Shown here: positions 1 to 64,000 of the stretch, piece by piece
Layout of the letters: each line of letters begins with the position of its first letter
Position numbering within the stretch: position 1 is the stretch's first letter
DNA from: a virus
DNA length: 64,000 nt
IMG/VR virus record: IMGVR_UViG_3300017917_000601
Span: 12,935 to 76,934 of that record
Reading direction: 5' to 3' (one strand)
Notes under the pieces: model-generated
What the model was told of the DNA's origin: nothing
Databases searched by the model: none
What the model saw: the letters and a program-made list of their open reading frames with translations, nothing else
Program-made: the position numbers and the translations under genes

Positions 1-131
1 AGTGTCCTATCGCTGACACCGTAGTCAGCTAATAGGTCAACGTATCTTTCTGCGGCTACTTCTAGTTGCTTCTTATCAATGTAGTCAGCAAACAATAACC
101 AGATATCACCAATTTGACTTTCATTCAACAT
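1..131 (-). CDS. Hypothetical phage protein downstream of uvsX (5' part only; runs off the window)
   Basis: Manual translation from ATG at 131 (MLNESQIGDIWLLFADYIDKKQLEVAAERYVDLLADYGVSDRT), open to the window edge; overlaps the uvsX end; GAGGAG upstream. Confidence 0.7.
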   Translation of the reverse strand, partial: MLNESQIGDIWLLFADYIDKKQLEVAAERYVDLLADYGVSDRT

Positions 132-1185
132 GTTCTTCATTCTCCTCTGGAACAGTAGTTGTTGTGTTAGATTTGATATGGTATTTTTCCATTATCATAT
201 CTAATTTATCATCTTTCCATTCTTTTCGGTAGAATTTGAACTCTTCTCCAGTCTCTGGATCAATCCACTTGAGTCTGTTACCTTCTTGCTTGAGTAAACC
301 TTCTTTTTCAAACAAGTCTACAAGACCGCTGTATGGATTCATACCTGTTGCGTAAGGAATTTTAACTTGAATGTTTTCAAAAGGTTTAGCATAACGTGTT
401 TTCATGATTTTACATGCGGCACGAATACCGTTTACTTCTGAAACTTTGTTGCCATCTTCGTCTTCTTTTAGTTTCAATTTCTTCATGGCAACCACGATAG
501 AAGATGCGTAAATGAAGCCTTGTCCGCCTGAGATTTTGTCGTCTGGATCAAACATATCTTGGCTAGCGTATGTGTGATTTGTAGCCACCAAGCCAATGTT
601 AAGACTACCAAACATATTAACACAGTTACGAACCAGCGCCGTAAGTGCTTTAGGCTTTCTACCCATATCACCTTTAAGATCTCCTGCTTCGAATTGATTA
701 ACATCAGTTGGTGTTAGCAACATGCCAAGTGAGTCAACAACAAATAATACCTTAGGACGTGATTCCTCTGGCATTTCTTTGTATTCTTTGATGAATTCGT
801 TAATAGTTTTAGCAACGTCATCAATCATAGCCATATTAAGTTTTAACAACTTATCTTCGCTAGTATCAACACCGAGTGCTTTGAGCCATTCTTCGTCAAG
901 AGCGTTTTCGCTATCGATTAGAACAACATAGATACCTTGTTGTTGTGCATGTCGAACGATATTACCGGAACAGATATATGACTTGCCTGCGCCTGACTCT
1001 CCAGCAAATACAGTAACCTTACCTAGAGGAATACCTTTTTGGAAGTCACCGCTGATCAGATAATTTAATGCAAAATTACCTGTTGAAACCCAATCAGTAG
1101 GGTCTGTAAAACCTACACTAAGACCATCAATACTCTTAGTTAATGTCTTACGAAATTTTGATAAATCAAAAGGCTTTGTAGCCAT
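121..1185 (-). CDS. uvsX: RecA-like recombinase (UvsX)
   Basis: Walker A GESGAGKS, IDSENAL, Walker B VVDSLG, ISGGQG; T4-like context next to SSB. Confidence 0.95.
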   Translation of the reverse strand: MATKPFDLSKFRKTLTKSIDGLSVGFTDPTDWVSTGNFALNYLISGDFQKGIPLGKVTVFAGESGAGKSYICSGNIVRHAQQQGIYVVLIDSENALDEEWLKALGVDTSEDKLLKLNMAMIDDVAKTINEFIKEYKEMPEESRPKVLFVVDSLGMLLTPTDVNQFEAGDLKGDMGRKPKALTALVRNCVNMFGSLNIGLVATNHTYASQDMFDPDDKISGGQGFIYASSIVVAMKKLKLKEDEDGNKVSEVNGIRAACKIMKTRYAKPFENIQVKIPYATGMNPYSGLVDLFEKEGLLKQEGNRLKWIDPETGEEFKFYRKEWKDDKLDMIMEKYHIKSNTTTTVPEENEEHVE

Positions 1186-1204
1186 AGTTATTCTCCTAAA
1201 TGAT

Positions 1205-1243
1205 AGCTTGGGCGTAAGAGCTATGTCTCAGAGGCCCAAGGCT
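1205..1243 (-). promoter_or_regulatory. Intergenic stem-loop between SSB and uvsX (no U-tract)
   Basis: CTTGGGC 1207-1213 is complementary to GCCCAAG 1234-1240; ends just upstream of the uvsX RBS (AGGAG). Confidence 0.5.
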
Positions 1244-1249
1244 TATTAA

Positions 1250-2230
1250 TTACTGCTTTTGGCGATTACGAATCATTGCCAAGATATCTTGTGCTCGGCT
1301 ATCACCGCCACTAGATTCTTGTGCTTCTGCTTTTGGTGCTGGGGCAGGAGCTGCCTTTGCTACTGGAGCAGGTTCATCGTCGTAGTTATCGTCTGCTGGT
1401 GCAGATGCTTTAGGAGTTGACTTAACAGGATCGCCAGTATTTTGGCTCATGCCTGCTGGTTTGAAATACTGACCCCAACGTTCCATATCAAATGGTTCGC
1501 CGTCGACAGAAGCTTCAAACATCTCCTTCATTACCTTAAGCTCAACTTCTGTTGGCTTCTTAGGTAGGAAGTCGTTTAGGTTAAACAAACCATATTGCTT
1601 GATAGCGGCTTGTTCTTCGTCACTTAGAGGACGCTCACGACGTGCCCAAGAGCTTGTGCTGTAGTCAGCATAGCCGCCTTTTGAACCTTTCTTCATACGG
1701 AAGTCAAGTCCATGGACATAGTCAGTTGGTAGATCTTCTAGTTCCGGATCAACAAGTGCTGAACGGATCAGTGTAAAGATTTGAGGACCGATGATAAATC
1801 GGCGAATTGGATTTTCAGGCTTTTCTTGTTCTTTCAAGCCATCTTCTGCAACAAATCCTTGGAAAATGTAACTACGCTTCTTCCAATATTTACGACCCAT
1901 ATCTTCAAGAGCTGGGTCCTTAAACCAACCGCGAACCTCGGAGAGGATTGGACAAGTGTCGCCATACATTTCTACGCATGGTACTTGTACGATTGTTTGT
2001 TTGCTTTCAGATTCACCCTTGATGCCAGCAAATGGCAGTTTGATCATTGCACGTTCAACCCAGAAAAAGGTATTGTCTTGGTTGCCGTCGGGTAAGAAAC
2101 GAAGTACGGATTCACCGCCTTCTTTTAGGTTCCAGAACGGATAAATTGAGTTATCACCGCCTGTACGTTCTCCTGAACCTTTTGATTCAGATGCCTTTAG
2201 TTTTGCACGAATTTCAGCCAAAGTTGCCAT
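1250..2230 (-). CDS. 32: Single-stranded DNA-binding protein, gp32-like
   Basis: LRFLPD motif, C-x6-CP, YWKKRSY, YADYSTS; acidic Ala/Pro tail ending DILAMIRNRQ. Confidence 0.9.
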   Translation of the reverse strand: MATLAEIRAKLKASESKGSGERTGGDNSIYPFWNLKEGGESVLRFLPDGNQDNTFFWVERAMIKLPFAGIKGESESKQTIVQVPCVEMYGDTCPILSEVRGWFKDPALEDMGRKYWKKRSYIFQGFVAEDGLKEQEKPENPIRRFIIGPQIFTLIRSALVDPELEDLPTDYVHGLDFRMKKGSKGGYADYSTSSWARRERPLSDEEQAAIKQYGLFNLNDFLPKKPTEVELKVMKEMFEASVDGEPFDMERWGQYFKPAGMSQNTGDPVKSTPKASAPADDNYDDEPAPVAKAAPAPAPKAEAQESSGGDSRAQDILAMIRNRQKQ

Positions 2231-2292
2231 AATTTTTCTCCTATTTTTAGCCTTTGTATATTTGCCTTAGTTGTTGAAGACCTTCTTCAACA

Positions 2293-2324
2293 AAAAACGC
2301 ATACATGTTATTGTATGCGTTTTT
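2293..2324 (-). terminator. Intrinsic terminator-like hairpin overlapping the SSB promoter
   Basis: 13-bp stem AAAAACGCATACA / TGTATGCGTTTTT with a 6-nt loop and T-run. Confidence 0.65.
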
Positions 2325-2338
2325 ATTTAGTTCTGCAA
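2310..2338 (-). promoter_or_regulatory. Sigma70-like promoter for SSB-uvsX
   Basis: Minus strand TTGCAG-N17-TACAAT; a CTAAATA late core lies inside the spacer. Confidence 0.55.
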
Positions 2339-2375
2339 GACTAATCTTGCCTAAAATGTGATTATTTTAGCCGTT

Positions 2376-4646
2376 TTACTTTAGTCCTGCCAAGTGAATA
2401 ATGCTAGCCAATGCTTGATCTTCGGAATAACCTGTTGATTCAGCAAAAGATGGAGCAATACCTTGTACTTGTGTTTCTAATGTTTGAATATCAAATGTTT
2501 CTTGTGTACTTGGTCTAGCTTCAACTCTGTTAATTTGATTATGCTCATTACCACTTGGGTCTTTCATATCAATAAATTTTAATACTTTGATAAGGTCTTC
2601 CGGATTAGCACTACCAAATTCACCGTCTTCAAATGCTTTCTTAACTTTGATCTTAACACGCATTCCGCCTAGTGGGAAATTACCTTTTTCTTTGTTATAG
2701 AATCCAGAAATGTATTTTAGCATACCTGGTAAACCTTGTCCAGCAATAGAAGGTTCATCGTAACCAAAGTCAGCTGGGCTCATTCCACAACCTTCGATAA
2801 TTTCAGCAATAGTCATTTGACTTTCGCCAACTGTTAATACTGTTTCTAAAGTTGCACCTGCTTTCTTAGCTTTTTCAACTGCCTTAGCAAGTCCTTGACG
2901 AGCTAAATGACGAGCTTGGCTATATCCCTGACCGTGTTTTCCTGGAGTTGTTTTCTTACTTGGTTTAGTGTCCGGATCAAACGGAGGATCTTCATCTTTT
3001 CCTTCAGCAACTGGTTCAGCAACTGGTTCTACCGCTGGTTCAGGTGCTTGTGCAGGTGCTTGTGCAGGAGCCATTGCTGCCTGTGTTTCTGGTTCTTGTT
3101 GGCCGCCAGCTTCTCCGCCAAAGTTTAATTGTGCGGCTACATCTGGATCAACTGACTGTACATGTTGCTGTACTAAAGGACGAACATCTAAGTCTGGATC
3201 AACATCACGTAAAGCGTTAACGAACTCTGGATCGTCAATAAGTCCTTTTAAAGACATAATAGCGTTAGTGCCTTCTGGGCCACCTACTAATTCTTGGGCC
3301 ATTAAGGTGTTTAATTTTTCAATTGCCGCACGTCTTGCATCTTTGTTTGGACTAAAAATTTCGTCTTTGTCTTCTCTAACAATGTCATTAATGAATGATT
3401 CAAATTGATCTGCTGGATCAAAACTTTCACGTTCCATGCGAGCATTAAATTCAGCTCTCATAGCTTCTTTTCTGTCTAGATAATTTTGATAACGCTTTTT
3501 GTCTAACTCACTAGCACCATCTTTTTCAGCGGCAGCTTTTAATGTATCGTGCTTATGTTTGTCTAACATACGACGATGTTCTGCACTTACTGAATTAGGG
3601 TTATATGCTTCTTCTACATCTTCTTCGCCTAAAATGTCTTCGGCAGTTAATTCAACAACAGGAAGCTCTGATTCGTCAACAAATTTATAAATGTATGGAA
3701 ATACTGATTTTAATTCTTCGTTGAATGTTTTAATAGTTAATCTGTTAACTAAGTCGTCGACAACTGCTTCCGGAATCATTTGTTCTTCTTGTGCTTCAAA
3801 CGATTCAACAAATGATTCGTAATATGCACTACGTTGTAGATTTTGTACTTGTTTCTTAATCTCTTCAATACGTTCCATTACTCTAGAAGTAACAGCACTC
3901 ATTGCCTCACTTAACTGGTCTTGACGGCTAACATAACCTTTAAACTTGCGTAGACTTGAAAGCTCTTCTGAAAGGCCAGTGATATATTTGCCAACTGAAT
4001 CGTAAGGGTTGCCGCCGTGTTTAATGTGTTCAGCTAATGCTCTAGCACCGTTGATATGCTTCGAAGGATACTTGAAACGTTCTCCTTGTGCATTTTCAAT
4101 ATAAATGCTTTCAATATGCATTGTGCGGCCTGCTGGCAAGTTTGTGTTAACTGCCTGACTGTGCTTGATTACTAATCTAGCTTCGCCTAAGTCTTGGTAA
4201 CTCATTCGAGCATTACCATAAAGTTTATTTTCCATTATCGATGGCATAACTGGTTCTTCCTTACGTTTCGCTTGAAACTCGTAGTCGCGCTTATCAAGAT
4301 TGCTCTTGCCAATATTTTGTACATCAAAATTTAGTAAACGATCCTTGGCAAACTGTCTAAATCCTCTGATGAATTTATAAGCCCCATGGTGTGAAGTGTG
4401 ATCGTCGTCGTTTACTAAATCTCCACTTACTTGCAGTACAATACCGTCTTGTGCGTCTAAAGTAATAGCAATAGTTCCCAAAGGTTCACCATCTTCTTCG
4501 TATTCAAACTCAAAAAAACGTGCTTTAGGAATGTCTTCTTTTTTACTCAAGACATTGGCGTTTTCGTCACCCATGCGGATGTCGCGAAAACGGGTTTGTA
4601 TTTTGCCGTAGAGATCTTTGGCAATTTTATCTAGATTTGCGTCCAT
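2376..4646 (-). CDS. Large acidic hypothetical protein, probable virion/internal head protein (756 aa)
   Basis: Long ORF; ATG at 4646 chosen because ATAAATA lies 4 nt upstream; Glu-rich; C-terminus LASIIHLAGLK resembles the scaffold C-terminus. Confidence 0.65.
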   Translation of the reverse strand: MDANLDKIAKDLYGKIQTRFRDIRMGDENANVLSKKEDIPKARFFEFEYEEDGEPLGTIAITLDAQDGIVLQVSGDLVNDDDHTSHHGAYKFIRGFRQFAKDRLLNFDVQNIGKSNLDKRDYEFQAKRKEEPVMPSIMENKLYGNARMSYQDLGEARLVIKHSQAVNTNLPAGRTMHIESIYIENAQGERFKYPSKHINGARALAEHIKHGGNPYDSVGKYITGLSEELSSLRKFKGYVSRQDQLSEAMSAVTSRVMERIEEIKKQVQNLQRSAYYESFVESFEAQEEQMIPEAVVDDLVNRLTIKTFNEELKSVFPYIYKFVDESELPVVELTAEDILGEEDVEEAYNPNSVSAEHRRMLDKHKHDTLKAAAEKDGASELDKKRYQNYLDRKEAMRAEFNARMERESFDPADQFESFINDIVREDKDEIFSPNKDARRAAIEKLNTLMAQELVGGPEGTNAIMSLKGLIDDPEFVNALRDVDPDLDVRPLVQQHVQSVDPDVAAQLNFGGEAGGQQEPETQAAMAPAQAPAQAPEPAVEPVAEPVAEGKDEDPPFDPDTKPSKKTTPGKHGQGYSQARHLARQGLAKAVEKAKKAGATLETVLTVGESQMTIAEIIEGCGMSPADFGYDEPSIAGQGLPGMLKYISGFYNKEKGNFPLGGMRVKIKVKKAFEDGEFGSANPEDLIKVLKFIDMKDPSGNEHNQINRVEARPSTQETFDIQTLETQVQGIAPSFAESTGYSEDQALASIIHLAGLK

Positions 4647-4656
4647 ACTATATTTA

Positions 4657-6252
4657 TCATAAATTACTTGAAACAAATATGGGTAGCGGAGGCTCCCAAT
4701 CTTCTTCGTGCCCAGAGTTAACGCTTAAACTTTCAAAAACTGCTGGGTCCCAGTCTGCTAAAATAACACTCATACGCACAATTAGTAACAAAGCCGCAAC
4801 AAGGTCATCGTGCTGGCCATCTTTAGCTTTAAAGCTAACTCCGCTTGCAATATAAGTTTTTAATTCGCTGATTAATATTCTACTATTCAGCTTCATCTTG
4901 TCTTCTTCAATAAGGAATTTTAATCTAGCACATGCTGAAATTTTGTTACTAAATGTAGTGTTAAATCCCTTGCGAAACTTACGAACGTGTCCTTTTCTAA
5001 CAGGTTCGCTTACAAATAATCCTGGAAAAGTTTCTTCTCCTAGGTCTTGAATAACAACCAGCGCGGCTTCCCCAACTGTGTTATTTTCTACACTCCAGTA
5101 AAGGTTGTTATTATATCCTGCACCGCATTCAGATTCAATGTATTTTAAAACATCTCTAAATATTTTAACCTGTTGCTGTATTGGTGTAATATTGTGTTGC
5201 CATTCAGCAACTTGTGTAAAACTTGGCAATTCAAATACTTGAATACCTGCATAGTCACCGCCTGTTCCTAAGCATGGATCCAATGCCGCTAGGTAAATTT
5301 GTCCAGGTTGTGGTTTCTTAAACCATCTAACCTGTCCCATTTTAAATACTGGTTCTTTTCCTAACAACTCGCTAAGTTTAATACTGTTGATTAGCGTTTC
5401 ATCAAATACTAAGAATTCGCAACCATACTCTCGGCGGAATCGTTCTTCGCCAATACGACCCATTTCATTTCTTCGCCATTCGTCATCGCGGTCTGGGTGT
5501 TCATGCCATTCTGCTCTAAAACCATGGAAGCCGTTGCGACCGATCAAATCTTCTTTAGCGTTGCCGTATTCGTCAAATAAGTCCTGGCTTTCTTTCCAAA
5601 TTGTAGCAAATGTATCTTCGTCGCTGTTAGGTGTTGATGTAATAATTGCCTTACCACCAGTTGCTAGTGTAGGAGAAATAGAAGTCCAAAACTCTTCGGC
5701 AATGTTAGGCTGTACGAATGCAAACTCGTCGCAGTATAGTAATGAAATAGACATACCACGACCAGTTGTACCAGTTGTTGTTTGACTTACAATACGTGAA
5801 CCGTTATCAAATTCAATTGACCCTTTGTTGTAACTAACAACACCACAACGTATGTAATCAGCACACAATTCATATCCATAACGGATACGTTGCATAATTT
5901 CTTGAGCACCTGTATATTTGTGCGCGGCAACTAATACAGTTTGATCAGGATGAAACATAGCATACCACAACAGGTAACCCGCCGCACAAGTAGTCTTACC
6001 ACTTTGACGTGGCATCATGTTGATGTTAAAGCGATAATCGTGGTATGAATGTAGTAAACGCTCTTGATATTCAAAAGGTTCGAATTTAACTTTACCCCGG
6101 ACCGGATGTTGGATATGAAAGAAGTTTTTAACAAAGTGCATGTACCCTTCTACGGGGTCAGCACACATCAACAAGTCTTGCACTTGTTCTTCTGTAAACT
6201 TTTCTTTGGTATGCGCCTTTTTGGTTAAGACGCCATCTAAACTTTTTGCCAT
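4657..6252 (-). CDS. 17: Terminase large subunit (gp17-like)
   Basis: PRQSGKTT Walker A, LLYCDEFAF Walker B, ITSTPN motif C, nuclease ALDP..G.G.D and HDDLV. Confidence 0.96.
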   Translation of the reverse strand: MAKSLDGVLTKKAHTKEKFTEEQVQDLLMCADPVEGYMHFVKNFFHIQHPVRGKVKFEPFEYQERLLHSYHDYRFNINMMPRQSGKTTCAAGYLLWYAMFHPDQTVLVAAHKYTGAQEIMQRIRYGYELCADYIRCGVVSYNKGSIEFDNGSRIVSQTTTGTTGRGMSISLLYCDEFAFVQPNIAEEFWTSISPTLATGGKAIITSTPNSDEDTFATIWKESQDLFDEYGNAKEDLIGRNGFHGFRAEWHEHPDRDDEWRRNEMGRIGEERFRREYGCEFLVFDETLINSIKLSELLGKEPVFKMGQVRWFKKPQPGQIYLAALDPCLGTGGDYAGIQVFELPSFTQVAEWQHNITPIQQQVKIFRDVLKYIESECGAGYNNNLYWSVENNTVGEAALVVIQDLGEETFPGLFVSEPVRKGHVRKFRKGFNTTFSNKISACARLKFLIEEDKMKLNSRILISELKTYIASGVSFKAKDGQHDDLVAALLLIVRMSVILADWDPAVFESLSVNSGHEEDWEPPLPIFVSSNL

Positions 6253-6266
6253 AACTTTATTTACAT

Positions 6267-6294
6267 AAAAAAAGGGGCCGAAAAGCCCCTTTTT
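6267..6294 (-). terminator. Intrinsic terminator
   Basis: AAAGGGGC-cgaaaa-GCCCCTTT with A/T runs on both sides. Confidence 0.8.
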
Positions 6295-6311
6295 GGTCTA
6301 ATTATTTTTTA

Positions 6312-6836
6312 TTATCTAGACTTAACTTCTTGGTAAAGATTAGAAAGATGTGCAACTAAACTTTCGCTAACACCTGGTTGCATCGGGTTTCCGCCACCGT
6401 TTACTTTTTCAGCTTCTGCGCCTTTGCTTGCTAAGTCGTCGCCGGTTGGTGTTACTGCATCTAAACCTGCTACAGCTTCTTCTGGTTCGTTAGCATATTC
6501 TTCCATGCCGATAACCATTGCTTTGTCAGCATCTCCGCCGCCTTGTTCAATATTCTTAAGAATAGCCATTAGGTCCCGGATGCCGCCGGCGCCGCTGCCA
6601 TTCATGCTAACATTCATAGTTACTGAATCTTGTTGTCTTGGAGCTGACATACCGGCCATAGGGCTCATCATTCCGCCACATTCTTCAACCTCTGTGTCCA
6701 TCAACGGTTGATCAGTAGTTGACATTGTTCCGCCTTCATCCATATCATCGTCAGAATCTTTTTTAGTATAAGAATCTGATGATTCTAGATTTTCATCTAG
6801 TGCGGCAATTTTTTTGTATAAATCTTGGAAGTTCAT
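6312..6836 (-). CDS. Acidic hypothetical protein (possible prohead core/internal protein)
   Basis: 174-aa ORF, Asp/Glu/Met-rich, in the late operon with an RBS. Confidence 0.6.
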   Translation of the reverse strand: MNFQDLYKKIAALDENLESSDSYTKKDSDDDMDEGGTMSTTDQPLMDTEVEECGGMMSPMAGMSAPRQQDSVTMNVSMNGSGAGGIRDLMAILKNIEQGGGDADKAMVIGMEEYANEPEEAVAGLDAVTPTGDDLASKGAEAEKVNGGGNPMQPGVSESLVAHLSNLYQEVKSR

Positions 6837-6841
6837 AATTT

Positions 6842-7375
6842 TTATCCTTTGGCTACAGGAGCCTTATCTGCTAAGAGTTGATCATTAACTCCCTTGTATT
6901 GCTCGCCGCCATGTTTAATCTTGTTTAGGTCTTTTAATAAGCTCATGACTCTTTTTTCGCCTACTGCTTTTTGACCTTCTGCATTTGTTTCGTATTCCTT
7001 CATTAGAAGAGCTTCACCTGACTTTTCATCGTGCTGGTGATTTAAAACTTCTTCTGCTTCTTCCATTGGTGTGCGTACTTTAACGCAATCTAAACTGCAA
7101 CCACACTTCTCAGCAATTAAAGCGCGAACAGTCTGTGAATTAGTTGGGTATGCTGTGCAAACATCAAATATAGTTACGTTTGTATTTTTAATTGTTGGAA
7201 AATCTGAATGTGTTTCTGCAATAGGCAAACGCTTACCAGCAGAGCATTTTTCTACTTTGTATTGAGATAGCGCCATTTTAATTTTGTCGCCAGCTTTTTC
7301 GTAGTCTCCTGCAAGTTTAACTTTAAACTCGTAGACTTTCTTACTTTCTGTTAGATATTCCTTAAATGTTTTCAT
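6842..7375 (-). CDS. Hypothetical protein with a T4 capsid-targeting-sequence-like N-terminus
   Basis: Start MKTFKEYLTES; CAGGA RBS and TAAATA upstream favour ATG 7375. Confidence 0.65.
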   Translation of the reverse strand: MKTFKEYLTESKKVYEFKVKLAGDYEKAGDKIKMALSQYKVEKCSAGKRLPIAETHSDFPTIKNTNVTIFDVCTAYPTNSQTVRALIAEKCGCSLDCVKVRTPMEEAEEVLNHQHDEKSGEALLMKEYETNAEGQKAVGEKRVMSLLKDLNKIKHGGEQYKGVNDQLLADKAPVAKG

Positions 7376-7392
7376 AGCATAATCCTGATACA

Positions 7393-7887
7393 TTATTTAT
7401 TCATATTTTTAAGTTTCTCAATTAGGCTATTACGATCTGCAATAATATACCCATCTCCATTGAGGTTAATTCCGTTTTCTTCGCTAGTATTTGCATCCTG
7501 GTCTAGCTTTTGCTTCTTAATTTGTAGCTCAATCATCTTTAATTTTTTATCAATTTTAGCTGATTTAGCGTCAATGGCATTCTTAAGCATAGTGCCAGCA
7601 ACTTCAAAAATACGAGCACTATAGCGAGCTTCTACGTTCATTCCTAAATCAATTAGGTCATCATACGCATCTGTAGCACGTTGAGCAAGTGAGTCAAACT
7701 CACTATCTGCTAGATCTCCAAGACCTTCTACTTTTGGTAGGGCCGCAGATATTTTATCAAATTCAGAAATATCTCTTAGCAAAGGCTGTGCGTTTGATTT
7801 AGCTTCCTTTTGCTTTTTCTTTTCTTCTGCTTTGATAATTTCTTTACTTGCAGGTAAGTTTAATATTTCTTCAAGTTTCTTAGTCAT
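7393..7887 (-). CDS. Putative terminase small subunit (gp16-like)
   Basis: 164 aa, helical; ARIFEVAGTMLK resembles the R.(Y/F)EV.G..K motif of T4-like gp16; lies near gp17. Confidence 0.5.
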   Translation of the reverse strand: MTKKLEEILNLPASKEIIKAEEKKKQKEAKSNAQPLLRDISEFDKISAALPKVEGLGDLADSEFDSLAQRATDAYDDLIDLGMNVEARYSARIFEVAGTMLKNAIDAKSAKIDKKLKMIELQIKKQKLDQDANTSEENGINLNGDGYIIADRNSLIEKLKNMNK

Positions 7888-7895
7888 AAACGTAC

Positions 7896-8333
7896 TTATC
7901 CGTTTCCATTATGGAACAAATCATTTTCGCTCACAATTCTAAACTTAATTCCCTGTTGTTTGCACCACAAGTTTGCTGCCGCCCACTTTGCTTGGTTTTT
8001 TACAAACTGTGCTTGATTATACTTGTTTTTACCAACACGCTCTAGGATAGCTTGACTTGCAGGTTTAATTTCTATTAACTCAACATGCATTCTGTTATTT
8101 TTATCAACATACTGAATAAAGAAATCAGGCACGTAAATTGTTTGACGCCCGGTTAACGGATCACGGTAAGGTATTTGTACAGCTTCACTTGCCCATTTTT
8201 GTACGCTAGGATTAGTGTCGCAAAATCTCATAAAACTCCATTCCCAGCTACTACGATATGTGGGTACCTTTGTACCTACATACTTTTCTGGGTTGGTCAT
8301 TGTAAACTTACCTTTTGCAAACTTAGTAGCCAT
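7896..8333 (-). CDS. 4: Head completion nuclease (gp4-like, TnsA-type PD-(D/E)xK)
   Basis: YRSSWE..FM..CD, WASE, YVPDF, IEIKP, NQAKW.AA. Confidence 0.9.
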   Translation of the reverse strand: MATKFAKGKFTMTNPEKYVGTKVPTYRSSWEWSFMRFCDTNPSVQKWASEAVQIPYRDPLTGRQTIYVPDFFIQYVDKNNRMHVELIEIKPASQAILERVGKNKYNQAQFVKNQAKWAAANLWCKQQGIKFRIVSENDLFHNGNG

Positions 8334-8698
8334 TACACTAAAATATTTCTACTCTCAAACTCGTTACCAGTCTGTTCAATTCTATAGCCTAATAAACTTG
8401 TATTTTCTCTATAGGCATTTAAGACTTGTGCAACTACTTGACTGAGTTGAACGTCTGTTAATGATTTTAAAGATTCTACTAGTTGAAAAACATTTACATT
8501 GTCTGCTCTTGCCTGATTTAATAAAACAATTCCTGTGCTTCTAGCACTTTGCAGATCAAACCCTTTGCTAAGGAAAAATCCCACAACTGCATCAATTTGG
8601 TTGCTAGGAAAACTTACTTTAGATTGATAAAATTTATCAAAGAATTCTTTTACTTCTAATGTTGAATCTGAGGCAGTAGACGGTAAATTGCTTGACAT
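8333..8698 (-). CDS. Hypothetical protein
   Basis: 121-aa ORF coupled to its neighbours. Confidence 0.7.
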   Translation of the reverse strand: MSSNLPSTASDSTLEVKEFFDKFYQSKVSFPSNQIDAVVGFFLSKGFDLQSARSTGIVLLNQARADNVNVFQLVESLKSLTDVQLSQVVAQVLNAYRENTSLLGYRIEQTGNEFESRNILV

Positions 8699-8702
8699 AT
8701 TA

Positions 8703-9692
8703 TTATCCTAGATTTGCTGGAGTTGCGACAGTTGGATTGTCTTTGTTTGTTGATACGGTAGGAAACTGAAATCCAGTAAGGCCGTTAAGATTTGTAGGTG
8801 TAGCTTGTATTAAACTAACACTACCGGATGTTGCTGGAGATTCTTTATCTTTAGTGTTCTGATATGTGCTTAACTGCTGTGATAAAACACTTACACGCTC
8901 TTGTGATATGTCAGTGCCTTGTTGCGCCAGTGACGGGTTTATTCTCTCACTAGAGCCTGCTCCTACTAAAGGACTTGGTGTTTTGTCGTAATGTTCTAAA
9001 CCAAAACCTTCTGGTTCACCTTCAGTTACTACGCCACTACCATACGCAACAGCTTCGTAAGAAATTTGCATAGTGTTATCGTGGCCGCCGGGTTGACCGT
9101 AATCTACTTTATTATGATTGAAACTTGATATAATTGGATTTTGTAAAGTATAACTGACAAATTCATGTCTAGCCATTTGGTATATGGTAATGTAGTTAAA
9201 AAATGGTTGCGTACTACCGTTATCAAGACCGAATGTATTGTTTATGTAATTAAAATTCTTTGTAGCAGTTCTGTTATAAGCACCTGGTGCAGTAGCTGAT
9301 ATAGGATCAGCATAGTAGTAACTGTAATAGTTTTGCCAAAGTGCGTTAATTAGCCCCATGTTATCGTCATGGAACAGTATGTTAATTGGATTGTATCTAT
9401 GTGTTGTTTGTATGTTCTTTTTTCTGTTATACTGATTAAGTGTTTCAACAGTTACCGTGTAGTTAGGAAGATCAACACTTTTAACTAACACATTAATTTC
9501 ATTTTTATAGCGTTCTACTAGTGCGGGATCTGCAAGAGCATTTCTATTAATACCAAACGACACATGAAAAAGAAATTTGTGTTTAGGAGCAAGCCTAAAC
9601 TGATCATTGACAAATACTCGAGATGCGTGTTGAGGATCTCGAAGTAAAACAGTCGAGGTATTATTGAGAAATGAACTAGGTGTGAATGCCAT
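8703..9692 (-). CDS. Tail-tube-like baseplate/tube initiator protein (gp54/gp48-like)
   Basis: LVKSVDLP...NQYNRK...PINILFHDD tube-fold pattern; directly follows the tail tube gene. Confidence 0.6.
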   Translation of the reverse strand: MAFTPSSFLNNTSTVLLRDPQHASRVFVNDQFRLAPKHKFLFHVSFGINRNALADPALVERYKNEINVLVKSVDLPNYTVTVETLNQYNRKKNIQTTHRYNPINILFHDDNMGLINALWQNYYSYYYADPISATAPGAYNRTATKNFNYINNTFGLDNGSTQPFFNYITIYQMARHEFVSYTLQNPIISSFNHNKVDYGQPGGHDNTMQISYEAVAYGSGVVTEGEPEGFGLEHYDKTPSPLVGAGSSERINPSLAQQGTDISQERVSVLSQQLSTYQNTKDKESPATSGSVSLIQATPTNLNGLTGFQFPTVSTNKDNPTVATPANLG

Positions 9693-9739
9693 AATAATAT
9701 TTATTCAAAGAATAAACTGCGTAGTTAATAGATATCTAT

Positions 9740-9767
9740 AAAAAAGCCCAGTAACCTGGGCTCTTTT
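9740..9767 (-). terminator. Intrinsic terminator after tail tube
   Basis: AGCCCAG-taac-CTGGGCT followed by a T-run on the minus strand. Confidence 0.75.
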
Positions 9768-9768
9768 A

Positions 9769-10392
9769 TTATCTTGCGCCTGCGCCAGTTGCGGCAGTTC
9801 CAACACGTCTTGTTGTTGGAGCACTTGCACCACCACTAGTTTGAATACAGTTATCAGGTTGAATTGTTAAATCAATTGTTAACATAGTCTGATCACCGTA
9901 GCCTAATGTATTATAGTTAGCGGCAGTTACGTAACAACCGTAGCATTCCCATGTTTCTAGAACGCTAGGAGTATTAGCACCGTTACCACCGTCTAGCATT
10001 TCAATACGCATTAGGAACTTGTAGTCACCGCCTGCGGCTGCTGAACTCTGTTCAAAGAAGTCAAACTGCTTTTGCATCTGTTCGCCAACTAGTTTACTAA
10101 CTGCACCAGTTACATCGTCACGTAACTTAATTGTTAGAGGTTGCCATGTAGGACGGCCTGCATAGTTAATTGTTGAGTTGTAAACCATAATTTTTTGGTT
10201 CTCAAAACTAACGTTTGGACGAGCCGCATCTTGTACTTGCTTTGTCAATTCAGTTGTTGGTGTTGATACGCCAAAGTTTTCAAACATCACTCTAAAGCGA
10301 TATTTGAGCTTCGGCATCAACATACCTTGTGAGCTAGCTGATTGATCACTAGCTAAAGGTACTGTAAATTTTGTTAAACTTGCGATTGCCAT
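9769..10392 (-). CDS. 19: Tail tube protein (gp19-like)
   Basis: PKLKYRFRV, YAGRPTW..LTI.LRDD, LETWECYGC; directly after the sheath gene. Confidence 0.85.
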   Translation of the reverse strand: MAIASLTKFTVPLASDQSASSQGMLMPKLKYRFRVMFENFGVSTPTTELTKQVQDAARPNVSFENQKIMVYNSTINYAGRPTWQPLTIKLRDDVTGAVSKLVGEQMQKQFDFFEQSSAAAGGDYKFLMRIEMLDGGNGANTPSVLETWECYGCYVTAANYNTLGYGDQTMLTIDLTIQPDNCIQTSGGASAPTTRRVGTAATGAGAR

Positions 10393-10409
10393 TTTCTATG
10401 CTCCGTTAA

Positions 10410-13400
10410 TTATTGTAGACCTTTAATTTCGCCAGTGTTCTTCAAGCGTAAAGGAATGTAAATGAATTCCACAGCCTTAACTGGTTCAATCGCAACGTCT
10501 AGATACAACTCATTACGGTCAATTCTTGCAGGAGTGTTGTTGCTTGTATCGCAAACTACAATGTAGTCATAGATAGCACGTTGTCCTACTAGTTCTAGTA
10601 ATAAGTTTTCAGCCGCGCCTTTGATTTCGTCACGTGTGATCTTATCATTTGGTTCAAACACATATGGCTTAGCTAATTGTGCAAACTGTCTACGTAGATA
10701 AACTACTAGACGTGCTACGTTGATACGATCTAACGAGCTTGCATTCTTAGCACGAGTGTATTGACCGTAGTTAACAAGTCCTGTGCCTGTAATGAATGTA
10801 ATTGGGTTAACTTTAATACCTGCTAGTGTATCACGTTGGCCGTTGTTTAGTGCTACTGATTGGAATTCTCCTTCAGCATCAACATAGCCAACTGCTGTAG
10901 CGTTAGTAATACCGCCACGGCGTGTTCCGGCTGGTGCAAACCATGGATAGCTAACTTGGTCGTTTAACGCAATAGTTCTTAGCATCATGTGGCTTGGTGG
11001 TACAACAACGTTGTTTCCTAAGTTGTCACTTGTAAATCCCCATGGATAAAACACACCCAAGTATTCGTCACTACTTACTAATCCAGCATCACCGTCTTCT
11101 GTGGCGCCGTTAACGTTCTTACCCCAGTTATTTAAACTTGTTGCATCTGAAGCAAGTCTTGCTGGTGTGTCACCAACAACAAACGCTGTTTGGCCGCGGT
11201 CAGTGTTTAAACTAACCATTTCGCTAATTAACTCAGGATATCCTGGGCAAGCAATTAAGTTAAACACACGTGATTCTTCATCACGGATCTGTTGGTTACT
11301 GTTAACAAGTGCTTGTAGAGCTTGTACAACCACAGCACGTTGAGCCTTACGGCCAAATGTGCCGGCGCCGTTTGTTTGGTTAGCACTTTCAGTTACCCAA
11401 CGATGTGGGTAGTAGTTAGACATACTAGTATTACGATAACGAGGATTATCAGCAGTTAAGTCAACTACATCACGCTTAAATCTTTTAACGTTAAATCCGC
11501 TACGACGTAAGTTCCATAGCAACATACCACGTGGATATAGTGCTGGATCTGGAGCATCTGGATCTAAGAAATCACTTGATAGCAACTCTTGGATTGTGCT
11601 GTTAGTAGGAGCAGTTGGTGAACCGCCATCTACACCCCAACGTGCATCGCGGAATAAAATACCGTCTTCTGTTGTTTGATCACCAGTGTCTACTAGTACC
11701 CACTTACCTAAATTTCTGTTGTACTTATAGAGTTTTGGGAAATTTTCTAAATCACTAGTATCGACCCATAAGTCGCCGTTTACTAGTGGTGTTCCGTCAG
11801 TTTGTGTCTTAGGACGGGTTGCACTAATAATTGGACCGCTTGAATCAGTCTTGTCGCTCGGTGTAGCGGTAAAATATGGACTACTAAATGTAGTTGTACC
11901 GTTACCTTCAAACTGGTAGCCAACCCATGTACGGCCGTTGTGTACAAGAATATCTACTTGATCAATTAGGCTGTTGTACCATAATTGATTGTCTGGAGCT
12001 TCTGTTGTTGGTGCATTTGCTGAAGCAATAATGTCAGCGTATGGACTCCATAAAGAAGCAACTGTTGTACCTGCAACTGCACCGCTATAGTAGTTAACTG
12101 TTCCGGTGTATGATTGTGTTCCTTGATTGTATGCGTAAGGTGTAAACAAATCTGCTAACGGAGTATTAGTTCCGTCAACAAATACAATGTCTCCGCCGTC
12201 GTTGTGTCGAATAACAATTTCACCTGTAGCCGCAATACTTGCACTTACACTTGAGCCAACTGGCATAGCCGCGTTAAATGTTGTTACAAATGTCTGAGCA
12301 CTGTCACTTGCACCCGAAGCAATATTAAAAGAGACAGTAACTGGGCTAGTTAATTGGTCGCTGTTTCTTATAGTTTCTCGAACTGTAAAGTCGTAATTAT
12401 TGCCGGTGAGTCCGCCTGGTAAAGAAGGATTTAACCCTGATATAATTGTAGTTGCACCCGCTGTTCTACGAGCATATATTTTAAAAGTTGCAAAATCTGG
12501 GCGGCCGCCAGTTGTTGTTTCTGCAACGTTTGTTTTAACATAAAGCGAACCTTGTGTTAAATTAATGCCGCCACCTGCCGAGTCGAGACCCTTAATTGCG
12601 GCTGCGTTTGTTGGGAACAACGGAGCAGTTTTTTCAACCCAGCTTCCAGTAGTTGCATCATAAACTTTAACACGCCAACGAGCACCTAAATTGGGCTCAG
12701 TTGTTTTAACCCAAACAGAACCTGTAGCAAGTCCGTCGTTAAATGTTGATGGGAACGCAACACGTTTAAATTGCGGTACATCGTAGTGCGGAGTAATTTG
12801 TAGTGCAGGAGCCTTGTACGTTCCAGCAACTAAACCAAGTTTTGATAATGCAGTTCCGCTTAGTGTAATGTCTGTGCCAGTTGAATATAGTTCTAATCTA
12901 TTATTAATAATTTCGGCGCTTACGCCAGGTACCACGTCCGGGTTTCCTCCTTGTGTTCCGGGAGTTCCTGTATCGTAGTCTATTGTAGAATCAAGCGCAG
13001 TATTAATGTCTGTTACTAGAGTTGATAAACTAGTATGGCCTGTAAATTGATAGTTTTGGCTGTTTACAGTAATTGTTAATGTATCACCGGATAGCAGTGT
13101 TGGGCTAGCAACTGTTCCTTGTGCTGTTGGCCAACTTGCTCTCCATGTTGGTGTTCCTACTTGTACCCAGATCCCTGCCGGTGTACGTGTACGAGACTTC
13201 TTATACCATAAAGAATAAGTGCCGTTGTCGGCTACGATTGCATAATCGCCGATTGCACCAATGCTTGCTAATGGAGCACCGTTGCTGATTTTAGCTGGGT
13301 CAGTAATAACTGTTGGGATCTTATTTTGAAATGTCTGTCCGTTAGTAACGTTAGCTTCAGAGCCGTTCCACTGGAAAATACCAAAAGCTGAATTAGCAGT

Positions 13401-13817
13401 ATCAAACCAATACTGGCCGTCTTCTGGCGCACCGGCTGGTGCATCTGCTCTTGCTTCTAATTGTCCTAGGTCTATATCAGCACGTACAACATACGCACGA
13501 TTGCTAACTCCTAGGTAACTGTAAGCAGTCTGGAGACCGTATTCGTTTTGCTCTCCAGCGTGAATTGGGTTGTTGTTTGCATCTGTTTTAAATACAGGTG
13601 TACCAAATGTATCTGCTAAATCTTTCTGACTAGTTAGCAAATAAACTTTACCTGAATTTGCGGCAAGTGTTCCTGGCGCTGTGCCTGTGCCTGCACCGTT
13701 TTGCTTGTCCTGTTCGGAAGCAACGATAATTAAAGGGGTTGTTCCAGGTGCGGCAGGGGTATAGAAACTTTCATCTATTACTGATACGCTTACGCCTGGT
13801 GAACTTAGTTGGGCCAT
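10410..13817 (-). CDS. 18: Contractile tail sheath protein (gp18-like, 1135 aa)
   Basis: N-terminal LSSPGVSVSVIDES; C-terminal YPWFAPAG.RRG, LDRINVARL, FEPND, PVKAVEFI; ATG 13817 with GGAG RBS. Confidence 0.95.
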   Translation of the reverse strand: MAQLSSPGVSVSVIDESFYTPAAPGTTPLIIVASEQDKQNGAGTGTAPGTLAANSGKVYLLTSQKDLADTFGTPVFKTDANNNPIHAGEQNEYGLQTAYSYLGVSNRAYVVRADIDLGQLEARADAPAGAPEDGQYWFDTANSAFGIFQWNGSEANVTNGQTFQNKIPTVITDPAKISNGAPLASIGAIGDYAIVADNGTYSLWYKKSRTRTPAGIWVQVGTPTWRASWPTAQGTVASPTLLSGDTLTITVNSQNYQFTGHTSLSTLVTDINTALDSTIDYDTGTPGTQGGNPDVVPGVSAEIINNRLELYSTGTDITLSGTALSKLGLVAGTYKAPALQITPHYDVPQFKRVAFPSTFNDGLATGSVWVKTTEPNLGARWRVKVYDATTGSWVEKTAPLFPTNAAAIKGLDSAGGGINLTQGSLYVKTNVAETTTGGRPDFATFKIYARRTAGATTIISGLNPSLPGGLTGNNYDFTVRETIRNSDQLTSPVTVSFNIASGASDSAQTFVTTFNAAMPVGSSVSASIAATGEIVIRHNDGGDIVFVDGTNTPLADLFTPYAYNQGTQSYTGTVNYYSGAVAGTTVASLWSPYADIIASANAPTTEAPDNQLWYNSLIDQVDILVHNGRTWVGYQFEGNGTTTFSSPYFTATPSDKTDSSGPIISATRPKTQTDGTPLVNGDLWVDTSDLENFPKLYKYNRNLGKWVLVDTGDQTTEDGILFRDARWGVDGGSPTAPTNSTIQELLSSDFLDPDAPDPALYPRGMLLWNLRRSGFNVKRFKRDVVDLTADNPRYRNTSMSNYYPHRWVTESANQTNGAGTFGRKAQRAVVVQALQALVNSNQQIRDEESRVFNLIACPGYPELISEMVSLNTDRGQTAFVVGDTPARLASDATSLNNWGKNVNGATEDGDAGLVSSDEYLGVFYPWGFTSDNLGNNVVVPPSHMMLRTIALNDQVSYPWFAPAGTRRGGITNATAVGYVDAEGEFQSVALNNGQRDTLAGIKVNPITFITGTGLVNYGQYTRAKNASSLDRINVARLVVYLRRQFAQLAKPYVFEPNDKITRDEIKGAAENLLLELVGQRAIYDYIVVCDTSNNTPARIDRNELYLDVAIEPVKAVEFIYIPLRLKNTGEIKGLQ

Positions 13818-13914
13818 GTTATGATCTCCATGAATACATATTCTTAATGTATTTAGTGGAATTTGGCTTTTTGTGCCTGTAAAACATACCAAAAAGGGCA
13901 CGTAAAAGGGCGGT

Positions 13915-13922
13915 TATAAATA
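13915..13922 (+). promoter_or_regulatory. T4-type late promoter TATAAATA
   Basis: Exact T4 late consensus, 5 nt before ATG 13928. Confidence 0.75.
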
Positions 13923-13927
13923 GTTGT

Positions 13928-14263
13928 ATGCGTCCTTTATGTAAAACCTGCGGTGAAAGACCCTGTGCTGTAAACTATTATAAGCAAGACAAGATCTTTT
14001 ATCGAACTAAGTGTGATACTTGTGCAAGAGGTTCAACGCCTAAACAACCTCGTTGGGCTCAGCACGGATACCAAAAAAAGAACCAGTGCGATAAATGCGG
14101 TTATAAGAGTAAGTTTATGGAACAATTTAATGTTTTCCACATAGACGGCAATTTAAACAACTGCCGCCTAAGTAATCTTAAGACTGTATGTGCAAACTGT
14201 CAACGTGTGCTTCATCGTGAAGGTGTTCGCTGGAAGCAAGGTGATTTGACACCAGATCTTTAA
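13928..14263 (+). CDS. HNH-like zinc-binding protein
   Basis: Several CxxC pairs; FHIDGNLNNC..SNL..VCANC. Confidence 0.8.
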   Translation: MRPLCKTCGERPCAVNYYKQDKIFYRTKCDTCARGSTPKQPRWAQHGYQKKNQCDKCGYKSKFMEQFNVFHIDGNLNNCRLSNLKTVCANCQRVLHREGVRWKQGDLTPDL

Positions 14264-14876
14264 CCTTAGCGTATAGGTCATCAATACTAGAATCGTTCTC
14301 AAGAACTGCATCAAACTCTGTGCCTATCCATGCTGTTTCACTGGCATGAATACCTGCTTGTTCTAGCTTTGATTTGCTAGTAGCCCATGTAAAGTTTTGT
14401 ACTTCGCCCTTGTTTACGCTTAGTGCCCAGTCGTACCAGTAAGGTAGTTCTCCTCGTTTTACCCAGATAATTAAACCGCCTGCGTCTTTAATTGACTTAA
14501 TTTCATTAGGAAAACGGCAGTCGCTGATTACTACATCATCTTTGCTGTTGCGTAGTTTGTTTTCTAAGCTAGCAATCCAAATGTCGTCATGGAATGCTTT
14601 GCGACACACTTCTGTCCCCCAATATTGCAGTACCCAGCGTGGAGTAAGATTGGGCATGTTTAGGCGCTCTGCCCACCAAGGATCTACTTGTTCGCGCCAT
14701 TCGCGGGCTTGTTTTGTGCGCCCTTCTAGCATAGTTCTATCCCAGCCAAAAACATATGATACAGCGTCTTTCAAACTATTAGCGAAGCTTTCTCGTCGGA
14801 AACTATGGAAGTTAACCAAATAATCTGCAATAGTATCTTTACCCGAACCAATGAAGCCGCATACGCCAATAATCAT
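14178..14876 (-). CDS. 1: Deoxynucleoside monophosphate kinase (gp1-like)
   Basis: IIGVCGFIGSGKDT P-loop, SFA..LKD, PRWVLQYWGTE, VISDCRFPNE, HASE. Confidence 0.92.
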   Translation of the reverse strand: MIIGVCGFIGSGKDTIADYLVNFHSFRRESFANSLKDAVSYVFGWDRTMLEGRTKQAREWREQVDPWWAERLNMPNLTPRWVLQYWGTEVCRKAFHDDIWIASLENKLRNSKDDVVISDCRFPNEIKSIKDAGGLIIWVKRGELPYWYDWALSVNKGEVQNFTWATSKSKLEQAGIHASETAWIGTEFDAVLENDSSIDDLYAKVKDLVSNHLASSEHLHDEAHVDSLHIQS

Positions 14877-14882
14877 AAGAAT

Positions 14883-14928
14883 CTCCTAGTAGAAGCGTAG
14901 TATATATTACTTCTAACTAGGAGGTCAA
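14883..14928 (-). promoter_or_regulatory. Sigma70-like promoter inside an RBS-sequestering hairpin upstream of dNMP kinase
   Basis: TTGACC-N18-TATACT on the minus strand; inverted repeat 14883-14923 contains the AGGAG RBS. Confidence 0.55.
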
Positions 14929-14949
14929 AAGTTTCTAAGCCAAACTGAA

Positions 14950-15210
14950 TTATAGTTCAGTTGGCTGTGGCTTGGCCGCTTTTTCAGCTAAAGTTTCAAT
15001 ATCTGCATTTAACACAATATCTTCTTTAGACCCAGAAATCGTTTCGCCGGCTGCTAGCTTGCGTTGTATTTCCTGGGCAACTATTTCTTCAATTGCAATT
15101 CGACATCTTTCATGTACTGCATTATCGATCCAATCTTGAGCTGAGAGAGCAACTGCATGAAGAGCTTTATCTTCTGCATCGCTTAGTACTACTGTATATG
15201 TTTTTGACAT
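14950..15210 (-). CDS. Small fibre-associated hypothetical protein (possible chaperone)
   Basis: 86-aa helical ORF with AGGAG RBS, immediately after the C1q triplet. Confidence 0.65.
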   Translation of the reverse strand: MSKTYTVVLSDAEDKALHAVALSAQDWIDNAVHERCRIAIEEIVAQEIQRKLAAGETISGSKEDIVLNADIETLAEKAAKPQPTEL

Positions 15211-15225
15211 TTTTTAATCTCCTGT

Positions 15226-15753
15226 TTAAGCTAGAAGCCAGCCAGAAAAATGGCCTAGGCCTCCACCCATGTAATAATCGCTTGAATAAGTTGTTTGGTC
15301 TCTGTAAATATATAGCTGAACGTAGTCATTAGCGGCCAAGGTTAAGATGCACGATGCTACCATCTGTTGGTGATAGTTTGTACCAATAGAATAACAATAA
15401 GCATTGCCCCTACCAGTTACTAAAGATCCGTTTTTAATCCAACCCCATTCACCGTTTGTAACTGAGCTAGCACTATTCGACCTGTATAAAACGCTTGCCT
15501 GAAACTCATATATACCTGCAATTGGCGCAGTAAATCTACCGTTTGAAGTATTATATCTAGAATTATTGTTAGATATTGTTGCTGAAAAGGTTACAGCTCC
15601 AATTGATTGGCGTATGCCGCCTTCATAAGCCCACGCCGCCGGTACTTGATTAAAATTTACGTATCCGTTAGCATCTTGAGTTATTCCAGTCGACCCTGTA
15701 TTAGCAATCGTTGTTGCTCCTGTTATTGTTGTATTTCCAAGAACTACTGGCAT
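15226..15753 (-). CDS. C1q-domain protein, paralogue 3
   Basis: YNTSNGRFTAPIAGIYEF, L.L.ANDYV, HFSGWLL. Confidence 0.85.
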   Translation of the reverse strand: MPVVLGNTTITGATTIANTGSTGITQDANGYVNFNQVPAAWAYEGGIRQSIGAVTFSATISNNNSRYNTSNGRFTAPIAGIYEFQASVLYRSNSASSVTNGEWGWIKNGSLVTGRGNAYCYSIGTNYHQQMVASCILTLAANDYVQLYIYRDQTTYSSDYYMGGGLGHFSGWLLA

Positions 15754-15757
15754 AGTA

Positions 15758-16291
15758 TTATCCTATTAATTTTCCTTGAAAGTGCCCGAGGCCGCCTCCA
15801 AAATAATAATCAGTGCTTGCTGATATTACGTTACACCGCATATCAACTACGTCGCCTGCCGAAAGACTTAACATGACTGTTGAGAAACAAGGAGTGTGAC
15901 CGTTTGACGACGGATTTACTACATAAACAAATCCTCTAGTACCAATGTTAGATCCATTTAGGGCAAAGTACCATTCACCGTTACCGGTGACGCCGTTTGA
16001 TCTAAACAATAAACTTCCGCAAAACTCATAGATACCCCCTGCGCCAGCGGGAACTGTAAATCTTCCTGTTGATGTATTATATCCGCTACCTCTGTTAATG
16101 TTTACGTTGTTAAAAGGAATTGCAGAGTTTGTAGTTGTTGTTGATGAACCATCATCGCTTCTATAAGCGTAAAAACACACCCTACTAGGGAATGTAACAT
16201 AGCCACTGCCGTCAACATTTAGTCCGGCAGAGCTTGTGCCAGCGATTGCCGAAACTCCTGTAATACTCGATGCTCCAAGTGTAATTGACAT
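15758..16291 (-). CDS. C1q-domain protein, paralogue 2
   Basis: F.AY, IPFNNV.IN.G..YNTSTGRFTVP...GIYEF, LSAGDVV, HFQGKLIG. Confidence 0.85.
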   Translation of the reverse strand: MSITLGASSITGVSAIAGTSSAGLNVDGSGYVTFPSRVCFYAYRSDDGSSTTTTNSAIPFNNVNINRGSGYNTSTGRFTVPAGAGGIYEFCGSLLFRSNGVTGNGEWYFALNGSNIGTRGFVYVVNPSSNGHTPCFSTVMLSLSAGDVVDMRCNVISASTDYYFGGGLGHFQGKLIG

Positions 16292-16294
16292 GTG

Positions 16295-16819
16295 TTATCC
16301 TAATAATTTTCCAGAAAAATGTCCAAGGTTTTCACCATAATAAAAGTCAGTACCAGAAGAAATAGTTATCAAACAAACACTTACATAATCGCCTGCGTTT
16401 AGGTAACGTATTTGCGTCCAATGTGTAGGTATATGTTCACTTGAATAAACTACGTGTGTGTAAGCTAGTCTGCCTTGGTTAACATTATTTACGGCAAAGC
16501 CAACTTCGCCATACCCGCCGCTACTAGAATGGCGTTGCAATACATGAGCATGAAATTGATAGTAGCCTGCTATAGGTGCAGTAAATCTACCAGTGCTAGT
16601 ACTATAATGATTACCCCGATTGACTCTAGTATTGCTAAAAACTAACGCTGTAGTTGTCGTAGTAGTTGATACACCGCCTGAGGAGTACGCATAAAAGCAA
16701 GGAATATATGGTAATCTAGCATACCCAGAACTGTCGATAGTTATTCCAGCATTGCCGGTCCCGGCAATACTAGTTGCACCAGATATAGTATCTGTAGATC
16801 CGTTAATTAACACCGGCAT
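16295..16819 (-). CDS. C1q-domain protein, paralogue 1
   Basis: FYAY, LVFSNT.VN.GNHYSTSTGRFTAPIAGYYQF, YLNAGDYVSV, HFSGKLLG. Confidence 0.85.
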   Translation of the reverse strand: MPVLINGSTDTISGATSIAGTGNAGITIDSSGYARLPYIPCFYAYSSGGVSTTTTTTALVFSNTRVNRGNHYSTSTGRFTAPIAGYYQFHAHVLQRHSSSGGYGEVGFAVNNVNQGRLAYTHVVYSSEHIPTHWTQIRYLNAGDYVSVCLITISSGTDFYYGENLGHFSGKLLG

Positions 16820-19800
16820 TAGATTTTTCCTTTAAGATCATCAATTTGCTTTTGTTGTTCTTTAATTGCTTCAACTAGTAAAGCAACGGTGTTTGCATAC
16901 GCAAGAGATTTAATACCATTTTCATCTGTTACTACTAATTCAGGAATAATTGCTTCAACTTCTTGAGCAATCATACCCATTTCTCTATTACCGTTTGAAA
17001 TACGATTATACATTACACCTCGAAGAGCAAGTGCTTTTTCTAAAGCGTTTTCTATAGTAGAAACGTTTGTTTTTAGTGTCGCATCAGAGTTTGATGTTAT
17101 TGTTCCGGTGGCTGAGATGTTACCTTCAACAGTTATACCTGCCTTAAATGTAGCAACTCTAGTATTAGCAACTTCTAACCACGAGTTCATGCTTCCGTTA
17201 GTAGTGGCTGTTCTAGCAAAATACAATATACCGTTGCCAGTGGCCATGCCCATTGATGCATAAGTTGTAGTATCAGCTTTAATGCTAATACACGCTGTAC
17301 TTAAAGACCACCCCGAAGTTCCATCTGACGCTTGGTGACCTAAAAATGCTCCGTTTGCGGCATCTTTAAGAACCACTGATTGGTTAGCTGTTGCATAATA
17401 AGCACCGCCACTTACTAGGTTAGTAACAGATAAAGATCCTAAAGTGCCAACACTGGTTAGACTTGAACTTGTAACACCACTTCCTAAAGCAGTAGCACTT
17501 AAGACCGTTGTGTTATTAATTCTAAATGTTTTTCCAGTAGCAATACTTAGATCGTTATTAATTGTAGTTGTACCAGTTCCTGCGCCAATGCTAATTGCAG
17601 TGCCGGCGCCAAATGCGTTAACTGTTGTAGCGTTAGTATTAACAATATTAACAGTAGTTGAGCTAGAATTAACAGTTAAGTCGCCACCTCTAAATTCTAA
17701 GTCGCCTGCAACGACAGCATTGTTATTAATTGTAGTTGTACCAGTTCCTGCACCAATTGCAACGGCTGTAGCCGCACCACCAATATTTAAACCAGTGGCA
17801 TTAGTGTTAAACAGCGGCACTGTACCAGTTTGTGAAGTAGTAATGCCGCCGCTTCCATTGGCGGCTACAGTTCCGCTAACTGTTAAACTGGTCAATGTGC
17901 CAACACTTGTTAGGCTCGATGCCGTAACGCCGCTTCCTAATGTTGTAGCATTAAGAACACTAGTTCCGTCGACTAGATAACCAAAGGTACTAGCAACTCC
18001 AATGTTTTGATTTGCTGTAAATGCGTTAGTTGCATCGACCCAGTTAAAAGTTTTATTACCGTCGCCTGATTCAACAGTAATACCTGATCCGTCGGCGGCA
18101 GCATCGTTTATTGCTCCGCTACCTAACACAATATTTTTGTCGTCAACAGTTAATGTTGTTGAGTTAATAGTTGTTGTAGTTCCGTCGACTTGCAAATTAC
18201 CTTTAATTTGTACAGTTCCAGTATCATTACCTTCAGCCGCTGGATCAAGAATCAATGTGCTTGGGCCAATAACTTTATTAACATAAATTTTGTCATAAAG
18301 AATACTTGAAGTACCTAGTGTATAGAGATTGGTAACACTAGGAACAATGTTAGAACTAACTTGTGTAAAATAAGTTTTAACAGCTTGCTCAGTTGGAACT
18401 GCTAAATTACTGTTACCGCTTAAAGTTGCATCTGCAGAGAACTCGTTAATTTGTTCACCTAACTGAGCACCAATACTACCAAGTCTTAAACTTGTAAGAC
18501 CAGATAAGTCGAACGCACTAGCATTAAGTGTTGCTCTACCAGTAGCTTGGTCAACTTTAAAGTATTCGCCAACTCTGAAGTTACCGTCTTGGTCAGTACT
18601 TACATAGAATACACGAGCTGGGAACAGTTCAATAACTTCATTGCCTTGGCTAGCCGCCTGGAAAGGAATTCCTGGATAGTTAGTAGTTGCTACGCCACCT
18701 GTACCAATACTTAAGAAGTCGTGCCCAGTTAATCGAATATTGGAATAATCATATCTAATTTTGACACTAGTTCCGTCAACGCTTGGGATTGACTTTTCAC
18801 CAGCTAGTACAATAGTTGTAACACTGCTACTGTTAGTCCAGCCGCTTACGCTTTGAATAACGTACGTGTTTGTATCACCGGTTGTAAATTCAATACTGCC
18901 GCCTGGACGAGGTTCAACTACAAATCCAGTAGCAATTAAAATAAATCCAGACTGGCCGGTAACTCCGCCTGTGGCAATTGCCGCAGATACTCCAAGACCG
19001 TTGCTAATAGTTTCACCAGCTGTAAATGGGCCACCGCTAGTTACTTTATAGTATATTTTTCTAGCCGAAGGTTGAACATTAGTAACAACCGCAACTGCTC
19101 CACTAGATTGCCCTGTAATGGTGTTGCCGACACTAAAACTTCCACCAGTTAAGCTGATTGCAGTGTATTCTAACATGTCTCCGTATAGAGTACCGTTTAA
19201 GGTTGTTTCAGTTAAGTTTGTACCAGATGCTAATACTCCGTATGTTCCGTAACTGTTGTTACCGTTAAGTGCGCGAATCTTTCCGCCTCTTGTTGCCGCA
19301 TAACCTGTATGACAGAAATATGTAAAGCAACTAACAATTTCGCTCTTGGCATTGTCTTTAACCCAGAATCCAACACCGCCGTCTAATATAACAGTGTATC
19401 CATGGAATACCATAGATTTTAATCCAGTTGCATGTACGCTTCCGTCTAATAATGCCCCAACAGATCCGGCAGATTTAGCACTACATTCAATAACGTATGG
19501 CGACTTTGTAGCGATCGGTGTTAACGGATCAAATGCAACATAAACTCCGCCGATAGTAGACTGGTCAATGTTTTGATCGTTTGGTGCGTAAGGCACATAA
19601 CCAGTTAGTCCTTCAAACAACATCTTATTAAGAAGGGCACCATCGCCTAGTCTCCACATTGTTTGTTGCTCATATCCTGGTGCGGCTTTAACTGTTGTAG
19701 TTCTTTGGTTGTCTCCTACAACAGCAACAAAACTAGGAACTGTAATAGGTAATTGTTCTAGATAAACACCTGATGCAACATAAATTGTTGCAGGTCCAAC

Positions 19801-20223
19801 TGCTTGAGTACAGGCATGTTTAATTGTAGAGAATGCAGTTCCCCAAGACAATCCACTGTTAGCATCACTGCCTGTAGGACTTACATAATAAATTTTTGTA
19901 TTGACACCGTTGTCTTGCCAGGTTGGTACTCCGCTAACTACGGTTAACACCTGTCCAGATGACCCAATGGGTAGTCTAGCATCTTGACTAGTTTCTCTAT
20001 AAATTATGTCGCCCTTGGTGGTAGTTACTGTACTACCTTCTACCATTAGTTCAAACTTTGAAGAATTTGTAGCCCAACTAGTTGCACTAGTATGGCCTAC
20101 TATACAAGCATAGCTTGATCCGTTATAGCGAACTACATCGTCTTTGACGTAGGTTTGCCCAAGAGCCCATGCTCCTCTCCAGTTAAATTTAATTTTACCT
20201 AAATTAATTGATGTAATTGCCAT
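16819..20223 (-). CDS. Tail fibre/spike with beta-helix region and C-terminal S74-type self-cleaving chaperone
   Basis: N-terminal LGKIKFNWRGAW; YYVSP.GSD.N.G beta-helix start; SSLTSVGTL repeats; C-terminal NSDATLK...GMIAQEVE...LLVEAIKE. Confidence 0.88.
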   Translation of the reverse strand: MAITSINLGKIKFNWRGAWALGQTYVKDDVVRYNGSSYACIVGHTSATSWATNSSKFELMVEGSTVTTTKGDIIYRETSQDARLPIGSSGQVLTVVSGVPTWQDNGVNTKIYYVSPTGSDANSGLSWGTAFSTIKHACTQAVGPATIYVASGVYLEQLPITVPSFVAVVGDNQRTTTVKAAPGYEQQTMWRLGDGALLNKMLFEGLTGYVPYAPNDQNIDQSTIGGVYVAFDPLTPIATKSPYVIECSAKSAGSVGALLDGSVHATGLKSMVFHGYTVILDGGVGFWVKDNAKSEIVSCFTYFCHTGYAATRGGKIRALNGNNSYGTYGVLASGTNLTETTLNGTLYGDMLEYTAISLTGGSFSVGNTITGQSSGAVAVVTNVQPSARKIYYKVTSGGPFTAGETISNGLGVSAAIATGGVTGQSGFILIATGFVVEPRPGGSIEFTTGDTNTYVIQSVSGWTNSSSVTTIVLAGEKSIPSVDGTSVKIRYDYSNIRLTGHDFLSIGTGGVATTNYPGIPFQAASQGNEVIELFPARVFYVSTDQDGNFRVGEYFKVDQATGRATLNASAFDLSGLTSLRLGSIGAQLGEQINEFSADATLSGNSNLAVPTEQAVKTYFTQVSSNIVPSVTNLYTLGTSSILYDKIYVNKVIGPSTLILDPAAEGNDTGTVQIKGNLQVDGTTTTINSTTLTVDDKNIVLGSGAINDAAADGSGITVESGDGNKTFNWVDATNAFTANQNIGVASTFGYLVDGTSVLNATTLGSGVTASSLTSVGTLTSLTVSGTVAANGSGGITTSQTGTVPLFNTNATGLNIGGAATAVAIGAGTGTTTINNNAVVAGDLEFRGGDLTVNSSSTTVNIVNTNATTVNAFGAGTAISIGAGTGTTTINNDLSIATGKTFRINNTTVLSATALGSGVTSSSLTSVGTLGSLSVTNLVSGGAYYATANQSVVLKDAANGAFLGHQASDGTSGWSLSTACISIKADTTTYASMGMATGNGILYFARTATTNGSMNSWLEVANTRVATFKAGITVEGNISATGTITSNSDATLKTNVSTIENALEKALALRGVMYNRISNGNREMGMIAQEVEAIIPELVVTDENGIKSLAYANTVALLVEAIKEQQKQIDDLKGKI

Positions 20224-20240
20224 AGTGTTATTCCGTTATT

Positions 20241-21026
20241 TTAACTAAATGTAACAATTAAGTTACCGCTAGCATCCATTGAATACGAGTAATTTGATGT
20301 ACCTATATCCGTATCTTCATATAGGTCATTTCCAGTTGCATCTTGTAAAGACACTGTTGAATCTTGTGTATAAGAGTAAATTAAGTCGCCGCTTGAATTA
20401 ACACTAAATCCGTGGAACATAGTGTCATATGAAATTTCTCCAGCTACGTCAACTGCAAACCCCGAACCTATTATTATTCCACCTAATACAGATGTTGTTG
20501 CTGGCACTAACGGGTTAGTGCTAATTACTCCGTTAGCATCAACTGATATACCGGTTCCAACAATAACACCGCCTAGAGTATTAGTAGTTGCTTTTGCAAG
20601 TGCAGTTGTAATACTAATATCAGCAGTACCATCAAATGCAACACCGTTAATGCTTCTTGCTGTTTGTAATTTTGTTGCTGTGGCGGCGTTACCAACAATA
20701 GTATTTGTAACAGTTAAATTAGTTAATGTTCCAACGCTTGTTAGACTTGAACTAACAACATTAGAGGCTAGTGTAGTTCCAGTAAGAGTACTCGATGCCG
20801 CGGTAACAGTAATGTTAGCGGTTCCGTCAAATGCAACGCCGTTGATGTTCCTTGACGTCTGTAATTTAGTAGCACTTGCCGCGTTGCCAGAAAGCACGTA
20901 AGTAGCAACATTAGACATGTTACTTTTCTTACTGACAGGAATTTGACCACTGTTGTCTACAACAGGAATCGTAACTGTTCCGTCTATCGTTGTTAACGGG
21001 GTAAGTTCGGAGATCTTAATTGGCAT
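20241..21026 (-). CDS. Short fibre/adaptor protein
   Basis: N-terminal IKISEL; two ATKLQT.R.INGVAFDGTA.I repeats; AT...LGG.I.G.G repeats. Confidence 0.75.
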   Translation of the reverse strand: MPIKISELTPLTTIDGTVTIPVVDNSGQIPVSKKSNMSNVATYVLSGNAASATKLQTSRNINGVAFDGTANITVTAASSTLTGTTLASNVVSSSLTSVGTLTNLTVTNTIVGNAATATKLQTARSINGVAFDGTADISITTALAKATTNTLGGVIVGTGISVDANGVISTNPLVPATTSVLGGIIIGSGFAVDVAGEISYDTMFHGFSVNSSGDLIYSYTQDSTVSLQDATGNDLYEDTDIGTSNYSYSMDASGNLIVTFS

Positions 21027-21032
21027 GTTTTA

Positions 21033-21824
21033 TTAACCGATAACAAACGTTAACGGTGTTCCTCCTACTACATTTGTTTCTAATTCTTTATCTAATTCTT
21101 TTTGCTCTTCTTTGCCTGCGGCTAGAAGTGCTGTTCCGTTGAGTTGAATAGGACTTTGCGGGCCAGCAATACTACCAAATTTACTACGTGCTTCACCTAG
21201 CATTACTTTGCAAGTTGCTAGACTATAATCATATAACCACTGTTTGATATAAACATCCTGTAGTAGTACAAAGTCTGGTCTAAAGTTGTGTGTTCTTAAC
21301 AAAACTTGTTCGCCTTGTGCAAACGGTCTTTGTAAAATTGTTAAAATATGATTAGTTGGATTCCATTTAAATTCAATAAATGCTCCAAACATTTTTCCAA
21401 CAAGTTTTTGATATCCTGCAAATAATTCATAAGTTGCAAGACCACCTAGCATACTTCCTGTTAGTAAGTAGGTATTTGTATAAGCTAAGTTAAAAGGTTC
21501 AAATAATGTGCCGCCAGCACCGGTACCACTACGTGATCCAATAGCACGTCTAAAAATTTGACGAACCTCAATAACTTCGTTGGGCAATCTGTACTCATTT
21601 ACATCCTGCTGTAATTCTAAGAACATATAGCTTTCTTCAACAGAAGCACTGCTTTTTTGTCTTAATCTGCTAAGTGCGCGATCTAACGCAAGCTCGTAGT
21701 GTTTGGGATCTAATTCTACTTCGACCATGCCGTCGCCCAGCATAGTTTTGCAGTAATCAAACACTTTGTTGCGCTCTAGAGTGCTGTTAGATTGCCCCGG
21801 ATCTTGAGGGTATGTATCGGCCAT
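21033..21824 (-). CDS. 13: Neck protein gp13-like
   Basis: DYC..MLG..MVEVELD, W..DY.LA..K..LG..RSKF, final P..F.IG. Confidence 0.8.
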   Translation of the reverse strand: MADTYPQDPGQSNSTLERNKVFDYCKTMLGDGMVEVELDPKHYELALDRALSRLRQKSSASVEESYMFLELQQDVNEYRLPNEVIEVRQIFRRAIGSRSGTGAGGTLFEPFNLAYTNTYLLTGSMLGGLATYELFAGYQKLVGKMFGAFIEFKWNPTNHILTILQRPFAQGEQVLLRTHNFRPDFVLLQDVYIKQWLYDYSLATCKVMLGEARSKFGSIAGPQSPIQLNGTALLAAGKEEQKELDKELETNVVGGTPLTFVIG

Positions 21825-21840
21825 TATTAGTTCTCCTAGT

Positions 21841-21862
21841 ATATTTATCTAGCGATAAATAT
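21841..21862. promoter_or_regulatory. Back-to-back late promoter cores forming an inverted repeat (gp13 / gp14)
   Basis: ATATTTATC-tagc-GATAAATAT gives GATAAATA on both strands. Confidence 0.7.
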
Positions 21863-21866
21863 CATT

Positions 21867-23297
21867 ATGCCACGATTATCTTTATATAAGCCCGAGCGAG
21901 GGCAAGATTATTCCTTTATAGACCGTCAGATTTCTGAAGCATTTCAGATGGGCGGCACAGATATCTACCTGCACAAATATATAGGTACAGGCGAAGGTGC
22001 TGATTTTAAAGACGTAACACAGATACAAGATCTTGTGTTTTTAGAAAATCGTGACAGAAAATACGATCAAGAAATCTACAGAATTCGAGGAATTTACAAC
22101 GTACAAAACATTGACTTTAACCTAAGTCAGTTTGGTCTGTTTATCGACAATGACACGCTCTATATGACCGTGCATATTAATGATTTTATCAAATTTATTG
22201 GTCGTAAACCACTCAGCGGCGATGTTATGGAGTTGCCACATTTACGTGACGAGTTTGCACTTAACGGAGCAGATGTTAGCTTACCTAGATACTATGTTAT
22301 TGAAGATGTGGGCCGTGCTAGCGAAGGGTTTAGTGCTACGTGGTATCCTCATCTATACAGATTAAAACTTAAGAAAATTATGGATAGCCAGCAGTTTGCT
22401 GATATCCTTAACAAGCCAGCTACAGATTCTATGGGTAATCCTAGTGCTAGTGGTGATACACTATTAGACATCTTAAGCACGTATCAAAAGGAACTTGCTG
22501 TTAACAATGCTGTTATTGCTGAAGCTGATTTAGACACTAATACAGCACATCCGTACGATAAAGATGATCCTAACAGTCCCCCTGTAGGAAAGAGCGGTTA
22601 TGAAACAAGACAATTCTATACTTTAGCTGTAAACGAGCAAGGTAAGACTGTTTTAAATACCGCTGACAATGGTAGTTTGCTTGCATCTGGAACTATATTA
22701 TCTACTGAAAGTGTAGCTAGGCCATTAAAGACTGGTTATACAGGATACTTAGTCGGAGATGGGTTTCCGGACAACGGGCACGAGTTTGGTCACGGTATTC
22801 AATTTCCGGAGCTTGCTGGAGAAGGCGATTATTTCTTAAGAACAGATTTCCTGCCAAATCGTCTTTTTAGATTTAAAGAAAATCGCTGGATAAGACTCGA
22901 AGACAACGTAAGAATGGAACTATCTAATACCAGCACAAGACAAACACTTAAGACTAGCTTTATTAATAATACTGCATATCTATACGATCAAGCAGTTGCA
23001 ATTGATTATGTTACAATTACAGCTAATGCATCTGTAATAGATACTGATGTAAATTATCCAGTGTCTGCTCTGTACCTAGTGTTTAAATTTGAAACTACTG
23101 AAATAGCATTTACTGTTGCCAGCCATACAGGATTGTTAACTAACAATGCTGGAAAAGTAAGAATAAATCTTCCAATTGTTAACACCGTGCAACAAGTTAT
23201 ACCTTACTCAGGTACTTGGAAAGTCAGTTTCTGCAATGGCAGAGTTGAACAGCGACAAGCTCTTAGCAAGGCTTTAAGACCAAAGGCAGATCTATAA
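21867..23297 (+). CDS. 14: Neck protein gp14-like (extended)
   Basis: E...MGGTDIY, D..F.ENRDRKY, LSQFGLF, GD..ELPH; lies between gp13 and gp15. Confidence 0.7.
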   Translation: MPRLSLYKPERGQDYSFIDRQISEAFQMGGTDIYLHKYIGTGEGADFKDVTQIQDLVFLENRDRKYDQEIYRIRGIYNVQNIDFNLSQFGLFIDNDTLYMTVHINDFIKFIGRKPLSGDVMELPHLRDEFALNGADVSLPRYYVIEDVGRASEGFSATWYPHLYRLKLKKIMDSQQFADILNKPATDSMGNPSASGDTLLDILSTYQKELAVNNAVIAEADLDTNTAHPYDKDDPNSPPVGKSGYETRQFYTLAVNEQGKTVLNTADNGSLLASGTILSTESVARPLKTGYTGYLVGDGFPDNGHEFGHGIQFPELAGEGDYFLRTDFLPNRLFRFKENRWIRLEDNVRMELSNTSTRQTLKTSFINNTAYLYDQAVAIDYVTITANASVIDTDVNYPVSALYLVFKFETTEIAFTVASHTGLLTNNAGKVRINLPIVNTVQQVIPYSGTWKVSFCNGRVEQRQALSKALRPKADL

Positions 23298-24763
23298 TGC
23301 AATATTTTTACGATGCACAGATAAGACGATATCTAATACAGACTATTCGTGTTCTAAGTAATTTTACTGTAAGATACAGTGATGGAACTCTTAGACAAAT
23401 ACCAGTAATGTACGGAGATAGTGATCGTCAAGCCGCAACTATTATCAATCAAAACTCTGAAAATACTCTACGTTCAGTACCAAGGATCGCTGTTTATATT
23501 ACTGGATTAGATATTGATAGAGACAGATTAAGTGATGCTAGTTTCGTAGGTAAAGTGCATGTTCGTGAGAGAGCTGTAGAAAATGGACAATACACTTCAG
23601 GGCAAGGACGTAACTATACAGTTGAACGTCTAATGCCTACTCCGTTTAAACTTACTATGAAGTGTGACATTTGGGCCAGCAACACTGATCAAAAGTTGCA
23701 GATTTTAGAACAGCTATTAGTGTTGTTTAATCCTAGTCTTGAACTTCAAACATCTGACAACTACCTAGACTGGACTAGCCTAAGTGTATTAAATTTAAAC
23801 AATGTTAACTGGAGCAGTAGGACAGTTCCTGTTGGCACTGACAGTCAAATAGATGTAGCAACATTAACATTAGATACACCTATTTGGATCAGCCCGCCTG
23901 CTAAAGTTAAACATCTTGGTGTTATTACAAAAATTATTACCAGTTTGTACGATGCATCTGTTACTGATAACAACACTTACATTGAAGGTCTAGGACAGCC
24001 TCTAGTTCCTGCACAGACTACACTAAGCTCGTTATTAGCTCGAGACGTTGTTACTATTACAGACTACGATCTCCAAGTCTACAATGGCAGAGGTATCTTA
24101 TTACCAAGAAGTGAAAGCAGTATTCCTAGAGAACCCACACTAGATGTTCCTGTTAGACAGGGCAATACATCAATTAGCTGGTTAGAAGTATTTGAAAAAT
24201 ATCCAGGCAAATACACAGCAGGATCGAGTACACTTTACGTCATGCAACCTAACGGAACAGAAATTGTTGGTACAGTTGCGGTTGATCCGTTAGATGAATT
24301 CACACTAATGGTAAATTGGGATTCTGACACATATCCTAGCGATACACTAATTGACTCAAGTGGTCTAATGTTAGGTGATCAAGGGTTTGATCAAAACTCT
24401 GCTAGAGGAACATTTGATGCAATCATTGACCCTACAAAAGTTTATCCAGGAAACGGAATTTCAAATCTTGTAGCTGGTGATAGATTTTTAATAATTGAAG
24501 ATATTATAGATACTAGTGCTAATGATGTTTCTGCAAGAGCTTGGGGTACGTTTGTAGCTAAGGCTAACGATATTATCGAGTGGACAGGCACTGCATGGCA
24601 AGTAATATTTGAAGCCGCTCAAGAAACAGACACTCTCATATGGCAGACTAATATATACAAGAGCCAAGCTAATACTAGAATACAGTTTGTATGGAACGGT
24701 GTTCAGTGGGCTAAGAGCTTTGAAGGTGAATATACGGTAGGCCAATGGAGACTAGAACTGTAA
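23297..24763 (+). CDS. 15: Tail terminator/sheath stabiliser gp15-like (extended)
   Basis: YFYD.QIRRY, IPVMYG, PRI, MPTPF.L, QILEQ...LFNP, WISPP. Confidence 0.8.
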   Translation: MQYFYDAQIRRYLIQTIRVLSNFTVRYSDGTLRQIPVMYGDSDRQAATIINQNSENTLRSVPRIAVYITGLDIDRDRLSDASFVGKVHVRERAVENGQYTSGQGRNYTVERLMPTPFKLTMKCDIWASNTDQKLQILEQLLVLFNPSLELQTSDNYLDWTSLSVLNLNNVNWSSRTVPVGTDSQIDVATLTLDTPIWISPPAKVKHLGVITKIITSLYDASVTDNNTYIEGLGQPLVPAQTTLSSLLARDVVTITDYDLQVYNGRGILLPRSESSIPREPTLDVPVRQGNTSISWLEVFEKYPGKYTAGSSTLYVMQPNGTEIVGTVAVDPLDEFTLMVNWDSDTYPSDTLIDSSGLMLGDQGFDQNSARGTFDAIIDPTKVYPGNGISNLVAGDRFLIIEDIIDTSANDVSARAWGTFVAKANDIIEWTGTAWQVIFEAAQETDTLIWQTNIYKSQANTRIQFVWNGVQWAKSFEGEYTVGQWRLEL

Positions 24764-25194
24764 CTGATAAGATTGTATGTAGCGGAGCATTGTTCTACGC
24801 TAAATCTACACGAAGATTCTTACTGTTACAAAAAGCCAACGGCAAACATCAAGGAACTTGGGGCCTAGTAGGCGGCACAAACCTACAAAATGAAAATCCT
24901 TGGCAAGGTCTACAGCGAGAAATTGCCGAGGAAATTGGTGTTACTCCTGCAATCATTAAAACTATTCCTCTAGAAACGTTTGTTAGCAACGACAAAGTTT
25001 TTAATTTTCACACCTACTTGTGTGTTATTGAGGATGAGTTTATTCCAAAATTAAGCCCAGAACATTGTGCCTGGGCTTGGTCAACTATTGATTGGGCTCC
25101 TAAACCGTTACACCAGGGTTTAAGAAATAGTTTTTCTAGTAAGATTATAAGAGCTAAATTACAGACAGTATTTGATATTGTTGACTTAATTTAA
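24745..25194 (+). CDS. Nudix hydrolase
   Basis: Nudix box GGTNLQNENPWQGLQREIAEEIG. Confidence 0.9.
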   Translation: METRTVTDKIVCSGALFYAKSTRRFLLLQKANGKHQGTWGLVGGTNLQNENPWQGLQREIAEEIGVTPAIIKTIPLETFVSNDKVFNFHTYLCVIEDEFIPKLSPEHCAWAWSTIDWAPKPLHQGLRNSFSSKIIRAKLQTVFDIVDLI

Positions 25195-25397
25195 GCCTCA
25201 TCTAACTTATAGAATGTGTATCTTTCAATATTTTGATCTGGGTGTTTCGCTATAGACAATTTTCTTCCAGAGCATTTAAAAGAATATTCAGATAACTCCG
25301 CATCTGGCATGCTTGCAGTATCAAATCCTAGATCTATTCTCCAAGAAAATCTCGGATATTTAGTGTGTATTTCTGTAACTTCTTCGTCAGTAAACAT
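25191..25397 (-). CDS. Small hypothetical protein
   Basis: 68-aa ORF with GAGGA RBS and GATAAATA upstream. Confidence 0.6.
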   Translation of the reverse strand: MFTDEEVTEIHTKYPRFSWRIDLGFDTASMPDAELSEYSFKCSGRKLSIAKHPDQNIERYTFYKLDEA

Positions 25398-25496
25398 AAG
25401 TTATTCCTCTCTGATTGATTATTTATCGACGACTATCGCCAAATGATTTGTTTTATTTGCTAGAATAAGATAAAATAAGCTACTTAGAGGTAAAAC

Positions 25497-26282
25497 ATGT
25501 TTTTTAAAAAATCTACAATATACCTAGACTGTTATACAACCCAAACACATGTTTATGATCTATTCAAAATTGAATCGGCCAAAAAACACGTTCCTGATTG
25601 GTTTAGGGAGTTGCCTAACACGTTTGACGACCCTCGTTCGATAATTCCAATACCTACTGCAAAAACTTGCTCAGGTATTGCTAGTTTTTTTAGAACTGGA
25701 TTTATTATTCCATTATGGTCTGATGCTAAACTAGGTTATGCTCCTATACCCAACGGTTACACTACTACTATTCAACCAGTTACACAGTTCTCTGATCAAC
25801 TAACAAAGTGTCAGATACACGAACAAAAACAAATTGGCAAGGATTTTATGCCTGATAATCTCTATGCTCATTTTAAAATATTTTCCCCTTGGGTTTTTGA
25901 GTGTAGTGAAAATATCGACTGGCTGTGGTTGCAACCAACATATAACTTTAAAGAACCAGATAGCATAACAGTCTTACCTGGTGTACTAGACTTTAAGTAT
26001 AATTCAAATGTTTTTATTAATTTTAGCATAAGAAAAACCAGCCCGTCTAATTCACCTAACTTACTAAGTTTAGAAGCAGGACAACCGTTAGTTCATTTAG
26101 TTCCAATAACTGATAAAGAAGTTATTGTTAGAAATCACATTGTAACTGTTGACCAATGGAATAAGATTTCTCAAAAAAATAACAGAGTATTCTTTTCTAA
26201 TAATCACAACAAAAAACGAAAACTATTGCAGGAGCAAGAAGTTTTAAAAAGCAAGTGCCCTTTTGGATTTAAAAAATTATGA
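25497..26282 (+). CDS. Conserved-looking phage hypothetical protein (first gene of oxygenase cluster)
   Basis: 261-aa ORF with GAGG RBS; PDWF, T.K.C.G, GFIIPLWSD, K..SPW, PG..DF, AGQPL. Confidence 0.7.
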   Translation: MFFKKSTIYLDCYTTQTHVYDLFKIESAKKHVPDWFRELPNTFDDPRSIIPIPTAKTCSGIASFFRTGFIIPLWSDAKLGYAPIPNGYTTTIQPVTQFSDQLTKCQIHEQKQIGKDFMPDNLYAHFKIFSPWVFECSENIDWLWLQPTYNFKEPDSITVLPGVLDFKYNSNVFINFSIRKTSPSNSPNLLSLEAGQPLVHLVPITDKEVIVRNHIVTVDQWNKISQKNNRVFFSNNHNKKRKLLQEQEVLKSKCPFGFKKL

Positions 26283-26824
26283 TAGCAGACCACGCATTTA
26301 GACCCAACGTTTATACACCTGAAGAGTGTGCAGAAATATGCCGACTCATGGAGGCAAACATCAATGTAGCGATACGAGATTTACCAAGCAAAGACTCAGT
26401 TAAAACTTCTAAAGTCGGCATGGTAGAATTTGGAAAAGTCAAAGATAAATTAGAAAAATTCAAAAATATATGCCTCGACGGTAATAAACATTTATTTGGT
26501 TTTGATCTTTTTCAGTACACAGACCTAGAATATTTGATGTATAATGTCTACGACGTCGGTGGGGAATACAGCTGGCACATTGATGGTAGCCGTGGAGAAA
26601 TTAAAGATATTAAACTAACTGCACTACTTAATGTAAGTACTGAACCATATGAAGGCGGAGAATTAGAAGTATTCTTTAGTTCTAAACCAGAACCCATTAC
26701 CCAATTTAGAGCGCCAGGATCATTTTTTATTTTCCCTAGCTGGATGCCACATCGGGTTACTCCAGTAACTAGTGGCCGTAGAACAACCATTACCTTATTT
26801 TTACAAGGCCCAAATTTTAGATAA
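26279..26824 (+). CDS. 2OG-Fe(II) oxygenase (prolyl-hydroxylase-like)
   Basis: YSWHID (HxD), YEGGEL, FPSWMPHRVTPVTSGRR. Confidence 0.9.
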   Translation: MIADHAFRPNVYTPEECAEICRLMEANINVAIRDLPSKDSVKTSKVGMVEFGKVKDKLEKFKNICLDGNKHLFGFDLFQYTDLEYLMYNVYDVGGEYSWHIDGSRGEIKDIKLTALLNVSTEPYEGGELEVFFSSKPEPITQFRAPGSFFIFPSWMPHRVTPVTSGRRTTITLFLQGPNFR

Positions 26825-26834
26825 AAGGATCAAT

Positions 26835-27428
26835 ATGAATATTCACAGCCTATTTCCACAACCAGTTGCTCAAGTTAATCTTAATAGAAAATTAACTGAA
26901 GAAGAGTACAACTGCATAATGACTCAAGAGTTAAGGCCAGATTTTGTAAATGCTATTAGTAATGATTTTAAAGTATTGGATCGTCCAGAACTAAAACAAA
27001 TCAAAGCGTTTTGTGAGTACTATACAAACATTTTCTTTGAAAAAGTATTTGATCCCATGACAGAGATAAAACCACAGTTAACTCTTAGTTGGGTAAACTA
27101 TAATAAAAAAGGTGATTGGTGTAACGAACACAATCATTCAAATAGCGTTATTAGTGGTGTATTTTATGTACAGACCTACGACAATGATGCTATTATGTTT
27201 CATAATGAACCACAGTTTAGACAGCTATCTTGGTTAAATCGAGAAGACAATCCATGGAACGCTGAAATGGCAATGTTTCCTGCAATCGAAGGCGACCTAT
27301 TGTTGTTCAAATCTGATATGAAGCATCGAGTAGTACCAGTGCAACACGATAAAGTGCGTGTGAGTTTAGCGTTTAATGCATGGATCAGCGGTGATATTGG
27401 TGACGACTTGAGTGCTTTAAAACTCTAA
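26835..27428 (+). CDS. Putative 2OG-Fe(II) oxygenase (TIGR02466-like)
   Basis: LFP.PV, SWVN, HNHSNSVISGVFY, GDLLLF.S...H.V, RVSLAFN; ATG 26835 after AAGGA. Confidence 0.85.
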   Translation: MNIHSLFPQPVAQVNLNRKLTEEEYNCIMTQELRPDFVNAISNDFKVLDRPELKQIKAFCEYYTNIFFEKVFDPMTEIKPQLTLSWVNYNKKGDWCNEHNHSNSVISGVFYVQTYDNDAIMFHNEPQFRQLSWLNREDNPWNAEMAMFPAIEGDLLLFKSDMKHRVVPVQHDKVRVSLAFNAWISGDIGDDLSALKL

Positions 27429-27437
27429 GGATCTATT

Positions 27438-28013
27438 ATGCAGATTTATGAAAATATATTACCTAATGCGCTACTAAGAAAAGTACAAGACGTTGTATTA
27501 CACGACGGAACACCGTGGCAGTTTACAACTACTACTAACCAATCTGCTACTGATAAGTTATACGGATATAGTTGGGGGCATATTGCTTTGGATCAAAACG
27601 GCCCAAAAACTGCGGCAGCTGACGTATTACACACTGCGATTTTAATTGCTTTAGAAAACGCTGAACAACCTGTCAAAGAAATTTATAGAATACGATTAGG
27701 TCTACTAACTGTTACACACGAACGTAGAGTAAACGATCCTCATATAGATATAGATGTTCCGCATAAAACTGGTTTAATCTATCTCAACGAAGCTGACGGC
27801 CCGACTATATTTTATGAAAACAAATATAACACTAGCAGTAGGCTAAAAGGCATGCAATATTTAGAAAAGGTAATAGGTGATAAGTTAAAAATTGCAGAAG
27901 AAGTTGATCCAGTAGTCAATCGAATGGTCATATTTGATGGATTAACTTATCACTCTAGCACTACGCCTACTACTGTTCCAAGGCGTGTTGTGTTAAACTT
28001 TAACTTTAATTAA
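27438..28013 (+). CDS. Putative 2OG-Fe(II) oxygenase
   Basis: PHID (HxD), IYLN..DG.T, NR..IFDG..YHSS, R.VLNFN. Confidence 0.85.
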   Translation: MQIYENILPNALLRKVQDVVLHDGTPWQFTTTTNQSATDKLYGYSWGHIALDQNGPKTAAADVLHTAILIALENAEQPVKEIYRIRLGLLTVTHERRVNDPHIDIDVPHKTGLIYLNEADGPTIFYENKYNTSSRLKGMQYLEKVIGDKLKIAEEVDPVVNRMVIFDGLTYHSSTTPTTVPRRVVLNFNFN

Positions 28014-28417
28014 TGACTATGTCCGTGTATTTTGCAAAAAGGCTCTTCTTCAGATTTTGGCCTTAGTAACGGTAATAGTTTTATATCTAACGGCATTACA
28101 GATCTTTCGCCTGCGCTGGCGTAATACCAAACACCGTTTTCCATAAGATAATAATCTTCACAGAAGAACTTCTCAAAATGTCTCATGAAATCAGCAAAGT
28201 TAAAAAATGTCAGTGCAGGCGTAGCTACATCTGCTGGTTGATTTGCTGATTCTGTAATATATTTTTGAGAACCTTGATCAATCAAAGTTTTTACACGAGC
28301 TTGATCTTTCCAGTGTGATTGTAAGCAAGGTGCAAGATTGACGTAATCTCCAGATTCGCACATTATTGCCTTAATAATTTTTCCTTCTAATATTGCGATA
28401 GCTGATTTGGTCTCCAT
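28010..28417 (-). CDS. Hypothetical protein
   Basis: 135-aa ORF with AGGA RBS and CTAAGTA upstream. Confidence 0.65.
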   Translation of the reverse strand: METKSAIAILEGKIIKAIMCESGDYVNLAPCLQSHWKDQARVKTLIDQGSQKYITESANQPADVATPALTFFNFADFMRHFEKFFCEDYYLMENGVWYYASAGERSVMPLDIKLLPLLRPKSEEEPFCKIHGHSH

Positions 28418-28488
28418 AATGTTCCTTTGTGGTTATCTATTACTTAGTAGATTCTAAAATACTTTATTTTTCTTTAGAAAAACTGCTG

Positions 28489-28529
28489 TATAAATAGCAT
28501 TGTACTGCCTTCCCAAATAAAGATAAATA
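28489..28529 (+). promoter_or_regulatory. Tandem late promoter cores for the Cys-Cys-Cys cassette
   Basis: TATAAATA 28489-28496 and GATAAATA 28522-28529. Confidence 0.65.
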
Positions 28530-28557
28530 CTAGTAGATTATTGGCAGAGGAAAAAAC

Positions 28558-29094
28558 ATGGCATCATTGCAAAGTTCCACAGTTAGCGGAAACATTACAG
28601 CTAGCACCGGTGTTTATAAAGCTGGAGGCAACCAAACCCCATGGTATCGTATTCAGCATTGTGCTGATGCTACTAGCACAAGCATTTGTAATCCAACTTA
28701 TTCATGCGGTTGGTTACATATTAGAACACCGTTACCTGCTACAAACGCGGCTAGCGGTATTGGTTGGAATCCAAACATTGTAGAAGTCGTTGGTTTTCAT
28801 ACATACAGCGGTGAAGTTACTAGCGATTTTAAAGCTATTGTGAATAATAGCGGATACAGTGATAATGCTTGGTACGGGAATCAAATTCGAGCAAATCAAA
28901 GTAACTATAGTAGTATGGTTGTTTATCAGTCATCTAACAACTACGGAGGTCTCAGACGTGTATGCATTGCTGTTCCAAAGATAGGTTGTTGTTGCCAGGG
29001 GTGGATTTGGATACGCTGGTGGAATAACAGTGGCTATCGTGCTGACTTTGCTTGGGGAGTCGGTGCAAATAGTTCGAGCTCCTCAATATTTTAA
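28558..29094 (+). CDS. Cys-Cys-Cys motif protein, paralogue 1 (putative fibre tip)
   Basis: LHIRTPLP, GWNP.I.EVVG.HTYSGE, WYG.Q, GCCCQGWIWIRW shared with the next two ORFs. Confidence 0.75.
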   Translation: MASLQSSTVSGNITASTGVYKAGGNQTPWYRIQHCADATSTSICNPTYSCGWLHIRTPLPATNAASGIGWNPNIVEVVGFHTYSGEVTSDFKAIVNNSGYSDNAWYGNQIRANQSNYSSMVVYQSSNNYGGLRRVCIAVPKIGCCCQGWIWIRWWNNSGYRADFAWGVGANSSSSSIF

Positions 29095-29103
29095 GGATAT
29101 AAA

Positions 29104-29628
29104 ATGGCAAGTTTACAAGGAACGACAGTTAACGGATTACTGACAATAACAGGACAGACTGTTCTTGCAGGGAATTCAAATATTAGCCCATGGGTGCAAT
29201 TAAGCCACTGTCCTACACAATACTCTGTAGCAAATAATAGATTACACGTAAGAACACCGATCCCGGGAAACGCAATGGGTTGGAATCCGTTTATTTTGGA
29301 AGTAGTTGGTTATCATACATATAGCGGTGAAGTTACAGAAGATTTTAAAGCTGTTATGAATGTTAACGGTAGTCAAGGATCTCCTACTGGGTGGTACGGT
29401 AGTCAAATTTTTTCAAATAATGGTACAAACACAGCACCGTTTGTATATCTATCCAACAGTACATACGGTGGTGAACATCGCGTATGTTTTTCAGTAAACA
29501 TGGTTAGCTGTTGTTGTACTGGAAATATTTGGGTAAGATGGTTTAATGGTTCAAGTTATTGGAATAGTTTTGCTTGGGCAACTGCTTCGTCTAGCGATAG
29601 CCAGGCTAGTCCAGTTAAGCAATTTTAA
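29104..29628 (+). CDS. Cys-Cys-Cys motif protein, paralogue 2
   Basis: LHVRTPIP, GWNPFILEVVGYHTYSGE, SCCCTGNIWVRW. Confidence 0.75.
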   Translation: MASLQGTTVNGLLTITGQTVLAGNSNISPWVQLSHCPTQYSVANNRLHVRTPIPGNAMGWNPFILEVVGYHTYSGEVTEDFKAVMNVNGSQGSPTGWYGSQIFSNNGTNTAPFVYLSNSTYGGEHRVCFSVNMVSCCCTGNIWVRWFNGSSYWNSFAWATASSSDSQASPVKQF

Positions 29629-29643
29629 AGAGATAAGTACAAC

Positions 29644-30189
29644 ATGGCAACATTTAACGTAAACACAACAATTAATGGAGACTTTACTAGTTCAACTGCT
29701 ATTTTAGACGGACAAAGTGACATGACTGAGTGGTATCAGCTCAATCATTGTGTTTGTCCAAGTAGTGACGGGACTAGTGACTGTATTGGTAACGGTAGAC
29801 CATATCTGCATGTTAGAACACCAATACCTGCAGACGAGTCTGCAGGTGTAGGTTGGGGGCCTTACATTTTAGAAGTAGTTGGATATCACAGCTACTCAGG
29901 AGAGAGATGGCACGATTTTAAAGCTATTGTAAACACAACCGGTGATGGTACAAATTCTTGGTACGGAAGCCAAGTCCGTGTTAATACTGGTAATGCTAGT
30001 TCTGAACCGTTTGTGTATAGATCTTCAAGCACTTATGGCGGATTTAGACGTATGTGTTTTGCTATTGGTAAAATTAGCTGTTGCTGTACTGGAAACCTAT
30101 GGGTTCGTATTTGGACTAACAGTGGGTTTAGAGCTAGTTTTCCATGGGCTACAGAAACTGCTAATACAAACAGCACACTAAGATTTTAA
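29644..30189 (+). CDS. Cys-Cys-Cys motif protein, paralogue 3
   Basis: LHVRTPIP, GWGPYILEVVGYHSYSGE, SCCCTGNLWVRIW. Confidence 0.75.
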   Translation: MATFNVNTTINGDFTSSTAILDGQSDMTEWYQLNHCVCPSSDGTSDCIGNGRPYLHVRTPIPADESAGVGWGPYILEVVGYHSYSGERWHDFKAIVNTTGDGTNSWYGSQVRVNTGNASSEPFVYRSSSTYGGFRRMCFAIGKISCCCTGNLWVRIWTNSGFRASFPWATETANTNSTLRF

Positions 30190-30201
30190 AGGAAAAAGAT
30201 T

Positions 30202-30600
30202 ATGTATCATTACAGATGGCAAATTGCTAGAGTTGATGGATTTCAGCAACACCCCGAGTTAACATTAGAAAATGTTATTGCTGAAGTATATTGGGAATTA
30301 GAAGTAAGAGACACAAGTGACATGAGTGTTCATTACATTCGTGCAATGACTAAACTTCCAGATCCTACACCAAACGATTTTACTGATTATATTGATTTAA
30401 ATCATACCGATATTTTATCAATGGTATGGTCAGTCGAAGGCGGTAGAGAAGCACTTGAACAGAGAGCTAAACAAGAGCTAGATGAATTAAGAAATCCTGC
30501 TACAAAGATTCAAACATTACCAAAACACTGGTTAGCAGATTGCTGTCCAGATGGTACAAATATTGATTTAGCCGGAGCAGTTAGTTCTTCCGAAGGTTAA
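30202..30600 (+). CDS. Fibre-associated hypothetical protein (possible chaperone)
   Basis: Y.W.I...L.NVI..VYW, P.P.DF..Y.DL....IL..V pattern of small proteins that follow phage fibre genes; C-terminal DCCPDG. Confidence 0.6.
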   Translation: MYHYRWQIARVDGFQQHPELTLENVIAEVYWELEVRDTSDMSVHYIRAMTKLPDPTPNDFTDYIDLNHTDILSMVWSVEGGREALEQRAKQELDELRNPATKIQTLPKHWLADCCPDGTNIDLAGAVSSSEG

Positions 30601-30602
30601 GC

Positions 30603-30830
30603 ATGAGTTTAAAAGATACAGTTACACATTTTAAAGATATCGTTGTAAAAGCTGGTCAAACACTTGACGAAGCAATTGAAGAAAATCGCAAGCAGGGAAA
30701 AATTAAATTAGACATCTGCAAACAATGCGAAAACTTTAATATGTCTACGAGATTTTGTGGAATATGTCATTGCTTTATGCCAGCAAAAACTCGAATACCA
30801 GGAATGAAATGTCCAATTGACAAGTGGTAA
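30603..30830 (+). CDS. Small Cys-rich metal-binding protein
   Basis: ICKQC...FCGICHCFMPAKTR....CPIDKW. Confidence 0.75.
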   Translation: MSLKDTVTHFKDIVVKAGQTLDEAIEENRKQGKIKLDICKQCENFNMSTRFCGICHCFMPAKTRIPGMKCPIDKW

Positions 30831-30831
30831 A

Positions 30832-30856
30832 AAAAAGGGCTCTAAGAGCCCTTTTT
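30832..30856. terminator. Bidirectional intrinsic terminator
   Basis: AAAAAGGGCTC-taa-GAGCCCTTTTT between convergent genes. Confidence 0.85.
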
Positions 30857-30868
30857 ATTCTTTCTAGT

Positions 30869-32290
30869 TTATTTTCTTAAACTATCAATTTCAGCTTTTA
30901 ATGATTTAACAGCTTCGATCAAATAAGCAGTAAGTCTGTTATAACAAACTCCATCTGGCTTACCGTCTTTTAACTGCACCAAGTTGGGTAAAACTTCGTA
31001 AACTTGTTCAGCAATAAGTCCTGCTTCGTTCTTATTATCTGAACCTGCTGTACGATCGTATGTAACACCGTTTAACATTAAAATCTTGTCTAGAGCATCC
31101 ATAATTGGGTTAACATTCTCTTTGTAAGCAATACTTGAGTTTTCAGTAATTGTTCCAGAGAATGTAGCGTTACCGTTATTAGCCAGTGTTAATGCGTTAA
31201 TACCGTTAGTTGACCAAGAGCCGCCAGATGCATTATTAGTTGCATTAACCCAAAATCTTAAAGAACCACCAGTATTAGTATTACCAGCAACGATTTCGTT
31301 GTTACCGTTATTGCCTAATTGTAGTACGTTCCAGCTTAGGCCTGCTGAATAGCTATCGCTACTGTCATATCTTGCCTTAATTGTGTTGCCGCTAGCTACA
31401 GTTAATGCGCCAGCAACACTAGTTGCACCGGTAATTGATGCTCCGCCACTTGCTACTGTTAGGCCGCCAGTGATGTTTGCACCACCAGTACTAACTGTTA
31501 ACTGACCACCAATTGTGCTTGCCGCGCCAGTAAACAAGTTTCCACTAATACCAACGCCGCCAGTGACTACTAACGTGCCAGAGGTAGAATTAGTTGCCGC
31601 GGTTCCTGCAGTAAATGTTGTTGCCGCATTAGATGTTAATGTAGTAAATGCACCAGTGCCGCGTGTGGTAGCACCAATGTTCATACCATTAATGTTACCT
31701 GCGGTTGCTGATGTAATAGTAATTGTACCAGCACCAGTTGTTGTGATACTTTGATTGTTAGTACCAGTGTCTAAGTTAACTGCACCGTTAGCGGCTAAAG
31801 TAGTAAATGCACCAGTGCCGCGTGTAGTAGCACCAATGTTCATTCTATTGATGTTACCAGCAGTTCCTGGGTTAATTGTAACAGTACCAGTTCCAGTTGG
31901 TTGGAAACTAAATGTTGCGTTTGTTCCATTAGCAGTAATATTACCTGTTACGGTTAAGTCTGAAATGTTTGCCGCGCCACCGTTTTGACTTACAATAATA
32001 TAATCAGTTCCATCAGAAGCTAGTGTAATACTAGTTCCTGTACCAACTGTTTGTGTGCTAGTTCCTGATGAGCCGTTGCCGCGAAATACACCACTCGGAG
32101 ATGATAGAGTTATATTACCGCTGGCAGCATTGAAGAAACTTTGAGACACACCGCTAATTAAAGTTGGGTTAGGAACTGTAACTGTATAACTAGTTCCTGT
32201 AAACTTTGTAAAAACACCTTCACCCGGCGTAACTTGTGTAGTTGTCGTAGTGGTCGATGCTGTTTGTAGTACGGTATTATAACGTGCCAT
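30869..32290 (-). CDS. Tail fibre with C-terminal S74-type self-cleaving chaperone
   Basis: Gly/Thr beta repeats; ENSSIAYKENV...GLIAEQV...YLIEAVKSL. Confidence 0.85.
   Translation of the reverse strand: MARYNTVLQTASTTTTTTQVTPGEGVFTKFTGTSYTVTVPNPTLISGVSQSFFNAASGNITLSSPSGVFRGNGSSGTSTQTVGTGTSITLASDGTDYIIVSQNGGAANISDLTVTGNITANGTNATFSFQPTGTGTVTINPGTAGNINRMNIGATTRGTGAFTTLAANGAVNLDTGTNNQSITTTGAGTITITSATAGNINGMNIGATTRGTGAFTTLTSNAATTFTAGTAATNSTSGTLVVTGGVGISGNLFTGAASTIGGQLTVSTGGANITGGLTVASGGASITGATSVAGALTVASGNTIKARYDSSDSYSAGLSWNVLQLGNNGNNEIVAGNTNTGGSLRFWVNATNNASGGSWSTNGINALTLANNGNATFSGTITENSSIAYKENVNPIMDALDKILMLNGVTYDRTAGSDNKNEAGLIAEQVYEVLPNLVQLKDGKPDGVCYNRLTAYLIEAVKSLKAEIDSLRK
31641..31843. repeat. 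44-bp direct repeat inside the fibre gene (31641-31684, 31800-31843; 1 mismatch)
   Basis: Encodes MNIGATTRGTGAFTT twice. Confidence 0.85.
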
Positions 32291-32311
32291 ATCTTATCTC
32301 TCTTTTTTCTA

Positions 32312-32644
32312 TTATGTAGTTGATGTTTCGATTCCGTAAACGTTAACGTTTACGCCGGCACCCGATGACGATACTAGCACATATTTTCCAGCATCTAAAA
32401 CTAGCCCTGTTCTTTCAAATACACCGTTTGGAACAATAGTTGTGCCCCATTCGATGAATTCACTTGAACCAGGTGAACTGCTTGATGTTGATAGTGCTAG
32501 TCTGATTGTCACAGACGAAGCCGATGTATTTGTAAAAGAAACGTTAAACACAGAGTAGTATCCAGCAGGTACAACATAAGCGTTTGTATATGTTGAAATG
32601 CTGCCTGATGATAACTGTGTTGTTCCTAGTCTTCCTGTTGCCAT
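32312..32644 (-). CDS. Small beta-rich virion connector-like protein
   Basis: 110 aa; similar in pattern to 49394-49732 and 59546-59860. Confidence 0.65.
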   Translation of the reverse strand: MATGRLGTTQLSSGSISTYTNAYVVPAGYYSVFNVSFTNTSASSVTIRLALSTSSSSPGSSEFIEWGTTIVPNGVFERTGLVLDAGKYVLVSSSGAGVNVNVYGIETSTT

Positions 32645-32663
32645 TTAAATTTCTCCAATAGTT

Positions 32664-35600
32664 TTATCTTTGTCCAAAATACACTAGTGCGACAGGAGCC
32701 CCGTCGATGCCGCCTACAAAGTTCATTCTTGCTGTAACTTTAATTTCACCACCCGTTGTAGTAGTAATTGTGTTATTAGCAATATAAATTTGTCCTGATG
32801 TAATTGTATTTACGTTTAGTGTACTCTGACCACCACCAATTTGTGCCGCAATATAGCTCTTGATAGCTTTCTGAGTAGGTATAACGTTATCGCTGTTAGC
32901 AGTAAAGTACGGGTCTGTACTAAACTGCGTAATAACCGCTGATCCAACGCCAATTGACACTGCACCAAGTTGCAATGATTGTAGACCTGCTAGGTTAAAC
33001 GCACTAGCGTTCAATGTAGCAGTACCAGTTGCCTGCTGAACTCCAAACAAGTTACCAACGTTAAAGTTACCATCTTGGTCAGTACTTGTGAAGAACACGC
33101 GACCGCCAGCTGTAGCTAATTGTTGATTTGCTTGGATTGCAGTAGAAGCATCAACGTTTGGATAGTTTGTCTGAGTTTGATTACCAGTACCAATGTACAA
33201 GAAGTCATGACCAGTTAGTCGAACTTGGCTGTACTTCAATCTAGTAGTAATTACGTCGTCGTGCTCCGGTGCTAACGATGTTGTTAGGCCTGGGCTAATC
33301 TGGAATTGTGCAGTGTAGTTGCCGGCTGTGCCTAATACGTTTGTAACGGCAACTAGTTTATACCAAGTATTTGGAATACTTGCAAACTGAACGTTTGCAC
33401 CCGGACTTGGTATAGTGAACAAGTTTGCCATGTTGATAAAGCTAGTATTTTGATAAGTATCAGCGTATCCATCACCAGTTAGTGTTGCAGTAGCAGTGGC
33501 ATTATTAACACCCCTATTACTGAAGCTTGGATTAGCCAATGCGCCATCGCCTGTTCTTACACGAATCGGTGCTGTGACTACTTTGTTAGGATCAAACTGT
33601 GATACTATTGGGCTAGCTCTATAAACTCCAGATAATCCAGATCCGGTAGTTAGCGGTATAGAAGTAGAACTTCCAGAAACTGCACTAACTTTAAACGATG
33701 TGTTAGCAACAATACTACCAGAAATAATATAGTATGTTGTACCAGTAGCTAGTCCGTAGTCATCTAATCCTTCAAAATCAATTGGTTGATTGTTGACTAA
33801 ATTGGTTGTGTCGGCTACTGTAATTACATCAGTCGCAGAATCTGTAGCAGTTACTATACCCTTAGCGTACCCAGAACCTGGATCAATAATTCTAAATTCT
33901 TGAACTTTACCGCTTAAGGCTCTGATCCTTCCTTGGGTTCTAGCACCAGTTCTAATGCTCGATGCAATAGTTCCACTAGTGTTAGAAATAGCAACCCATG
34001 TTGGTTGATTTCCAATTGCTGTCAGTAAAGGATTTCCAAATGCTAGAGCTTTCCAGTTAGTAGAACTGCCTGGCATTGATTCTTGTTTCCAAGTAACTCC
34101 ATCTGTACTAGTTGCACAAATGTTTTGACCGCTAGCGATTGCTATAAACAAACCTTGGCCGTACGCTACTTTAGACCAGTTTGCACTTAATGGCAGGCCG
34201 GCTGGTGATAAAATCCATGACACACCTTTGTTTATACTGTATGCAACTCTGCGGCCGCCTGTTTCAATTGCAACAAATCTGCCATTTCCGTATGCGACAC
34301 TCGACCATGTTGTGCTAGCAGGCAAATTACCCCCTGGCGCCCAAGTCACTCCGTTTGCAGATGTCGATGTTACAACACCACCAGTTTGAATAGCAACAAA
34401 TGTTCCGTTACCGTATGTAATGGCGCTGTAATTTCCAGCTGATAAACTAGCAATAGCTGAGGATCTGTTAATCCAAGTTACACCGTCAGTACTTGATACT
34501 GCGGTAGCTGTACCGCTATTTCCGCCCACCGCAACGTAAACACCGTTACCATATGTTATTGACTTTAGTGTTGTTTGACCTGTTGAGTTTGATGCTGACC
34601 ATGCTGATCCTAAAGCTGCCACAGTTTGGTAAGAAGAATCAGTCGAACCGTCTGCAACTGCGACAAATCTTGCACCAGTGTCAACAATAGTAACAGCAGG
34701 AACTGAGCTATATCCAACACCTCTGTTAGTTATAGTATACCCGCTAACACCATTGTTAGTTAGTGTTGCAGTAGCAGTAGCAAGTGTGCCCACGTAGCCC
34801 AACTGTGCACCATATGTTGCGGCTGAACCAATACCGTCAGTGAAGGTTGGGGGTGTAGCTGATAATGTTCCAGAAGTAATAGCTACATAATAGTTGGTTT
34901 GATCTGGATTTGGTGCTGTATCTAGATAATAGATAAAATCACCAGGGTTAACACTTAACCCGTTGCCCCATGGGTTTGCACCTGCAACCGGTGGCTCTAT
35001 AACTACACTAGGAGCACTGTAATAGTCTTGTCCCCAAGTGTTAGCAGTAATTACTGTAACTTGGTTAGTCTCAGCTGTAATTGAAGGTTGGCTAGTATAA
35101 CCAGATCCGTTAATTAGCATTGAAACAGTTTGTATAGTTCCGTTTAGTACTGTGCATGTAGCTGTTGCACCTGTACCGCCGCCGCCCTGGATTTTAATTA
35201 CAGGAGGAGTACTATATCCAAAGCCGCCGTTTAGGACGTTAATTGCTACAATTTGCGTAGCAGTAGTTCCAGTTCCAATTACTGCTTCAAATGTTGCACC
35301 CACACCACCGCGGCCACCAATAGTAACAGTAGCAGTAGCACCTTGTCCGCCGCCGTAAGTTATGTCAGACCAGTTTGCACTTGCTGGCAGAGCGCCGCCC
35401 GCGGTCCAAGATGTTCCATTAGAGCTGTAAGCTGTTCTAGTACTTGGGCCATTTGCAATAGCAACATAATTTCCGTTTGCATACTTTACGGCATTCCACT
35501 GTGCGTTTGCTCCGGGCATAGTTCTTGCCGCAGAGTTAAAACCAGGAGCACTATAAGACACTCTAGGTTCTATAATATATGCAGTTGTTAAATCTAAATT

Positions 35601-38600
35601 ATTAACAACAGCTCTACCAGGAATAACGTGATCCCATCCAGCTTCATATAAAGAAATAGTTTGTCCGCTAGTAGCTGTTAACCCAGTAACTGCTGATCCG
35701 CCAACTGTAGTTTTTAATGTAAATGTTGTTGCACTGTCAACAGACGCAACATAATAAACTGTGTTTGCGTTAAAGACTCCTGCTGTTGCGGCACTTAAAA
35801 ATATTGGTTGATTTACATATAAGGTTGCTGTGCTGGCTACTTGCAATACTGTAGTAGTTGACCCAGTTACAGTCAATGGTGTAAAGCTGTCTTTGTAAAC
35901 TTGAGCATCTTTACTACCGTTGTTATATGTTAAGATATTGGCATATTGGCCAACACCTGTACCAGCAGTAAGTTGAATTCTCATTCCAACATACGCACCG
36001 CTTAGTAGCGTATCAGTTGCGGCGATTGTAATATAACCAATTGCGCCGCCCTGTGCTACGTTTGCATTTGTTACATAACTTGTACCGCCTTCGCCGTTGC
36101 CGTCATTAAGGTCTAAAAGTCTTGTTTCGAATACACCAGCATCTCTGTATTCGTCGCCAATTGCAACAGCATTAAAACCAGAACCACTAATGTTATAAGA
36201 TGCGTTAGAATAGTGTTTACCTGCGTTCCTGAATTCAAATCTGTAGATTTCGTTTTCAGCATCTGTTACTACGCTAGTAATAAACGCATCGAAGTATCTG
36301 TTATCTACAGTACCGTTAATTGGTTCTTCAAACGAATCAACACCTTCAGCGATAACACCGTACACACCGTAAGAACTGTTACCGTTTGTAGCACGAATAC
36401 GTCCACCTAGTTCTGCTAGATAACCAGCATAACCATAGTAGTTAAACACAGAAACAAGTTCTGTTAATGAGTTGCTACCTGTACACCATACACCAATACC
36501 ATCGCTGATAATAGTAGTATAGTCGTTAGCAACCATTGATCGATAGCCGCCTGCATGTAAGGCACCGTCAATCTTAGCACCAGTACATGCTGTACCAAAC
36601 ATTGTACAGTTTTGTGTATAGCATGAACGACTATCAATCCAAACATTAGAATCGTTAGGTCCAAAGCCCGGATCAAGTGAAGCGTATGCTCCAGCGGTTG
36701 GTCTTCTTGTACCGTAGGCATTTGGAGTTGTCAATGTTCCGGATAGACCAGTCATTGTAATATTTCTAATACCAGATCCGTTACGAACCAAGAACATGTT
36801 TTCGAGTTGAGATCCATCAACTGCGTTTACATATTGAATAACTGCTCTAGTTGACTTGTAGTTACCTAGGTAGTTTAGGTCATACGCTAGTGCTTTAACG
36901 TATGCTTGAGTATCTCTTAAGCACTTAGCTAAATCATACGCATAAGTTACTGTCATTGTACCAGTACCGTCTAAGGTGATGTCAACTTCAATCGTTGATC
37001 CGCGCTGTGAAACAACAGTAAATGTTGAAGTTGTTGGAACTGTATAGACATAATAAGTCTGGCCAATAGTAATTCCGCTACCGGTTATGTTTGTTCCGCT
37101 GAATACAATAGGATCGCCAACAGTTAAATTATGAGCAGAGCTTGTTGTAAATCTATTATTAGATGCTGTTGTACTTGTAACAGTACCACCAAATGTATTA
37201 GATACCCATGCTGCCGCTTCTCTAGCAATAAATTCAGAGTTGGCTTTAAGAACTTCTGCTCCTCGAATTGTTTCTAGCACATTGTTATAAGAGATAGAAC
37301 CATGGACTTCTGGAGTATGGTTTGCAGTTACAGACGCTGTCATACTTCCAACAGTGTTGTTGATTACAAATGCAGATCCGCTCTTATAATTTTCAGTAAT
37401 AGTTAGTGCGGTTGAAGTTTCTACTGTGTTAATCCAATATACTTTATTTGATACTAGGCCACCAGCTTTATTAATAACAGCAGTCATTGATCCTGTATCT
37501 GTTGCTAAAGTTACGGCAGTGCCTCCGTTAGTTAGGCTTATAGTTATAGTGCTACTGCTGGCTGTTTTAACATAATATAACTGGAATGGGATAATATTTC
37601 CCATAGTGTTGCCAGTAAAGTAAATTTGCTGTCCTGGAGAAATTCCAAGATTAGACACTGTATCACTTAATGTAATTAAGTTGCCAGTAGCGTTTGTAGC
37701 ACTAGCAGTTGCAGTGGTGTTAGCAGGTAGATTGCTGAATGTAATTGGCATATTAGCAACCATACCGCTTGTGCTAGTAACTGTTAATCTGTTAGTGCCT
37801 GTTGTTACAGAAGTTAGTGTAGTTGTTTTAACACCACGAATTCTAGCAATAATATCGCCAATGGCTATCTGTAGTTGTGCTGTTGCGCCAGCGCCTGCGA
37901 TCATCTTTGCTTTTTGTCCAACGAAGTTTAGAGCACCTAAAGTTGCTGACTTTTGATTATTAACGTTGTCAACAAGTCGTTGAGCAGATGCGTTTAGTCT
38001 ATAGTAGGCTCTACCTGCTGATATAGAAGCAAAGTTACTGCCAAACACTAAGTCATCAGCCAATGCTTCTACAACTAATTGTGCATCTCTGTTTGTTAGA
38101 CTAGAATCAATAGCTGAGTCTTGGAAGAACTTGTAAACCCATTGCTGTGCATCTGAACCAATTTCTGCTTTCTTACTTAATAGGAATGTTCTTGAAGCTT
38201 GTAAGCTGGAACTTGTGAGTGCAATAGCGGCTGTAGGTTCAATTTTTGCGTTTGCTACACCGTTGTTAATCCAATCAAGCACATCTTGCACACGGTCTTG
38301 AGCAAATGTGCCTGCGCCTGCATTACCAGTCGAACCTGCTGTAACCTGTAGTACAGTGTTACCTGCTGTTGGTGTAACTGATGTTCCTTGAACAATCTGT
38401 CCAATGATAGTTTTTAGTCTGCCAAGAGCCGCTGTAACTGCTTCAAGGTATGAATCTCTAATTTGACGGATACCTAAAGAGTAGTAAGCACTGCCGTTTA
38501 TTAAACTTTGAGTGTTGCCGCCGTAGGTCATATCATACTGTAGGCCGTCAAGCACAAAACTAACATCGCGCACTGTTTCACTTTGATATAAGTCGCCAAA

Positions 38601-41600
38601 TGCTGTCCAGATTGCATTATAGTTTACATTTAGATAAGCTGAAATTTCAGCTTTGATAAATTCATAGTTTTGTACAATCTGCGCTTTACCGTCACCGTAT
38701 GTAGATAGGAATGAAGTATTATATCCTGTAACTGTTGGTAGAGCAAATGCTGGTACTCTGCTAGGACCATTTGCAATAATATCTCTAATTAAAGAAATAT
38801 TGTTTACCACTCTATCAGATGCTGTTACGCTTCCAACATTACCAGCTGGCAGTGTTGTAACTTGTGTAGCTGTATTTCCAACAGTCGGTGTTACAGAAAC
38901 ATTTGAAATAATGTCGGCAATGATAGAGTTAACTCTTCCCATTGCACTTGCTGATTTTTCTTTGTCTGTAGCTAAGTTAATATTAGCTGGCGCTGGAGAA
39001 ATAGTAGTCGATCTTAATTCGTCGCCAACAATCGCAGTATTTCTTGGAAGTACTATTGGTAAAACTTCTGGGAAGCTGCCTGTCTTAACACTAATTGTAG
39101 TATTTCCAACAGTTGCCGCAGGAATAAAAGTAGTATTTCCGCCGTTAAGACCTTTAGTTACAATAGAAACTAAAGAAGTTACTAAACCAGTTGCACCAGT
39201 TTCAGCGGTTAATGATACATCAATTAACTGTCCTGCTTGATTTCCTAGTACAACACCATTTAGTGTTTGGTAGTTTGATGCAGGTGCTGTATTTTCTAAT
39301 ACATTGTTTGATACAGATACAAGATAGTTTAAAGCCGCAACAAATGGAGGAATGTCATATACGTCAACACCAGTAACGTAAGACGTGCCTGCTTCGTTAA
39401 AGTAAGCTAAAGCGGCCTTAGTAGTATTTAAATTTCCACCGTGACCAATGTCGTAAATGATTGCATCTAACACAATGCCAGCGTCTCTCTCAGTTTTAGA
39501 TTCACTGTAAGAGAATGTTCCAGTATTAGCAGTTGAACTAGCAGTTAAATTCAATGTTGAACCGCTAGGTGTTGTTGAAATAGTAAATGTTGTATTGCTA
39601 ACTATTGACTTAACATAGTAAGTTGTTCCAGCAGTGATTCCACCAGCTGATGCACTAAACACAATTGGCATGTTTGTGTACAAAATATCAGTGCTTGTAA
39701 CTGTAATTTGATTAGGAATTACTGGATCAGTAGAAGCGGCTGTAGCACTTACAGTAACCTTATATGTATATTTTACATAGTTATTAACTTCTTTAAGAAT
39801 AAATTGTTTATTCTTTGATAGTAATTCTTGAGCATTGATATTTCTATAGCCGTGTTCAATAATTTGGCAAGCATAATTGACGGTCTTCCAAGGCTTGTCC
39901 ATAGTTGTGCCTTGCCCGTCGACTAGTGTGTCAACCCCGTTTGGAGCAACATATACTAGATTGTTAATTTGTCCGTAGTATAACCACTCAGGTGCATTAT
40001 CTTTAACACGTAAAACTTGGCCATCAGTGCCAATTGGTAGTCTTTGTGGGCCGTTAGCACCGTAGAAGAACATGTCTCCTTGTGTTGTTAGAACAGCAGA
40101 TTCTGCACCACTGGCTAATAAGTTCCAATATTGTCCTGTTTGATCTGCATCTGGACGGTTTCCGCTAGCGGCTACGTGTGCGGCTACGCAGATGTAACTG
40201 TTAGCACCAAAGTAAACTGAGTCACCTAGAACATAAGTAACACCAGATTCCCAACTTACCGCATAGCCAGTATTTGAGACTGTTGTAATTGCAGTTGTGC
40301 TAACGCCAGTGACGGTGACTGTTAAGTCGTTTGCTGGACTTAAACCACCTAAGGCTGTTCCTAAGATTTTAATCTTATCGTTAAGAGCATAACCAGATCC
40401 CTGTGCATTAACAGCAACAGTGTATGAAGTTCCAGTGACTGATACATTAAATGTTGCTGAAGATCCAGTACCTACTAAGTTTGTACCAGAAACCCCTGTG
40501 TAAGTCCTTGTAGAGCCTACCCATCTAATGCCAGAGTTAAGTCTCGACCAATAGGTTGAGAAAGGTGGTTTAGGATCTGTAGTGCCGGTCATTGTACCAG
40601 ATGCAGTTGTTAATTCGAATGTTGCACCACCGGGGGCACTGCTGATTGTAAAGTGTGTTGAATCAACAATAGTCTTTACATAGTATGTTGTACCCGAAAC
40701 AATGTTTCCAAATGTAGTTCCTGAGAATACAATTGGTAGATTTGCTGTTAGAACATTAGTGTTGTCGCTGATTGTTATTTGATTTGGTCTGCTTAGGTCA
40801 ACACCGACTGTTGTATTAGTTGCTGTTACAGTTTTTACAGAATTGTCAACTAATGCAAGATATGTGTATCCACCTAATCTTACAACACTACCGATTTTAT
40901 AAGAAGTTCCGCTGTTCCAATCGCCTTGGAAATCAAAGCCTGTTGTAAAGGGTCTCCAATATGCTGTTGCAGTTACTGGATTCTGATTTGAATGATTTTG
41001 TAGGGCTGTATATGTGTTTCCGCCGTAGGTAACTAGATCACCTAGTTGATATTCTGTCGAGTCACTCCAGCTATTTTCAAATTCTAAACCGTTAACAAAA
41101 ATCGAAAACTTTGTTAGATCAATAGATGTTCCTGTTGACTGATGTAGTGTTGTACAAATGTACAAGTTTGCTCCGAAAGAAACAATATCGTTAACTTTAT
41201 ATCTAACAGATGACCCGCTCCATGGGCCTTTATACTCAATGCCTGCATTAAACACGTCCCACTTAGCTAGATCAGCTTCAAGTCCGCCTGCTTCAGCAGT
41301 AGATGAAGCGTTTGAAATATGTGCAGTATTACAAACGTAGGTATAACCTCCCCAGGTTACAATATCTCTTACACGATATCTTGTACTAGTTGTCCAACTT
41401 CCTCTCCAGAAGGTATTGGCTGCTAGTACGTCCCACTTAGCTAGGTCAGCTTCAAGTCCTAAGAATGTAGGACTTACGTTAGTTGCAGATGTGTGGTATT
41501 CGTTACATACGTAAACTGTGCCGCCATACACTACAACGTCACCTAAATTATAGGTAGTTGTTGGAGTCCAATCGCCTCTCCACTGTGTACCATCAGAAAC

Positions 41601-41783
41601 TAAGTTCCATTTGGTAGGGTTAGCATCTAAGTCGGTTACAAATGTTGATGAAGCAGTATGGCTTATTACACAAATATATGTTTTTCCGCCAACTGTTACT
41701 ACGTCATCGACTACGTATGCTGTACCGTTTGCCCAAGCGCCTTGGTACACAAACTTAATTCTACCTAGTTTAAATTCTGCCAT
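32664..41783 (-). CDS. Giant fibre/baseplate-associated structural protein (3039 aa)
   Basis: N-terminal W...Y..GD.V.YGG..Y.C...H.S repeats; split beta-helix; TTYYV repeats; YGNG.FVA propeller-like repeats; C-terminal RLTGHDFL...STDQDGNF. Confidence 0.8.
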   Translation of the reverse strand: MAEFKLGRIKFVYQGAWANGTAYVVDDVVTVGGKTYICVISHTASSTFVTDLDANPTKWNLVSDGTQWRGDWTPTTTYNLGDVVVYGGTVYVCNEYHTSATNVSPTFLGLEADLAKWDVLAANTFWRGSWTTSTRYRVRDIVTWGGYTYVCNTAHISNASSTAEAGGLEADLAKWDVFNAGIEYKGPWSGSSVRYKVNDIVSFGANLYICTTLHQSTGTSIDLTKFSIFVNGLEFENSWSDSTEYQLGDLVTYGGNTYTALQNHSNQNPVTATAYWRPFTTGFDFQGDWNSGTSYKIGSVVRLGGYTYLALVDNSVKTVTATNTTVGVDLSRPNQITISDNTNVLTANLPIVFSGTTFGNIVSGTTYYVKTIVDSTHFTISSAPGGATFELTTASGTMTGTTDPKPPFSTYWSRLNSGIRWVGSTRTYTGVSGTNLVGTGSSATFNVSVTGTSYTVAVNAQGSGYALNDKIKILGTALGGLSPANDLTVTVTGVSTTAITTVSNTGYAVSWESGVTYVLGDSVYFGANSYICVAAHVAASGNRPDADQTGQYWNLLASGAESAVLTTQGDMFFYGANGPQRLPIGTDGQVLRVKDNAPEWLYYGQINNLVYVAPNGVDTLVDGQGTTMDKPWKTVNYACQIIEHGYRNINAQELLSKNKQFILKEVNNYVKYTYKVTVSATAASTDPVIPNQITVTSTDILYTNMPIVFSASAGGITAGTTYYVKSIVSNTTFTISTTPSGSTLNLTASSTANTGTFSYSESKTERDAGIVLDAIIYDIGHGGNLNTTKAALAYFNEAGTSYVTGVDVYDIPPFVAALNYLVSVSNNVLENTAPASNYQTLNGVVLGNQAGQLIDVSLTAETGATGLVTSLVSIVTKGLNGGNTTFIPAATVGNTTISVKTGSFPEVLPIVLPRNTAIVGDELRSTTISPAPANINLATDKEKSASAMGRVNSIIADIISNVSVTPTVGNTATQVTTLPAGNVGSVTASDRVVNNISLIRDIIANGPSRVPAFALPTVTGYNTSFLSTYGDGKAQIVQNYEFIKAEISAYLNVNYNAIWTAFGDLYQSETVRDVSFVLDGLQYDMTYGGNTQSLINGSAYYSLGIRQIRDSYLEAVTAALGRLKTIIGQIVQGTSVTPTAGNTVLQVTAGSTGNAGAGTFAQDRVQDVLDWINNGVANAKIEPTAAIALTSSSLQASRTFLLSKKAEIGSDAQQWVYKFFQDSAIDSSLTNRDAQLVVEALADDLVFGSNFASISAGRAYYRLNASAQRLVDNVNNQKSATLGALNFVGQKAKMIAGAGATAQLQIAIGDIIARIRGVKTTTLTSVTTGTNRLTVTSTSGMVANMPITFSNLPANTTATASATNATGNLITLSDTVSNLGISPGQQIYFTGNTMGNIIPFQLYYVKTASSSTITISLTNGGTAVTLATDTGSMTAVINKAGGLVSNKVYWINTVETSTALTITENYKSGSAFVINNTVGSMTASVTANHTPEVHGSISYNNVLETIRGAEVLKANSEFIAREAAAWVSNTFGGTVTSTTASNNRFTTSSAHNLTVGDPIVFSGTNITGSGITIGQTYYVYTVPTTSTFTVVSQRGSTIEVDITLDGTGTMTVTYAYDLAKCLRDTQAYVKALAYDLNYLGNYKSTRAVIQYVNAVDGSQLENMFLVRNGSGIRNITMTGLSGTLTTPNAYGTRRPTAGAYASLDPGFGPNDSNVWIDSRSCYTQNCTMFGTACTGAKIDGALHAGGYRSMVANDYTTIISDGIGVWCTGSNSLTELVSVFNYYGYAGYLAELGGRIRATNGNSSYGVYGVIAEGVDSFEEPINGTVDNRYFDAFITSVVTDAENEIYRFEFRNAGKHYSNASYNISGSGFNAVAIGDEYRDAGVFETRLLDLNDGNGEGGTSYVTNANVAQGGAIGYITIAATDTLLSGAYVGMRIQLTAGTGVGQYANILTYNNGSKDAQVYKDSFTPLTVTGSTTTVLQVASTATLYVNQPIFLSAATAGVFNANTVYYVASVDSATTFTLKTTVGGSAVTGLTATSGQTISLYEAGWDHVIPGRAVVNNLDLTTAYIIEPRVSYSAPGFNSAARTMPGANAQWNAVKYANGNYVAIANGPSTRTAYSSNGTSWTAGGALPASANWSDITYGGGQGATATVTIGGRGGVGATFEAVIGTGTTATQIVAINVLNGGFGYSTPPVIKIQGGGGTGATATCTVLNGTIQTVSMLINGSGYTSQPSITAETNQVTVITANTWGQDYYSAPSVVIEPPVAGANPWGNGLSVNPGDFIYYLDTAPNPDQTNYYVAITSGTLSATPPTFTDGIGSAATYGAQLGYVGTLATATATLTNNGVSGYTITNRGVGYSSVPAVTIVDTGARFVAVADGSTDSSYQTVAALGSAWSASNSTGQTTLKSITYGNGVYVAVGGNSGTATAVSSTDGVTWINRSSAIASLSAGNYSAITYGNGTFVAIQTGGVVTSTSANGVTWAPGGNLPASTTWSSVAYGNGRFVAIETGGRRVAYSINKGVSWILSPAGLPLSANWSKVAYGQGLFIAIASGQNICATSTDGVTWKQESMPGSSTNWKALAFGNPLLTAIGNQPTWVAISNTSGTIASSIRTGARTQGRIRALSGKVQEFRIIDPGSGYAKGIVTATDSATDVITVADTTNLVNNQPIDFEGLDDYGLATGTTYYIISGSIVANTSFKVSAVSGSSTSIPLTTGSGLSGVYRASPIVSQFDPNKVVTAPIRVRTGDGALANPSFSNRGVNNATATATLTGDGYADTYQNTSFINMANLFTIPSPGANVQFASIPNTWYKLVAVTNVLGTAGNYTAQFQISPGLTTSLAPEHDDVITTRLKYSQVRLTGHDFLYIGTGNQTQTNYPNVDASTAIQANQQLATAGGRVFFTSTDQDGNFNVGNLFGVQQATGTATLNASAFNLAGLQSLQLGAVSIGVGSAVITQFSTDPYFTANSDNVIPTQKAIKSYIAAQIGGGQSTLNVNTITSGQIYIANNTITTTTGGEIKVTARMNFVGGIDGAPVALVYFGQR

Positions 41784-41820
41784 TTTATATCATCCTCTGA
41801 TAGTATTTATCTTTATTAGA

Positions 41821-44800
41821 TTATGGGGTTCTATGAGTACTATTTCTCATGAAAAATTCTAACGCTTGCATTTCGCCATCTACACCGGCTAATGGACCAG
41901 TGAAATTTACTTTATTTTGCATTTTAACACTACCGTTAGGCACAGTTGTTCCAATCTTATTTGGCCCCCCAACTGTTACTAAACCAGCGGTTAGTTGTCC
42001 AGTGAATGTGTTAGATCCACCCTGGCTCAATCTGCTAGTTAGGTAAGTCTTAATTGCTTTTTGTGTAGGAAGTATTTCATCGCTGTTAGCAGTAAATGTT
42101 CCATCTGTACTAAACTGTTTAATTATAACGCTCGAACCGCCTACAGAAATGCCGCCTAACGATAATGTCTCTAGTCCAGTTAATCCAAATTGTGAAGCAC
42201 TTAGAGTAACAATACCAGTTGACTGTTGAACTCCAAACAAACTACCAACTTTAAAGTTACCGTCTTGGTCAGTACTGGTATAGAATACTCGTCCAAAGTT
42301 TGCTTCAACTGTTTGATTTTGACTGCTTGCAACATAACCACTATCGGGTATGCCTGGATAGTTTGATGTTTCAAAGCTACCATAACCAATGTTTAAGAAG
42401 TCGTGATTTGTTAATCGAGCCTGGCTGTATTTAGATCTAATACTTATTTGTGCATTGTTTTCCGGACTTAATGCCACAGTCATATCTGGAGATATAGATA
42501 TGTTAGCTTCTAAGTTAGGTGCTGTTGTTCCAAATACTGCAAACGCACTAGTTACTTTGTAAATAGTGTCATTACCTGCGATAGTTAAACTATCGCCGGG
42601 GTTAGGTAATCTGTTTAGATTATTAACGACAATAGTTAATCCAGTTTGATACTGATCAGCATATCCGTTACCTGATACTGTAACATAAGTTGAGTTAGTA
42701 TTGTAACCAGATCCTTTGTTAACCATCGACGGACTGCTTAACACTCCGTTACCAAGTCTCGGTGTTACTACTGCTAAGTTAGTTACGTTAGGGTCAACGA
42801 ATGTAACAGTAGGAGCTGTACTATAGTTAGAACCAGGCTCCCATTCACTAATACCTGTCATAACCCCTGATGTAATTAGTGCTCGGCCCTTAGTTTTTGC
42901 ACCGGCCTGAATTACTACGCCAGATCCTTGGCCTGATAAACTAGCAAAATGTCCATTATATGTTGTGCTAGTAAATCCAAAAGACATACAACCGTAGTTG
43001 TACGGGTTATTTGTAGTCTTTTTCTTCCAGCTTCCGCCACCTTCAGTTACCCATACATCAGTACTTCCAGATTTAACTGCTGTAAAGACACCTTGACCGT
43101 ATTCAATAATGTCAGCGGCAATTGATAAGTTTGAAGAATACCAAGTTGATCCATCGAATGTCCAGGCTGTCCTACTAGATGTACTTGATACTGCATGGAA
43201 TAAGTTATTGCCAAATGCTATACTAGACCATGTTGTTGAGAACGGCAATGTAGAGCTAGACCAAGATGCTCCTCCGTTAGTGCTGTATGCGGCAACAGTT
43301 CCGCCTGATGCAATAGCAACAAAAATTCCGTTACCGTAATCAATACTTGACCAGTTTGCACTTGCTGGCAACGTTGCACTAGTCCATGAGAATCCATAAT
43401 CTGTAGAATATGCGGCACGATTTGTTCCTGCTGATATTGCTACAAATACACCATTGCCGTATTTGATATGAGTCCAAGGACCATTATTAGGTAGGGCTGA
43501 ACTTCTCCAACCCTGTCCGTTAGAGTTAGATCTCCAGGCTTTACTGTCTGAAGAACTAATTATGACCCAGTAGTTATTACCGTAGGCCACACCGCTCCAA
43601 GTTTGAGACTCGGGGAGAGCAATTGAAAGCCATACGCTGCCGTCTGTTGAATAAGCACCAGTTGCGTTGCCATCTGGCACTGCCATCCAATTATTTAAAC
43701 CGTATTCGATGTCTTTCCATGATGTTCCTGGTGCAAGATTAACAGGCAATGTAGCAGGAGATGCTATAAAGTCTGGTTCTGAATAGACTGTCCTAGGTTC
43801 TATAAAATAAACTGAAGTAAAGTCTAAGTTAGTCTCAATAGGAGTACCGACGTTAAAATGGTCCCAACCTACCTGGGCTAAGTTCATAGATCCAGATTTA
43901 GATGTCAATGTTATTGCAGGGCCGCCGAGTGTTTCACTAACTTGAATAGTTGCTGGTGCGCCACCGCCACCGGCATTAATAGTAGTGATATAATAATCTT
44001 GTCCGATATCAACTCCACCAAATAATGCTGTTGAGAATGTTGCACTCATACTACCAATGCCAAAACTTAATAATTCTTTCTTAGCTGTACTTGTAGCTAA
44101 CATTGATCCGCCTGTTCCAGATGTCAATGATACTGGACTGCCGGCAGTTCTAGTAATCATTGATCCGCTTGCTGTTGTGAGCAACAATGCACCACCGCCC
44201 GGTGATTGAGAGATAGTAAAGGTCGTTGCGTTGTTAACAGCAAGAATATAATATGTAGTTTCTGCTTGTATATTACCAAAAGTTGTTCCAGTAAACACAA
44301 CTGGTTGATTTGGGATAAAACCTGCGGTAGAGCTTACTGTAATTAGGTTTGATGTTGCTTGAGTAGCAGTAGCAGTCACAGTAGTCAATGTTGATGAAAC
44401 TTGGAAAGATGTTGCATCGATAATTCTACTAATATAATATTTTTGCCCTTCAATAATATTTGTGCCGCCGATAATTGGTTCGCTAAACACTATTGGGTTA
44501 AGGACAACTAAAGAATTAGTTGAAACTACTGTAAAAGCATTAGTACTAGAACTTGTTGATGTTACTGTTACCTCAACAAGTGCATTTGAAATACTAAACA
44601 CGCCTGTAGGGTTAAAAGGGCCAGTTGCACTAATAATGTCGTTTACATAATAAACTTTTCCTACAGTAATTCCACCGATAGCATTACCAGTAAACTGAAT
44701 TGGATAGTTAACTACCATGTTTGTTGTGTTACCAACAACATAACCGGTGTTAGACGTAAAGTTCATGGTCATGTTGCCTGATCCGCTATTTAATAACCAA

Positions 44801-47800
44801 ACGTTACCAAATAACTGTTCTGTAATTTGAATAGTAGTACTATCGATAATACTGTAAATGTAGTAGATTGTATTCGGGTTAACTGTTGTAAATACTCCTC
44901 CAGTAAATGTTACTGGTTGGTTAACGTATAATCCAACTGTGCTTGAGACGGTTAAGGTGTTAATCTGTCCCCCAACAGCCGCAGTAACAGTGACCTGAGA
45001 CAACGATGTTGATGTAACTGTTGTTGTGTAGTATGTTGGTATAAATTGAACCGGCATATCTACATAAAGTGTTTCAGTAGTAGTACCGTTAGCTAAAGTA
45101 ATAAGATTGGTTGTAGCGGCAGTTGAAACTACCGGTAATGCATCAAACGATTCTTTAAGAATGTGTACGTCTTTAGATCCTTCGTCATAATAAGAAATGT
45201 AACCGTATTGGCCAGCACCAGCACCGCTGTTAATGAAGATTCTCATTCCGGTGTAGTTAGCATTTGTGTTGTTATCTGACTGGGCAATTTTAATAACGTG
45301 ACCGTCGCCTTCCTGAGCATTATTGCTAGCAGTTAGGTATCCACTTCCTCCTGTAATACCGTTGCTGTCAGTGCTAATTCTTGTTTGGAATACAGATTTT
45401 GAACGAAGTTCGTCACCAACTGTGATAACTCCTGTACCTGCACCAATAATATTATAGTTAGCATAAGAAGTGTATTTTGTAGTTCCAACAACTTCTAAAT
45501 AGAAACTTGGTGTAAAGTTACTATCAGATATTTCAACTTGGCTACCGTAGAAGTAATTAAACAATCCGCTTTCTGCTGAGTTTAGTCCTGTTGGGTAAAC
45601 TCTAAATTGTAATTGATTGTTTTGGCCAGTAACATCGTATGCGGCTAGCCAAATTCTATACCAACCTCTAGAGTTTTCATTTCCACTTAATACGTTAATT
45701 GCGCCGTATTGCGTTGGTGTTAAACCCCCGCTGGCTGCGGAAGGAGTAAGTGCTCCAGTTTGTAAATTATAATTTAATCTACTAATAACTTCGTCAGTGC
45801 CAGAGAAAGTTGCTTCTAATGTTACGTTTGTTGCAGTGCCCTTCTTTACATAGATACTACATGTGTACGCTTGAGCACTACCTAGTGGTACTGTTCCTGT
45901 GACGTTAACTGTTAAAATAGTAGAACCTGCTAGTGATGCTACTTCAATAATACAGTCGTTTACACTGTTTAAACCGCCAAGTTGCGATCCAGAAATGTAC
46001 ATAGTGTTACCAGTAACGTAACCACTTCCGCCGTTTGTAACTGTTACTACATATGATGTTGCTGTCACTCTTACAGTAAAGACTGCGCTAACACCGCTAC
46101 CAGAAATGTTAACTGCTGACAAGTTAGTATAGGTTGCACCAGTTGGGGTAACTGGAATATTTTCATATAGGTATCCTTGACCGGGTGTATTACTAATGTT
46201 TGTAAACGACCAAGCTTCTGATATACCAGTTGGTGCTGTATAGATTTTATTTTCTAATAAATTGCCGTCAGTAGGCCAGTTATCAAATTCATTGCTATAA
46301 GCAAGTAAGTTAGTTGTTGGCTGATTGTAATTAATACCAGCATTACTAAAATTTAATCTTAGGATCTGTGCAACTGTACCAAACGCACTTTGAACTTGTG
46401 CCTGTGTCTGACTTGATTGATTATATACTGTACCAGTCGCCGGAGTCTCTGTTGAATCAAAGCCTAACGCAATAACACCGTATGTACCATAAGAACTGTT
46501 ACCGTTTGCCGCACGGATTCGGCCGCCGTCTTCAGCAAAATAACCAGAGTATCCATAGTAACAGAACACCGAAATACATTCTGTAAGTGCGCCAGGGCCT
46601 GTACACCAAATACCAATACCGTCGCTGATAATTTGTGTAAAATCGTTTGCTACAATACTCTTGTTCCCGCCAGCATGTAGAGTTCCGTCAATCTTAGCAC
46701 CAACTGCTCCCTTACCAAAAGTTGTAACGTTTTGTACGTATGGAGATCGTTTAGTGATCCATACTGAACTATCTGTAGTGTTAATTCCTGGATCAAGACT
46801 TGCGTATGCGCCGCCTGTTGGTCTTCTTAACAGGTACTGATCTTCGGCAGTTAATGTTCCCATTAAACCGCTTAGGGTCATATTTCTTAAACCAGTACCG
46901 TCACGCATGTAGAACATATCTTTTAAGCAGTCTCCTGCATATACAACCATTCTACCTGTGCCGGTTGTTAAAGATAATGCTGGACCGCCTAGTGTTGCTG
47001 AAATGCTAAAGGTTGTTGGAGTAATACTTCCTGCAACAATGTAATAAGTAACCCCCGATGTAATTCCGCCAAACGCTGTGTCGACGTTATTAACAAATGG
47101 TGCATCAAACTGTAAAGGCATATTAGCAACCATTCCTGCTGTGTCTTGGCAAGTGAATTTATCAGTAGTTTCGTCTGATGATGTAACAAAAGTTTTAACA
47201 CTAGTTGCTGGCTCAATTACTGTTCCTCTTAATTCGTCACCTACGATTGCTACGCTTGCAGGTATAGAAATCGGAAGGCTTTCTTTATATGTTCCTGTTT
47301 TTACAAAAATAGTTACATTTTCTGCGGTGTTTACAGGTAAAACATTTCCCCCGCGAATGTTAATAATTTGAGAACATGCATAGGCAATAGTCTTCCATGG
47401 TTGGTCCCAAGTTCTTCCGTAATCTGGTCGGTCAATGCCGTTTGGTGCAACATATAATACGTTAGGTACTACGTGCAACTGTGACCAAGTTGGTGTAGAC
47501 CCAACAACTTTAAGAATATAATTTTCTTGACCAATAGGAACTGCAGAATATTCATTATTAGCATATACTTGTAAATCACCAAAGCTATTTAGAGAATTCT
47601 TTCTACTGTGAGGTATGTATAGCGTCCAATATTGATTAGTAACATCAAGATCAGGTCGTGAAACTGTGGATAATGAACTGTTATTATTTTGAATTGCTAG
47701 GTAGGTATTATTTTTCCATACAACAATATCACCAACATTGTATTGGGTAAAAGGTTGCCATTTTGTAGCCCATCTAATTCCCGGAACTAGCAACGACCAA

Positions 47801-48954
47801 TAAGTAGAATTAACACCGGTAAATGTAAGTGCTTGACTATTACTTGGCGCTCCGTCTGGTGCTCTGTCTAGTATAACTGTGTCAGAAGAGTTTGTTGAAA
47901 CAACTGTTTGTCCTAAAGTAAATCCTTGACCAACAATTACCATTCCTGGCTTAATACCAGTGTTTGTTAATACTTTTACTGTAGTGCCAGTACTTCCGGC
48001 TGCAACATAAGTTGTGCTAACAGAACCTTCAACAGGACTCTGTGCAGTATGATCAAGAACTGCTTCGTATAGTCGACCATTTAATCTAACAATATCGCCA
48101 ACTAGATAAGTGCCACCGTTGTATTCTCCTTTAAAAGAATATCCAGTAGTTAAAAGTTCCCAGTCAGCCGCTTCGATCGATGGAACATTGTTTAGATTAT
48201 TTTCTGTTAAAGAAACATAATCGTATCCGCCGTATGAAACAACTTCGCCTCGTTGATAGGTGATGTTTGATGCCCAAGCCCCAGCAAATTCGATACCAGG
48301 TAACCATAGTGACCAATTAGCTGTAACAAAAGTTGCATCAGCATTATATGTTACACATTTGTATAGGTTAGACTCTAATTTAACAACATCGTTTAGTTTA
48401 TAACGTGTGTTAGCAGACCAAATTCCTTTGTAATCAATACCACTAAAATATAATTCCCAATTTGCTAAATCAGCTTCAAGACCAAGTGTGTTAGTGGCGG
48501 CAGATGTGTGATTTACAATACATTTATAAACGTTACCGCCGTACTTAACTAAATCACCAGCACCGTAGACTCTACTAGTTTGCCAAGCAAGTGTCCAGTT
48601 TAGAGATTCAAAATAATCTCCCCAGTTAGAGGCGTCAGCGGCAAAGTCTGTACTAACGTGAGGAGTAGTTGCATAATACACTCCACCGGCAAAACTAACA
48701 ATATCGCCTAGAGCATAGGCTTGTCCAGTTTGCCAGTCTCCGATCCAACGTTTACCATCAATAATTAATGACCATTTTGGAAATGGTACAGCGTTTAAAT
48801 CTGTATAAAAGTTAGAACTAGAAGTGTTTGGCTCTAAGCATACATAGGCTTTACCTTGAAAGTTTACAACCGCATCTCTGTTATAAAAAGTTGCGGGAGT
48901 CCAACTACCTGCCCATGTAAAACGCAATCTACCAATTTTAAATTCTGACGCCAT
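41821..48954 (-). CDS. Giant fibre/baseplate-associated structural protein (2377 aa), paralogue of the 3039-aa protein
   Basis: Same N-terminal repeats, GGRIRA.NGNSSYG beta-helix, propeller-like repeats and C-terminal domain. Confidence 0.8.
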   Translation of the reverse strand: MASEFKIGRLRFTWAGSWTPATFYNRDAVVNFQGKAYVCLEPNTSSSNFYTDLNAVPFPKWSLIIDGKRWIGDWQTGQAYALGDIVSFAGGVYYATTPHVSTDFAADASNWGDYFESLNWTLAWQTSRVYGAGDLVKYGGNVYKCIVNHTSAATNTLGLEADLANWELYFSGIDYKGIWSANTRYKLNDVVKLESNLYKCVTYNADATFVTANWSLWLPGIEFAGAWASNITYQRGEVVSYGGYDYVSLTENNLNNVPSIEAADWELLTTGYSFKGEYNGGTYLVGDIVRLNGRLYEAVLDHTAQSPVEGSVSTTYVAAGSTGTTVKVLTNTGIKPGMVIVGQGFTLGQTVVSTNSSDTVILDRAPDGAPSNSQALTFTGVNSTYWSLLVPGIRWATKWQPFTQYNVGDIVVWKNNTYLAIQNNNSSLSTVSRPDLDVTNQYWTLYIPHSRKNSLNSFGDLQVYANNEYSAVPIGQENYILKVVGSTPTWSQLHVVPNVLYVAPNGIDRPDYGRTWDQPWKTIAYACSQIINIRGGNVLPVNTAENVTIFVKTGTYKESLPISIPASVAIVGDELRGTVIEPATSVKTFVTSSDETTDKFTCQDTAGMVANMPLQFDAPFVNNVDTAFGGITSGVTYYIVAGSITPTTFSISATLGGPALSLTTGTGRMVVYAGDCLKDMFYMRDGTGLRNMTLSGLMGTLTAEDQYLLRRPTGGAYASLDPGINTTDSSVWITKRSPYVQNVTTFGKGAVGAKIDGTLHAGGNKSIVANDFTQIISDGIGIWCTGPGALTECISVFCYYGYSGYFAEDGGRIRAANGNSSYGTYGVIALGFDSTETPATGTVYNQSSQTQAQVQSAFGTVAQILRLNFSNAGINYNQPTTNLLAYSNEFDNWPTDGNLLENKIYTAPTGISEAWSFTNISNTPGQGYLYENIPVTPTGATYTNLSAVNISGSGVSAVFTVRVTATSYVVTVTNGGSGYVTGNTMYISGSQLGGLNSVNDCIIEVASLAGSTILTVNVTGTVPLGSAQAYTCSIYVKKGTATNVTLEATFSGTDEVISRLNYNLQTGALTPSAASGGLTPTQYGAINVLSGNENSRGWYRIWLAAYDVTGQNNQLQFRVYPTGLNSAESGLFNYFYGSQVEISDSNFTPSFYLEVVGTTKYTSYANYNIIGAGTGVITVGDELRSKSVFQTRISTDSNGITGGSGYLTASNNAQEGDGHVIKIAQSDNNTNANYTGMRIFINSGAGAGQYGYISYYDEGSKDVHILKESFDALPVVSTAATTNLITLANGTTTETLYVDMPVQFIPTYYTTTVTSTSLSQVTVTAAVGGQINTLTVSSTVGLYVNQPVTFTGGVFTTVNPNTIYYIYSIIDSTTIQITEQLFGNVWLLNSGSGNMTMNFTSNTGYVVGNTTNMVVNYPIQFTGNAIGGITVGKVYYVNDIISATGPFNPTGVFSISNALVEVTVTSTSSSTNAFTVVSTNSLVVLNPIVFSEPIIGGTNIIEGQKYYISRIIDATSFQVSSTLTTVTATATQATSNLITVSSTAGFIPNQPVVFTGTTFGNIQAETTYYILAVNNATTFTISQSPGGGALLLTTASGSMITRTAGSPVSLTSGTGGSMLATSTAKKELLSFGIGSMSATFSTALFGGVDIGQDYYITTINAGGGGAPATIQVSETLGGPAITLTSKSGSMNLAQVGWDHFNVGTPIETNLDFTSVYFIEPRTVYSEPDFIASPATLPVNLAPGTSWKDIEYGLNNWMAVPDGNATGAYSTDGSVWLSIALPESQTWSGVAYGNNYWVIISSSDSKAWRSNSNGQGWRSSALPNNGPWTHIKYGNGVFVAISAGTNRAAYSTDYGFSWTSATLPASANWSSIDYGNGIFVAIASGGTVAAYSTNGGASWSSSTLPFSTTWSSIAFGNNLFHAVSSTSSRTAWTFDGSTWYSSNLSIAADIIEYGQGVFTAVKSGSTDVWVTEGGGSWKKKTTNNPYNYGCMSFGFTSTTYNGHFASLSGQGSGVVIQAGAKTKGRALITSGVMTGISEWEPGSNYSTAPTVTFVDPNVTNLAVVTPRLGNGVLSSPSMVNKGSGYNTNSTYVTVSGNGYADQYQTGLTIVVNNLNRLPNPGDSLTIAGNDTIYKVTSAFAVFGTTAPNLEANISISPDMTVALSPENNAQISIRSKYSQARLTNHDFLNIGYGSFETSNYPGIPDSGYVASSQNQTVEANFGRVFYTSTDQDGNFKVGSLFGVQQSTGIVTLSASQFGLTGLETLSLGGISVGGSSVIIKQFSTDGTFTANSDEILPTQKAIKTYLTSRLSQGGSNTFTGQLTAGLVTVGGPNKIGTTVPNGSVKMQNKVNFTGPLAGVDGEMQALEFFMRNSTHRTP

Positions 48955-49008
48955 TTTATAAAATCCTTGTCTTATTTGTTTACTTATCTAAAGTTAACTA
49001 AGCTGTTT

Positions 49009-49383
49009 TTAAGTTACAATTTGTTCTGGTGCATAAGTGTATGCGGAGTTAATTCTAACTATTAGTTCCCCGTTATTATTAATATAGTAATAACAATTTC
49101 TGTTGTCCCAACGATATTGATCCCAATATAAGTTAGGATACGGTCTACTGTGATCACTTTCTAAACGTCCATCAAAGTAATCTACACCGTACTGGAAATT
49201 TTCGTAGTTGTCGTTATTTGATCCAGGAAGATTAACAATAACTGTATCAGTATCTTTTAACTGATCAATTTTAGCAAAGTACAACAACCCAGCTTCGTCT
49301 CTTCTTAGGGCATAAAAAAATCTTGGGTTACCCTCACCTAGTAGAGCTGTTTGGTCTAGCTCGCCGCCAATATAGTATGTCAT
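49009..49383 (-). CDS. Small Tyr-rich virion adaptor-like protein
   Basis: FFYALRRDEAGLLYF...YYYINNNGELIVRI. Confidence 0.65.
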   Translation of the reverse strand: MTYYIGGELDQTALLGEGNPRFFYALRRDEAGLLYFAKIDQLKDTDTVIVNLPGSNNDNYENFQYGVDYFDGRLESDHSRPYPNLYWDQYRWDNRNCYYYINNNGELIVRINSAYTYAPEQIVT

Positions 49384-49393
49384 ATTTTATTCC

Positions 49394-49732
49394 TTAAATA
49401 ATTTCCACAAAACTTGCTACCAAGTCTAAACTACTGGCAACGTTAGATTTAATATAAACTTTCATATCACCGGCTAGAACTAATTTTTCACCACCGTTAA
49501 TAACTCGCAAACTTTGATTTGGCGGTACCACTACTTCTTTAATGTAGTAAGCAGACTCGTCTGGGTTTGTAGCTGTGTTGACTAGTCTTATTGATGCTAG
49601 CACAATGCCTTCTGTTAAGTTTGTTAAACTTAGGCCAATAACTGTTACTCGAGAATTAGTATCAACACTGATAACTTCAACTTCAGTAGTTCCGATCTGT
49701 GCTTGTAATTTGTTTCTAAAAAAGGTTGCCAT
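49394..49732 (-). CDS. Small beta-rich virion connector-like protein
   Basis: MATFFRN...TVIGLSLTN...VVPPNQSL...KLVL...SLD...SFVEI. Confidence 0.65.
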   Translation of the reverse strand: MATFFRNKLQAQIGTTEVEVISVDTNSRVTVIGLSLTNLTEGIVLASIRLVNTATNPDESAYYIKEVVVPPNQSLRVINGGEKLVLAGDMKVYIKSNVASSLDLVASFVEII

Positions 49733-49737
49733 AATTA

Positions 49738-52700
49738 TTATCCAAATAGTAAAGCAGATACAATACCAATATCTTGTGCTTGTGTTATGTTAATACCAAT
49801 ACTAGTACCTGCACTGTTAATCCACTGTGTTCCGTTCCATACTTCTACATACTTATAGAATGTATTAAATCTTACCATTCCAGTTTCTGGAACTGTAGGT
49901 AGTTGTGTTAGATCTCCTGAAGGAATTACAACACCATTAGTGCCTTGAATCTTAACATATCCGTCTCCGGATTGTACAAACTCTGTAATCGCTCCAGATA
50001 CTACGTTAGTAATTGAGTTAGTTCTAACTCTCAGGTTGTCAATTTTTACACCGCCAGTACCAGTTGTGCTAATATTAATATCTGCGTTTGTGTTAATAGC
50101 TGTGATGCTGTTGTTTTCAATGTTAATACCAGTTGTTTGAAACTTTTGTGTAAACAACTTATCGCTATCAATAGTAGCTGTTAGATTTCCGTCAGCATAA
50201 AAATATAAAATATTTTCGTTAGCGCCAGGTGCTGATTCAGCAAGTATCTTAGTATTACCATCTAAGTCAGTAACTCCGCTTAACTGTAACCACTGGTTGT
50301 ATGTTGCGTTATAACCTTCATATCTACTTAGTGTAGTATTATAACGAATCATTCCGTTAATCGGAGTTGCTGGCCTTTCTGCTGTAGTACCAACTGGTAT
50401 AATTAAACTTTGGTCACTGTTAATTACTACACTTCCAGAACCCTGCGGTTGTAGAACAATATCTTGATTAGTTTGAGTGGATTTAAAAGTATTATCAGTT
50501 ACACGAATATTTTCAAATACTACGTCACCAGTACCGTTGCCCTGTAACTGTAAGTCAGTATTGGCAGTTATAACTTCAACTAGTGTACCAGAAATTTTAA
50601 TATCTGATAACTCTAAATAACCTGTACCAGTAATATTTCCAGTTACTTGTGCTAGGCCGCTGGTTGTAAAATTACCAGTTTGATTAATATCACCAGTTTG
50701 ATCAATGTTTCCTGTGATGTTAGTTGTCTGTAAACTAGTAATACCAGTAGTGACTGTTAGGTCACCTCCTACTGATAAGTCTTGTGTTATTTCTACATCG
50801 TTAGTTGGAACTGAGATGATTCCGGTACCGTTGGCTTTAAGTTCAAGATTGCTATTTGTAAGAGTTGTAGTGATGTAATTGTCATCAATTAATATATCGC
50901 CAGTACTAAATGAGTTTGCAGTTATAGAAGTAGTAACATTTAAGTCACCAATTGTTGCAACACCGTTAACTGTTAAGTCTTGGTCAAATAATACGTCATT
51001 TGTTGGGACATAGATCTTACCATCTAGCGCGGCTTTAAGCTCTAAGTCTGTTAAGGCAATAGTTGTAGAAATAATATTGCCGTCGATCTTAATATTTTCA
51101 AACTGTGCATAACTGCCAACAGTTAGGCTTCCAGTGATTTCAGTGTCGCCGGTTTGTGTATATGTTCCAGTCTGATTTACATTACCGACGTGAGTAATTG
51201 TACCATTTACATTTACATCGTCTAGGGTTGTTGTTCCATTAACTGTTAAATTTTGTGTTATTTCTACATCACTTGTTGATACAAGAACTTTGCCTGTACC
51301 GGCTGCATCTAATGTTAAATTATCATTTCCACTTGTAGTAATAGAGTTATTGTCAATTACTAAACCGTCAATCTCAGCTTTGTTTACATAAACATTGGCC
51401 CAACGTAACAATGTTGTTCCTAAATCATATGTGTTGTTAGTTGATGGTACTAAATTGCTGTTAATGCTACCAACAAAGTTGATATTGTCAGAACTTTGAT
51501 CACCAATTTGAATGTTTCCGCCAATAGTTACATCGCCGGTAACGTCTAAGTTACCTGTAACAAATGTATTATTCTGTAAATTAATTGCGCCACTGGCCGC
51601 AGTAACATTAACATCACCAGTTAGGCTTTCAATAGTATTACCACTAATTCTTAAATTACCAGTGTCAATGTTTGTTGCTGTAACAGTAGTTGTGTTTGTT
51701 CCGTCACTAAACGTAATACCAGATAGGCTAGTAACACTTAAGGCTTGTCCGTCAAACAGTACGTCACCTGTTTTTTGATTTACATAAAAACTGTCGCCAA
51801 CACGGAAGTTACCTTCGTTGTCAACGCTAGTATAGTAGATCTGTGCGCCGTTTAGTTCAACGACTTCGTTAGCCTGTATAGTGTCATTTGGATCGTTAGT
51901 TGCTTTCTTTCCAGCGCCGATGTAAGCATAGTTTTGACTGATTAGGTAAGCAACGACACCTTGTCCATCACCGTAAGTGCCGTAGTTACCGTAGATGTTG
52001 GCTGAACCAATACTACGAATTTCAGCACCAAAATCTGAATAGTCAGCAAAATCAATTAACTGTGCAGTGCCTCCGCTAGTTGTCCTAATGTCTTGGAAGG
52101 TAATACCGTCATCAATAAACGTAGTCGAGTTATCTGTGCCATCAAAATGTAACAATAGGACAGTACTCAAATCGCTTGTTAGTTGTGCTGTAGGAACAGC
52201 AAAGTTAGACGTGTACTTTGAGACACCTTTAGTAATCCTTACGTCGTCAATATATCCGTTAAGATTTCCTGCAAGACCGTCAAACCGAGAACCAATTGTT
52301 AAGGGACTTTGAATATAATCTGTAGTATCAGTCCAAGTTGAACCAACCTGTGTTCCGTTGAAATATAGTTTTGTTGAGTCTCCGCTTCGTGACAAAGCTA
52401 CGTGGTGCCAGGCCCCTGTACTTACTGTTGTTCCGGTAATTCTTATTGATCCGTTAACATAATAGTTAAGTGTATTTGTAGTACTAATATAAATTAATGG
52501 TGCGTTCTGTGTAAGGCTACTTCTAAAATCTAAAATATTATGTTGTAAATTAGAAACATTTCTATAGACCCAACATTCAATAGTGAAATCTCCTGAAATT
52601 CCAGGATCGTCACTAATATCGTTATTTCCGTGAATTAACAATATTGAACTAACGTCTGGTGTAAATGCAGAAGACGGAACTGTGAATGCTCCGGTATATC

Positions 52701-54864
52701 TTGCAGTATTGCTTATCCTAATTTCGTCAACATATCCATTAAAGTATGCAGTGTTATTAAAATAACTGCCAATAGTAACTGTTGAAGTAGTATAACTTTG
52801 TCCGTCTACATACGACCCCACCGACGTTCCATTGAGATAAATGTTTGTTGTTCCACTATTTCTAACTAATGCTACGTGATTCCATGCGTTCGCGGTTCCT
52901 GATGTAGCAACATTTATTCGAGTTGCGCCACCAACATAGTATTGGATATTGTTATTTGTAAATAACAAAATACCGTTGTTACCGGCACTAGCACTTCTAA
53001 AATCAAAAATACAATGTGCGCCTGTTGCTGTGTTTCGATAAATCCACGCTTCTGCGGTAAAATCTCCAGCTCCAAAAGCAAAGTCAGAACTAGATGCGAC
53101 TGTGAGTTTGTCGCCAGTACCGTCAAATCTAATGCTGGACCCACCAAATTTACTTTGTGCAGAACTTACAACAGCATCACCAGTGACAGTGATAGTTTTC
53201 TCGAGTCGCACTGGTGGTCCAAACTTGAAATCTGGATTACTTGGTACAGTAGCATAGTCGCCAGATCCGTCTAATGATAAACTTGCTGTTCCAAACTTTT
53301 TAATGATTGTAGATAGCTTGGCTCCGCCTTGTGCATAAACTGTTTTACCTGCACGATCTGTAATTGTTTGAAAACCAAGTTGGCGACCGGTTAAATTAAC
53401 ATAATTTCCATCTTTACTAGCAATAGTACCGCTGGCTAAAACTGTAGTACCGTCGGTGTCGTAATATGTTAGTGTATCACCGACTGCAAATGTACCTGTT
53501 TGATTATCGATACGTAATCTTGTTTGGCCTTGATTTGCAAAACCTGCGGCATTTGAGTAAGCGTAGATGCCTTTGTCAGCAAAGTATGTAAAGCTGTTTA
53601 ACCATTCAATACGAACACCGTTTGTTGCTACGATAGTTTCTTGGTTAGGTGTGATAAATGTAACGCTATGGAACAGCATTGACGCTTCTTTGCTAGATGC
53701 ATTTGCTACACTACCGTCAATGTAAGCACCTTTACCTGCATCATTTTGATCAAACCCGTAAGGATCGCCTGCACTTGTTACGCTACCTTTAGTAATAACA
53801 GTTATGTTACGAATGTATGGGCTTCTGCTAGTTACAGTTAACCCTGATGCAAATTTAAAAGCGTAACCAGTATTGTTGCCAGAGTCAAAGAAATAATCTG
53901 CAATAGTTAAATCTTCAACAGTTGTTTCGCCGTTTAGTAAGAAACAGTCTTTGTTATTAGTTGCAAGTGTTGGAACAATTTTAACTGCACGAATTCCTGC
54001 ACCTTTAACAGTTACACCTGCGGGTACAGTTAATGGAAATTGTTCTTGGTAAGTACCGGCGTGAATATAAACAGTATCACCAGCGGTTGCTTGAGTTAAG
54101 GCAAACTTAACGGTTAAGTATGGATCGTTTGGGTGTGTACCAGTGTTACCGTCCGACCCGGTTGTAGCTACAAAGTAAGTATTTCCAGGCTCTAGTAGTA
54201 GATCAATGCCGCCAGCGGTAATTGTATTAGCATTTACTGTATTAGCAAATACATCTTTAATGTAAGCATTGCGCCATTCTTTTCCGCCAGTTGCAGGATC
54301 AGTACCTAAATCAAATGTGTTTGTAGTGTTTGGTACAATGTTGCTGTTAATATCTGCATTAAATGTAATATTATCAGTATTTGCATCACCAATGTTAATG
54401 TCACCGTCTGCTGTAATTGTACCAGTTGCGTGTAGGTCACCAAATACTTCAACGTTAGCATTGATGTTAACTTTACCTGTTCCTGTAGTACGAATTTCTA
54501 AGTCAGTATTTGTGCCTAGTGTTTCAATTACATTTGTGGAAAGTTGTAAGTCACCTGTTTGTAGTTTACCTTGATAAACAACAGGGTTTGTGCCTGATGG
54601 TTCTAAGTTAATAGTTCCATCAGAACTTGAAATTGTATTACCTTGGATATTGATTGTTGCAATATCCGCTTCAGTAGTTACTTCTAAATTTGTAGTACGT
54701 GTTGTACCATTTACGGTTAAGTCGTGCGTTGGGTTGGCTGTTTTAATACCAATTCGGCCATTAATAACATCTAAGAATAAGAGGTCGGTCTCAAAAGCCA
54801 GATTTACCCCGTCACGAAGCAAATTCGCCTTTAAGAGCGGACCAGAAATACGACCAATAGCCAT
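49738..54864 (-). CDS. Large fibre protein with beta-helix and nested LamG/concanavalin-like domains (1708 aa)
   Basis: MAIGRISGPLL; KFG.SS..FDG.GD, GDFT.E.W.Y, W.HVAL.R, GY.D..RI (two copies); GMIRYNT repeats. Confidence 0.8.
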   Translation of the reverse strand: MAIGRISGPLLKANLLRDGVNLAFETDLLFLDVINGRIGIKTANPTHDLTVNGTTRTTNLEVTTEADIATINIQGNTISSSDGTINLEPSGTNPVVYQGKLQTGDLQLSTNVIETLGTNTDLEIRTTGTGKVNINANVEVFGDLHATGTITADGDINIGDANTDNITFNADINSNIVPNTTNTFDLGTDPATGGKEWRNAYIKDVFANTVNANTITAGGIDLLLEPGNTYFVATTGSDGNTGTHPNDPYLTVKFALTQATAGDTVYIHAGTYQEQFPLTVPAGVTVKGAGIRAVKIVPTLATNNKDCFLLNGETTVEDLTIADYFFDSGNNTGYAFKFASGLTVTSRSPYIRNITVITKGSVTSAGDPYGFDQNDAGKGAYIDGSVANASSKEASMLFHSVTFITPNQETIVATNGVRIEWLNSFTYFADKGIYAYSNAAGFANQGQTRLRIDNQTGTFAVGDTLTYYDTDGTTVLASGTIASKDGNYVNLTGRQLGFQTITDRAGKTVYAQGGAKLSTIIKKFGTASLSLDGSGDYATVPSNPDFKFGPPVRLEKTITVTGDAVVSSAQSKFGGSSIRFDGTGDKLTVASSSDFAFGAGDFTAEAWIYRNTATGAHCIFDFRSASAGNNGILLFTNNNIQYYVGGATRINVATSGTANAWNHVALVRNSGTTNIYLNGTSVGSYVDGQSYTTSTVTIGSYFNNTAYFNGYVDEIRISNTARYTGAFTVPSSAFTPDVSSILLIHGNNDISDDPGISGDFTIECWVYRNVSNLQHNILDFRSSLTQNAPLIYISTTNTLNYYVNGSIRITGTTVSTGAWHHVALSRSGDSTKLYFNGTQVGSTWTDTTDYIQSPLTIGSRFDGLAGNLNGYIDDVRITKGVSKYTSNFAVPTAQLTSDLSTVLLLHFDGTDNSTTFIDDGITFQDIRTTSGGTAQLIDFADYSDFGAEIRSIGSANIYGNYGTYGDGQGVVAYLISQNYAYIGAGKKATNDPNDTIQANEVVELNGAQIYYTSVDNEGNFRVGDSFYVNQKTGDVLFDGQALSVTSLSGITFSDGTNTTTVTATNIDTGNLRISGNTIESLTGDVNVTAASGAINLQNNTFVTGNLDVTGDVTIGGNIQIGDQSSDNINFVGSINSNLVPSTNNTYDLGTTLLRWANVYVNKAEIDGLVIDNNSITTSGNDNLTLDAAGTGKVLVSTSDVEITQNLTVNGTTTLDDVNVNGTITHVGNVNQTGTYTQTGDTEITGSLTVGSYAQFENIKIDGNIISTTIALTDLELKAALDGKIYVPTNDVLFDQDLTVNGVATIGDLNVTTSITANSFSTGDILIDDNYITTTLTNSNLELKANGTGIISVPTNDVEITQDLSVGGDLTVTTGITSLQTTNITGNIDQTGDINQTGNFTTSGLAQVTGNITGTGYLELSDIKISGTLVEVITANTDLQLQGNGTGDVVFENIRVTDNTFKSTQTNQDIVLQPQGSGSVVINSDQSLIIPVGTTAERPATPINGMIRYNTTLSRYEGYNATYNQWLQLSGVTDLDGNTKILAESAPGANENILYFYADGNLTATIDSDKLFTQKFQTTGINIENNSITAINTNADINISTTGTGGVKIDNLRVRTNSITNVVSGAITEFVQSGDGYVKIQGTNGVVIPSGDLTQLPTVPETGMVRFNTFYKYVEVWNGTQWINSAGTSIGINITQAQDIGIVSALLFG

Positions 54865-54969
54865 CAGCTCTCCTTAACCCCGTGTTTCACGGTTAACCAC
54901 CTTACATTGCGGGTTTACCACAGTTTAATATCGTAAACCCTTGGTCAGAGCTTACAGTAATAGTATTTA
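54865..54969 (-). ncRNA. Putative structured cis-regulatory leader RNA
   Basis: Late core CTAAATA followed by about 95 nt with four complementary segment pairs, one overlapping the RBS. Confidence 0.5.
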
Positions 54970-54983
54970 GCTGATTTTGGTTT

Positions 54984-57900
54984 TTAGCCTAGAATGAACG
55001 CCCACAAATTGGTTTCTGCTTGGATTTCTTCTTCTGTGGCGGCTGAGCTAGCACCAGATGTTGATATCCATCCAGTACCATCATAGATTTCCATTAGTCC
55101 TCGATCTGAGTTAAATCTTAGCTCACCTAGTTCTGGTAATAGTCTGCGTTCTAATTCTGTACCGGAAGGGAAAACAACAGCACCAGTACCGGAGAATTTT
55201 ACGTAGCCAGGGCCAGTACTAGCTAACACAAACGGGTCGTTTGTTGTATTTTCAATAGTAGAGTCTTTAAACAACACACTGTTGATGTTTACAGTTCCTG
55301 TACCGTTTGATGTTATTTCTAAATTGTTTGCTGGAACTGCATTAGAAATAGTACTTGAGCTAATTCTTACATTATCTGCTTGCAGTGTATTTGAGTTAAC
55401 ACTAGTAGACGATATTGTTGCTCTTAGTGATCCGTTTACGCTAAATTCTAAAATATTGTTGTTAAAGCCTGGGTATTCCTCTGCTCTAATAAATGTGTTT
55501 CCGTCAGTATCATAGATGTCGGTGAAACTTACTACACCAAACGGTGTCCAGCCCTCGTATCGTTTTGTTGTACTGTTCTGTCTTATTTCACCAACACTTT
55601 CTAATAAAGCATTACTATTGTTTCCGTAGGGTATAGCAATAGCTTTATTAGAATTAATAATTGCATTTCCTGTACCGTTGGGTTCAAAGATAATAGACAA
55701 ATCTCTATCGCCCTTTAAGTCCGCAAGATAAAAATCTCCGTTTTCAGTTAATAGTAATTGTCCGTCTTCTGTAGATAACAAATTGTTAAAAGATAATGCA
55801 ATGTCATTAGTGTCAAATATGTTACTGATAACATTATTTGTAATCTTTAATTGTTTTGCAAAAGATACACCGCCAGTTCCAGCCGCAGAAAAATTTAAAT
55901 CAGTGTTTAAACTTGTAGTCCTAATTACTGTACCTTCAATCCTAATATTAGGAACTTCAAAATAAGATGGCGATACAATCTTAATGTTGTTATTATTAAA
56001 ATCTCCTATTATATAAAGATTACCAGTTTGGTCAATATCTCCAATAATAGTTGTTGTATCGTTAATTTCTGTATTTTTAAGGTTAGTTGTTCCGCTTACA
56101 GTTAACTGATCAGTGATTGTTAAATTGTTAGCAACGTCAACGTCATTTGTTGGAACTAGAACTTTTCCTGTTCCGTTAGCTTGTAGGATAAGGTTTTGAT
56201 CTACACCTAACGTAGTAATATAATTGTCGTTTATATAGACACTGCTAATTGTAAAGTCATCTGCTACAACAGTATCTACACCAACTATACTGTTGAAATT
56301 ACCTACTCCAAAAACATCTAAATTGTTGGTAATTTCAACATCGCTATCTAAAACTTTTACTAAACTACCTGTAGCAGATAATATTAAATCATTATTACTG
56401 TCTGTAGTAGTAATAACATTGTCTATAATTGATATGTCTTCAAGTTGTATTTCACTAGTTGAACCGCTTACATCTAAGTAACCAGACATGTTAGTATCGC
56501 CAGTTCTTAGAGTGTTACCAACTTGGTTAGTGTCGCCTATCTGTACTATATCAGCAGGAGTCAATACTGTGCCAATATTAGTATCTACAAGGTTAGTAGT
56601 TGTACTAACTTTTAAATTTTGTGTAATTTCAACATCTGAAGCTGTGATTTCAACAATACCTGTTCCGCCAGCATTTATTATTAGATCAGTATTGGCGGCA
56701 ATGGTCTTAATAGTATTGCTATCAATTTCAGTTACACCATCAATGTCAAGACGTCCTGTAAATAGGTCGTCCCAACGTTTTGGATCAATGCCGTTATCAG
56801 TTCCTAAAGTGTAAGTGTTAGTTGTCTTAGGAACAATGTTTTGTGTTAGATCTGGAGCAATCGTAATGAGGTCAAGAGGATTGTTGCCTAGATATACCGT
56901 ACCTTTTACAATAGTGTTGCCAGTAATTGAAGTGTTGCCGGTGACAAACACATCAGTGTTTAGATAAGTTGAGCCGCTAAATGCTGATACGTTAACTGGG
57001 CCTGCTAGAGATAGTATAGTATTTCCAGCAAATCTAATGTTTCCAGTTTGAACATAATCTTTGTTTATAACTGTAGTACTAGTTGGGCTTTCTAGTGTTA
57101 TGTTACCTTGGGCACCTAGATCAATGCTCTGTGCATCAAAACTAACTTCGCCAGTTTCTTGATTAACATAGAAGATATCGCCCACACGATAGTCACCTTT
57201 GTGGTCCATACTATCGTAGTAGATTTCTCCGTTGTTTAACTCTACTACTTCGTTAGCCTGTACTACAGTAGTTCTATCGTTAAGGGTGTTTGCGCCGGAC
57301 CCTATGTATCCAAAATTGTGACCTATTAGATAACCTAATGTGTCGGCGCCATCTGCTACTGCACCATATGTACCATAGACGTTAGCACTGTTAATACTAC
57401 GCATCTCTGCCCCAAATATGGTTCCTTGACTTGCACGACCTAAACTACCTTGTTTTAGATAAATGCCTCGTTTTGCATAATATGTAAAGCTGTTTAACCA
57501 TTCTACTCTAACACCGTTAAGTGCTGTAATGCCATCTTGATTTGGTGTTATAAAAGTTGTAGCAAAAAACAAGCCGGTTGGAGGAACTGTGCTAGTTGAG
57601 TCTGCAACGCTACCGTCTAAGTATGCGCCGCCGCCTGCATCGCCTTGATTAAATCCCAACGGATCTGCTAAAGATGTAACTGATCCTTTTGTTATAACCG
57701 TTACATTATAAATGTAGGGGCTTCTTAAAACAGTTTTAAAATTATTAGCAAATCTAAAAGCATAGCCAGTGTTGTTTACCGAATCGTGGAAAAAATTTTG
57801 AATCGTCAAGTACTGAACTGTACTATCGCCGTTTAGTAAAAAACAATCTTTGTTATTAGTTCCAACAGTTGGTTCAATTGTTACGGATCTAATTCCTGTA

Positions 57901-58763
57901 CCTCTAACGCTAACGCCTTGCGGAACAGTTAATGGAAACTCTTCAACATAGGTACCGGGAAATATAATTATTTCGTCATTAGGACTAGCAATTGAAAGAG
58001 CGTGTTTGATAGTCCTTACTGGATTTGAGTAGTGTTCGCCTACATTTGTGTCAAACCCGTTTGTTGAAACATATATTGTATTGCCAGTTAGTGTAAGTAG
58101 ATCAATATTGTTAACAGTAACCCCTGACATATTGATACTGTCAGCTTCTACATTGTCAACATATAATTTGTTCCAACGTTTTAAACTAGTGCCAAGATCG
58201 TATGTATCAGTTATATCGGGTACAATATTACTGTTAATGTCTGAATTGAATATTACGTTGTCGGTGTCAGCATTACCAATTACAACGTCACCGTCCCAAG
58301 TAATATTTCCAGTGGCGTGTAGATCTCCGTTAACATTAACAGTATCAGAATAAAAATTAACTAGTCCAGATCCATTAGGAGAAAGCTCGATATTGCTGTT
58401 ATTTGTTATGTTTTCAATTAACTGATCACTGACTCTTAGGTTTAATGTTCCAACTTTAGTAGTTAATATCTTAGGATCTAATGCTGGGTTTGGAGAGATA
58501 TAGATTATACCGTTCTGATGTTGTATTCTATTAGTTGAGAATATAAAATCATCAACAGTAACAGAAGTATCAGCAATTAAATTAGTGGTATTAATTGTGT
58601 CGTTAACCAGTAGAGGACGAGTCGGTGCATCTGTTCTTACACCAATTCTACCGTTGTTAACATCTAAGTATAGGAGGTCAGTTTCAAAAGCTAAATCTAC
58701 TCCGTTGCGAAGTAAATCAGCTGATAGTAACGGGCCGCTAATTCGTCCTAATTCTGCGCCCAT
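54984..58763 (-). CDS. Large fibre protein (1259 aa), paralogue of the 1708-aa protein
   Basis: GRISGPLL..LLR.GV.LAFETDLL.LDV.NGRIG; RSPYI.N.TVITKGS; G.LRFN. Confidence 0.8.
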   Translation of the reverse strand: MGAELGRISGPLLSADLLRNGVDLAFETDLLYLDVNNGRIGVRTDAPTRPLLVNDTINTTNLIADTSVTVDDFIFSTNRIQHQNGIIYISPNPALDPKILTTKVGTLNLRVSDQLIENITNNSNIELSPNGSGLVNFYSDTVNVNGDLHATGNITWDGDVVIGNADTDNVIFNSDINSNIVPDITDTYDLGTSLKRWNKLYVDNVEADSINMSGVTVNNIDLLTLTGNTIYVSTNGFDTNVGEHYSNPVRTIKHALSIASPNDEIIIFPGTYVEEFPLTVPQGVSVRGTGIRSVTIEPTVGTNNKDCFLLNGDSTVQYLTIQNFFHDSVNNTGYAFRFANNFKTVLRSPYIYNVTVITKGSVTSLADPLGFNQGDAGGGAYLDGSVADSTSTVPPTGLFFATTFITPNQDGITALNGVRVEWLNSFTYYAKRGIYLKQGSLGRASQGTIFGAEMRSINSANVYGTYGAVADGADTLGYLIGHNFGYIGSGANTLNDRTTVVQANEVVELNNGEIYYDSMDHKGDYRVGDIFYVNQETGEVSFDAQSIDLGAQGNITLESPTSTTVINKDYVQTGNIRFAGNTILSLAGPVNVSAFSGSTYLNTDVFVTGNTSITGNTIVKGTVYLGNNPLDLITIAPDLTQNIVPKTTNTYTLGTDNGIDPKRWDDLFTGRLDIDGVTEIDSNTIKTIAANTDLIINAGGTGIVEITASDVEITQNLKVSTTTNLVDTNIGTVLTPADIVQIGDTNQVGNTLRTGDTNMSGYLDVSGSTSEIQLEDISIIDNVITTTDSNNDLILSATGSLVKVLDSDVEITNNLDVFGVGNFNSIVGVDTVVADDFTISSVYINDNYITTLGVDQNLILQANGTGKVLVPTNDVDVANNLTITDQLTVSGTTNLKNTEINDTTTIIGDIDQTGNLYIIGDFNNNNIKIVSPSYFEVPNIRIEGTVIRTTSLNTDLNFSAAGTGGVSFAKQLKITNNVISNIFDTNDIALSFNNLLSTEDGQLLLTENGDFYLADLKGDRDLSIIFEPNGTGNAIINSNKAIAIPYGNNSNALLESVGEIRQNSTTKRYEGWTPFGVVSFTDIYDTDGNTFIRAEEYPGFNNNILEFSVNGSLRATISSTSVNSNTLQADNVRISSSTISNAVPANNLEITSNGTGTVNINSVLFKDSTIENTTNDPFVLASTGPGYVKFSGTGAVVFPSGTELERRLLPELGELRFNSDRGLMEIYDGTGWISTSGASSAATEEEIQAETNLWAFILG

Positions 58764-58772
58764 GGTCGCTCC

Positions 58773-59546
58773 TTATTGATCAAAACCGTGCAATACTATA
58801 ACTGGTTTTCCGTAAGGCACTGCTGAACTAAATTGGATATAATATCCACTTGCTGTGTTTGATGCATCAGTGATTGTAATAATTGTCCCGGACGTAATAT
58901 CAACTGTAGCATTATTAGACATTGTAACTGTTGTTAATCTTCCTTGACTATCAACTGTATAAGAAACAACTGTAGTAGTTGCCGGAACGTTTGTACCTGT
59001 AATAGTTGCTCCGGTAATATTAACAGAAGGATATATTGGGCTAGTAATTGTATCAAACGTTAAAACATTATTACCTGTAGTTGTATCTGCAGAAAGATCA
59101 CCGCTATATACTTGCCCAGGAATTGTTGGATTCTGGACGATTGTATAGTTTGTATTGTGGATTTGTAAAACGTTTTCGACTACAACAATTAGATTTTGGC
59201 CGCCCCATGTATCTCCACTTTGTACTACAGCTGGGGGTGCTGGATTTAAAGGACCAAAATAAACAGTGTTGGCATCACCAACACCTAAATTCTGTTGTGT
59301 AATTCCTGTTGATTCTTTGTAACGCAAAGTTCTCCAACTTGCCGGACTACCGGAATAGACTTCTACTTCGTTTAATGATGTGTTGTATCTAAGTTGTCCA
59401 GTAATAGGGCTAGTAATTGAGCTGTCACTCTTAGGCAACACCATTGCTCTACTTTCAGCAAGTGTAAGATCGTTGCTTGTGTTTAGTGCAACTCTACCGT
59501 CATAGATTGCTCTACGGTTAAGTGTTAAAGTTTTTAAAAATCTCAT
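58773..59546 (-). CDS. Virion structural protein (hypothetical)
   Basis: GQLRYNT...EVY motif, IVVVENVLQ, V.VLHGFD. Confidence 0.7.
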   Translation of the reverse strand: MRFLKTLTLNRRAIYDGRVALNTSNDLTLAESRAMVLPKSDSSITSPITGQLRYNTSLNEVEVYSGSPASWRTLRYKESTGITQQNLGVGDANTVYFGPLNPAPPAVVQSGDTWGGQNLIVVVENVLQIHNTNYTIVQNPTIPGQVYSGDLSADTTTGNNVLTFDTITSPIYPSVNITGATITGTNVPATTTVVSYTVDSQGRLTTVTMSNNATVDITSGTIITITDASNTASGYYIQFSSAVPYGKPVIVLHGFDQ

Positions 59547-59860
59547 TATACGCTCAACACACTAATTGTAGCAGTCAAACCAGTATTTGATGCAACTGCT
59601 TGAAGATTGTCGCCGTTTGCTAGAACCATTTTTTCTTGATCAAAACTAACAGTATCACCTGCTGGTATTGTTAATGCATTTACAATCATACTTCCGGTTC
59701 CAGCACTTCCGCCAGACGGAACAGCATACAATGTTAAATTTAAATCGCTGCCGCTTGTGTTACATACAATAACAGTAGTAATAGCACGTTGGCCAGAGCC
59801 TGAAGATAATGTTGTTGCAGGTAACGTTGTTGCTGTAATTTCTGTATTGTAAATTGCCAT
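59546..59860 (-). CDS. Small beta-rich virion connector-like protein
   Basis: AITTVIVCN...LTIPAGDT...EKMVL.NGD.L. Confidence 0.65.
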   Translation of the reverse strand: MAIYNTEITATTLPATTLSSGSGQRAITTVIVCNTSGSDLNLTLYAVPSGGSAGTGSMIVNALTIPAGDTVSFDQEKMVLANGDNLQAVASNTGLTATISVLSV

Positions 59861-59869
59861 ATTCTATCC

Positions 59870-60805
59870 TTAAAAGAGCATACTTAAAAGTAGGGCTCTA
59901 TTTTTAACTACTAATTCGTCTGATGTTCTACTATTTACAACAAACATACCGCTGTTGTAAAGTTCATAATTTGATGTTACAGTTTTAGAATACAATCTTG
60001 ATGCTGTACCTACTACTGCTGGATCGCTTACTTGCTGATCTAAATTTAATACACCGTCAATTTCAACGTTGTTGTTTACCGCAGTTAAGATTAAATTATT
60101 TGCACCAGTATTATAAATTGTATCAATATAAATGTTAACGTTATCAACATCTAACCCTTGAGCTGTTACCTGAGCACGTTGATTTAGTGCTCCACCCGAT
60201 CTAACAAAAAATCTAATGTTAGATGGGTTTGCAATAGCAAGTGTATCTTGATTTCCTGCTGTAGCATCAATTGGACTAAAAATCTTGTTGACCGTTGCAA
60301 CGCCGTCTGCGGCAGCTACATAGTCGTTAATCCATTTTTTATTTGGAATATCATCGTCGTTTAAAACACGCAATTCATAGTCAGTTGAGTTAATAACACG
60401 TAATACTCCTGCGCCATTTTGCATATCAAAACGCACATTTGATGAAGGATCGCCAGCATAGCTGTCGGCCTTAACTCCTACTAGTGTACCAGTATCTAAC
60501 TGTGTTGTAAATTTATCAACACTTTCGTCCCATAAGAATTGACTGTTTGCTAAACTTCCTCTGTCAACTTCAAGTCCAGAGGTAACTTCTGTTACCCCTG
60601 CACCTGTTTCACCTTTGTTTAAAAGAATTATGTTGTCTTCGATTGTAAGATTAGTAGTATCAACAGTAGTTGTGTCACCTAAAACTTGCAAGTCGCCAGT
60701 AATAACAACTTTGCCGGGCGCATTACCTACGTCAAGTGTAATCGTTCCTAAGTCTTTAACCTTAAGACGATAATCACTTTCACTAATTCTTACGATTCTA
60801 GACAT
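59870..60805 (-). CDS. Virion structural/fibre protein
   Basis: GDLQVLGDTTTVDTTNLTIEDNII.LN...GLEVDRG motif, also present in the 1134-aa fibre. Confidence 0.7.
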   Translation of the reverse strand: MSRIVRISESDYRLKVKDLGTITLDVGNAPGKVVITGDLQVLGDTTTVDTTNLTIEDNIILLNKGETGAGVTEVTSGLEVDRGSLANSQFLWDESVDKFTTQLDTGTLVGVKADSYAGDPSSNVRFDMQNGAGVLRVINSTDYELRVLNDDDIPNKKWINDYVAAADGVATVNKIFSPIDATAGNQDTLAIANPSNIRFFVRSGGALNQRAQVTAQGLDVDNVNIYIDTIYNTGANNLILTAVNNNVEIDGVLNLDQQVSDPAVVGTASRLYSKTVTSNYELYNSGMFVVNSRTSDELVVKNRALLLSMLF

Positions 60806-60823
60806 TTATAATTCCTAAACTAA

Positions 60824-61543
60824 TTATTGATTTGCAATAGTTACTGTATCATTTAAAACAGCTGAACCAAATGTCCATTTTGCAGTTGCACCGCTAGCAA
60901 ATTGAGTACCTGCAGAACTTGTTCCGCTGTGTGTATTTGCTGTTGGAACTAAAACTGCTTTACGAGCAGTTAACTTAGAAACTAAGTATGTGCCGCCAGC
61001 ACTATCTGTAGCCATAATAGACATCTCGTTTGCACCAAGTGCATTAGTTGTAACTAATTTGCAAACTGCTGTACCGTCACTAGTTTGAACTTTATAACGA
61101 CGAGCACTTTGTTGTTTGATAATATCGCCAGTTAACACTTCAGATCCAGCACCAATTTGTGCTTCACACTTGATGCTGTTTTGACGAGTAGTAGTTAGAG
61201 TAACAGTAACTCCATCAGATCCGTGAGTTAAAACAACTTCTTCTGCACCACCTGCTACTGTGTCCTTGATAGTAATTGTTGGACGAGCTGTATAACCAGA
61301 ACCTGCACTAGTCATAGTAACCGCAGTAATATCACCATTGCCGTCAATAGTAACTGTGCCAGTTGCTGTTTGACCACCAGTTAACTCTGGAGCAGAAAAT
61401 GTTGCTGTTGCACCGGTGTTCATACTGGCTGCAATTGGCGCGGCAATAGCAACGCTAGCCACACCTTCGCCACCTACGTTTGCAAATCCAGATAGCTCGT
61501 AGTTTGTGTTAGCGAAATATTTCTTTTGAATTGGACGTCCCAT
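60824..61543 (-). CDS. Virion structural protein following the major capsid gene (239 aa)
   Basis: ATG 61543 after AAGGAG (MGRPIQKKYF); GSGYT.RPT.TI; IIKQ...RRY.V. Confidence 0.7.
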   Translation of the reverse strand: MGRPIQKKYFANTNYELSGFANVGGEGVASVAIAAPIAASMNTGATATFSAPELTGGQTATGTVTIDGNGDITAVTMTSAGSGYTARPTITIKDTVAGGAEEVVLTHGSDGVTVTLTTTRQNSIKCEAQIGAGSEVLTGDIIKQQSARRYKVQTSDGTAVCKLVTTNALGANEMSIMATDSAGGTYLVSKLTARKAVLVPTANTHSGTSSAGTQFASGATAKWTFGSAVLNDTVTIANQ

Positions 61544-61641
61544 TTGTTTTCTCCTTAAAATATGACGTTCTAGGTCTACGCAGAGGGATTCTGCATAAGT
61601 CTTGCTACAAGGCAAGCTCTCATATTAGACATTATTATTTA
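61544..61641 (-). ncRNA. Putative structured leader RNA (three-way junction)
   Basis: Late core CTAAATA followed by three complementary stems before the RBS. Confidence 0.5.
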
Positions 61642-61654
61642 GCTGATCAAGAGA

Positions 61655-61674
61655 AAGGGCTCCGAAGAGCCCTT
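61655..61674 (-). terminator. Intrinsic terminator after major capsid gene
   Basis: AAGGGCTC-TTCG-GAGCCCTT (UUCG tetraloop) then TTTCTCTT. Confidence 0.85.
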
Positions 61675-61700
61675 GCTTTTGCGTGACTTTAAGTAACGAA

Positions 61701-62861
61701 TTACTTGAAAGAAACGTTGCTGATTGCAACTTTTCCTAGGTAGTCAGCGGCGTTACCTAGAGAAGAAGCTGTGTTTGTCAACTCAACATAACCATAACGT
61801 GTCATAAATGATACGACTGGTTCGAAAGTTGATGGATCTAGAACAACACCAGAGCTCATTAGAGGAATGTATGGGCAATAGAATGCTGCCGCATCACTCT
61901 CGCTAGAACCCTTGTAACCGATTAGAACGTCGGCTGTGTCGGCGGCGTATGTGTTAACATAAACCTTCATAGCGTTGTTTAGTGTACCAACGAACTTAGT
62001 GTTTGTTGGAGCTTCGAATGTACCTTCTGTTGTACGTGCAAATGCAGAAGTTGTAGCAGACTGAAGAATTGTAAGAGCAAATGGACTTACAACTGCCCAG
62101 TTACCAGCGCCACGACGTGTACGCTGAGCGATCAAGTTAGAAACACGGTTGATCTGAACAGCTAAAGCGGCGTGTTCGTCACCAACGAATGTTGCTGTAC
62201 CTGAAACTGCGTTCTGGTCAAATGTCTCAACAGCTGAACCTGCTAGAGAAGCTAGAGAAGCTAGGATCTCTTGGTCGATTTCAGCAGTGATTTCTTGTGC
62301 TAGAGCAGCCATAATTTCTGCTTCGATGTCAATGCCTTGTTGGGCTTGTGCATCTTGTGCAGCCTCAAATGTCCAGCGAGCTGACAACTTACGTGTCTTA
62401 GCTTCAACTGTTTGCTTGAGGATTTGAATGCTCATACGCTTACCAGCGGCACCTTCTAGAGTTGCTGTAGAAGCACCTTTAGCTGGTGAACTGTCGTTAC
62501 CAGAATATGCTTCAGCAATCTTGAATGGGCTTAGAGCTTCTTCACCTGCTACTACGCCAGTTGCGCTATCAGCGTAACGAACACGTAGAGTATGGATCTG
62601 GCCAACTGGACCAGTCATTGGTTGTACACCAACTAACTCGTTAGCAATAACGGTTGGCATAACGCGACGAATCACTGGAAGGATCACGCGATTTAGGGTT
62701 GCAACGTTGCCGGCAGAAGTAGCACCTGCTGTTGGGGATTCCATCAAATACTTGCGAGTATTTTCTAATGTTACACCCATGACAGATTTTTTAGTGCCTT
62801 GGAGGCCTTCTAAAAGAGCTTCTTTAGTCTCTGCCCAACGGTTTGTTAGTAGTTCTGACAT
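61701..62861 (-). CDS. 23: Major capsid protein (gp23-like)
   Basis: RRVMP..IA.ELVGVQPMTGP.GQI, V.AKTRKL.A.WT.E..QD, AFYCPYIPL, F.P...FMTRYG. Confidence 0.97.
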   Translation of the reverse strand: MSELLTNRWAETKEALLEGLQGTKKSVMGVTLENTRKYLMESPTAGATSAGNVATLNRVILPVIRRVMPTVIANELVGVQPMTGPVGQIHTLRVRYADSATGVVAGEEALSPFKIAEAYSGNDSSPAKGASTATLEGAAGKRMSIQILKQTVEAKTRKLSARWTFEAAQDAQAQQGIDIEAEIMAALAQEITAEIDQEILASLASLAGSAVETFDQNAVSGTATFVGDEHAALAVQINRVSNLIAQRTRRGAGNWAVVSPFALTILQSATTSAFARTTEGTFEAPTNTKFVGTLNNAMKVYVNTYAADTADVLIGYKGSSESDAAAFYCPYIPLMSSGVVLDPSTFEPVVSFMTRYGYVELTNTASSLGNAADYLGKVAISNVSFK

Positions 62862-62872
62862 TTAAATTCTCC

Positions 62873-63970
62873 TTAAATTTTTAGTCCTGCGAGTCTGCGA
62901 ATATCTACAATATTTGATTCGCCCTCGACGCTACGTTGTACGTTGGTAATTTCTTTATTACCTGTAATTTCTTTAGCCTCTACAAGTGCCTGTTTCTTCT
63001 GCGGAGCTTTGCCAGCGATAACTGCTGGGAGATACTTTTCAAAACTTTCTGTTAGCTTTGAAGTTTTCACACTCTCCATTAATTCACCCATGATTTCACG
63101 TTGCTCGGTGTTTAACGGAGCAAGTAACTCATTCATGATTTCTTTACGTTCTTGCGACTCACGAAGAGCGGCAATCTCTGCTTCTTTACTTTCTACTAGT
63201 GACTTAGCTTCTTCTGCAACCTTAGCGGCTTCAGCAATAGCTAGTTCTTTCATGTCTATGACCTTGAGTAATTTAGCAGTTTCTGACTTCTCATTTAGGT
63301 AACTAGCTTGGTATTCTTGAGCAAATGCTTCGAATAACTTGCGACCAAAGTCTGCACGGCGAGCGGCTTCGATGTCTTCTTTAAGTGATGTAATTTCAGA
63401 ACGTAGTCCTTCTGTTACAACTCCTTCGACCATCTTAGCGGCACGCTCAACAAACTGTTGTTTTACCTTTGCGAGCTGTTCGCGACCTTCGCGAACTAAA
63501 CGTACCTTGGTTTCAGCCAAGTCTTGTTTATCTTTGTAAAACTCTGTAATTTCTTGAGCAAGAGCTTCTACTACGAATTGTTCTAACTTACCGAATTTAT
63601 CAGCCATTTCGACTTGATCTTCGTGAAGTTCTTTGACTTCGCTTGCTAGTTGACGTGCAACGAATTCCTTCATTACAGCACTATCTTGCTTCATCTTAAC
63701 GGCATACTTTGCTTTCATCTCAGCTAATTGCTTACGATCGTCGGCAAATTCAACAAGTTCAGCTGATAAACGATCTGTAACCATGCGGTCAACAGCTTCA
63801 ATCATCAGTTCTTTGTCATGCTCGTATTTTTGTGCGAACTCTTCGCGTAGTTGTTGAGCAACTTGTTCACGGTTCTCGTTAATACGAGCTTCCCATGCTT
63901 GCTCAATAGACTCTTTGATCTCTTCAGAAATCACATTGTTTTCAAATAACGTTTTTAGTGCATCCAACAT
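62873..63970 (-). CDS. 22: Prohead core scaffold protein (gp22-like)
   Basis: Glu/Lys-rich coiled coil directly upstream of gp23; FGRKLFEAF. Confidence 0.8.
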   Translation of the reverse strand: MLDALKTLFENNVISEEIKESIEQAWEARINENREQVAQQLREEFAQKYEHDKELMIEAVDRMVTDRLSAELVEFADDRKQLAEMKAKYAVKMKQDSAVMKEFVARQLASEVKELHEDQVEMADKFGKLEQFVVEALAQEITEFYKDKQDLAETKVRLVREGREQLAKVKQQFVERAAKMVEGVVTEGLRSEITSLKEDIEAARRADFGRKLFEAFAQEYQASYLNEKSETAKLLKVIDMKELAIAEAAKVAEEAKSLVESKEAEIAALRESQERKEIMNELLAPLNTEQREIMGELMESVKTSKLTESFEKYLPAVIAGKAPQKKQALVEAKEITGNKEITNVQRSVEGESNIVDIRRLAGLKI

Positions 63971-64000
63971 GTGATTCTCCTTGTTATTGGAGTTTGCTTA

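Follow-up and report, generated by a model that had tools for sequence, protein, structure and literature searches.

The second of two tail-fibre cassettes found in a 64,000-nt stretch of DNA (the window) from a large uncultured T4-like aquatic phage is, as judged from gene order and orthology in related loci, a strictly conserved and previously undescribed module, whose three small paralogues with a vicinal Cys-Cys-Cys motif (the CCC trio) probably build a putative three-chain host-binding tip. The first cassette pairs another fibre with three C1q-domain genes (the C1q trio), and we read both cassettes, with slightly better than even confidence, as modules for tail-fibre tips, comparable to gp37-gp38 of T2/S16, with predicted tips encoded in trans.

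Organization of the two cassettes

The following features were delineated:
14950..15210, minus strand: h86, 86 aa, gene after the C1q trio and putative helper of C1q-headed fibre genes
15226..15753, minus strand: C1q-C, 175 aa (Pfam C1q, E 6.8e-11)
15758..16291, minus strand: C1q-B, 177 aa (Pfam C1q, E 2.2e-8)
16295..16819, minus strand: C1q-A, 174 aa, a leader of about 35 aa followed by a C1q domain (Pfam C1q, E 1.8e-10)
16819..20223, minus strand: fibre 1, 1134 aa, with N-terminal CBM_5_12, long repeat shaft and C-terminal S74 intramolecular chaperone
16822..17088, minus strand: residues 1046-1134 of fibre 1, the chaperone domain predicted to be released
28489..28496, plus strand: TATAAATA, T4 late-promoter consensus and tentative promoter, 62 nt 5' of CCC-A
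28558..29094, plus strand: CCC-A, 178 aa, conserved MAxLQ leader and beta-sandwich head with vicinal Cys-Cys-Cys
29104..29628, plus strand: CCC-B, 174 aa
29644..30189, plus strand: CCC-C, 181 aa
30202..30600, plus strand: DUF7936 helper, 132 aa (Pfam E 1.2e-10)
30603..30830, plus strand: DUF6171-like six-Cys mini-protein, 75 aa
30832..30856, no strand assigned: hairpin terminator common to fibre 2 and the CCC operon, which converge on it
30869..32290, minus strand: fibre 2, 473 aa, a short S74 fibre of the MARYNT type
30872..31138, minus strand: residues 385-473 of fibre 2, the chaperone domain predicted to be released

The first-pass annotation had described two fibres, each adjoining three paralogues of 174-181 aa and one small helper gene. 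This layout is real, with two amendments: fibre 2 is not upstream of its trio but convergent to the CCC operon, 39 nt past its end, and the CCC trio is followed by two small genes (DUF7936 and DUF6171-like), h86 being the single one after the C1q trio. The start codon of C1q-A overlaps the stop codon of fibre 1 by one base. The CCC trio and fibre 2 are transcribed separately in the window. The motif TATAAATA occurs twice in the whole window, which is below the number in shuffled sequences. No homology between the C1q and CCC trios was detectable (hhalign probability 0.2), in keeping with the earlier statement that the two triplets share no motifs.

Predicted self-cleaving fibre ends

Both fibres carry a Peptidase_S74 domain above the Pfam cut-off of 22 bits (fibre 1, residues 1046-1097, E 2.1e-14, 54 bits; fibre 2, residues 385-438, E 2.6e-10, 40.9 bits) together with a Ser-x4-Lys motif, which bears out their original identification as S74 fibres. 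Cleavage is predicted before Ser1046 in fibre 1 (...GTITSN/SDATLK), by analogy with the S74 family, and before Ser385 in fibre 2 (...GTITEN/SSIAYK). SDATLK and SSIAYK both align with the cleavage site of phage S16 (DLNVS/SDRRIK), and across this site the C-terminus of fibre 1 and residues 319-473 of fibre 2 match the S16 gp37 chain (PDB 6F45_A) with E-values of 5e-4 and 1.5e-3, respectively. S16 gp37 is, for both fibre ends, the nearest relative with a solved structure, and there are also matches to PHROG families annotated 'long tail fiber distal subunit'. The earlier view that neither fibre has an obvious receptor-binding head needs qualification for fibre 1, which is not domain-free: it has a CBM_5_12 module at its N-terminus (Pfam E 1.8e-9).

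Fibre 2 is 55% identical to the fibre of locus L001, which has the same layout, and its equivalent sits immediately 5' of gene A in 20 other loci. Its N-terminus and end signature are those also seen in S74 fibres at the leader-gene loci described below. In the 20 related CCC loci, the genes lie directly 3' of an S74 fibre with a ...TE[STNA]/SS end; in the window this end is present, but the fibre is inverted and lies downstream of the CCC module. On sequence comparison, the CCC module has fibre 2 as its cognate fibre, which this lineage carries in inverted orientation.

The CCC module and its conservation

The CCC trio is 49% identical, and no Pfam family was found for it. An AF2 model of CCC-C is an eight-strand beta-sandwich (mean pLDDT 84.5) whose best fold matches, although weak (Z 5-6.4), are to the C-terminal domains of tailspikes and phage fibres; the modelled fold resembles the distal domains of such proteins. 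The DUF7936 helper has a module-specific C-terminal tail (MPW...CCPDG) and follows CCC-C in every locus reaching that far; it also occurs after a fused CCC fibre (L119) and after a non-CCC S74 fibre (L038). The DUF6171-like gene, which scores slightly below the Pfam cut-off (26.7 against 27 bits) and matches phrog_13558 (E 4.9e-13), comes after DUF7936 in most CCC loci.

Copy numbers were judged in metagenome loci of sufficient length, arrays cut by a contig end not being counted. Every complete CCC array contained exactly three copies in A/B/C order, in about 15 lineages, and in 20 loci the order S74 fibre, A, B, C, DUF7936 and usually DUF6171 was kept, supporting the proposal that an S74 fibre and its small paralogues act as one functional unit and that, for CCC, the paralogues come in threes. 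The first CCC gene was immediately 3' of an S74 fibre in all 20 loci with a visible upstream gene, the stop and start codons often overlapping.

Position-A orthologues of CCC-A were present in at least 15 loci. The tree of the A, B and C proteins required three label changes, against a minimum of two and an average of 24.5 for shuffled labels, and orthologues were 35-81% identical, compared with 24-52% for paralogues within a genome, excepting one converted B-C pair at 69%. Some lineages (L094; L110, L112 and L114) show partial replacement or conversion of B, and in L094 a C-like copy stands in place of B with the count still at three. The tree and identities indicate that orthology among the A, B and C proteins is old and follows gene position.

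The C1q trio and h86

C1q-A, C1q-B and C1q-C match the C1q family (PF00386) with 41.5, 34.8 and 42.9 bits, all above the cut-off of 23.7, and are 40-47% identical to one another (C1q-A vs C1q-B 47%, C1q-A vs C1q-C 40%). The idea of a fixed threesome fails here: among relatives, C1q arrays range from one to three copies, with roughly 56 single, 13 double and six triple. Positional orthology was not found among relatives of the C1q family, nor were close relatives of the window trio. The window trio arose by a recent triplication, specific to this lineage, of a common unit of C1q head and helper.

C1q heads are mostly the C-terminal portions of long fibres, followed by h86. Where other phages have small C1q genes that stand alone, an S74 fibre does not usually adjoin them. 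Distinct homologues of h86 lie immediately 3' of a C1q-head gene in 38 of 41 cases. No family match for h86 was found in Pfam or PHROG, and its Atlas clusters consist of viral hypothetical proteins throughout; h86 is probably an assembly factor.

A shared N-terminal leader behind S74 fibres

We built a hidden Markov model of a conserved N-terminal leader (MA-x-L-[KQ]-x-T-T-[IV]-x-x-x-G), to which the CCC N-termini belong. Among 62 window ORFs it matched only the CCC trio, best CCC-B (11.2 bits), then CCC-C (6.7) and CCC-A (6.5), and gave no match to the C1q trio. Conservation at leader positions M1, A2, L4 and G12 equals that of the fold core. In 80 further S74 loci, 128 of 797 ORFs were positive, and all 128 lay directly behind the fibre, on its strand; in other loci, 45 of 46 positives were CCC proteins. 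The leader is widespread in aquatic phages, and different heads follow it behind S74 fibres, many of the proteins having the glycine-rich domain PF21722. The suggestion that the tips are modular and swappable is well matched by this common leader carrying varied heads.

The 53 distinct leader-gene arrays comprised one to three genes, those of one and two being common, and none had four. At least 11 leader-gene trios have at least 500 nt of room past the third gene. Positional orthology was found in several trio families, and some trios are very unequal in length (e.g. 287, 652 and 342 aa).

The first-pass annotation had also likened the leaders to the fibre repeats just before the predicted cleavage site. 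In local alignments to the last 60 residues of each fibre, this likeness proved compositional only: scores were mostly no better than those of shuffled leaders (p 0.016-0.59) or than those against other windows of the same fibres, and the highest was with the non-cognate fibre. These alignments do not support docking by repeat mimicry.

Heads fused to fibres

Both heads also occur fused to fibres. The CCC head is found at the extreme C-terminus, once immediately after a collagen Gly-X-Y helix, which suggests a trimeric head, and the C1q head is likewise fused to fibre C-termini. Each fused fibre, CCC or C1q, comes from a single gene, so these heads can work as homotrimers. The helpers h86 and DUF7936 accompany fused as well as free heads.

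Comparison with known systems

In phage S16, cleavage of gp37 exposes the docking surface for gp38, a polyglycine-rich adhesin that binds as a monomer (PMC7917993), so that a separately encoded tip docking after chaperone cleavage, as first suggested for the window, has a direct precedent. As in T2/S16, an S74-type chaperone domain terminates the distal fibre and the tip gene directly follows the fibre gene. None of the six small proteins gave a Pfam match to gp38. In T2/S16 the tip is a monomeric polyglycine sandwich from one gene, whereas here it would be C1q or a new beta-sandwich from three paralogous genes, with heads that belong to trimer-forming designs and with the extra helpers h86, DUF7936 and DUF6171.

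In the virophage DSLV2, three genes with positional orthology encode a heterotrimeric tail protein for which there is co-purification evidence (PMC12724248). Like the CCC trio, and unlike the C1q trio, its three consecutive small paralogous genes (196-247 aa) show strict order and position-specific orthology. The DSLV2 proteins, however, have a PF07484 collar domain of another fold family, which Pfam did not find in the six window proteins; they lack an S74 fibre partner and are modelled on the capsid rather than a fibre end, and their heterotrimer was co-purified, whereas a CCC heterotrimer is a prediction.

C1q genes beside or near S74 tail-fibre genes were reported in marine phages and proposed to act in host recognition (Mizuno et al. 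2014; PMC3909814). Those were single genes on podovirus-like pelagiphage contigs, whereas the T4-like phage here has three minimal copies of 174-177 aa and a dedicated 86-aa helper family, which that report does not mention.

Three tandem C1q-domain genes are also a feature of this window and of vertebrates. The A, B and C chains of vertebrate complement C1q come from three tandem genes, and the C1q fold forms both homo- and heterotrimers. The phage proteins differ in lacking a collagen stalk and in being a recent triplication without conserved A/B/C orthologues.

Proposed mechanism and alternatives

We propose that the S74 fibre would trimerise with the assistance of its C-terminal chaperone domain, which would then cut itself off at the Ser-x4-Lys site, and that the new fibre end would be capped by separately encoded heads, whose genes are in the position of gp38 in T-even phages. 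We infer that h86 in one cassette, and DUF7936 and DUF6171 in the other, would be small helpers for folding or assembly. Each cassette 2 head protein may consist of a conserved N-terminal docking leader and a beta-sandwich head. Most likely, A, B and C would each supply one of the three chains of a single tip, which would be a 1:1:1 heterotrimer or else a cap with three heads. Cassette 1 would follow the same design with recently triplicated C1q heads, as mixed trimers or three homotrimers.

The 1:1:1 heterotrimer, originally put forward for both triplets, fares differently in the two. It is a plausible hypothesis for CCC, where it is favoured by the invariant count of three, the positional orthology and the ceiling of three in leader-gene arrays; for C1q it is likewise a hypothesis, against which stand the variable copy number and the lack of positional orthology.

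The strongest competing explanation, which we consider unlikely but well ahead of the others, is that the three paralogues are separate homotrimeric or monomeric gp38-like tips competing for the same fibre end; if so, virions would bear mixed tips and recognise several receptors. Such tips would accord with the single-gene fused forms of both heads, since homotrimers would be viable, with the variable C1q arrays and the frequent one- and two-gene leader arrays, and with the single-chain gp38 adhesin on the trimeric S16 tip (PMC7917993; PMC12032242). The unequal lengths of some trios fit a compact heterotrimeric head poorly, and the frequent PF21722 domain, set beside the polyglycine-rich monomeric S16 gp38, makes single adhesins possible. 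A repertoire of separate tips should, however, gain and lose copies, whereas CCC keeps three in all complete arrays, L094 retains three after its B was replaced, and arrays of four or more were not seen among the 53.

It is improbable that the small proteins are virion parts away from the S74 fibre end, such as short knobs of the baseplate or whisker type, or branches on the sides of the giant fibres, their linkage reflecting merely a shared late fibre-gene cluster. The separate transcription of the CCC operon and fibre 2, the free-standing C1q genes elsewhere and the several other very large fibre proteins encoded in the window would suit this placement; the invariable position of the first CCC gene behind an S74 fibre, often with overlapping codons, the exclusive occurrence of the leader downstream of such fibres and the fused heads at fibre C-termini argue against it. 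Non-structural assembly chaperones absent from virions, like T4 gp38 or gp57A, are highly improbable: the trios share the gene position of gp38, which in T4 is a chaperone and not an adhesin (PMC3157838), but C1q and CCC occur as covalent C-terminal fibre heads, once after a collagen helix, which points to a structural role, and separate small helpers already accompany fused and free heads.

Returning to the three-chain tip, a broader and more tentative proposal, which we put a little short of even, is that aquatic phages have in common a universal docking leader that mounts up to three different polypeptides on one S74-processed fibre end, with CCC, and perhaps C1q, forming an A:B:C receptor-binding tip; the ceiling of three tip genes would then follow from the number of chains in the trimer. 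If true, this would be a widespread way to break the three-fold symmetry of phage fibres and to combine binding surfaces.

Two tail-fibre cassettes in the window

The source of the window is a 76.9-kb IMG/VR viral contig rated ~20% complete. Its T4-type virion genes within the window encode a 1163-aa tail sheath, a gp15-type sheath stabiliser, and several very large fibre proteins. A small HNH-endonuclease-like gene (13928-14263) lies between the tail sheath and dNMP kinase genes, with a match to the T4 late-promoter consensus TATAAATA just upstream of it (13915-13922), one of only two in the window. A late-promoter reading of the same motif upstream of CCC-A, the first gene of the second trio, was rejected, two occurrences in the window being below chance. 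Two fibres carrying the intramolecular chaperone domain Peptidase_S74 were found (the vertical bar marks the predicted cleavage point):

16819-20223, minus strand: fibre 1, C-terminal Peptidase_S74 domain, Ser-x4-Lys at the expected cleavage point (...GTITSN|SDATLK)
30869-32290, minus strand: fibre 2, C-terminal Peptidase_S74 domain, Ser-x4-Lys at the expected cleavage point (...GTITEN|SSIAYK)

Pfam assignments and gene coordinates largely confirmed the layout proposed in the first-pass annotation, in which each S74 fibre adjoins three small paralogues, and the view that the two triplets are unlike each other was borne out, with no homology detectable between the C1q and CCC (Cys-Cys-Cys) head families. 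The likeness it had drawn between the N-terminal leaders of these proteins and the fibre repeats near the cleavage site did not rise above shuffled controls. Neither trio was matched in cultured phages at the DNA or protein level, and neither cassette was shared with them. Upstream of fibre 1 lies a repeat protein of 261 aa (20241-21026) that matches tail-fibre PHROGs, and upstream of fibre 2 a 110-aa protein (32312-32644) that is 78% identical in the related locus L001 and has a weak tail-fibre PHROG match; these may be proximal adaptors of their respective fibres.

The CCC cassette is a fixed module

The CCC trio (CCC-A, CCC-B, and CCC-C; 178, 174, and 181 aa) is encoded on the plus strand; its members are 49% identical, share a vicinal Cys-Cys-Cys motif, and belong to no Pfam family. 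Downstream are a DUF7936 gene and a DUF6171-like mini-protein gene, so that the single helper expected behind each triplet was found after the C1q trio (h86, an 86-aa gene), whereas two small genes follow the CCC trio. Fibre 2 is not upstream of the trio but convergent with it, and a hairpin terminator is common to both. An invertible segment around fibre 2 was considered and dismissed, as no convincing flanking inverted repeats were present.

By pattern scanning, 32 CCC loci were recovered from IMG/VR and JGI metagenomes, some contigs being present in both collections. In every locus with a sufficiently long contig the order was S74 fibre, A, B, C, DUF7936, and usually then DUF6171. The fibre lay directly 5' of the array in 20 loci, often with overlapping stop and start codons, and was inverted only in the window and its nearest relative, L001. 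Three copies were visible in 23 loci, and in all cases of lower counts the contig ended inside the array. The number of paralogues among relatives, a point raised by the first-pass annotation, is thus fixed at three for CCC arrays not cut by a contig end, whereas it varies from one to three for C1q. A maximum-likelihood tree of 52 CCC proteins grouped them by position with 3 label changes (minimum 2; shuffled labels average 24.5), and orthologues were mostly more alike than paralogues of the same genome. B has been replaced or converted in some loci (C-like in L094; nearer A in L110, L112, and L114), with copy number still three. Cassette 2 is a fixed module. Its head family is very small: 1.84 billion representatives contained 31 clusters at 50% identity.

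The CCC operon is immediately preceded by three genes of the 2OG-Fe(II) oxygenase family (181, 218, and 191 aa; 26279-28013); L001 carries two further copies. In marine phages, such oxygenases have been counted among the variable 'host recognition' island genes (Mizuno et al. 2014, PMC3909814).

Fold and distribution of the CCC head

AF2 models CCC-C with confidence (pLDDT 84.5) as a beta-sandwich of eight strands, preceded by a disordered leader of ~25 residues. Its best structural matches were weak (Z 5-6.4) but had a common theme, comprising phage tail fibre and tailspike C-terminal domains plus one chain from the baseplate-tail interface of Klebsiella phage KP1; Foldseek placed T4 gp9 at the top of its list, but only at E 0.011, and BFVD matches were mainly tail proteins. 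PDB 'Spike protein' matches to the CCC profile (E 0.02-0.05, short stretch only) were taken as chance. A search of protein representatives also revealed fibre-like proteins of 233-1165 aa whose very C-terminus is a fused CCC domain; in one of them a long collagen Gly-X-Y helix precedes the domain. One free form has a 190-aa insertion within the variable loop. At locus L119, a fibre of at least 749 aa lacking an S74 domain bears a single-copy fused CCC head and is followed by a DUF7936-like gene. Given these fold matches and fused forms, including L119, the CCC domain is a distal, trimer-compatible fibre head, accompanied by DUF7936. Pattern scans for four fused or divergent representatives (P0014, P0012, P0015, and P0022) found nothing.

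The CCC-head proteins P0021 and P0022 have signal-peptide-like N-termini, one with a long collagen Gly-X-Y repeat right before the head, and may be cellular or prophage surface fibres. P0025, a 1165-aa fibre with a CCC head, is 69% identical over 449 shaft residues to a 979-aa fibre at L036 (1023-3962), where the neighbouring fibres carry C1q heads; the pair looks like head exchange on related shafts.

Cysteines recur across the module (window 30202-30830, with the motif in 28558-30189). The heads carry the vicinal CCC, although one clade has lost it from B; CCC-linked DUF7936 proteins have an MPW...CCPDG tail, missing from the single generic DUF7936 aligned (L038, after a non-CCC S74 fibre); and DUF6171 is a six-Cys protein. 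This recurrence across heads and both small proteins suggests bound metal or disulfide chemistry. The DUF7936 model (pLDDT 76.5; best Z 5.2, to LptE, SecB-like, and secretion chaperones) was uninformative. At L005 (4650-12282), the CCC module is immediately followed by another S74 fibre, 2352 aa long, which has no trio; DUF6171 and then a DUF7936-like gene come next, so both helpers may be general companions of S74 fibres.

The C1q trio

Three C1q-domain genes (174-177 aa) directly follow fibre 1, the first start codon overlapping the fibre stop codon. Their products are 40-47% identical, and 3/3 scored above the Pfam cut-off; no relative at E 1e-10 or better was found among 5.8 billion proteins. 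C1q heads are common among viral contigs (195 relatives, 80 kept), usually as the C-terminal portion of a fibre of 230-1633 aa, after a conserved IDSSGRVT.P.QP neck. The h86 gene lay directly downstream of a C1q-head gene in 38 of 41 distinct cases, a pattern indicating that it is a dedicated companion of this head. About 56 C1q arrays had one copy, 13 had two, and 6 had three, and the window copies were nearer one another than to two other small trios, L050 and L085. C1q-domain genes adjoining S74-bearing tail fibres of marine phages were earlier proposed to encode receptor-binding proteins (PMC3909814).

A leader marks genes encoded behind S74 fibres

A reverse search with the chaperone domain of CCC-linked fibres retrieved the 80 nearest members as other viral loci, none with CCC or C1q genes downstream of the fibre. 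This search refuted the fibre end ...TE[SNA]|SSI..KEN as a CCC-specific signature; it marks a broad S74 subfamily. The genes directly 3' of these fibres open with a conserved leader, consensus MATLKNTTINDTGF.LP.GTTAQRP. Of 797 ORFs in the 80 loci, 128 scored positive with a leader HMM, all 128 downstream of an S74 fibre on the same strand. CCC proteins made up 45 of the 46 positives in the other loci, and the CCC trio gave the only positives among 62 window ORFs; C1q leaders went undetected by the HMM. Within the CCC family, M1, A2, L4, and G12 of the leader are conserved as strongly as the fold core. Many heads carried behind the leader contain the glycine-rich domain PF21722, and the short S74 fibres of these loci begin MARYNT..., as does fibre 2. 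Since all 128 positives in the 80 loci lie downstream of S74 fibres while the heads differ, the leader is the mark of a general class encoded after the S74 fibre and carrying different heads. Among cultured phages, Prochlorococcus phage P-TIM68 showed only a partial, internal leader-like stretch.

The 53 distinct leader-gene arrays comprised one, two, or three genes, and none had four; at least 11 trios had 500 nt or more of sequence past the third gene. Position-specific orthology was seen in several trio families (L142/L144/L145/L147; L150/L170; L162/L188/L157/L160). An h86-like gene followed one trio and a DUF7936-like gene one pair. The gene sizes in the L162, L188, L157, and L160 trios are conserved yet very unequal (about 287, 650, and 345 aa), which hints at a three-headed cap with only the N-terminal modules co-assembling.

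Proposed reading as fibre tips

Phage host choice is set by tail-fibre tips, and to our knowledge nearly all solved tips are homotrimers or single adhesins. Among solved structures, both fibre ends are closest to Salmonella phage S16 gp37 in the gp37-gp38 complex (6F45_A). In S16, cleavage uncovers the surface on which gp38 docks (PMC7917993), and capping of a cleaved fibre by a separately encoded protein is therefore a known design, although the cassette heads are unrelated to gp38 and tripled. We read both cassettes as putative fibre-tip modules: the S74 fibre would fold and cleave, separately encoded heads would cap the cleaved fibre, and h86, DUF7936, and DUF6171 would act as assembly helpers.

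For the CCC trio, the invariant gene number, positional orthology, and ceiling of three favour a single tip built from one A, one B, and one C chain. Single-gene fused forms, trios of unequal length elsewhere, and the precedent of monomeric gp38 call for caution on this three-chain tip. For C1q, the evidence favours a heterotrimer no more than three homotrimers. The tip interpretation of the first-pass annotation is partly supported. In virophage DSLV2, three genes with positional orthology are reported to encode a heterotrimeric tail protein of another fold family, with co-purification evidence (PMC12724248). We rate gp37-gp38 capping and three-gene heterotrimeric fibres as already known, and the head family and candidate docking leader as apparently undescribed.

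The CCC cassette represents a strictly conserved six-gene module of one S74 fibre, three positional paralogues, and two small Cys-bearing proteins. Together with the rule that leader genes are confined to positions after S74 fibres and number one to three per array, it makes mixed three-chain tips directly testable. If this reading is true, the leader would mark where uncultured aquatic phages exchange one head for another, and would help to predict receptor-binding proteins in metagenomes, where such genes are now annotated as hypothetical.

Follow-up and report, generated by a model that had tools for sequence, protein, structure and literature searches.

The three tandem paralogues W1, W2 and W3 of an uncultured freshwater jumbo (giant) T4-superfamily myovirus are probably free-standing copies of a previously undescribed β-sandwich fibre head, and are predicted to be a structural part, not an enzyme. 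The domain that they have in common, termed here the CCC domain after its vicinal Cys-Cys-Cys motif, is assigned from sequence as the C-terminal head domain of phage tail fibres. The 64,000-nucleotide stretch of viral DNA that was analysed (the window) had been described in a sequence-only reading as containing a five-gene cysteine-rich unit at positions 28558–30830, with its own late promoter cores and a terminator. An open reading frame check found all five genes at these positions, coupled on the + strand with intergenic gaps of 9, 15, 12 and 2 nt; two ATAAATA cores precede them and a hairpin follows (Table 1). Cysteine makes up 3.65% of the cassette proteins vs 0.58% of the remaining proteins of the window.

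Table 1. Features of the Cys-rich operon and the neighbouring fibre genes in the window.
Feature	Position	Strand	Details
Two T4-type late-promoter-like cores, TATAAATA and GATAAATA	28489..28529	+	28489–28496 (TATAAATA) and 28522–28529 (GATAAATA); 62 and 29 nt before the W1 start codon
W1, CCC fibre-head family (predicted), chain 1	28558..29094	+	178 aa, 7 Cys, GCCCQG; position-1 orthogroup in the tree
W2, chain 2	29104..29628	+	174 aa, 5 Cys, SCCCTG
W3, chain 3	29644..30189	+	181 aa, 7 Cys, SCCCTG; chain modelled
ORF4, DUF7936 protein, CC-tailed	30202..30600	+	132 aa, ...LADCCPDG...; Pfam PF25590
ORF5, DUF6171-like mini-protein	30603..30830	+	75 aa, CKQC...CGICHC...CPIDKW; phrog_13558
Bidirectional hairpin terminator, between convergent ORF5 and fibre genes	30832..30856	.	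Stem of 11 pairs, 5 of them G-C; T-runs on both strands
473-aa tail fibre, C-terminal Peptidase_S74 intramolecular-chaperone domain	30869..32290	-	PF13884 and PHROG
110-aa fibre-like small protein	32312..32644	-	Travels with the fibre gene

The distribution of ATAAATA in this phage is that of a positioned element. Eight of its ten occurrences in the window are intergenic, and intergenic DNA composes 2.6% of the window. The intergenic copies are mostly found 6–62 nt 5′ of structural genes. Late expression of the W1–ORF5 operon is predicted from the two cores and from this positional bias of the motif.

W1, W2 and W3 are ∼49% identical (relative to W1) and differ in their variable loops. The motifs highlighted in the sequence-only reading, including the vicinal CCC (GCCCQG, SCCCTG and SCCCTG), are all present, and the common set comprises W29, H34-C35, LH.RTP.P, G.H.YSGE, R134.C136 and CCC-x-G. 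Each chain begins with a conserved peptide of ∼25 residues (MA.L..TT..G.LT). The earlier proposal had been made dependent on conservation of CCC in homologues; the motif occurs in 106 of 120 homologues among the matches listed, and 151 of the 180 distinct members of the family retain it, so the pattern is not a product of chance. The family, known exclusively from uncultured phages, is small: it comprises ∼140 clusters, and a set of 1.84 billion proteins contains 30 representatives of it. For CCC, a role as a thioester (CGEQ-like) or in lipidation was rejected, because the residue following the motif varies (Q/T/V/N/A) and the free-standing forms carry no signal or lipobox.

The family had not been recognized from the letters of the sequence, and database searches agreed. 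W1–W3 gave no Pfam match at E ≤ 1 and no PHROG match, and the family profile retrieved chance-level rows only from the PDB sequences (E ≥ 0.077). Neither W3 nor ORF4 in tblastn, nor the region in megablast, matched any of 50,697 phage records. An ESM Atlas search returned unnamed viral and bacterial clusters only. In a scan for the CCC pattern, 185,579 species genomes yielded no relative and hence no hint of the host.

The assignment as a fibre head comes primarily from natural fusions. In an exhaustive profile search, longer proteins carry the CCC domain at the extreme C-terminus, in the last ∼155 residues. In these fused members (P0126, P0127, P0129, P0131, P0132 and P0136), the domain is located C-terminally, after the fibre shaft. 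The N-terminal part consists of phrog_9942 fibre repeats in P0126, P0127 and P0129, collagen G-x-y repeats in P0131, and a baseplate-wedge/fibre connector with fibre repeats in P0136. The fused forms also indicate that one gene can suffice for a functional domain, which would presumably be homotrimeric.

The modelled fold is consistent with this assignment. The AF2 model of W3 (md95198ad9dc6; pLDDT 87.6, pTM 0.83) is a confident all-β sandwich of nine strands. The structures nearest to the model are C-terminal domains of tailspikes and fibres and gp9-like baseplate proteins. Its best neighbours (9f4a_LA, 7xy1, 6c72, 5w5p, 6e1r and 1qex) are all C-terminal domains of trimeric tail proteins, with Z values of only 5.5–6.5 and identities of 6–14%, and the HC...CCC module of W3 is not matched in them by sequence. 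Foldseek additionally matched the model to T4 gp9, and BFVD to fibre proteins. No fold match exceeds Z 6.5 or TM 0.55; these values are middling, and the fold assignment is accordingly generic. The C-terminal fusions to fibres, the conserved fibre cassette described below and the β-sandwich near tailspike, fibre and gp9 domains together support the earlier placement of these proteins at a virion tip.

The CCC trio belongs to a conserved cassette. In related viral and metagenomic loci, abutting genes on one strand encode an S74-chaperone fibre, three CCC proteins, a CC-tailed DUF7936 protein and usually a DUF6171 protein. In most of these loci, the S74-type fibre gene immediately precedes the trio in the same orientation, which places the CCC genes in a tail-fibre gene module; in the window, the fibre gene is instead convergent to the W1–ORF5 operon. 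The encoded fibre matches PF13884 at residues 385–438 (40.9 bits; gathering cut-off 22) and many PHROG tail-fibre families. In other loci, the upstream fibres likewise terminate in a Peptidase_S74 domain, and the N- and C-terminal parts of the window fibre are homologous to these fibres. By this homology, the window fibre is identified as the counterpart of the upstream fibre in most related loci. The 110-aa protein occupies the same place beside the fibre gene in two other loci (L004 and L014).

The trio is constant in number and order. Exactly three CCC copies were found in 16 of 16 complete loci, and the copies fall into three position-specific orthogroups. The tree requires 3 changes of position label vs a mean of 23.3 after shuffling, and a value as low was reached in 0 of 200 shuffles, which indicates that the triplication is old and that the gene order has been kept. 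The Cys patterns of the chains are also position-specific. The constant number and the three old groups suggest that W1, W2 and W3 assemble 1:1:1 into one heterotrimeric fibre head, an arrangement that, on this comparative evidence, is somewhat favoured. In such an assembly, the N-terminal ∼25-residue peptides would dock the head onto the fibre, possibly at the new fibre C-terminus that would be exposed after self-cleavage of the S74 chaperone, and the docked head would form the distal host-recognizing tip. Residues H54, R56, E76, H81, Y83, N96, Y123, S125, R134 and R153 are invariant across the three orthogroups. Of these, R56, E76, Y83, N96, Y123, S125, R134 and R153 are invariant polar residues of a kind unusual for a receptor-binding surface, although they might serve at a trimer interface or in an active site.

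Alternatively, each paralogue could form its own homotrimer, giving three interchangeable or co-displayed receptor-binding heads of different specificities and so a broader host range. Homotrimerization of the domain is implied by its fused single-gene forms, the chains are only ∼49% identical with different variable loops, multi-fibre display is common in jumbo phages, and the window encodes many fibres. For alternative tips, however, a variable copy number and turnover would be predicted, and the loci show exactly three copies in 16 of 16 cases, a conserved order and old orthogroups. Moreover, chain 2 of the largest clade lacks the His/Cys module that is retained in the other chains and in the fused forms, a loss that is more easily accommodated in one subunit of a heterotrimer than in a homotrimer of its own. 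Separate homotrimers are accordingly considered rather unlikely.

The 1:1:1 head has parallels in known systems. The same phage encodes a second trio, composed of C1q-domain genes at 15226–16819, which also follows an S74-chaperone fibre. Both this trio and the A, B and C chains of C1q resemble W1–W3 in consisting of three tandem paralogous genes of ∼175 aa with β-sandwich heads, and the C1q layout of a collagen stalk followed by a head is exactly that of the CCC fusion P0131. C1q heads bind Ca2+ through acidic residues. The His/Cys module is found in the CCC family only, and the two families share no sequence or profile homology: W1–W3 gave no Pfam match to the C1q domain (PF00386) at E ≤ 1, and hhalign of the CCC profile with the C1q trio of the window gave a probability of 0.6%. 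Compared with the ten-strand jelly-roll of C1q/TNF-like proteins, the W3 model has nine strands, and C1q/TNF structures are absent from the top fold matches listed, in which Z is middling throughout.

A further parallel is found in the freshwater virophage DSLV2, in which three consecutive paralogous tail proteins, conserved as a trio like W1–W3, form a 1:1:1 heterotrimeric receptor-binding fibre, as demonstrated by co-expression and pull-down (PMC12724248). The DSLV2 proteins (196, 205 and 247 aa) have a Collar (PF07484) domain and a needle fold resembling the gp37 tip; no Cys motif is mentioned for them (PMC12724248). The Collar domain gave no Pfam match in W1–W3. Membership of the DSLV2 tail proteins in the CCC family was ruled out by size, Collar domain and fold.

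The cysteines of the CCC domain behave primarily as pairs. Among the 180 members, which are not phylogenetically independent, C35 and C145 co-vary (both present in 158, only one in 6, neither in 16), as do C144 and C146 (both in 151, only one in 1, neither in 28). Extra loop cysteines also behave as pairs. C136 varies independently of the other cysteines and is probably a separate, buried thiol. The most divergent fusions contain exactly four cysteines per whole protein, those of HC and CCC. In the largest subclade, H34, C35, H81 and all of CCC have been lost from chain 2, the orthologue of W2, and are kept in chains 1 and 3. In the W3 model, H56, H82–E87 and the CCC loop (W3 numbering) would lie at the same alternating end of strands 2–8, judged from the DSSP strand order. 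H34, C35, H81 and C144–C146 may thus be envisaged as one structural module, formed by loops at the stalk-distal end of the sandwich, in which C35 would pair with C145 and C144 with C146.

The invariant residues also raise the prospect of an enzymatic head, in which a Cys/His/Arg/Glu active site, such as that of a Cys-His hydrolase or transferase, would act on a host surface polymer from a β-sandwich at the fibre tip. Polar residues are unusually numerous among the invariant positions of all three orthogroups, fibre-borne depolymerases are common, and weak Foldseek rows include β-jelly-roll lyases and glutamic peptidases. These rows, however, have TM values of 0.12–0.24 and probabilities below 0.3. 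In addition, C145, which would be the nucleophile, is always accompanied by C35, as expected of a structural pair rather than of a catalytic thiol acting alone. A confident match to a non-structural enzyme family had been named in advance as an outcome contrary to a virion tip; no enzyme family was matched by sequence. An enzymatic head is therefore regarded as highly improbable. A polysaccharide-lyase (PL7-like) identity, tried on the basis of the weak Foldseek rows, was rejected at TM 0.12–0.19.

Two coupled Cys pairs and one independent Cys are compatible with either metal or disulfides. A disulfide-type staple within or between chains, formed once the virion is in oxic water, has about an even chance. 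A Zn-type Cys/His metal site is considered somewhat less likely. Two considerations nevertheless favour metal over a disulfide: the strain of a C-x-C disulfide and the reducing cytoplasm in which phage proteins fold.

A more elaborate metal-centred tip, in which the Cys/His module of the trimer would bind Fe, Zn or Cu at the apex after loading with the DUF7936 and DUF6171 proteins, is unlikely, although several observations fit it. H34 and H81 were lost together with the cysteines in the chain-2 clade, C-x-C provides a good chelating geometry, the cytoplasm is reducing, and the operon encodes both a CC tail specific to cassette-linked DUF7936 and, in ORF5, six invariant cysteines. Metal-bearing trimers also offer precedents. 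TRAIL, of the TNF family, is a homotrimer in which Zn is held on the trimer axis by one Cys per chain, and by analogy the terminal cysteines of the trimeric β-sandwich CCC head could share an axial metal. In contrast to the single Cys per chain of TRAIL, CCC heads have four coupled cysteines per chain, and one chain can lack all of them. T4 gp37, T4 gp12 and P2 gpV contain Fe or Zn in fibre or spike tips and form the basis of the ‘Ferrojan Horse’ idea. These metal-stabilized distal tail parts use His-based sites (HxH repeats), and W1–W3 have neither HxH nor detectable homology to them.

Other evidence is at odds with a metal-centred tip. The sequence-only reading envisaged that nine clustered cysteines in a trimer could form a metal cluster; this cluster is not conserved, since chain 2 of the largest clade has lost the whole His/Cys module, and it is therefore not essential. 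The behaviour of the cysteines, including the extra loop cysteines, as pairs is typical of disulfides. The suggested relevance to iron-carrying fibres found no specific support: W1–W3 do not have the HxH motif of gp37-type iron-binding tips, and in the family HxH occurs in 19 of 180 members at no fixed place. DUF6171 proteins, moreover, are widespread in phages without CCC proteins, where they are encoded outside fibre modules.

ORF4 belongs to DUF7936 (PF25590; 42.4 bits, gathering cut-off 27). Its C-terminal PW..CCPDG tail is disordered and cassette-specific, being present in 21 of 21 distinct cassette-linked DUF7936 copies and in 0 of 2 other copies. The ORF4 model (pLDDT 84.9) weakly resembles SecB, T3SS chaperones and LptE; with Z values of only 3.2–5.2, a chaperone role is drawn from gene position and not from fold. 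The DUF7936 protein is most likely a candidate assembly chaperone of the fibre head, and its CC tail would engage the Cys module during head folding. BFVD structural matches of ORF4 show that DUF7936 also occurs in cyanophages. The earlier proposal of a dedicated assembly factor is supported in part, by the tail that is confined to cassette-linked copies. In S-TIM5, the DUF7936 gene neighbours a tail-fibre gene, but the two are on opposite strands and separated by a tRNA, which is modest support only.

ORF5 scores 26.7 bits against DUF6171 (PF19668), with a gathering cut-off of 27, and matches phrog_13558 at 4.9e-13. Its homologue P0151 carries PF19668, and its S-SCSM2R homologue is annotated as DUF6171. 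The six invariant cysteines (C-x2-C-x10-C-x2-C-x-C-x11-C) probably form a zinc-ribbon-like fold. The co-occurrence of this 75-aa protein with CCC triplets in metagenomes, which had been put forward for checking, was observed: DUF6171 follows DUF7936 in most loci. The role of a dedicated metal-loading factor for ORF5 was not upheld, because DUF6171-like genes are also found in 73 cultured phages without a CCC protein, among accessory genes outside fibre cassettes. A literature search found no paper mentioning DUF6171 or DUF7936.

A heterotrimeric apex with either a metal centre or a ring of inter-chain disulfides, installed by the CC-tailed DUF7936 protein and the six-Cys DUF6171 protein as a helper pair, is speculative and improbable. 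If true, a virion protein would be served by its own dedicated thiol-relay or metallation pathway, encoded by the virus; to our knowledge, a dedicated virion thiol pathway of this kind is known for poxvirus cytoplasmic disulfide formation and not for phages. Such helper-dependent Cys chemistry, if confirmed, would be a type of virion maturation new to phages. The CCC family is small and easy to express, so that direct tests of stoichiometry, metal content and thiol state are feasible.

Tail-fibre tips decide the host range of phages, and little is known about such heads in uncultured freshwater jumbo phages. The CCC family adds a new compact head-domain family that has no Pfam, PHROG or PDB counterpart and combines an unusually conserved His/Cys module with a fixed three-gene layout. 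It is probably a new phage host-recognition part, as predicted here, and neither an enzyme nor a proven metal carrier. Together with the C1q trio of the same phage and the virophage heterotrimer, the CCC trio suggests that heterotrimeric fibre tips encoded by sets of three small tandem genes may recur in aquatic viruses.

The CCC cassette comprises five consecutive genes that encode three CCC paralogues (W1, W2 and W3; CCC denotes three adjacent Cys residues, C144–C146 in W1 numbering), a DUF7936 protein (ORF4) and a DUF6171-like Cys mini-protein (ORF5), with successive intergenic gaps of 9, 15, 12 and 2 nt. W2 and W3 share 49% identity with W1. The motifs that the sequence-only reading had quoted for the three paralogues are all present, including GCCCQG, SCCCTG and SCCCTG, as are DCCPDG in ORF4 and CKQC...CGICHC...CPIDKW in ORF5. 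Cys accounts for 3.65% of the residues in the cassette proteins, compared with 0.58% in the other window proteins and 0.1–0.5% in other fibre proteins.

The parent record is a 76.9-kb IMG/VR viral contig with a completeness rating of ~20%, and the gene content of the window includes UvsX, a gp32-like SSB, the large terminase, sheath, tube and a gp23-type capsid protein. The capsid protein exhibits 69–72% identity to its counterparts in Phosso (469 kb), Vibrio phage 2.275.O (349 kb) and PA5oct (287 kb), all jumbo myoviruses of the T4 superfamily, by which the source is identified as an uncultured jumbo myovirus. Related samples bear names that point to freshwater and estuarine origins. The cassette has its own late promoter cores and a terminator, as had been read from the sequence. 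The ATAAATA motif occurs 10 times in the window, with 8 of the copies within the intergenic 2.6%, mostly 6–62 nt 5' of structural genes, and is a T4-type late-promoter core in use by this jumbo phage. The second and only other window copy of the first cassette core lies 5' of a 111-aa ORF that encodes 10 Cys (9%) and matches HNH endonucleases weakly. Immediately 5' of the cassette is a series of 2OG-Fe(II)-oxygenase-like genes, conserved with the related locus L004.

Features of the window and of related loci (L prefixes)
Feature	Position	Strand	Description
CCC cassette	28558-30830	+	W1 178 aa, W2 174 aa, W3 181 aa, ORF4 132 aa, ORF5 75 aa
Promoter core	28489		TATAAATA, 5' of W1
Promoter core	28522		GATAAATA, 5' of W1
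ATAAATA, example sites	9698, 13916, 21842/21855, 28490, 28523, 41804
Hairpin terminator	30832-30856		strong, T-runs both sides; separates ORF5 from convergent fibre gene
S74 fibre	30869-32290	-	473 aa; 'MARYNT...' domain
Other 'MARYNT...' fibres	L013:3924-6020; L013:6341-8359; L014:2626-4674
CCC cassette with 110-aa protein + S74 fibre block, window arrangement	28558-32644
CCC trio with 110-aa protein + S74 fibre block, L014 arrangement	L014:2207-6911
C1q cassette	14950-20223	-
C1q trio	15226-16819
111-aa Cys-rich ORF	13928-14263	+
2OG-Fe(II)-oxygenase-like genes	25497-28013	+
Second DUF7936 paralogues	L029:6120-6431; L034:982-1290

The family had gone unrecognised from the sequence, and W1–W3 indeed match no PDB sequence and none of 50,697 cultured-phage records; among Pfam and PHROG families, the sole match is a tail row below threshold. 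When 5.8 billion proteins were searched by word index, ~140 clusters of homologues emerged, all unnamed, metagenomic and 165–195 aa long. Only 30 CCC-domain proteins turned up among 1.84 billion representatives scanned exhaustively by HMM; the CCC family is real but small. The CCC, whose lack in homologues had been named beforehand as one refuting outcome, is kept in 106 of 120 listed homologues and 151 of 180 distinct members. The near-invariant residues (W1 numbering) are W29, H34, C35, H54, R56, T57, P58, E76, G79, H81, Y83, N96, Y123, S125, Y129, R134, C136, C145, G148, W151, R153 and W166.

The exhaustive scan revealed fused forms, larger proteins whose C-terminal ~155 residues are the CCC domain. 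It follows collagen G-x-y repeats in P0131, a baseplate-wedge/fibre connector (phrog_677) and fibre repeats in P0136, and phrog_9942 fibre repeats in P0126, P0127 and P0129. A confident AlphaFold2 model of W3 (63-sequence alignment; pLDDT 87.6, pTM 0.83) adopts a nine-strand β-sandwich with ~25 flexible N-terminal residues. Searches with this model against the PDB (Foldseek), against BFVD and by a Foldseek-independent method gave no strong match, and their weak matches are mutually consistent: T4 gp9 and Acinetobacter tailspikes rank first in the PDB; fibre, tail and collagen-repeat proteins are found in BFVD; and tailspike/fibre C-terminal domains and a gp9-like baseplate protein score Z 5.5–6.5 in the independent search. 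Given the fold matches and gene context, the CCC domain is well supported as the C-terminal head of a tail fibre, in agreement with the virion tip proposed from the sequence.

Across 5 viral and 24 metagenomic loci, the order is nearly always a fibre gene, three CCC genes, DUF7936 and usually DUF6171, abutting on one strand; some of the recovered DUF6171 genes are shorter. The upstream fibres and the window S74 fibre have in common the C-terminal ~105 aa, the Peptidase_S74 self-cleaving intramolecular chaperone, and some also the N-terminal ~170 aa. This 'MARYNT...' domain (40–54% identity) recurs in several fibres with different C-terminal parts, a pattern suggestive of a shared anchor that carries exchangeable distal parts. 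The block of a 110-aa protein and an S74 fibre lies upstream of the trio on the same strand in L014; in the window and L004 it is found downstream, in inverted orientation.

Exactly three CCC genes are present in all 16 loci complete across the region. On a maximum-likelihood tree, 3 label changes suffice to explain cassette position, where shuffled labels need 23.3 on average (as low in 0 of 200 shuffles), which indicates that the triplication is older than the divergence of these phages, with gene order kept. Cys patterns are also specific to cassette position: in the largest subclade, chain 2 keeps only C136, and chains 1 and 3 keep the CCC plus extra Cys. An obligate A/B/C heterotrimer, such as vertebrate C1q, would predict just such a fixed trio of old orthogroups, and we lean towards a W1–W3 heterotrimer. 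Three separate homotrimers, one per paralogue, appear unlikely; in their favour, the fused forms show that a single gene can also suffice for the CCC domain. In the virophage DSLV2, three consecutive tail proteins co-purify as a heterotrimer, but they belong to another family with a Collar domain and gp37-like fold (PMC12724248). The CCC trio would function in the manner of the three-chain fibre heads of C1q or DSLV2 type while being a member of neither family.

The window contains a second cassette of parallel layout and unrelated sequence, in which a 1134-aa fibre (N-terminal CBM_5_12, C-terminal Peptidase_S74 chaperone) stands directly before a tandem trio of C1q-domain genes (products of 175, 177 and 174 aa; Pfam C1q matches at 2e-8 to 7e-11) and an 86-aa helical ORF that has no Pfam match. 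No homology between the CCC and C1q trios was detected by hhalign. Residues 1–25 of W1–W3 and the C1q trio have a similar starting peptide, M-[AP]-x-x-L-x-x-[ST]-T-[IV]-x-G-x-x-T, a likeness that is statistically not significant (hhalign E 0.095). In fused relatives, the corresponding segment is the final repeat of the fibre shaft (L.V.GNV.VSG).

The Cys residues behave pairwise. Among 180 phylogenetically non-independent members, C35 and C145 are both present in 158, singly in 6 and both absent in 16, and C144 and C146 are both present in 151, singly in 1 and both absent in 28. Extra loop Cys likewise occur in twos. C136 is independent of both pairs, being kept where others are lost and replaced by Ala/Val where others are kept. 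In the fused forms that have diverged furthest (P0129, P0132 and P0138), the whole protein contains exactly four Cys (the 'HC' Cys and the CCC), and P0131 and P0132 start with what look like signal peptides. This pairwise behaviour, the even Cys counts and the possible export of relatives argue for a disulfide-type staple, to which we give about an even chance. A Zn-type site is a more tentative reading, favoured by the C-x-C geometry, by folding in the reducing cytoplasm and by a Cys-less chain-2 clade in which H34, C35, H81 and C144–146 are replaced together, both His thus being lost with the Cys. A nine-Cys metal cluster in the trimer, as first envisaged, is not essential, given the chain 2 without CCC in the largest subclade. 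The link to iron-carrying fibres found no specific backing: W1–W3 lack an HxH motif, on which ground a gp37-type iron tip was rejected. In the W3 model (W3 numbering), H56, the H82-YSGE turn and the CCC loop would share one alternating end of strands 2–8; contact between C36 and C147 would put the entry of the N-terminal stalk at the opposite end. This strand order places the Cys/His module probably at the stalk-distal end.

ORF4 matches DUF7936 (42.4 bits) and is modelled as a three-strand meander and two helices with a disordered CC-bearing tail. Its structural relatives are cyanophage DUF7936 proteins (e.g. S-TIM5, P-SSM2 and S-N03), and its resemblance to SecB, T3SS chaperones and LptE is weak. 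The S-TIM5 gene adjoins a tail-fibre gene on the opposite strand. The PW..CCPDG tail is found in 21/21 distinct cassette-linked copies and is absent from both extra copies, which are shorter paralogues outside the CCC cassette in L029 and L034. This restriction makes a candidate chaperone with a Cys-specific adaptation plausible, and the dedicated assembly factor proposed earlier stands to that extent. ORF5 contains six invariant Cys and follows DUF7936 in most loci, but its homologues also occur among the accessory genes of 73 cultured phages (cyanophages and Stenotrophomonas phages), none with a CCC protein, which speaks against a dedicated metal loader.

The anatomy of the CCC cassette is solid and directly testable, and the heterotrimer and Cys-module chemistry are proposals. 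The CCC proteins are best classed as a new family of fibre-head domains, marked by conservation of the HC...CCC module and deployed as a fixed three-gene set with a CC-tailed DUF7936 protein.
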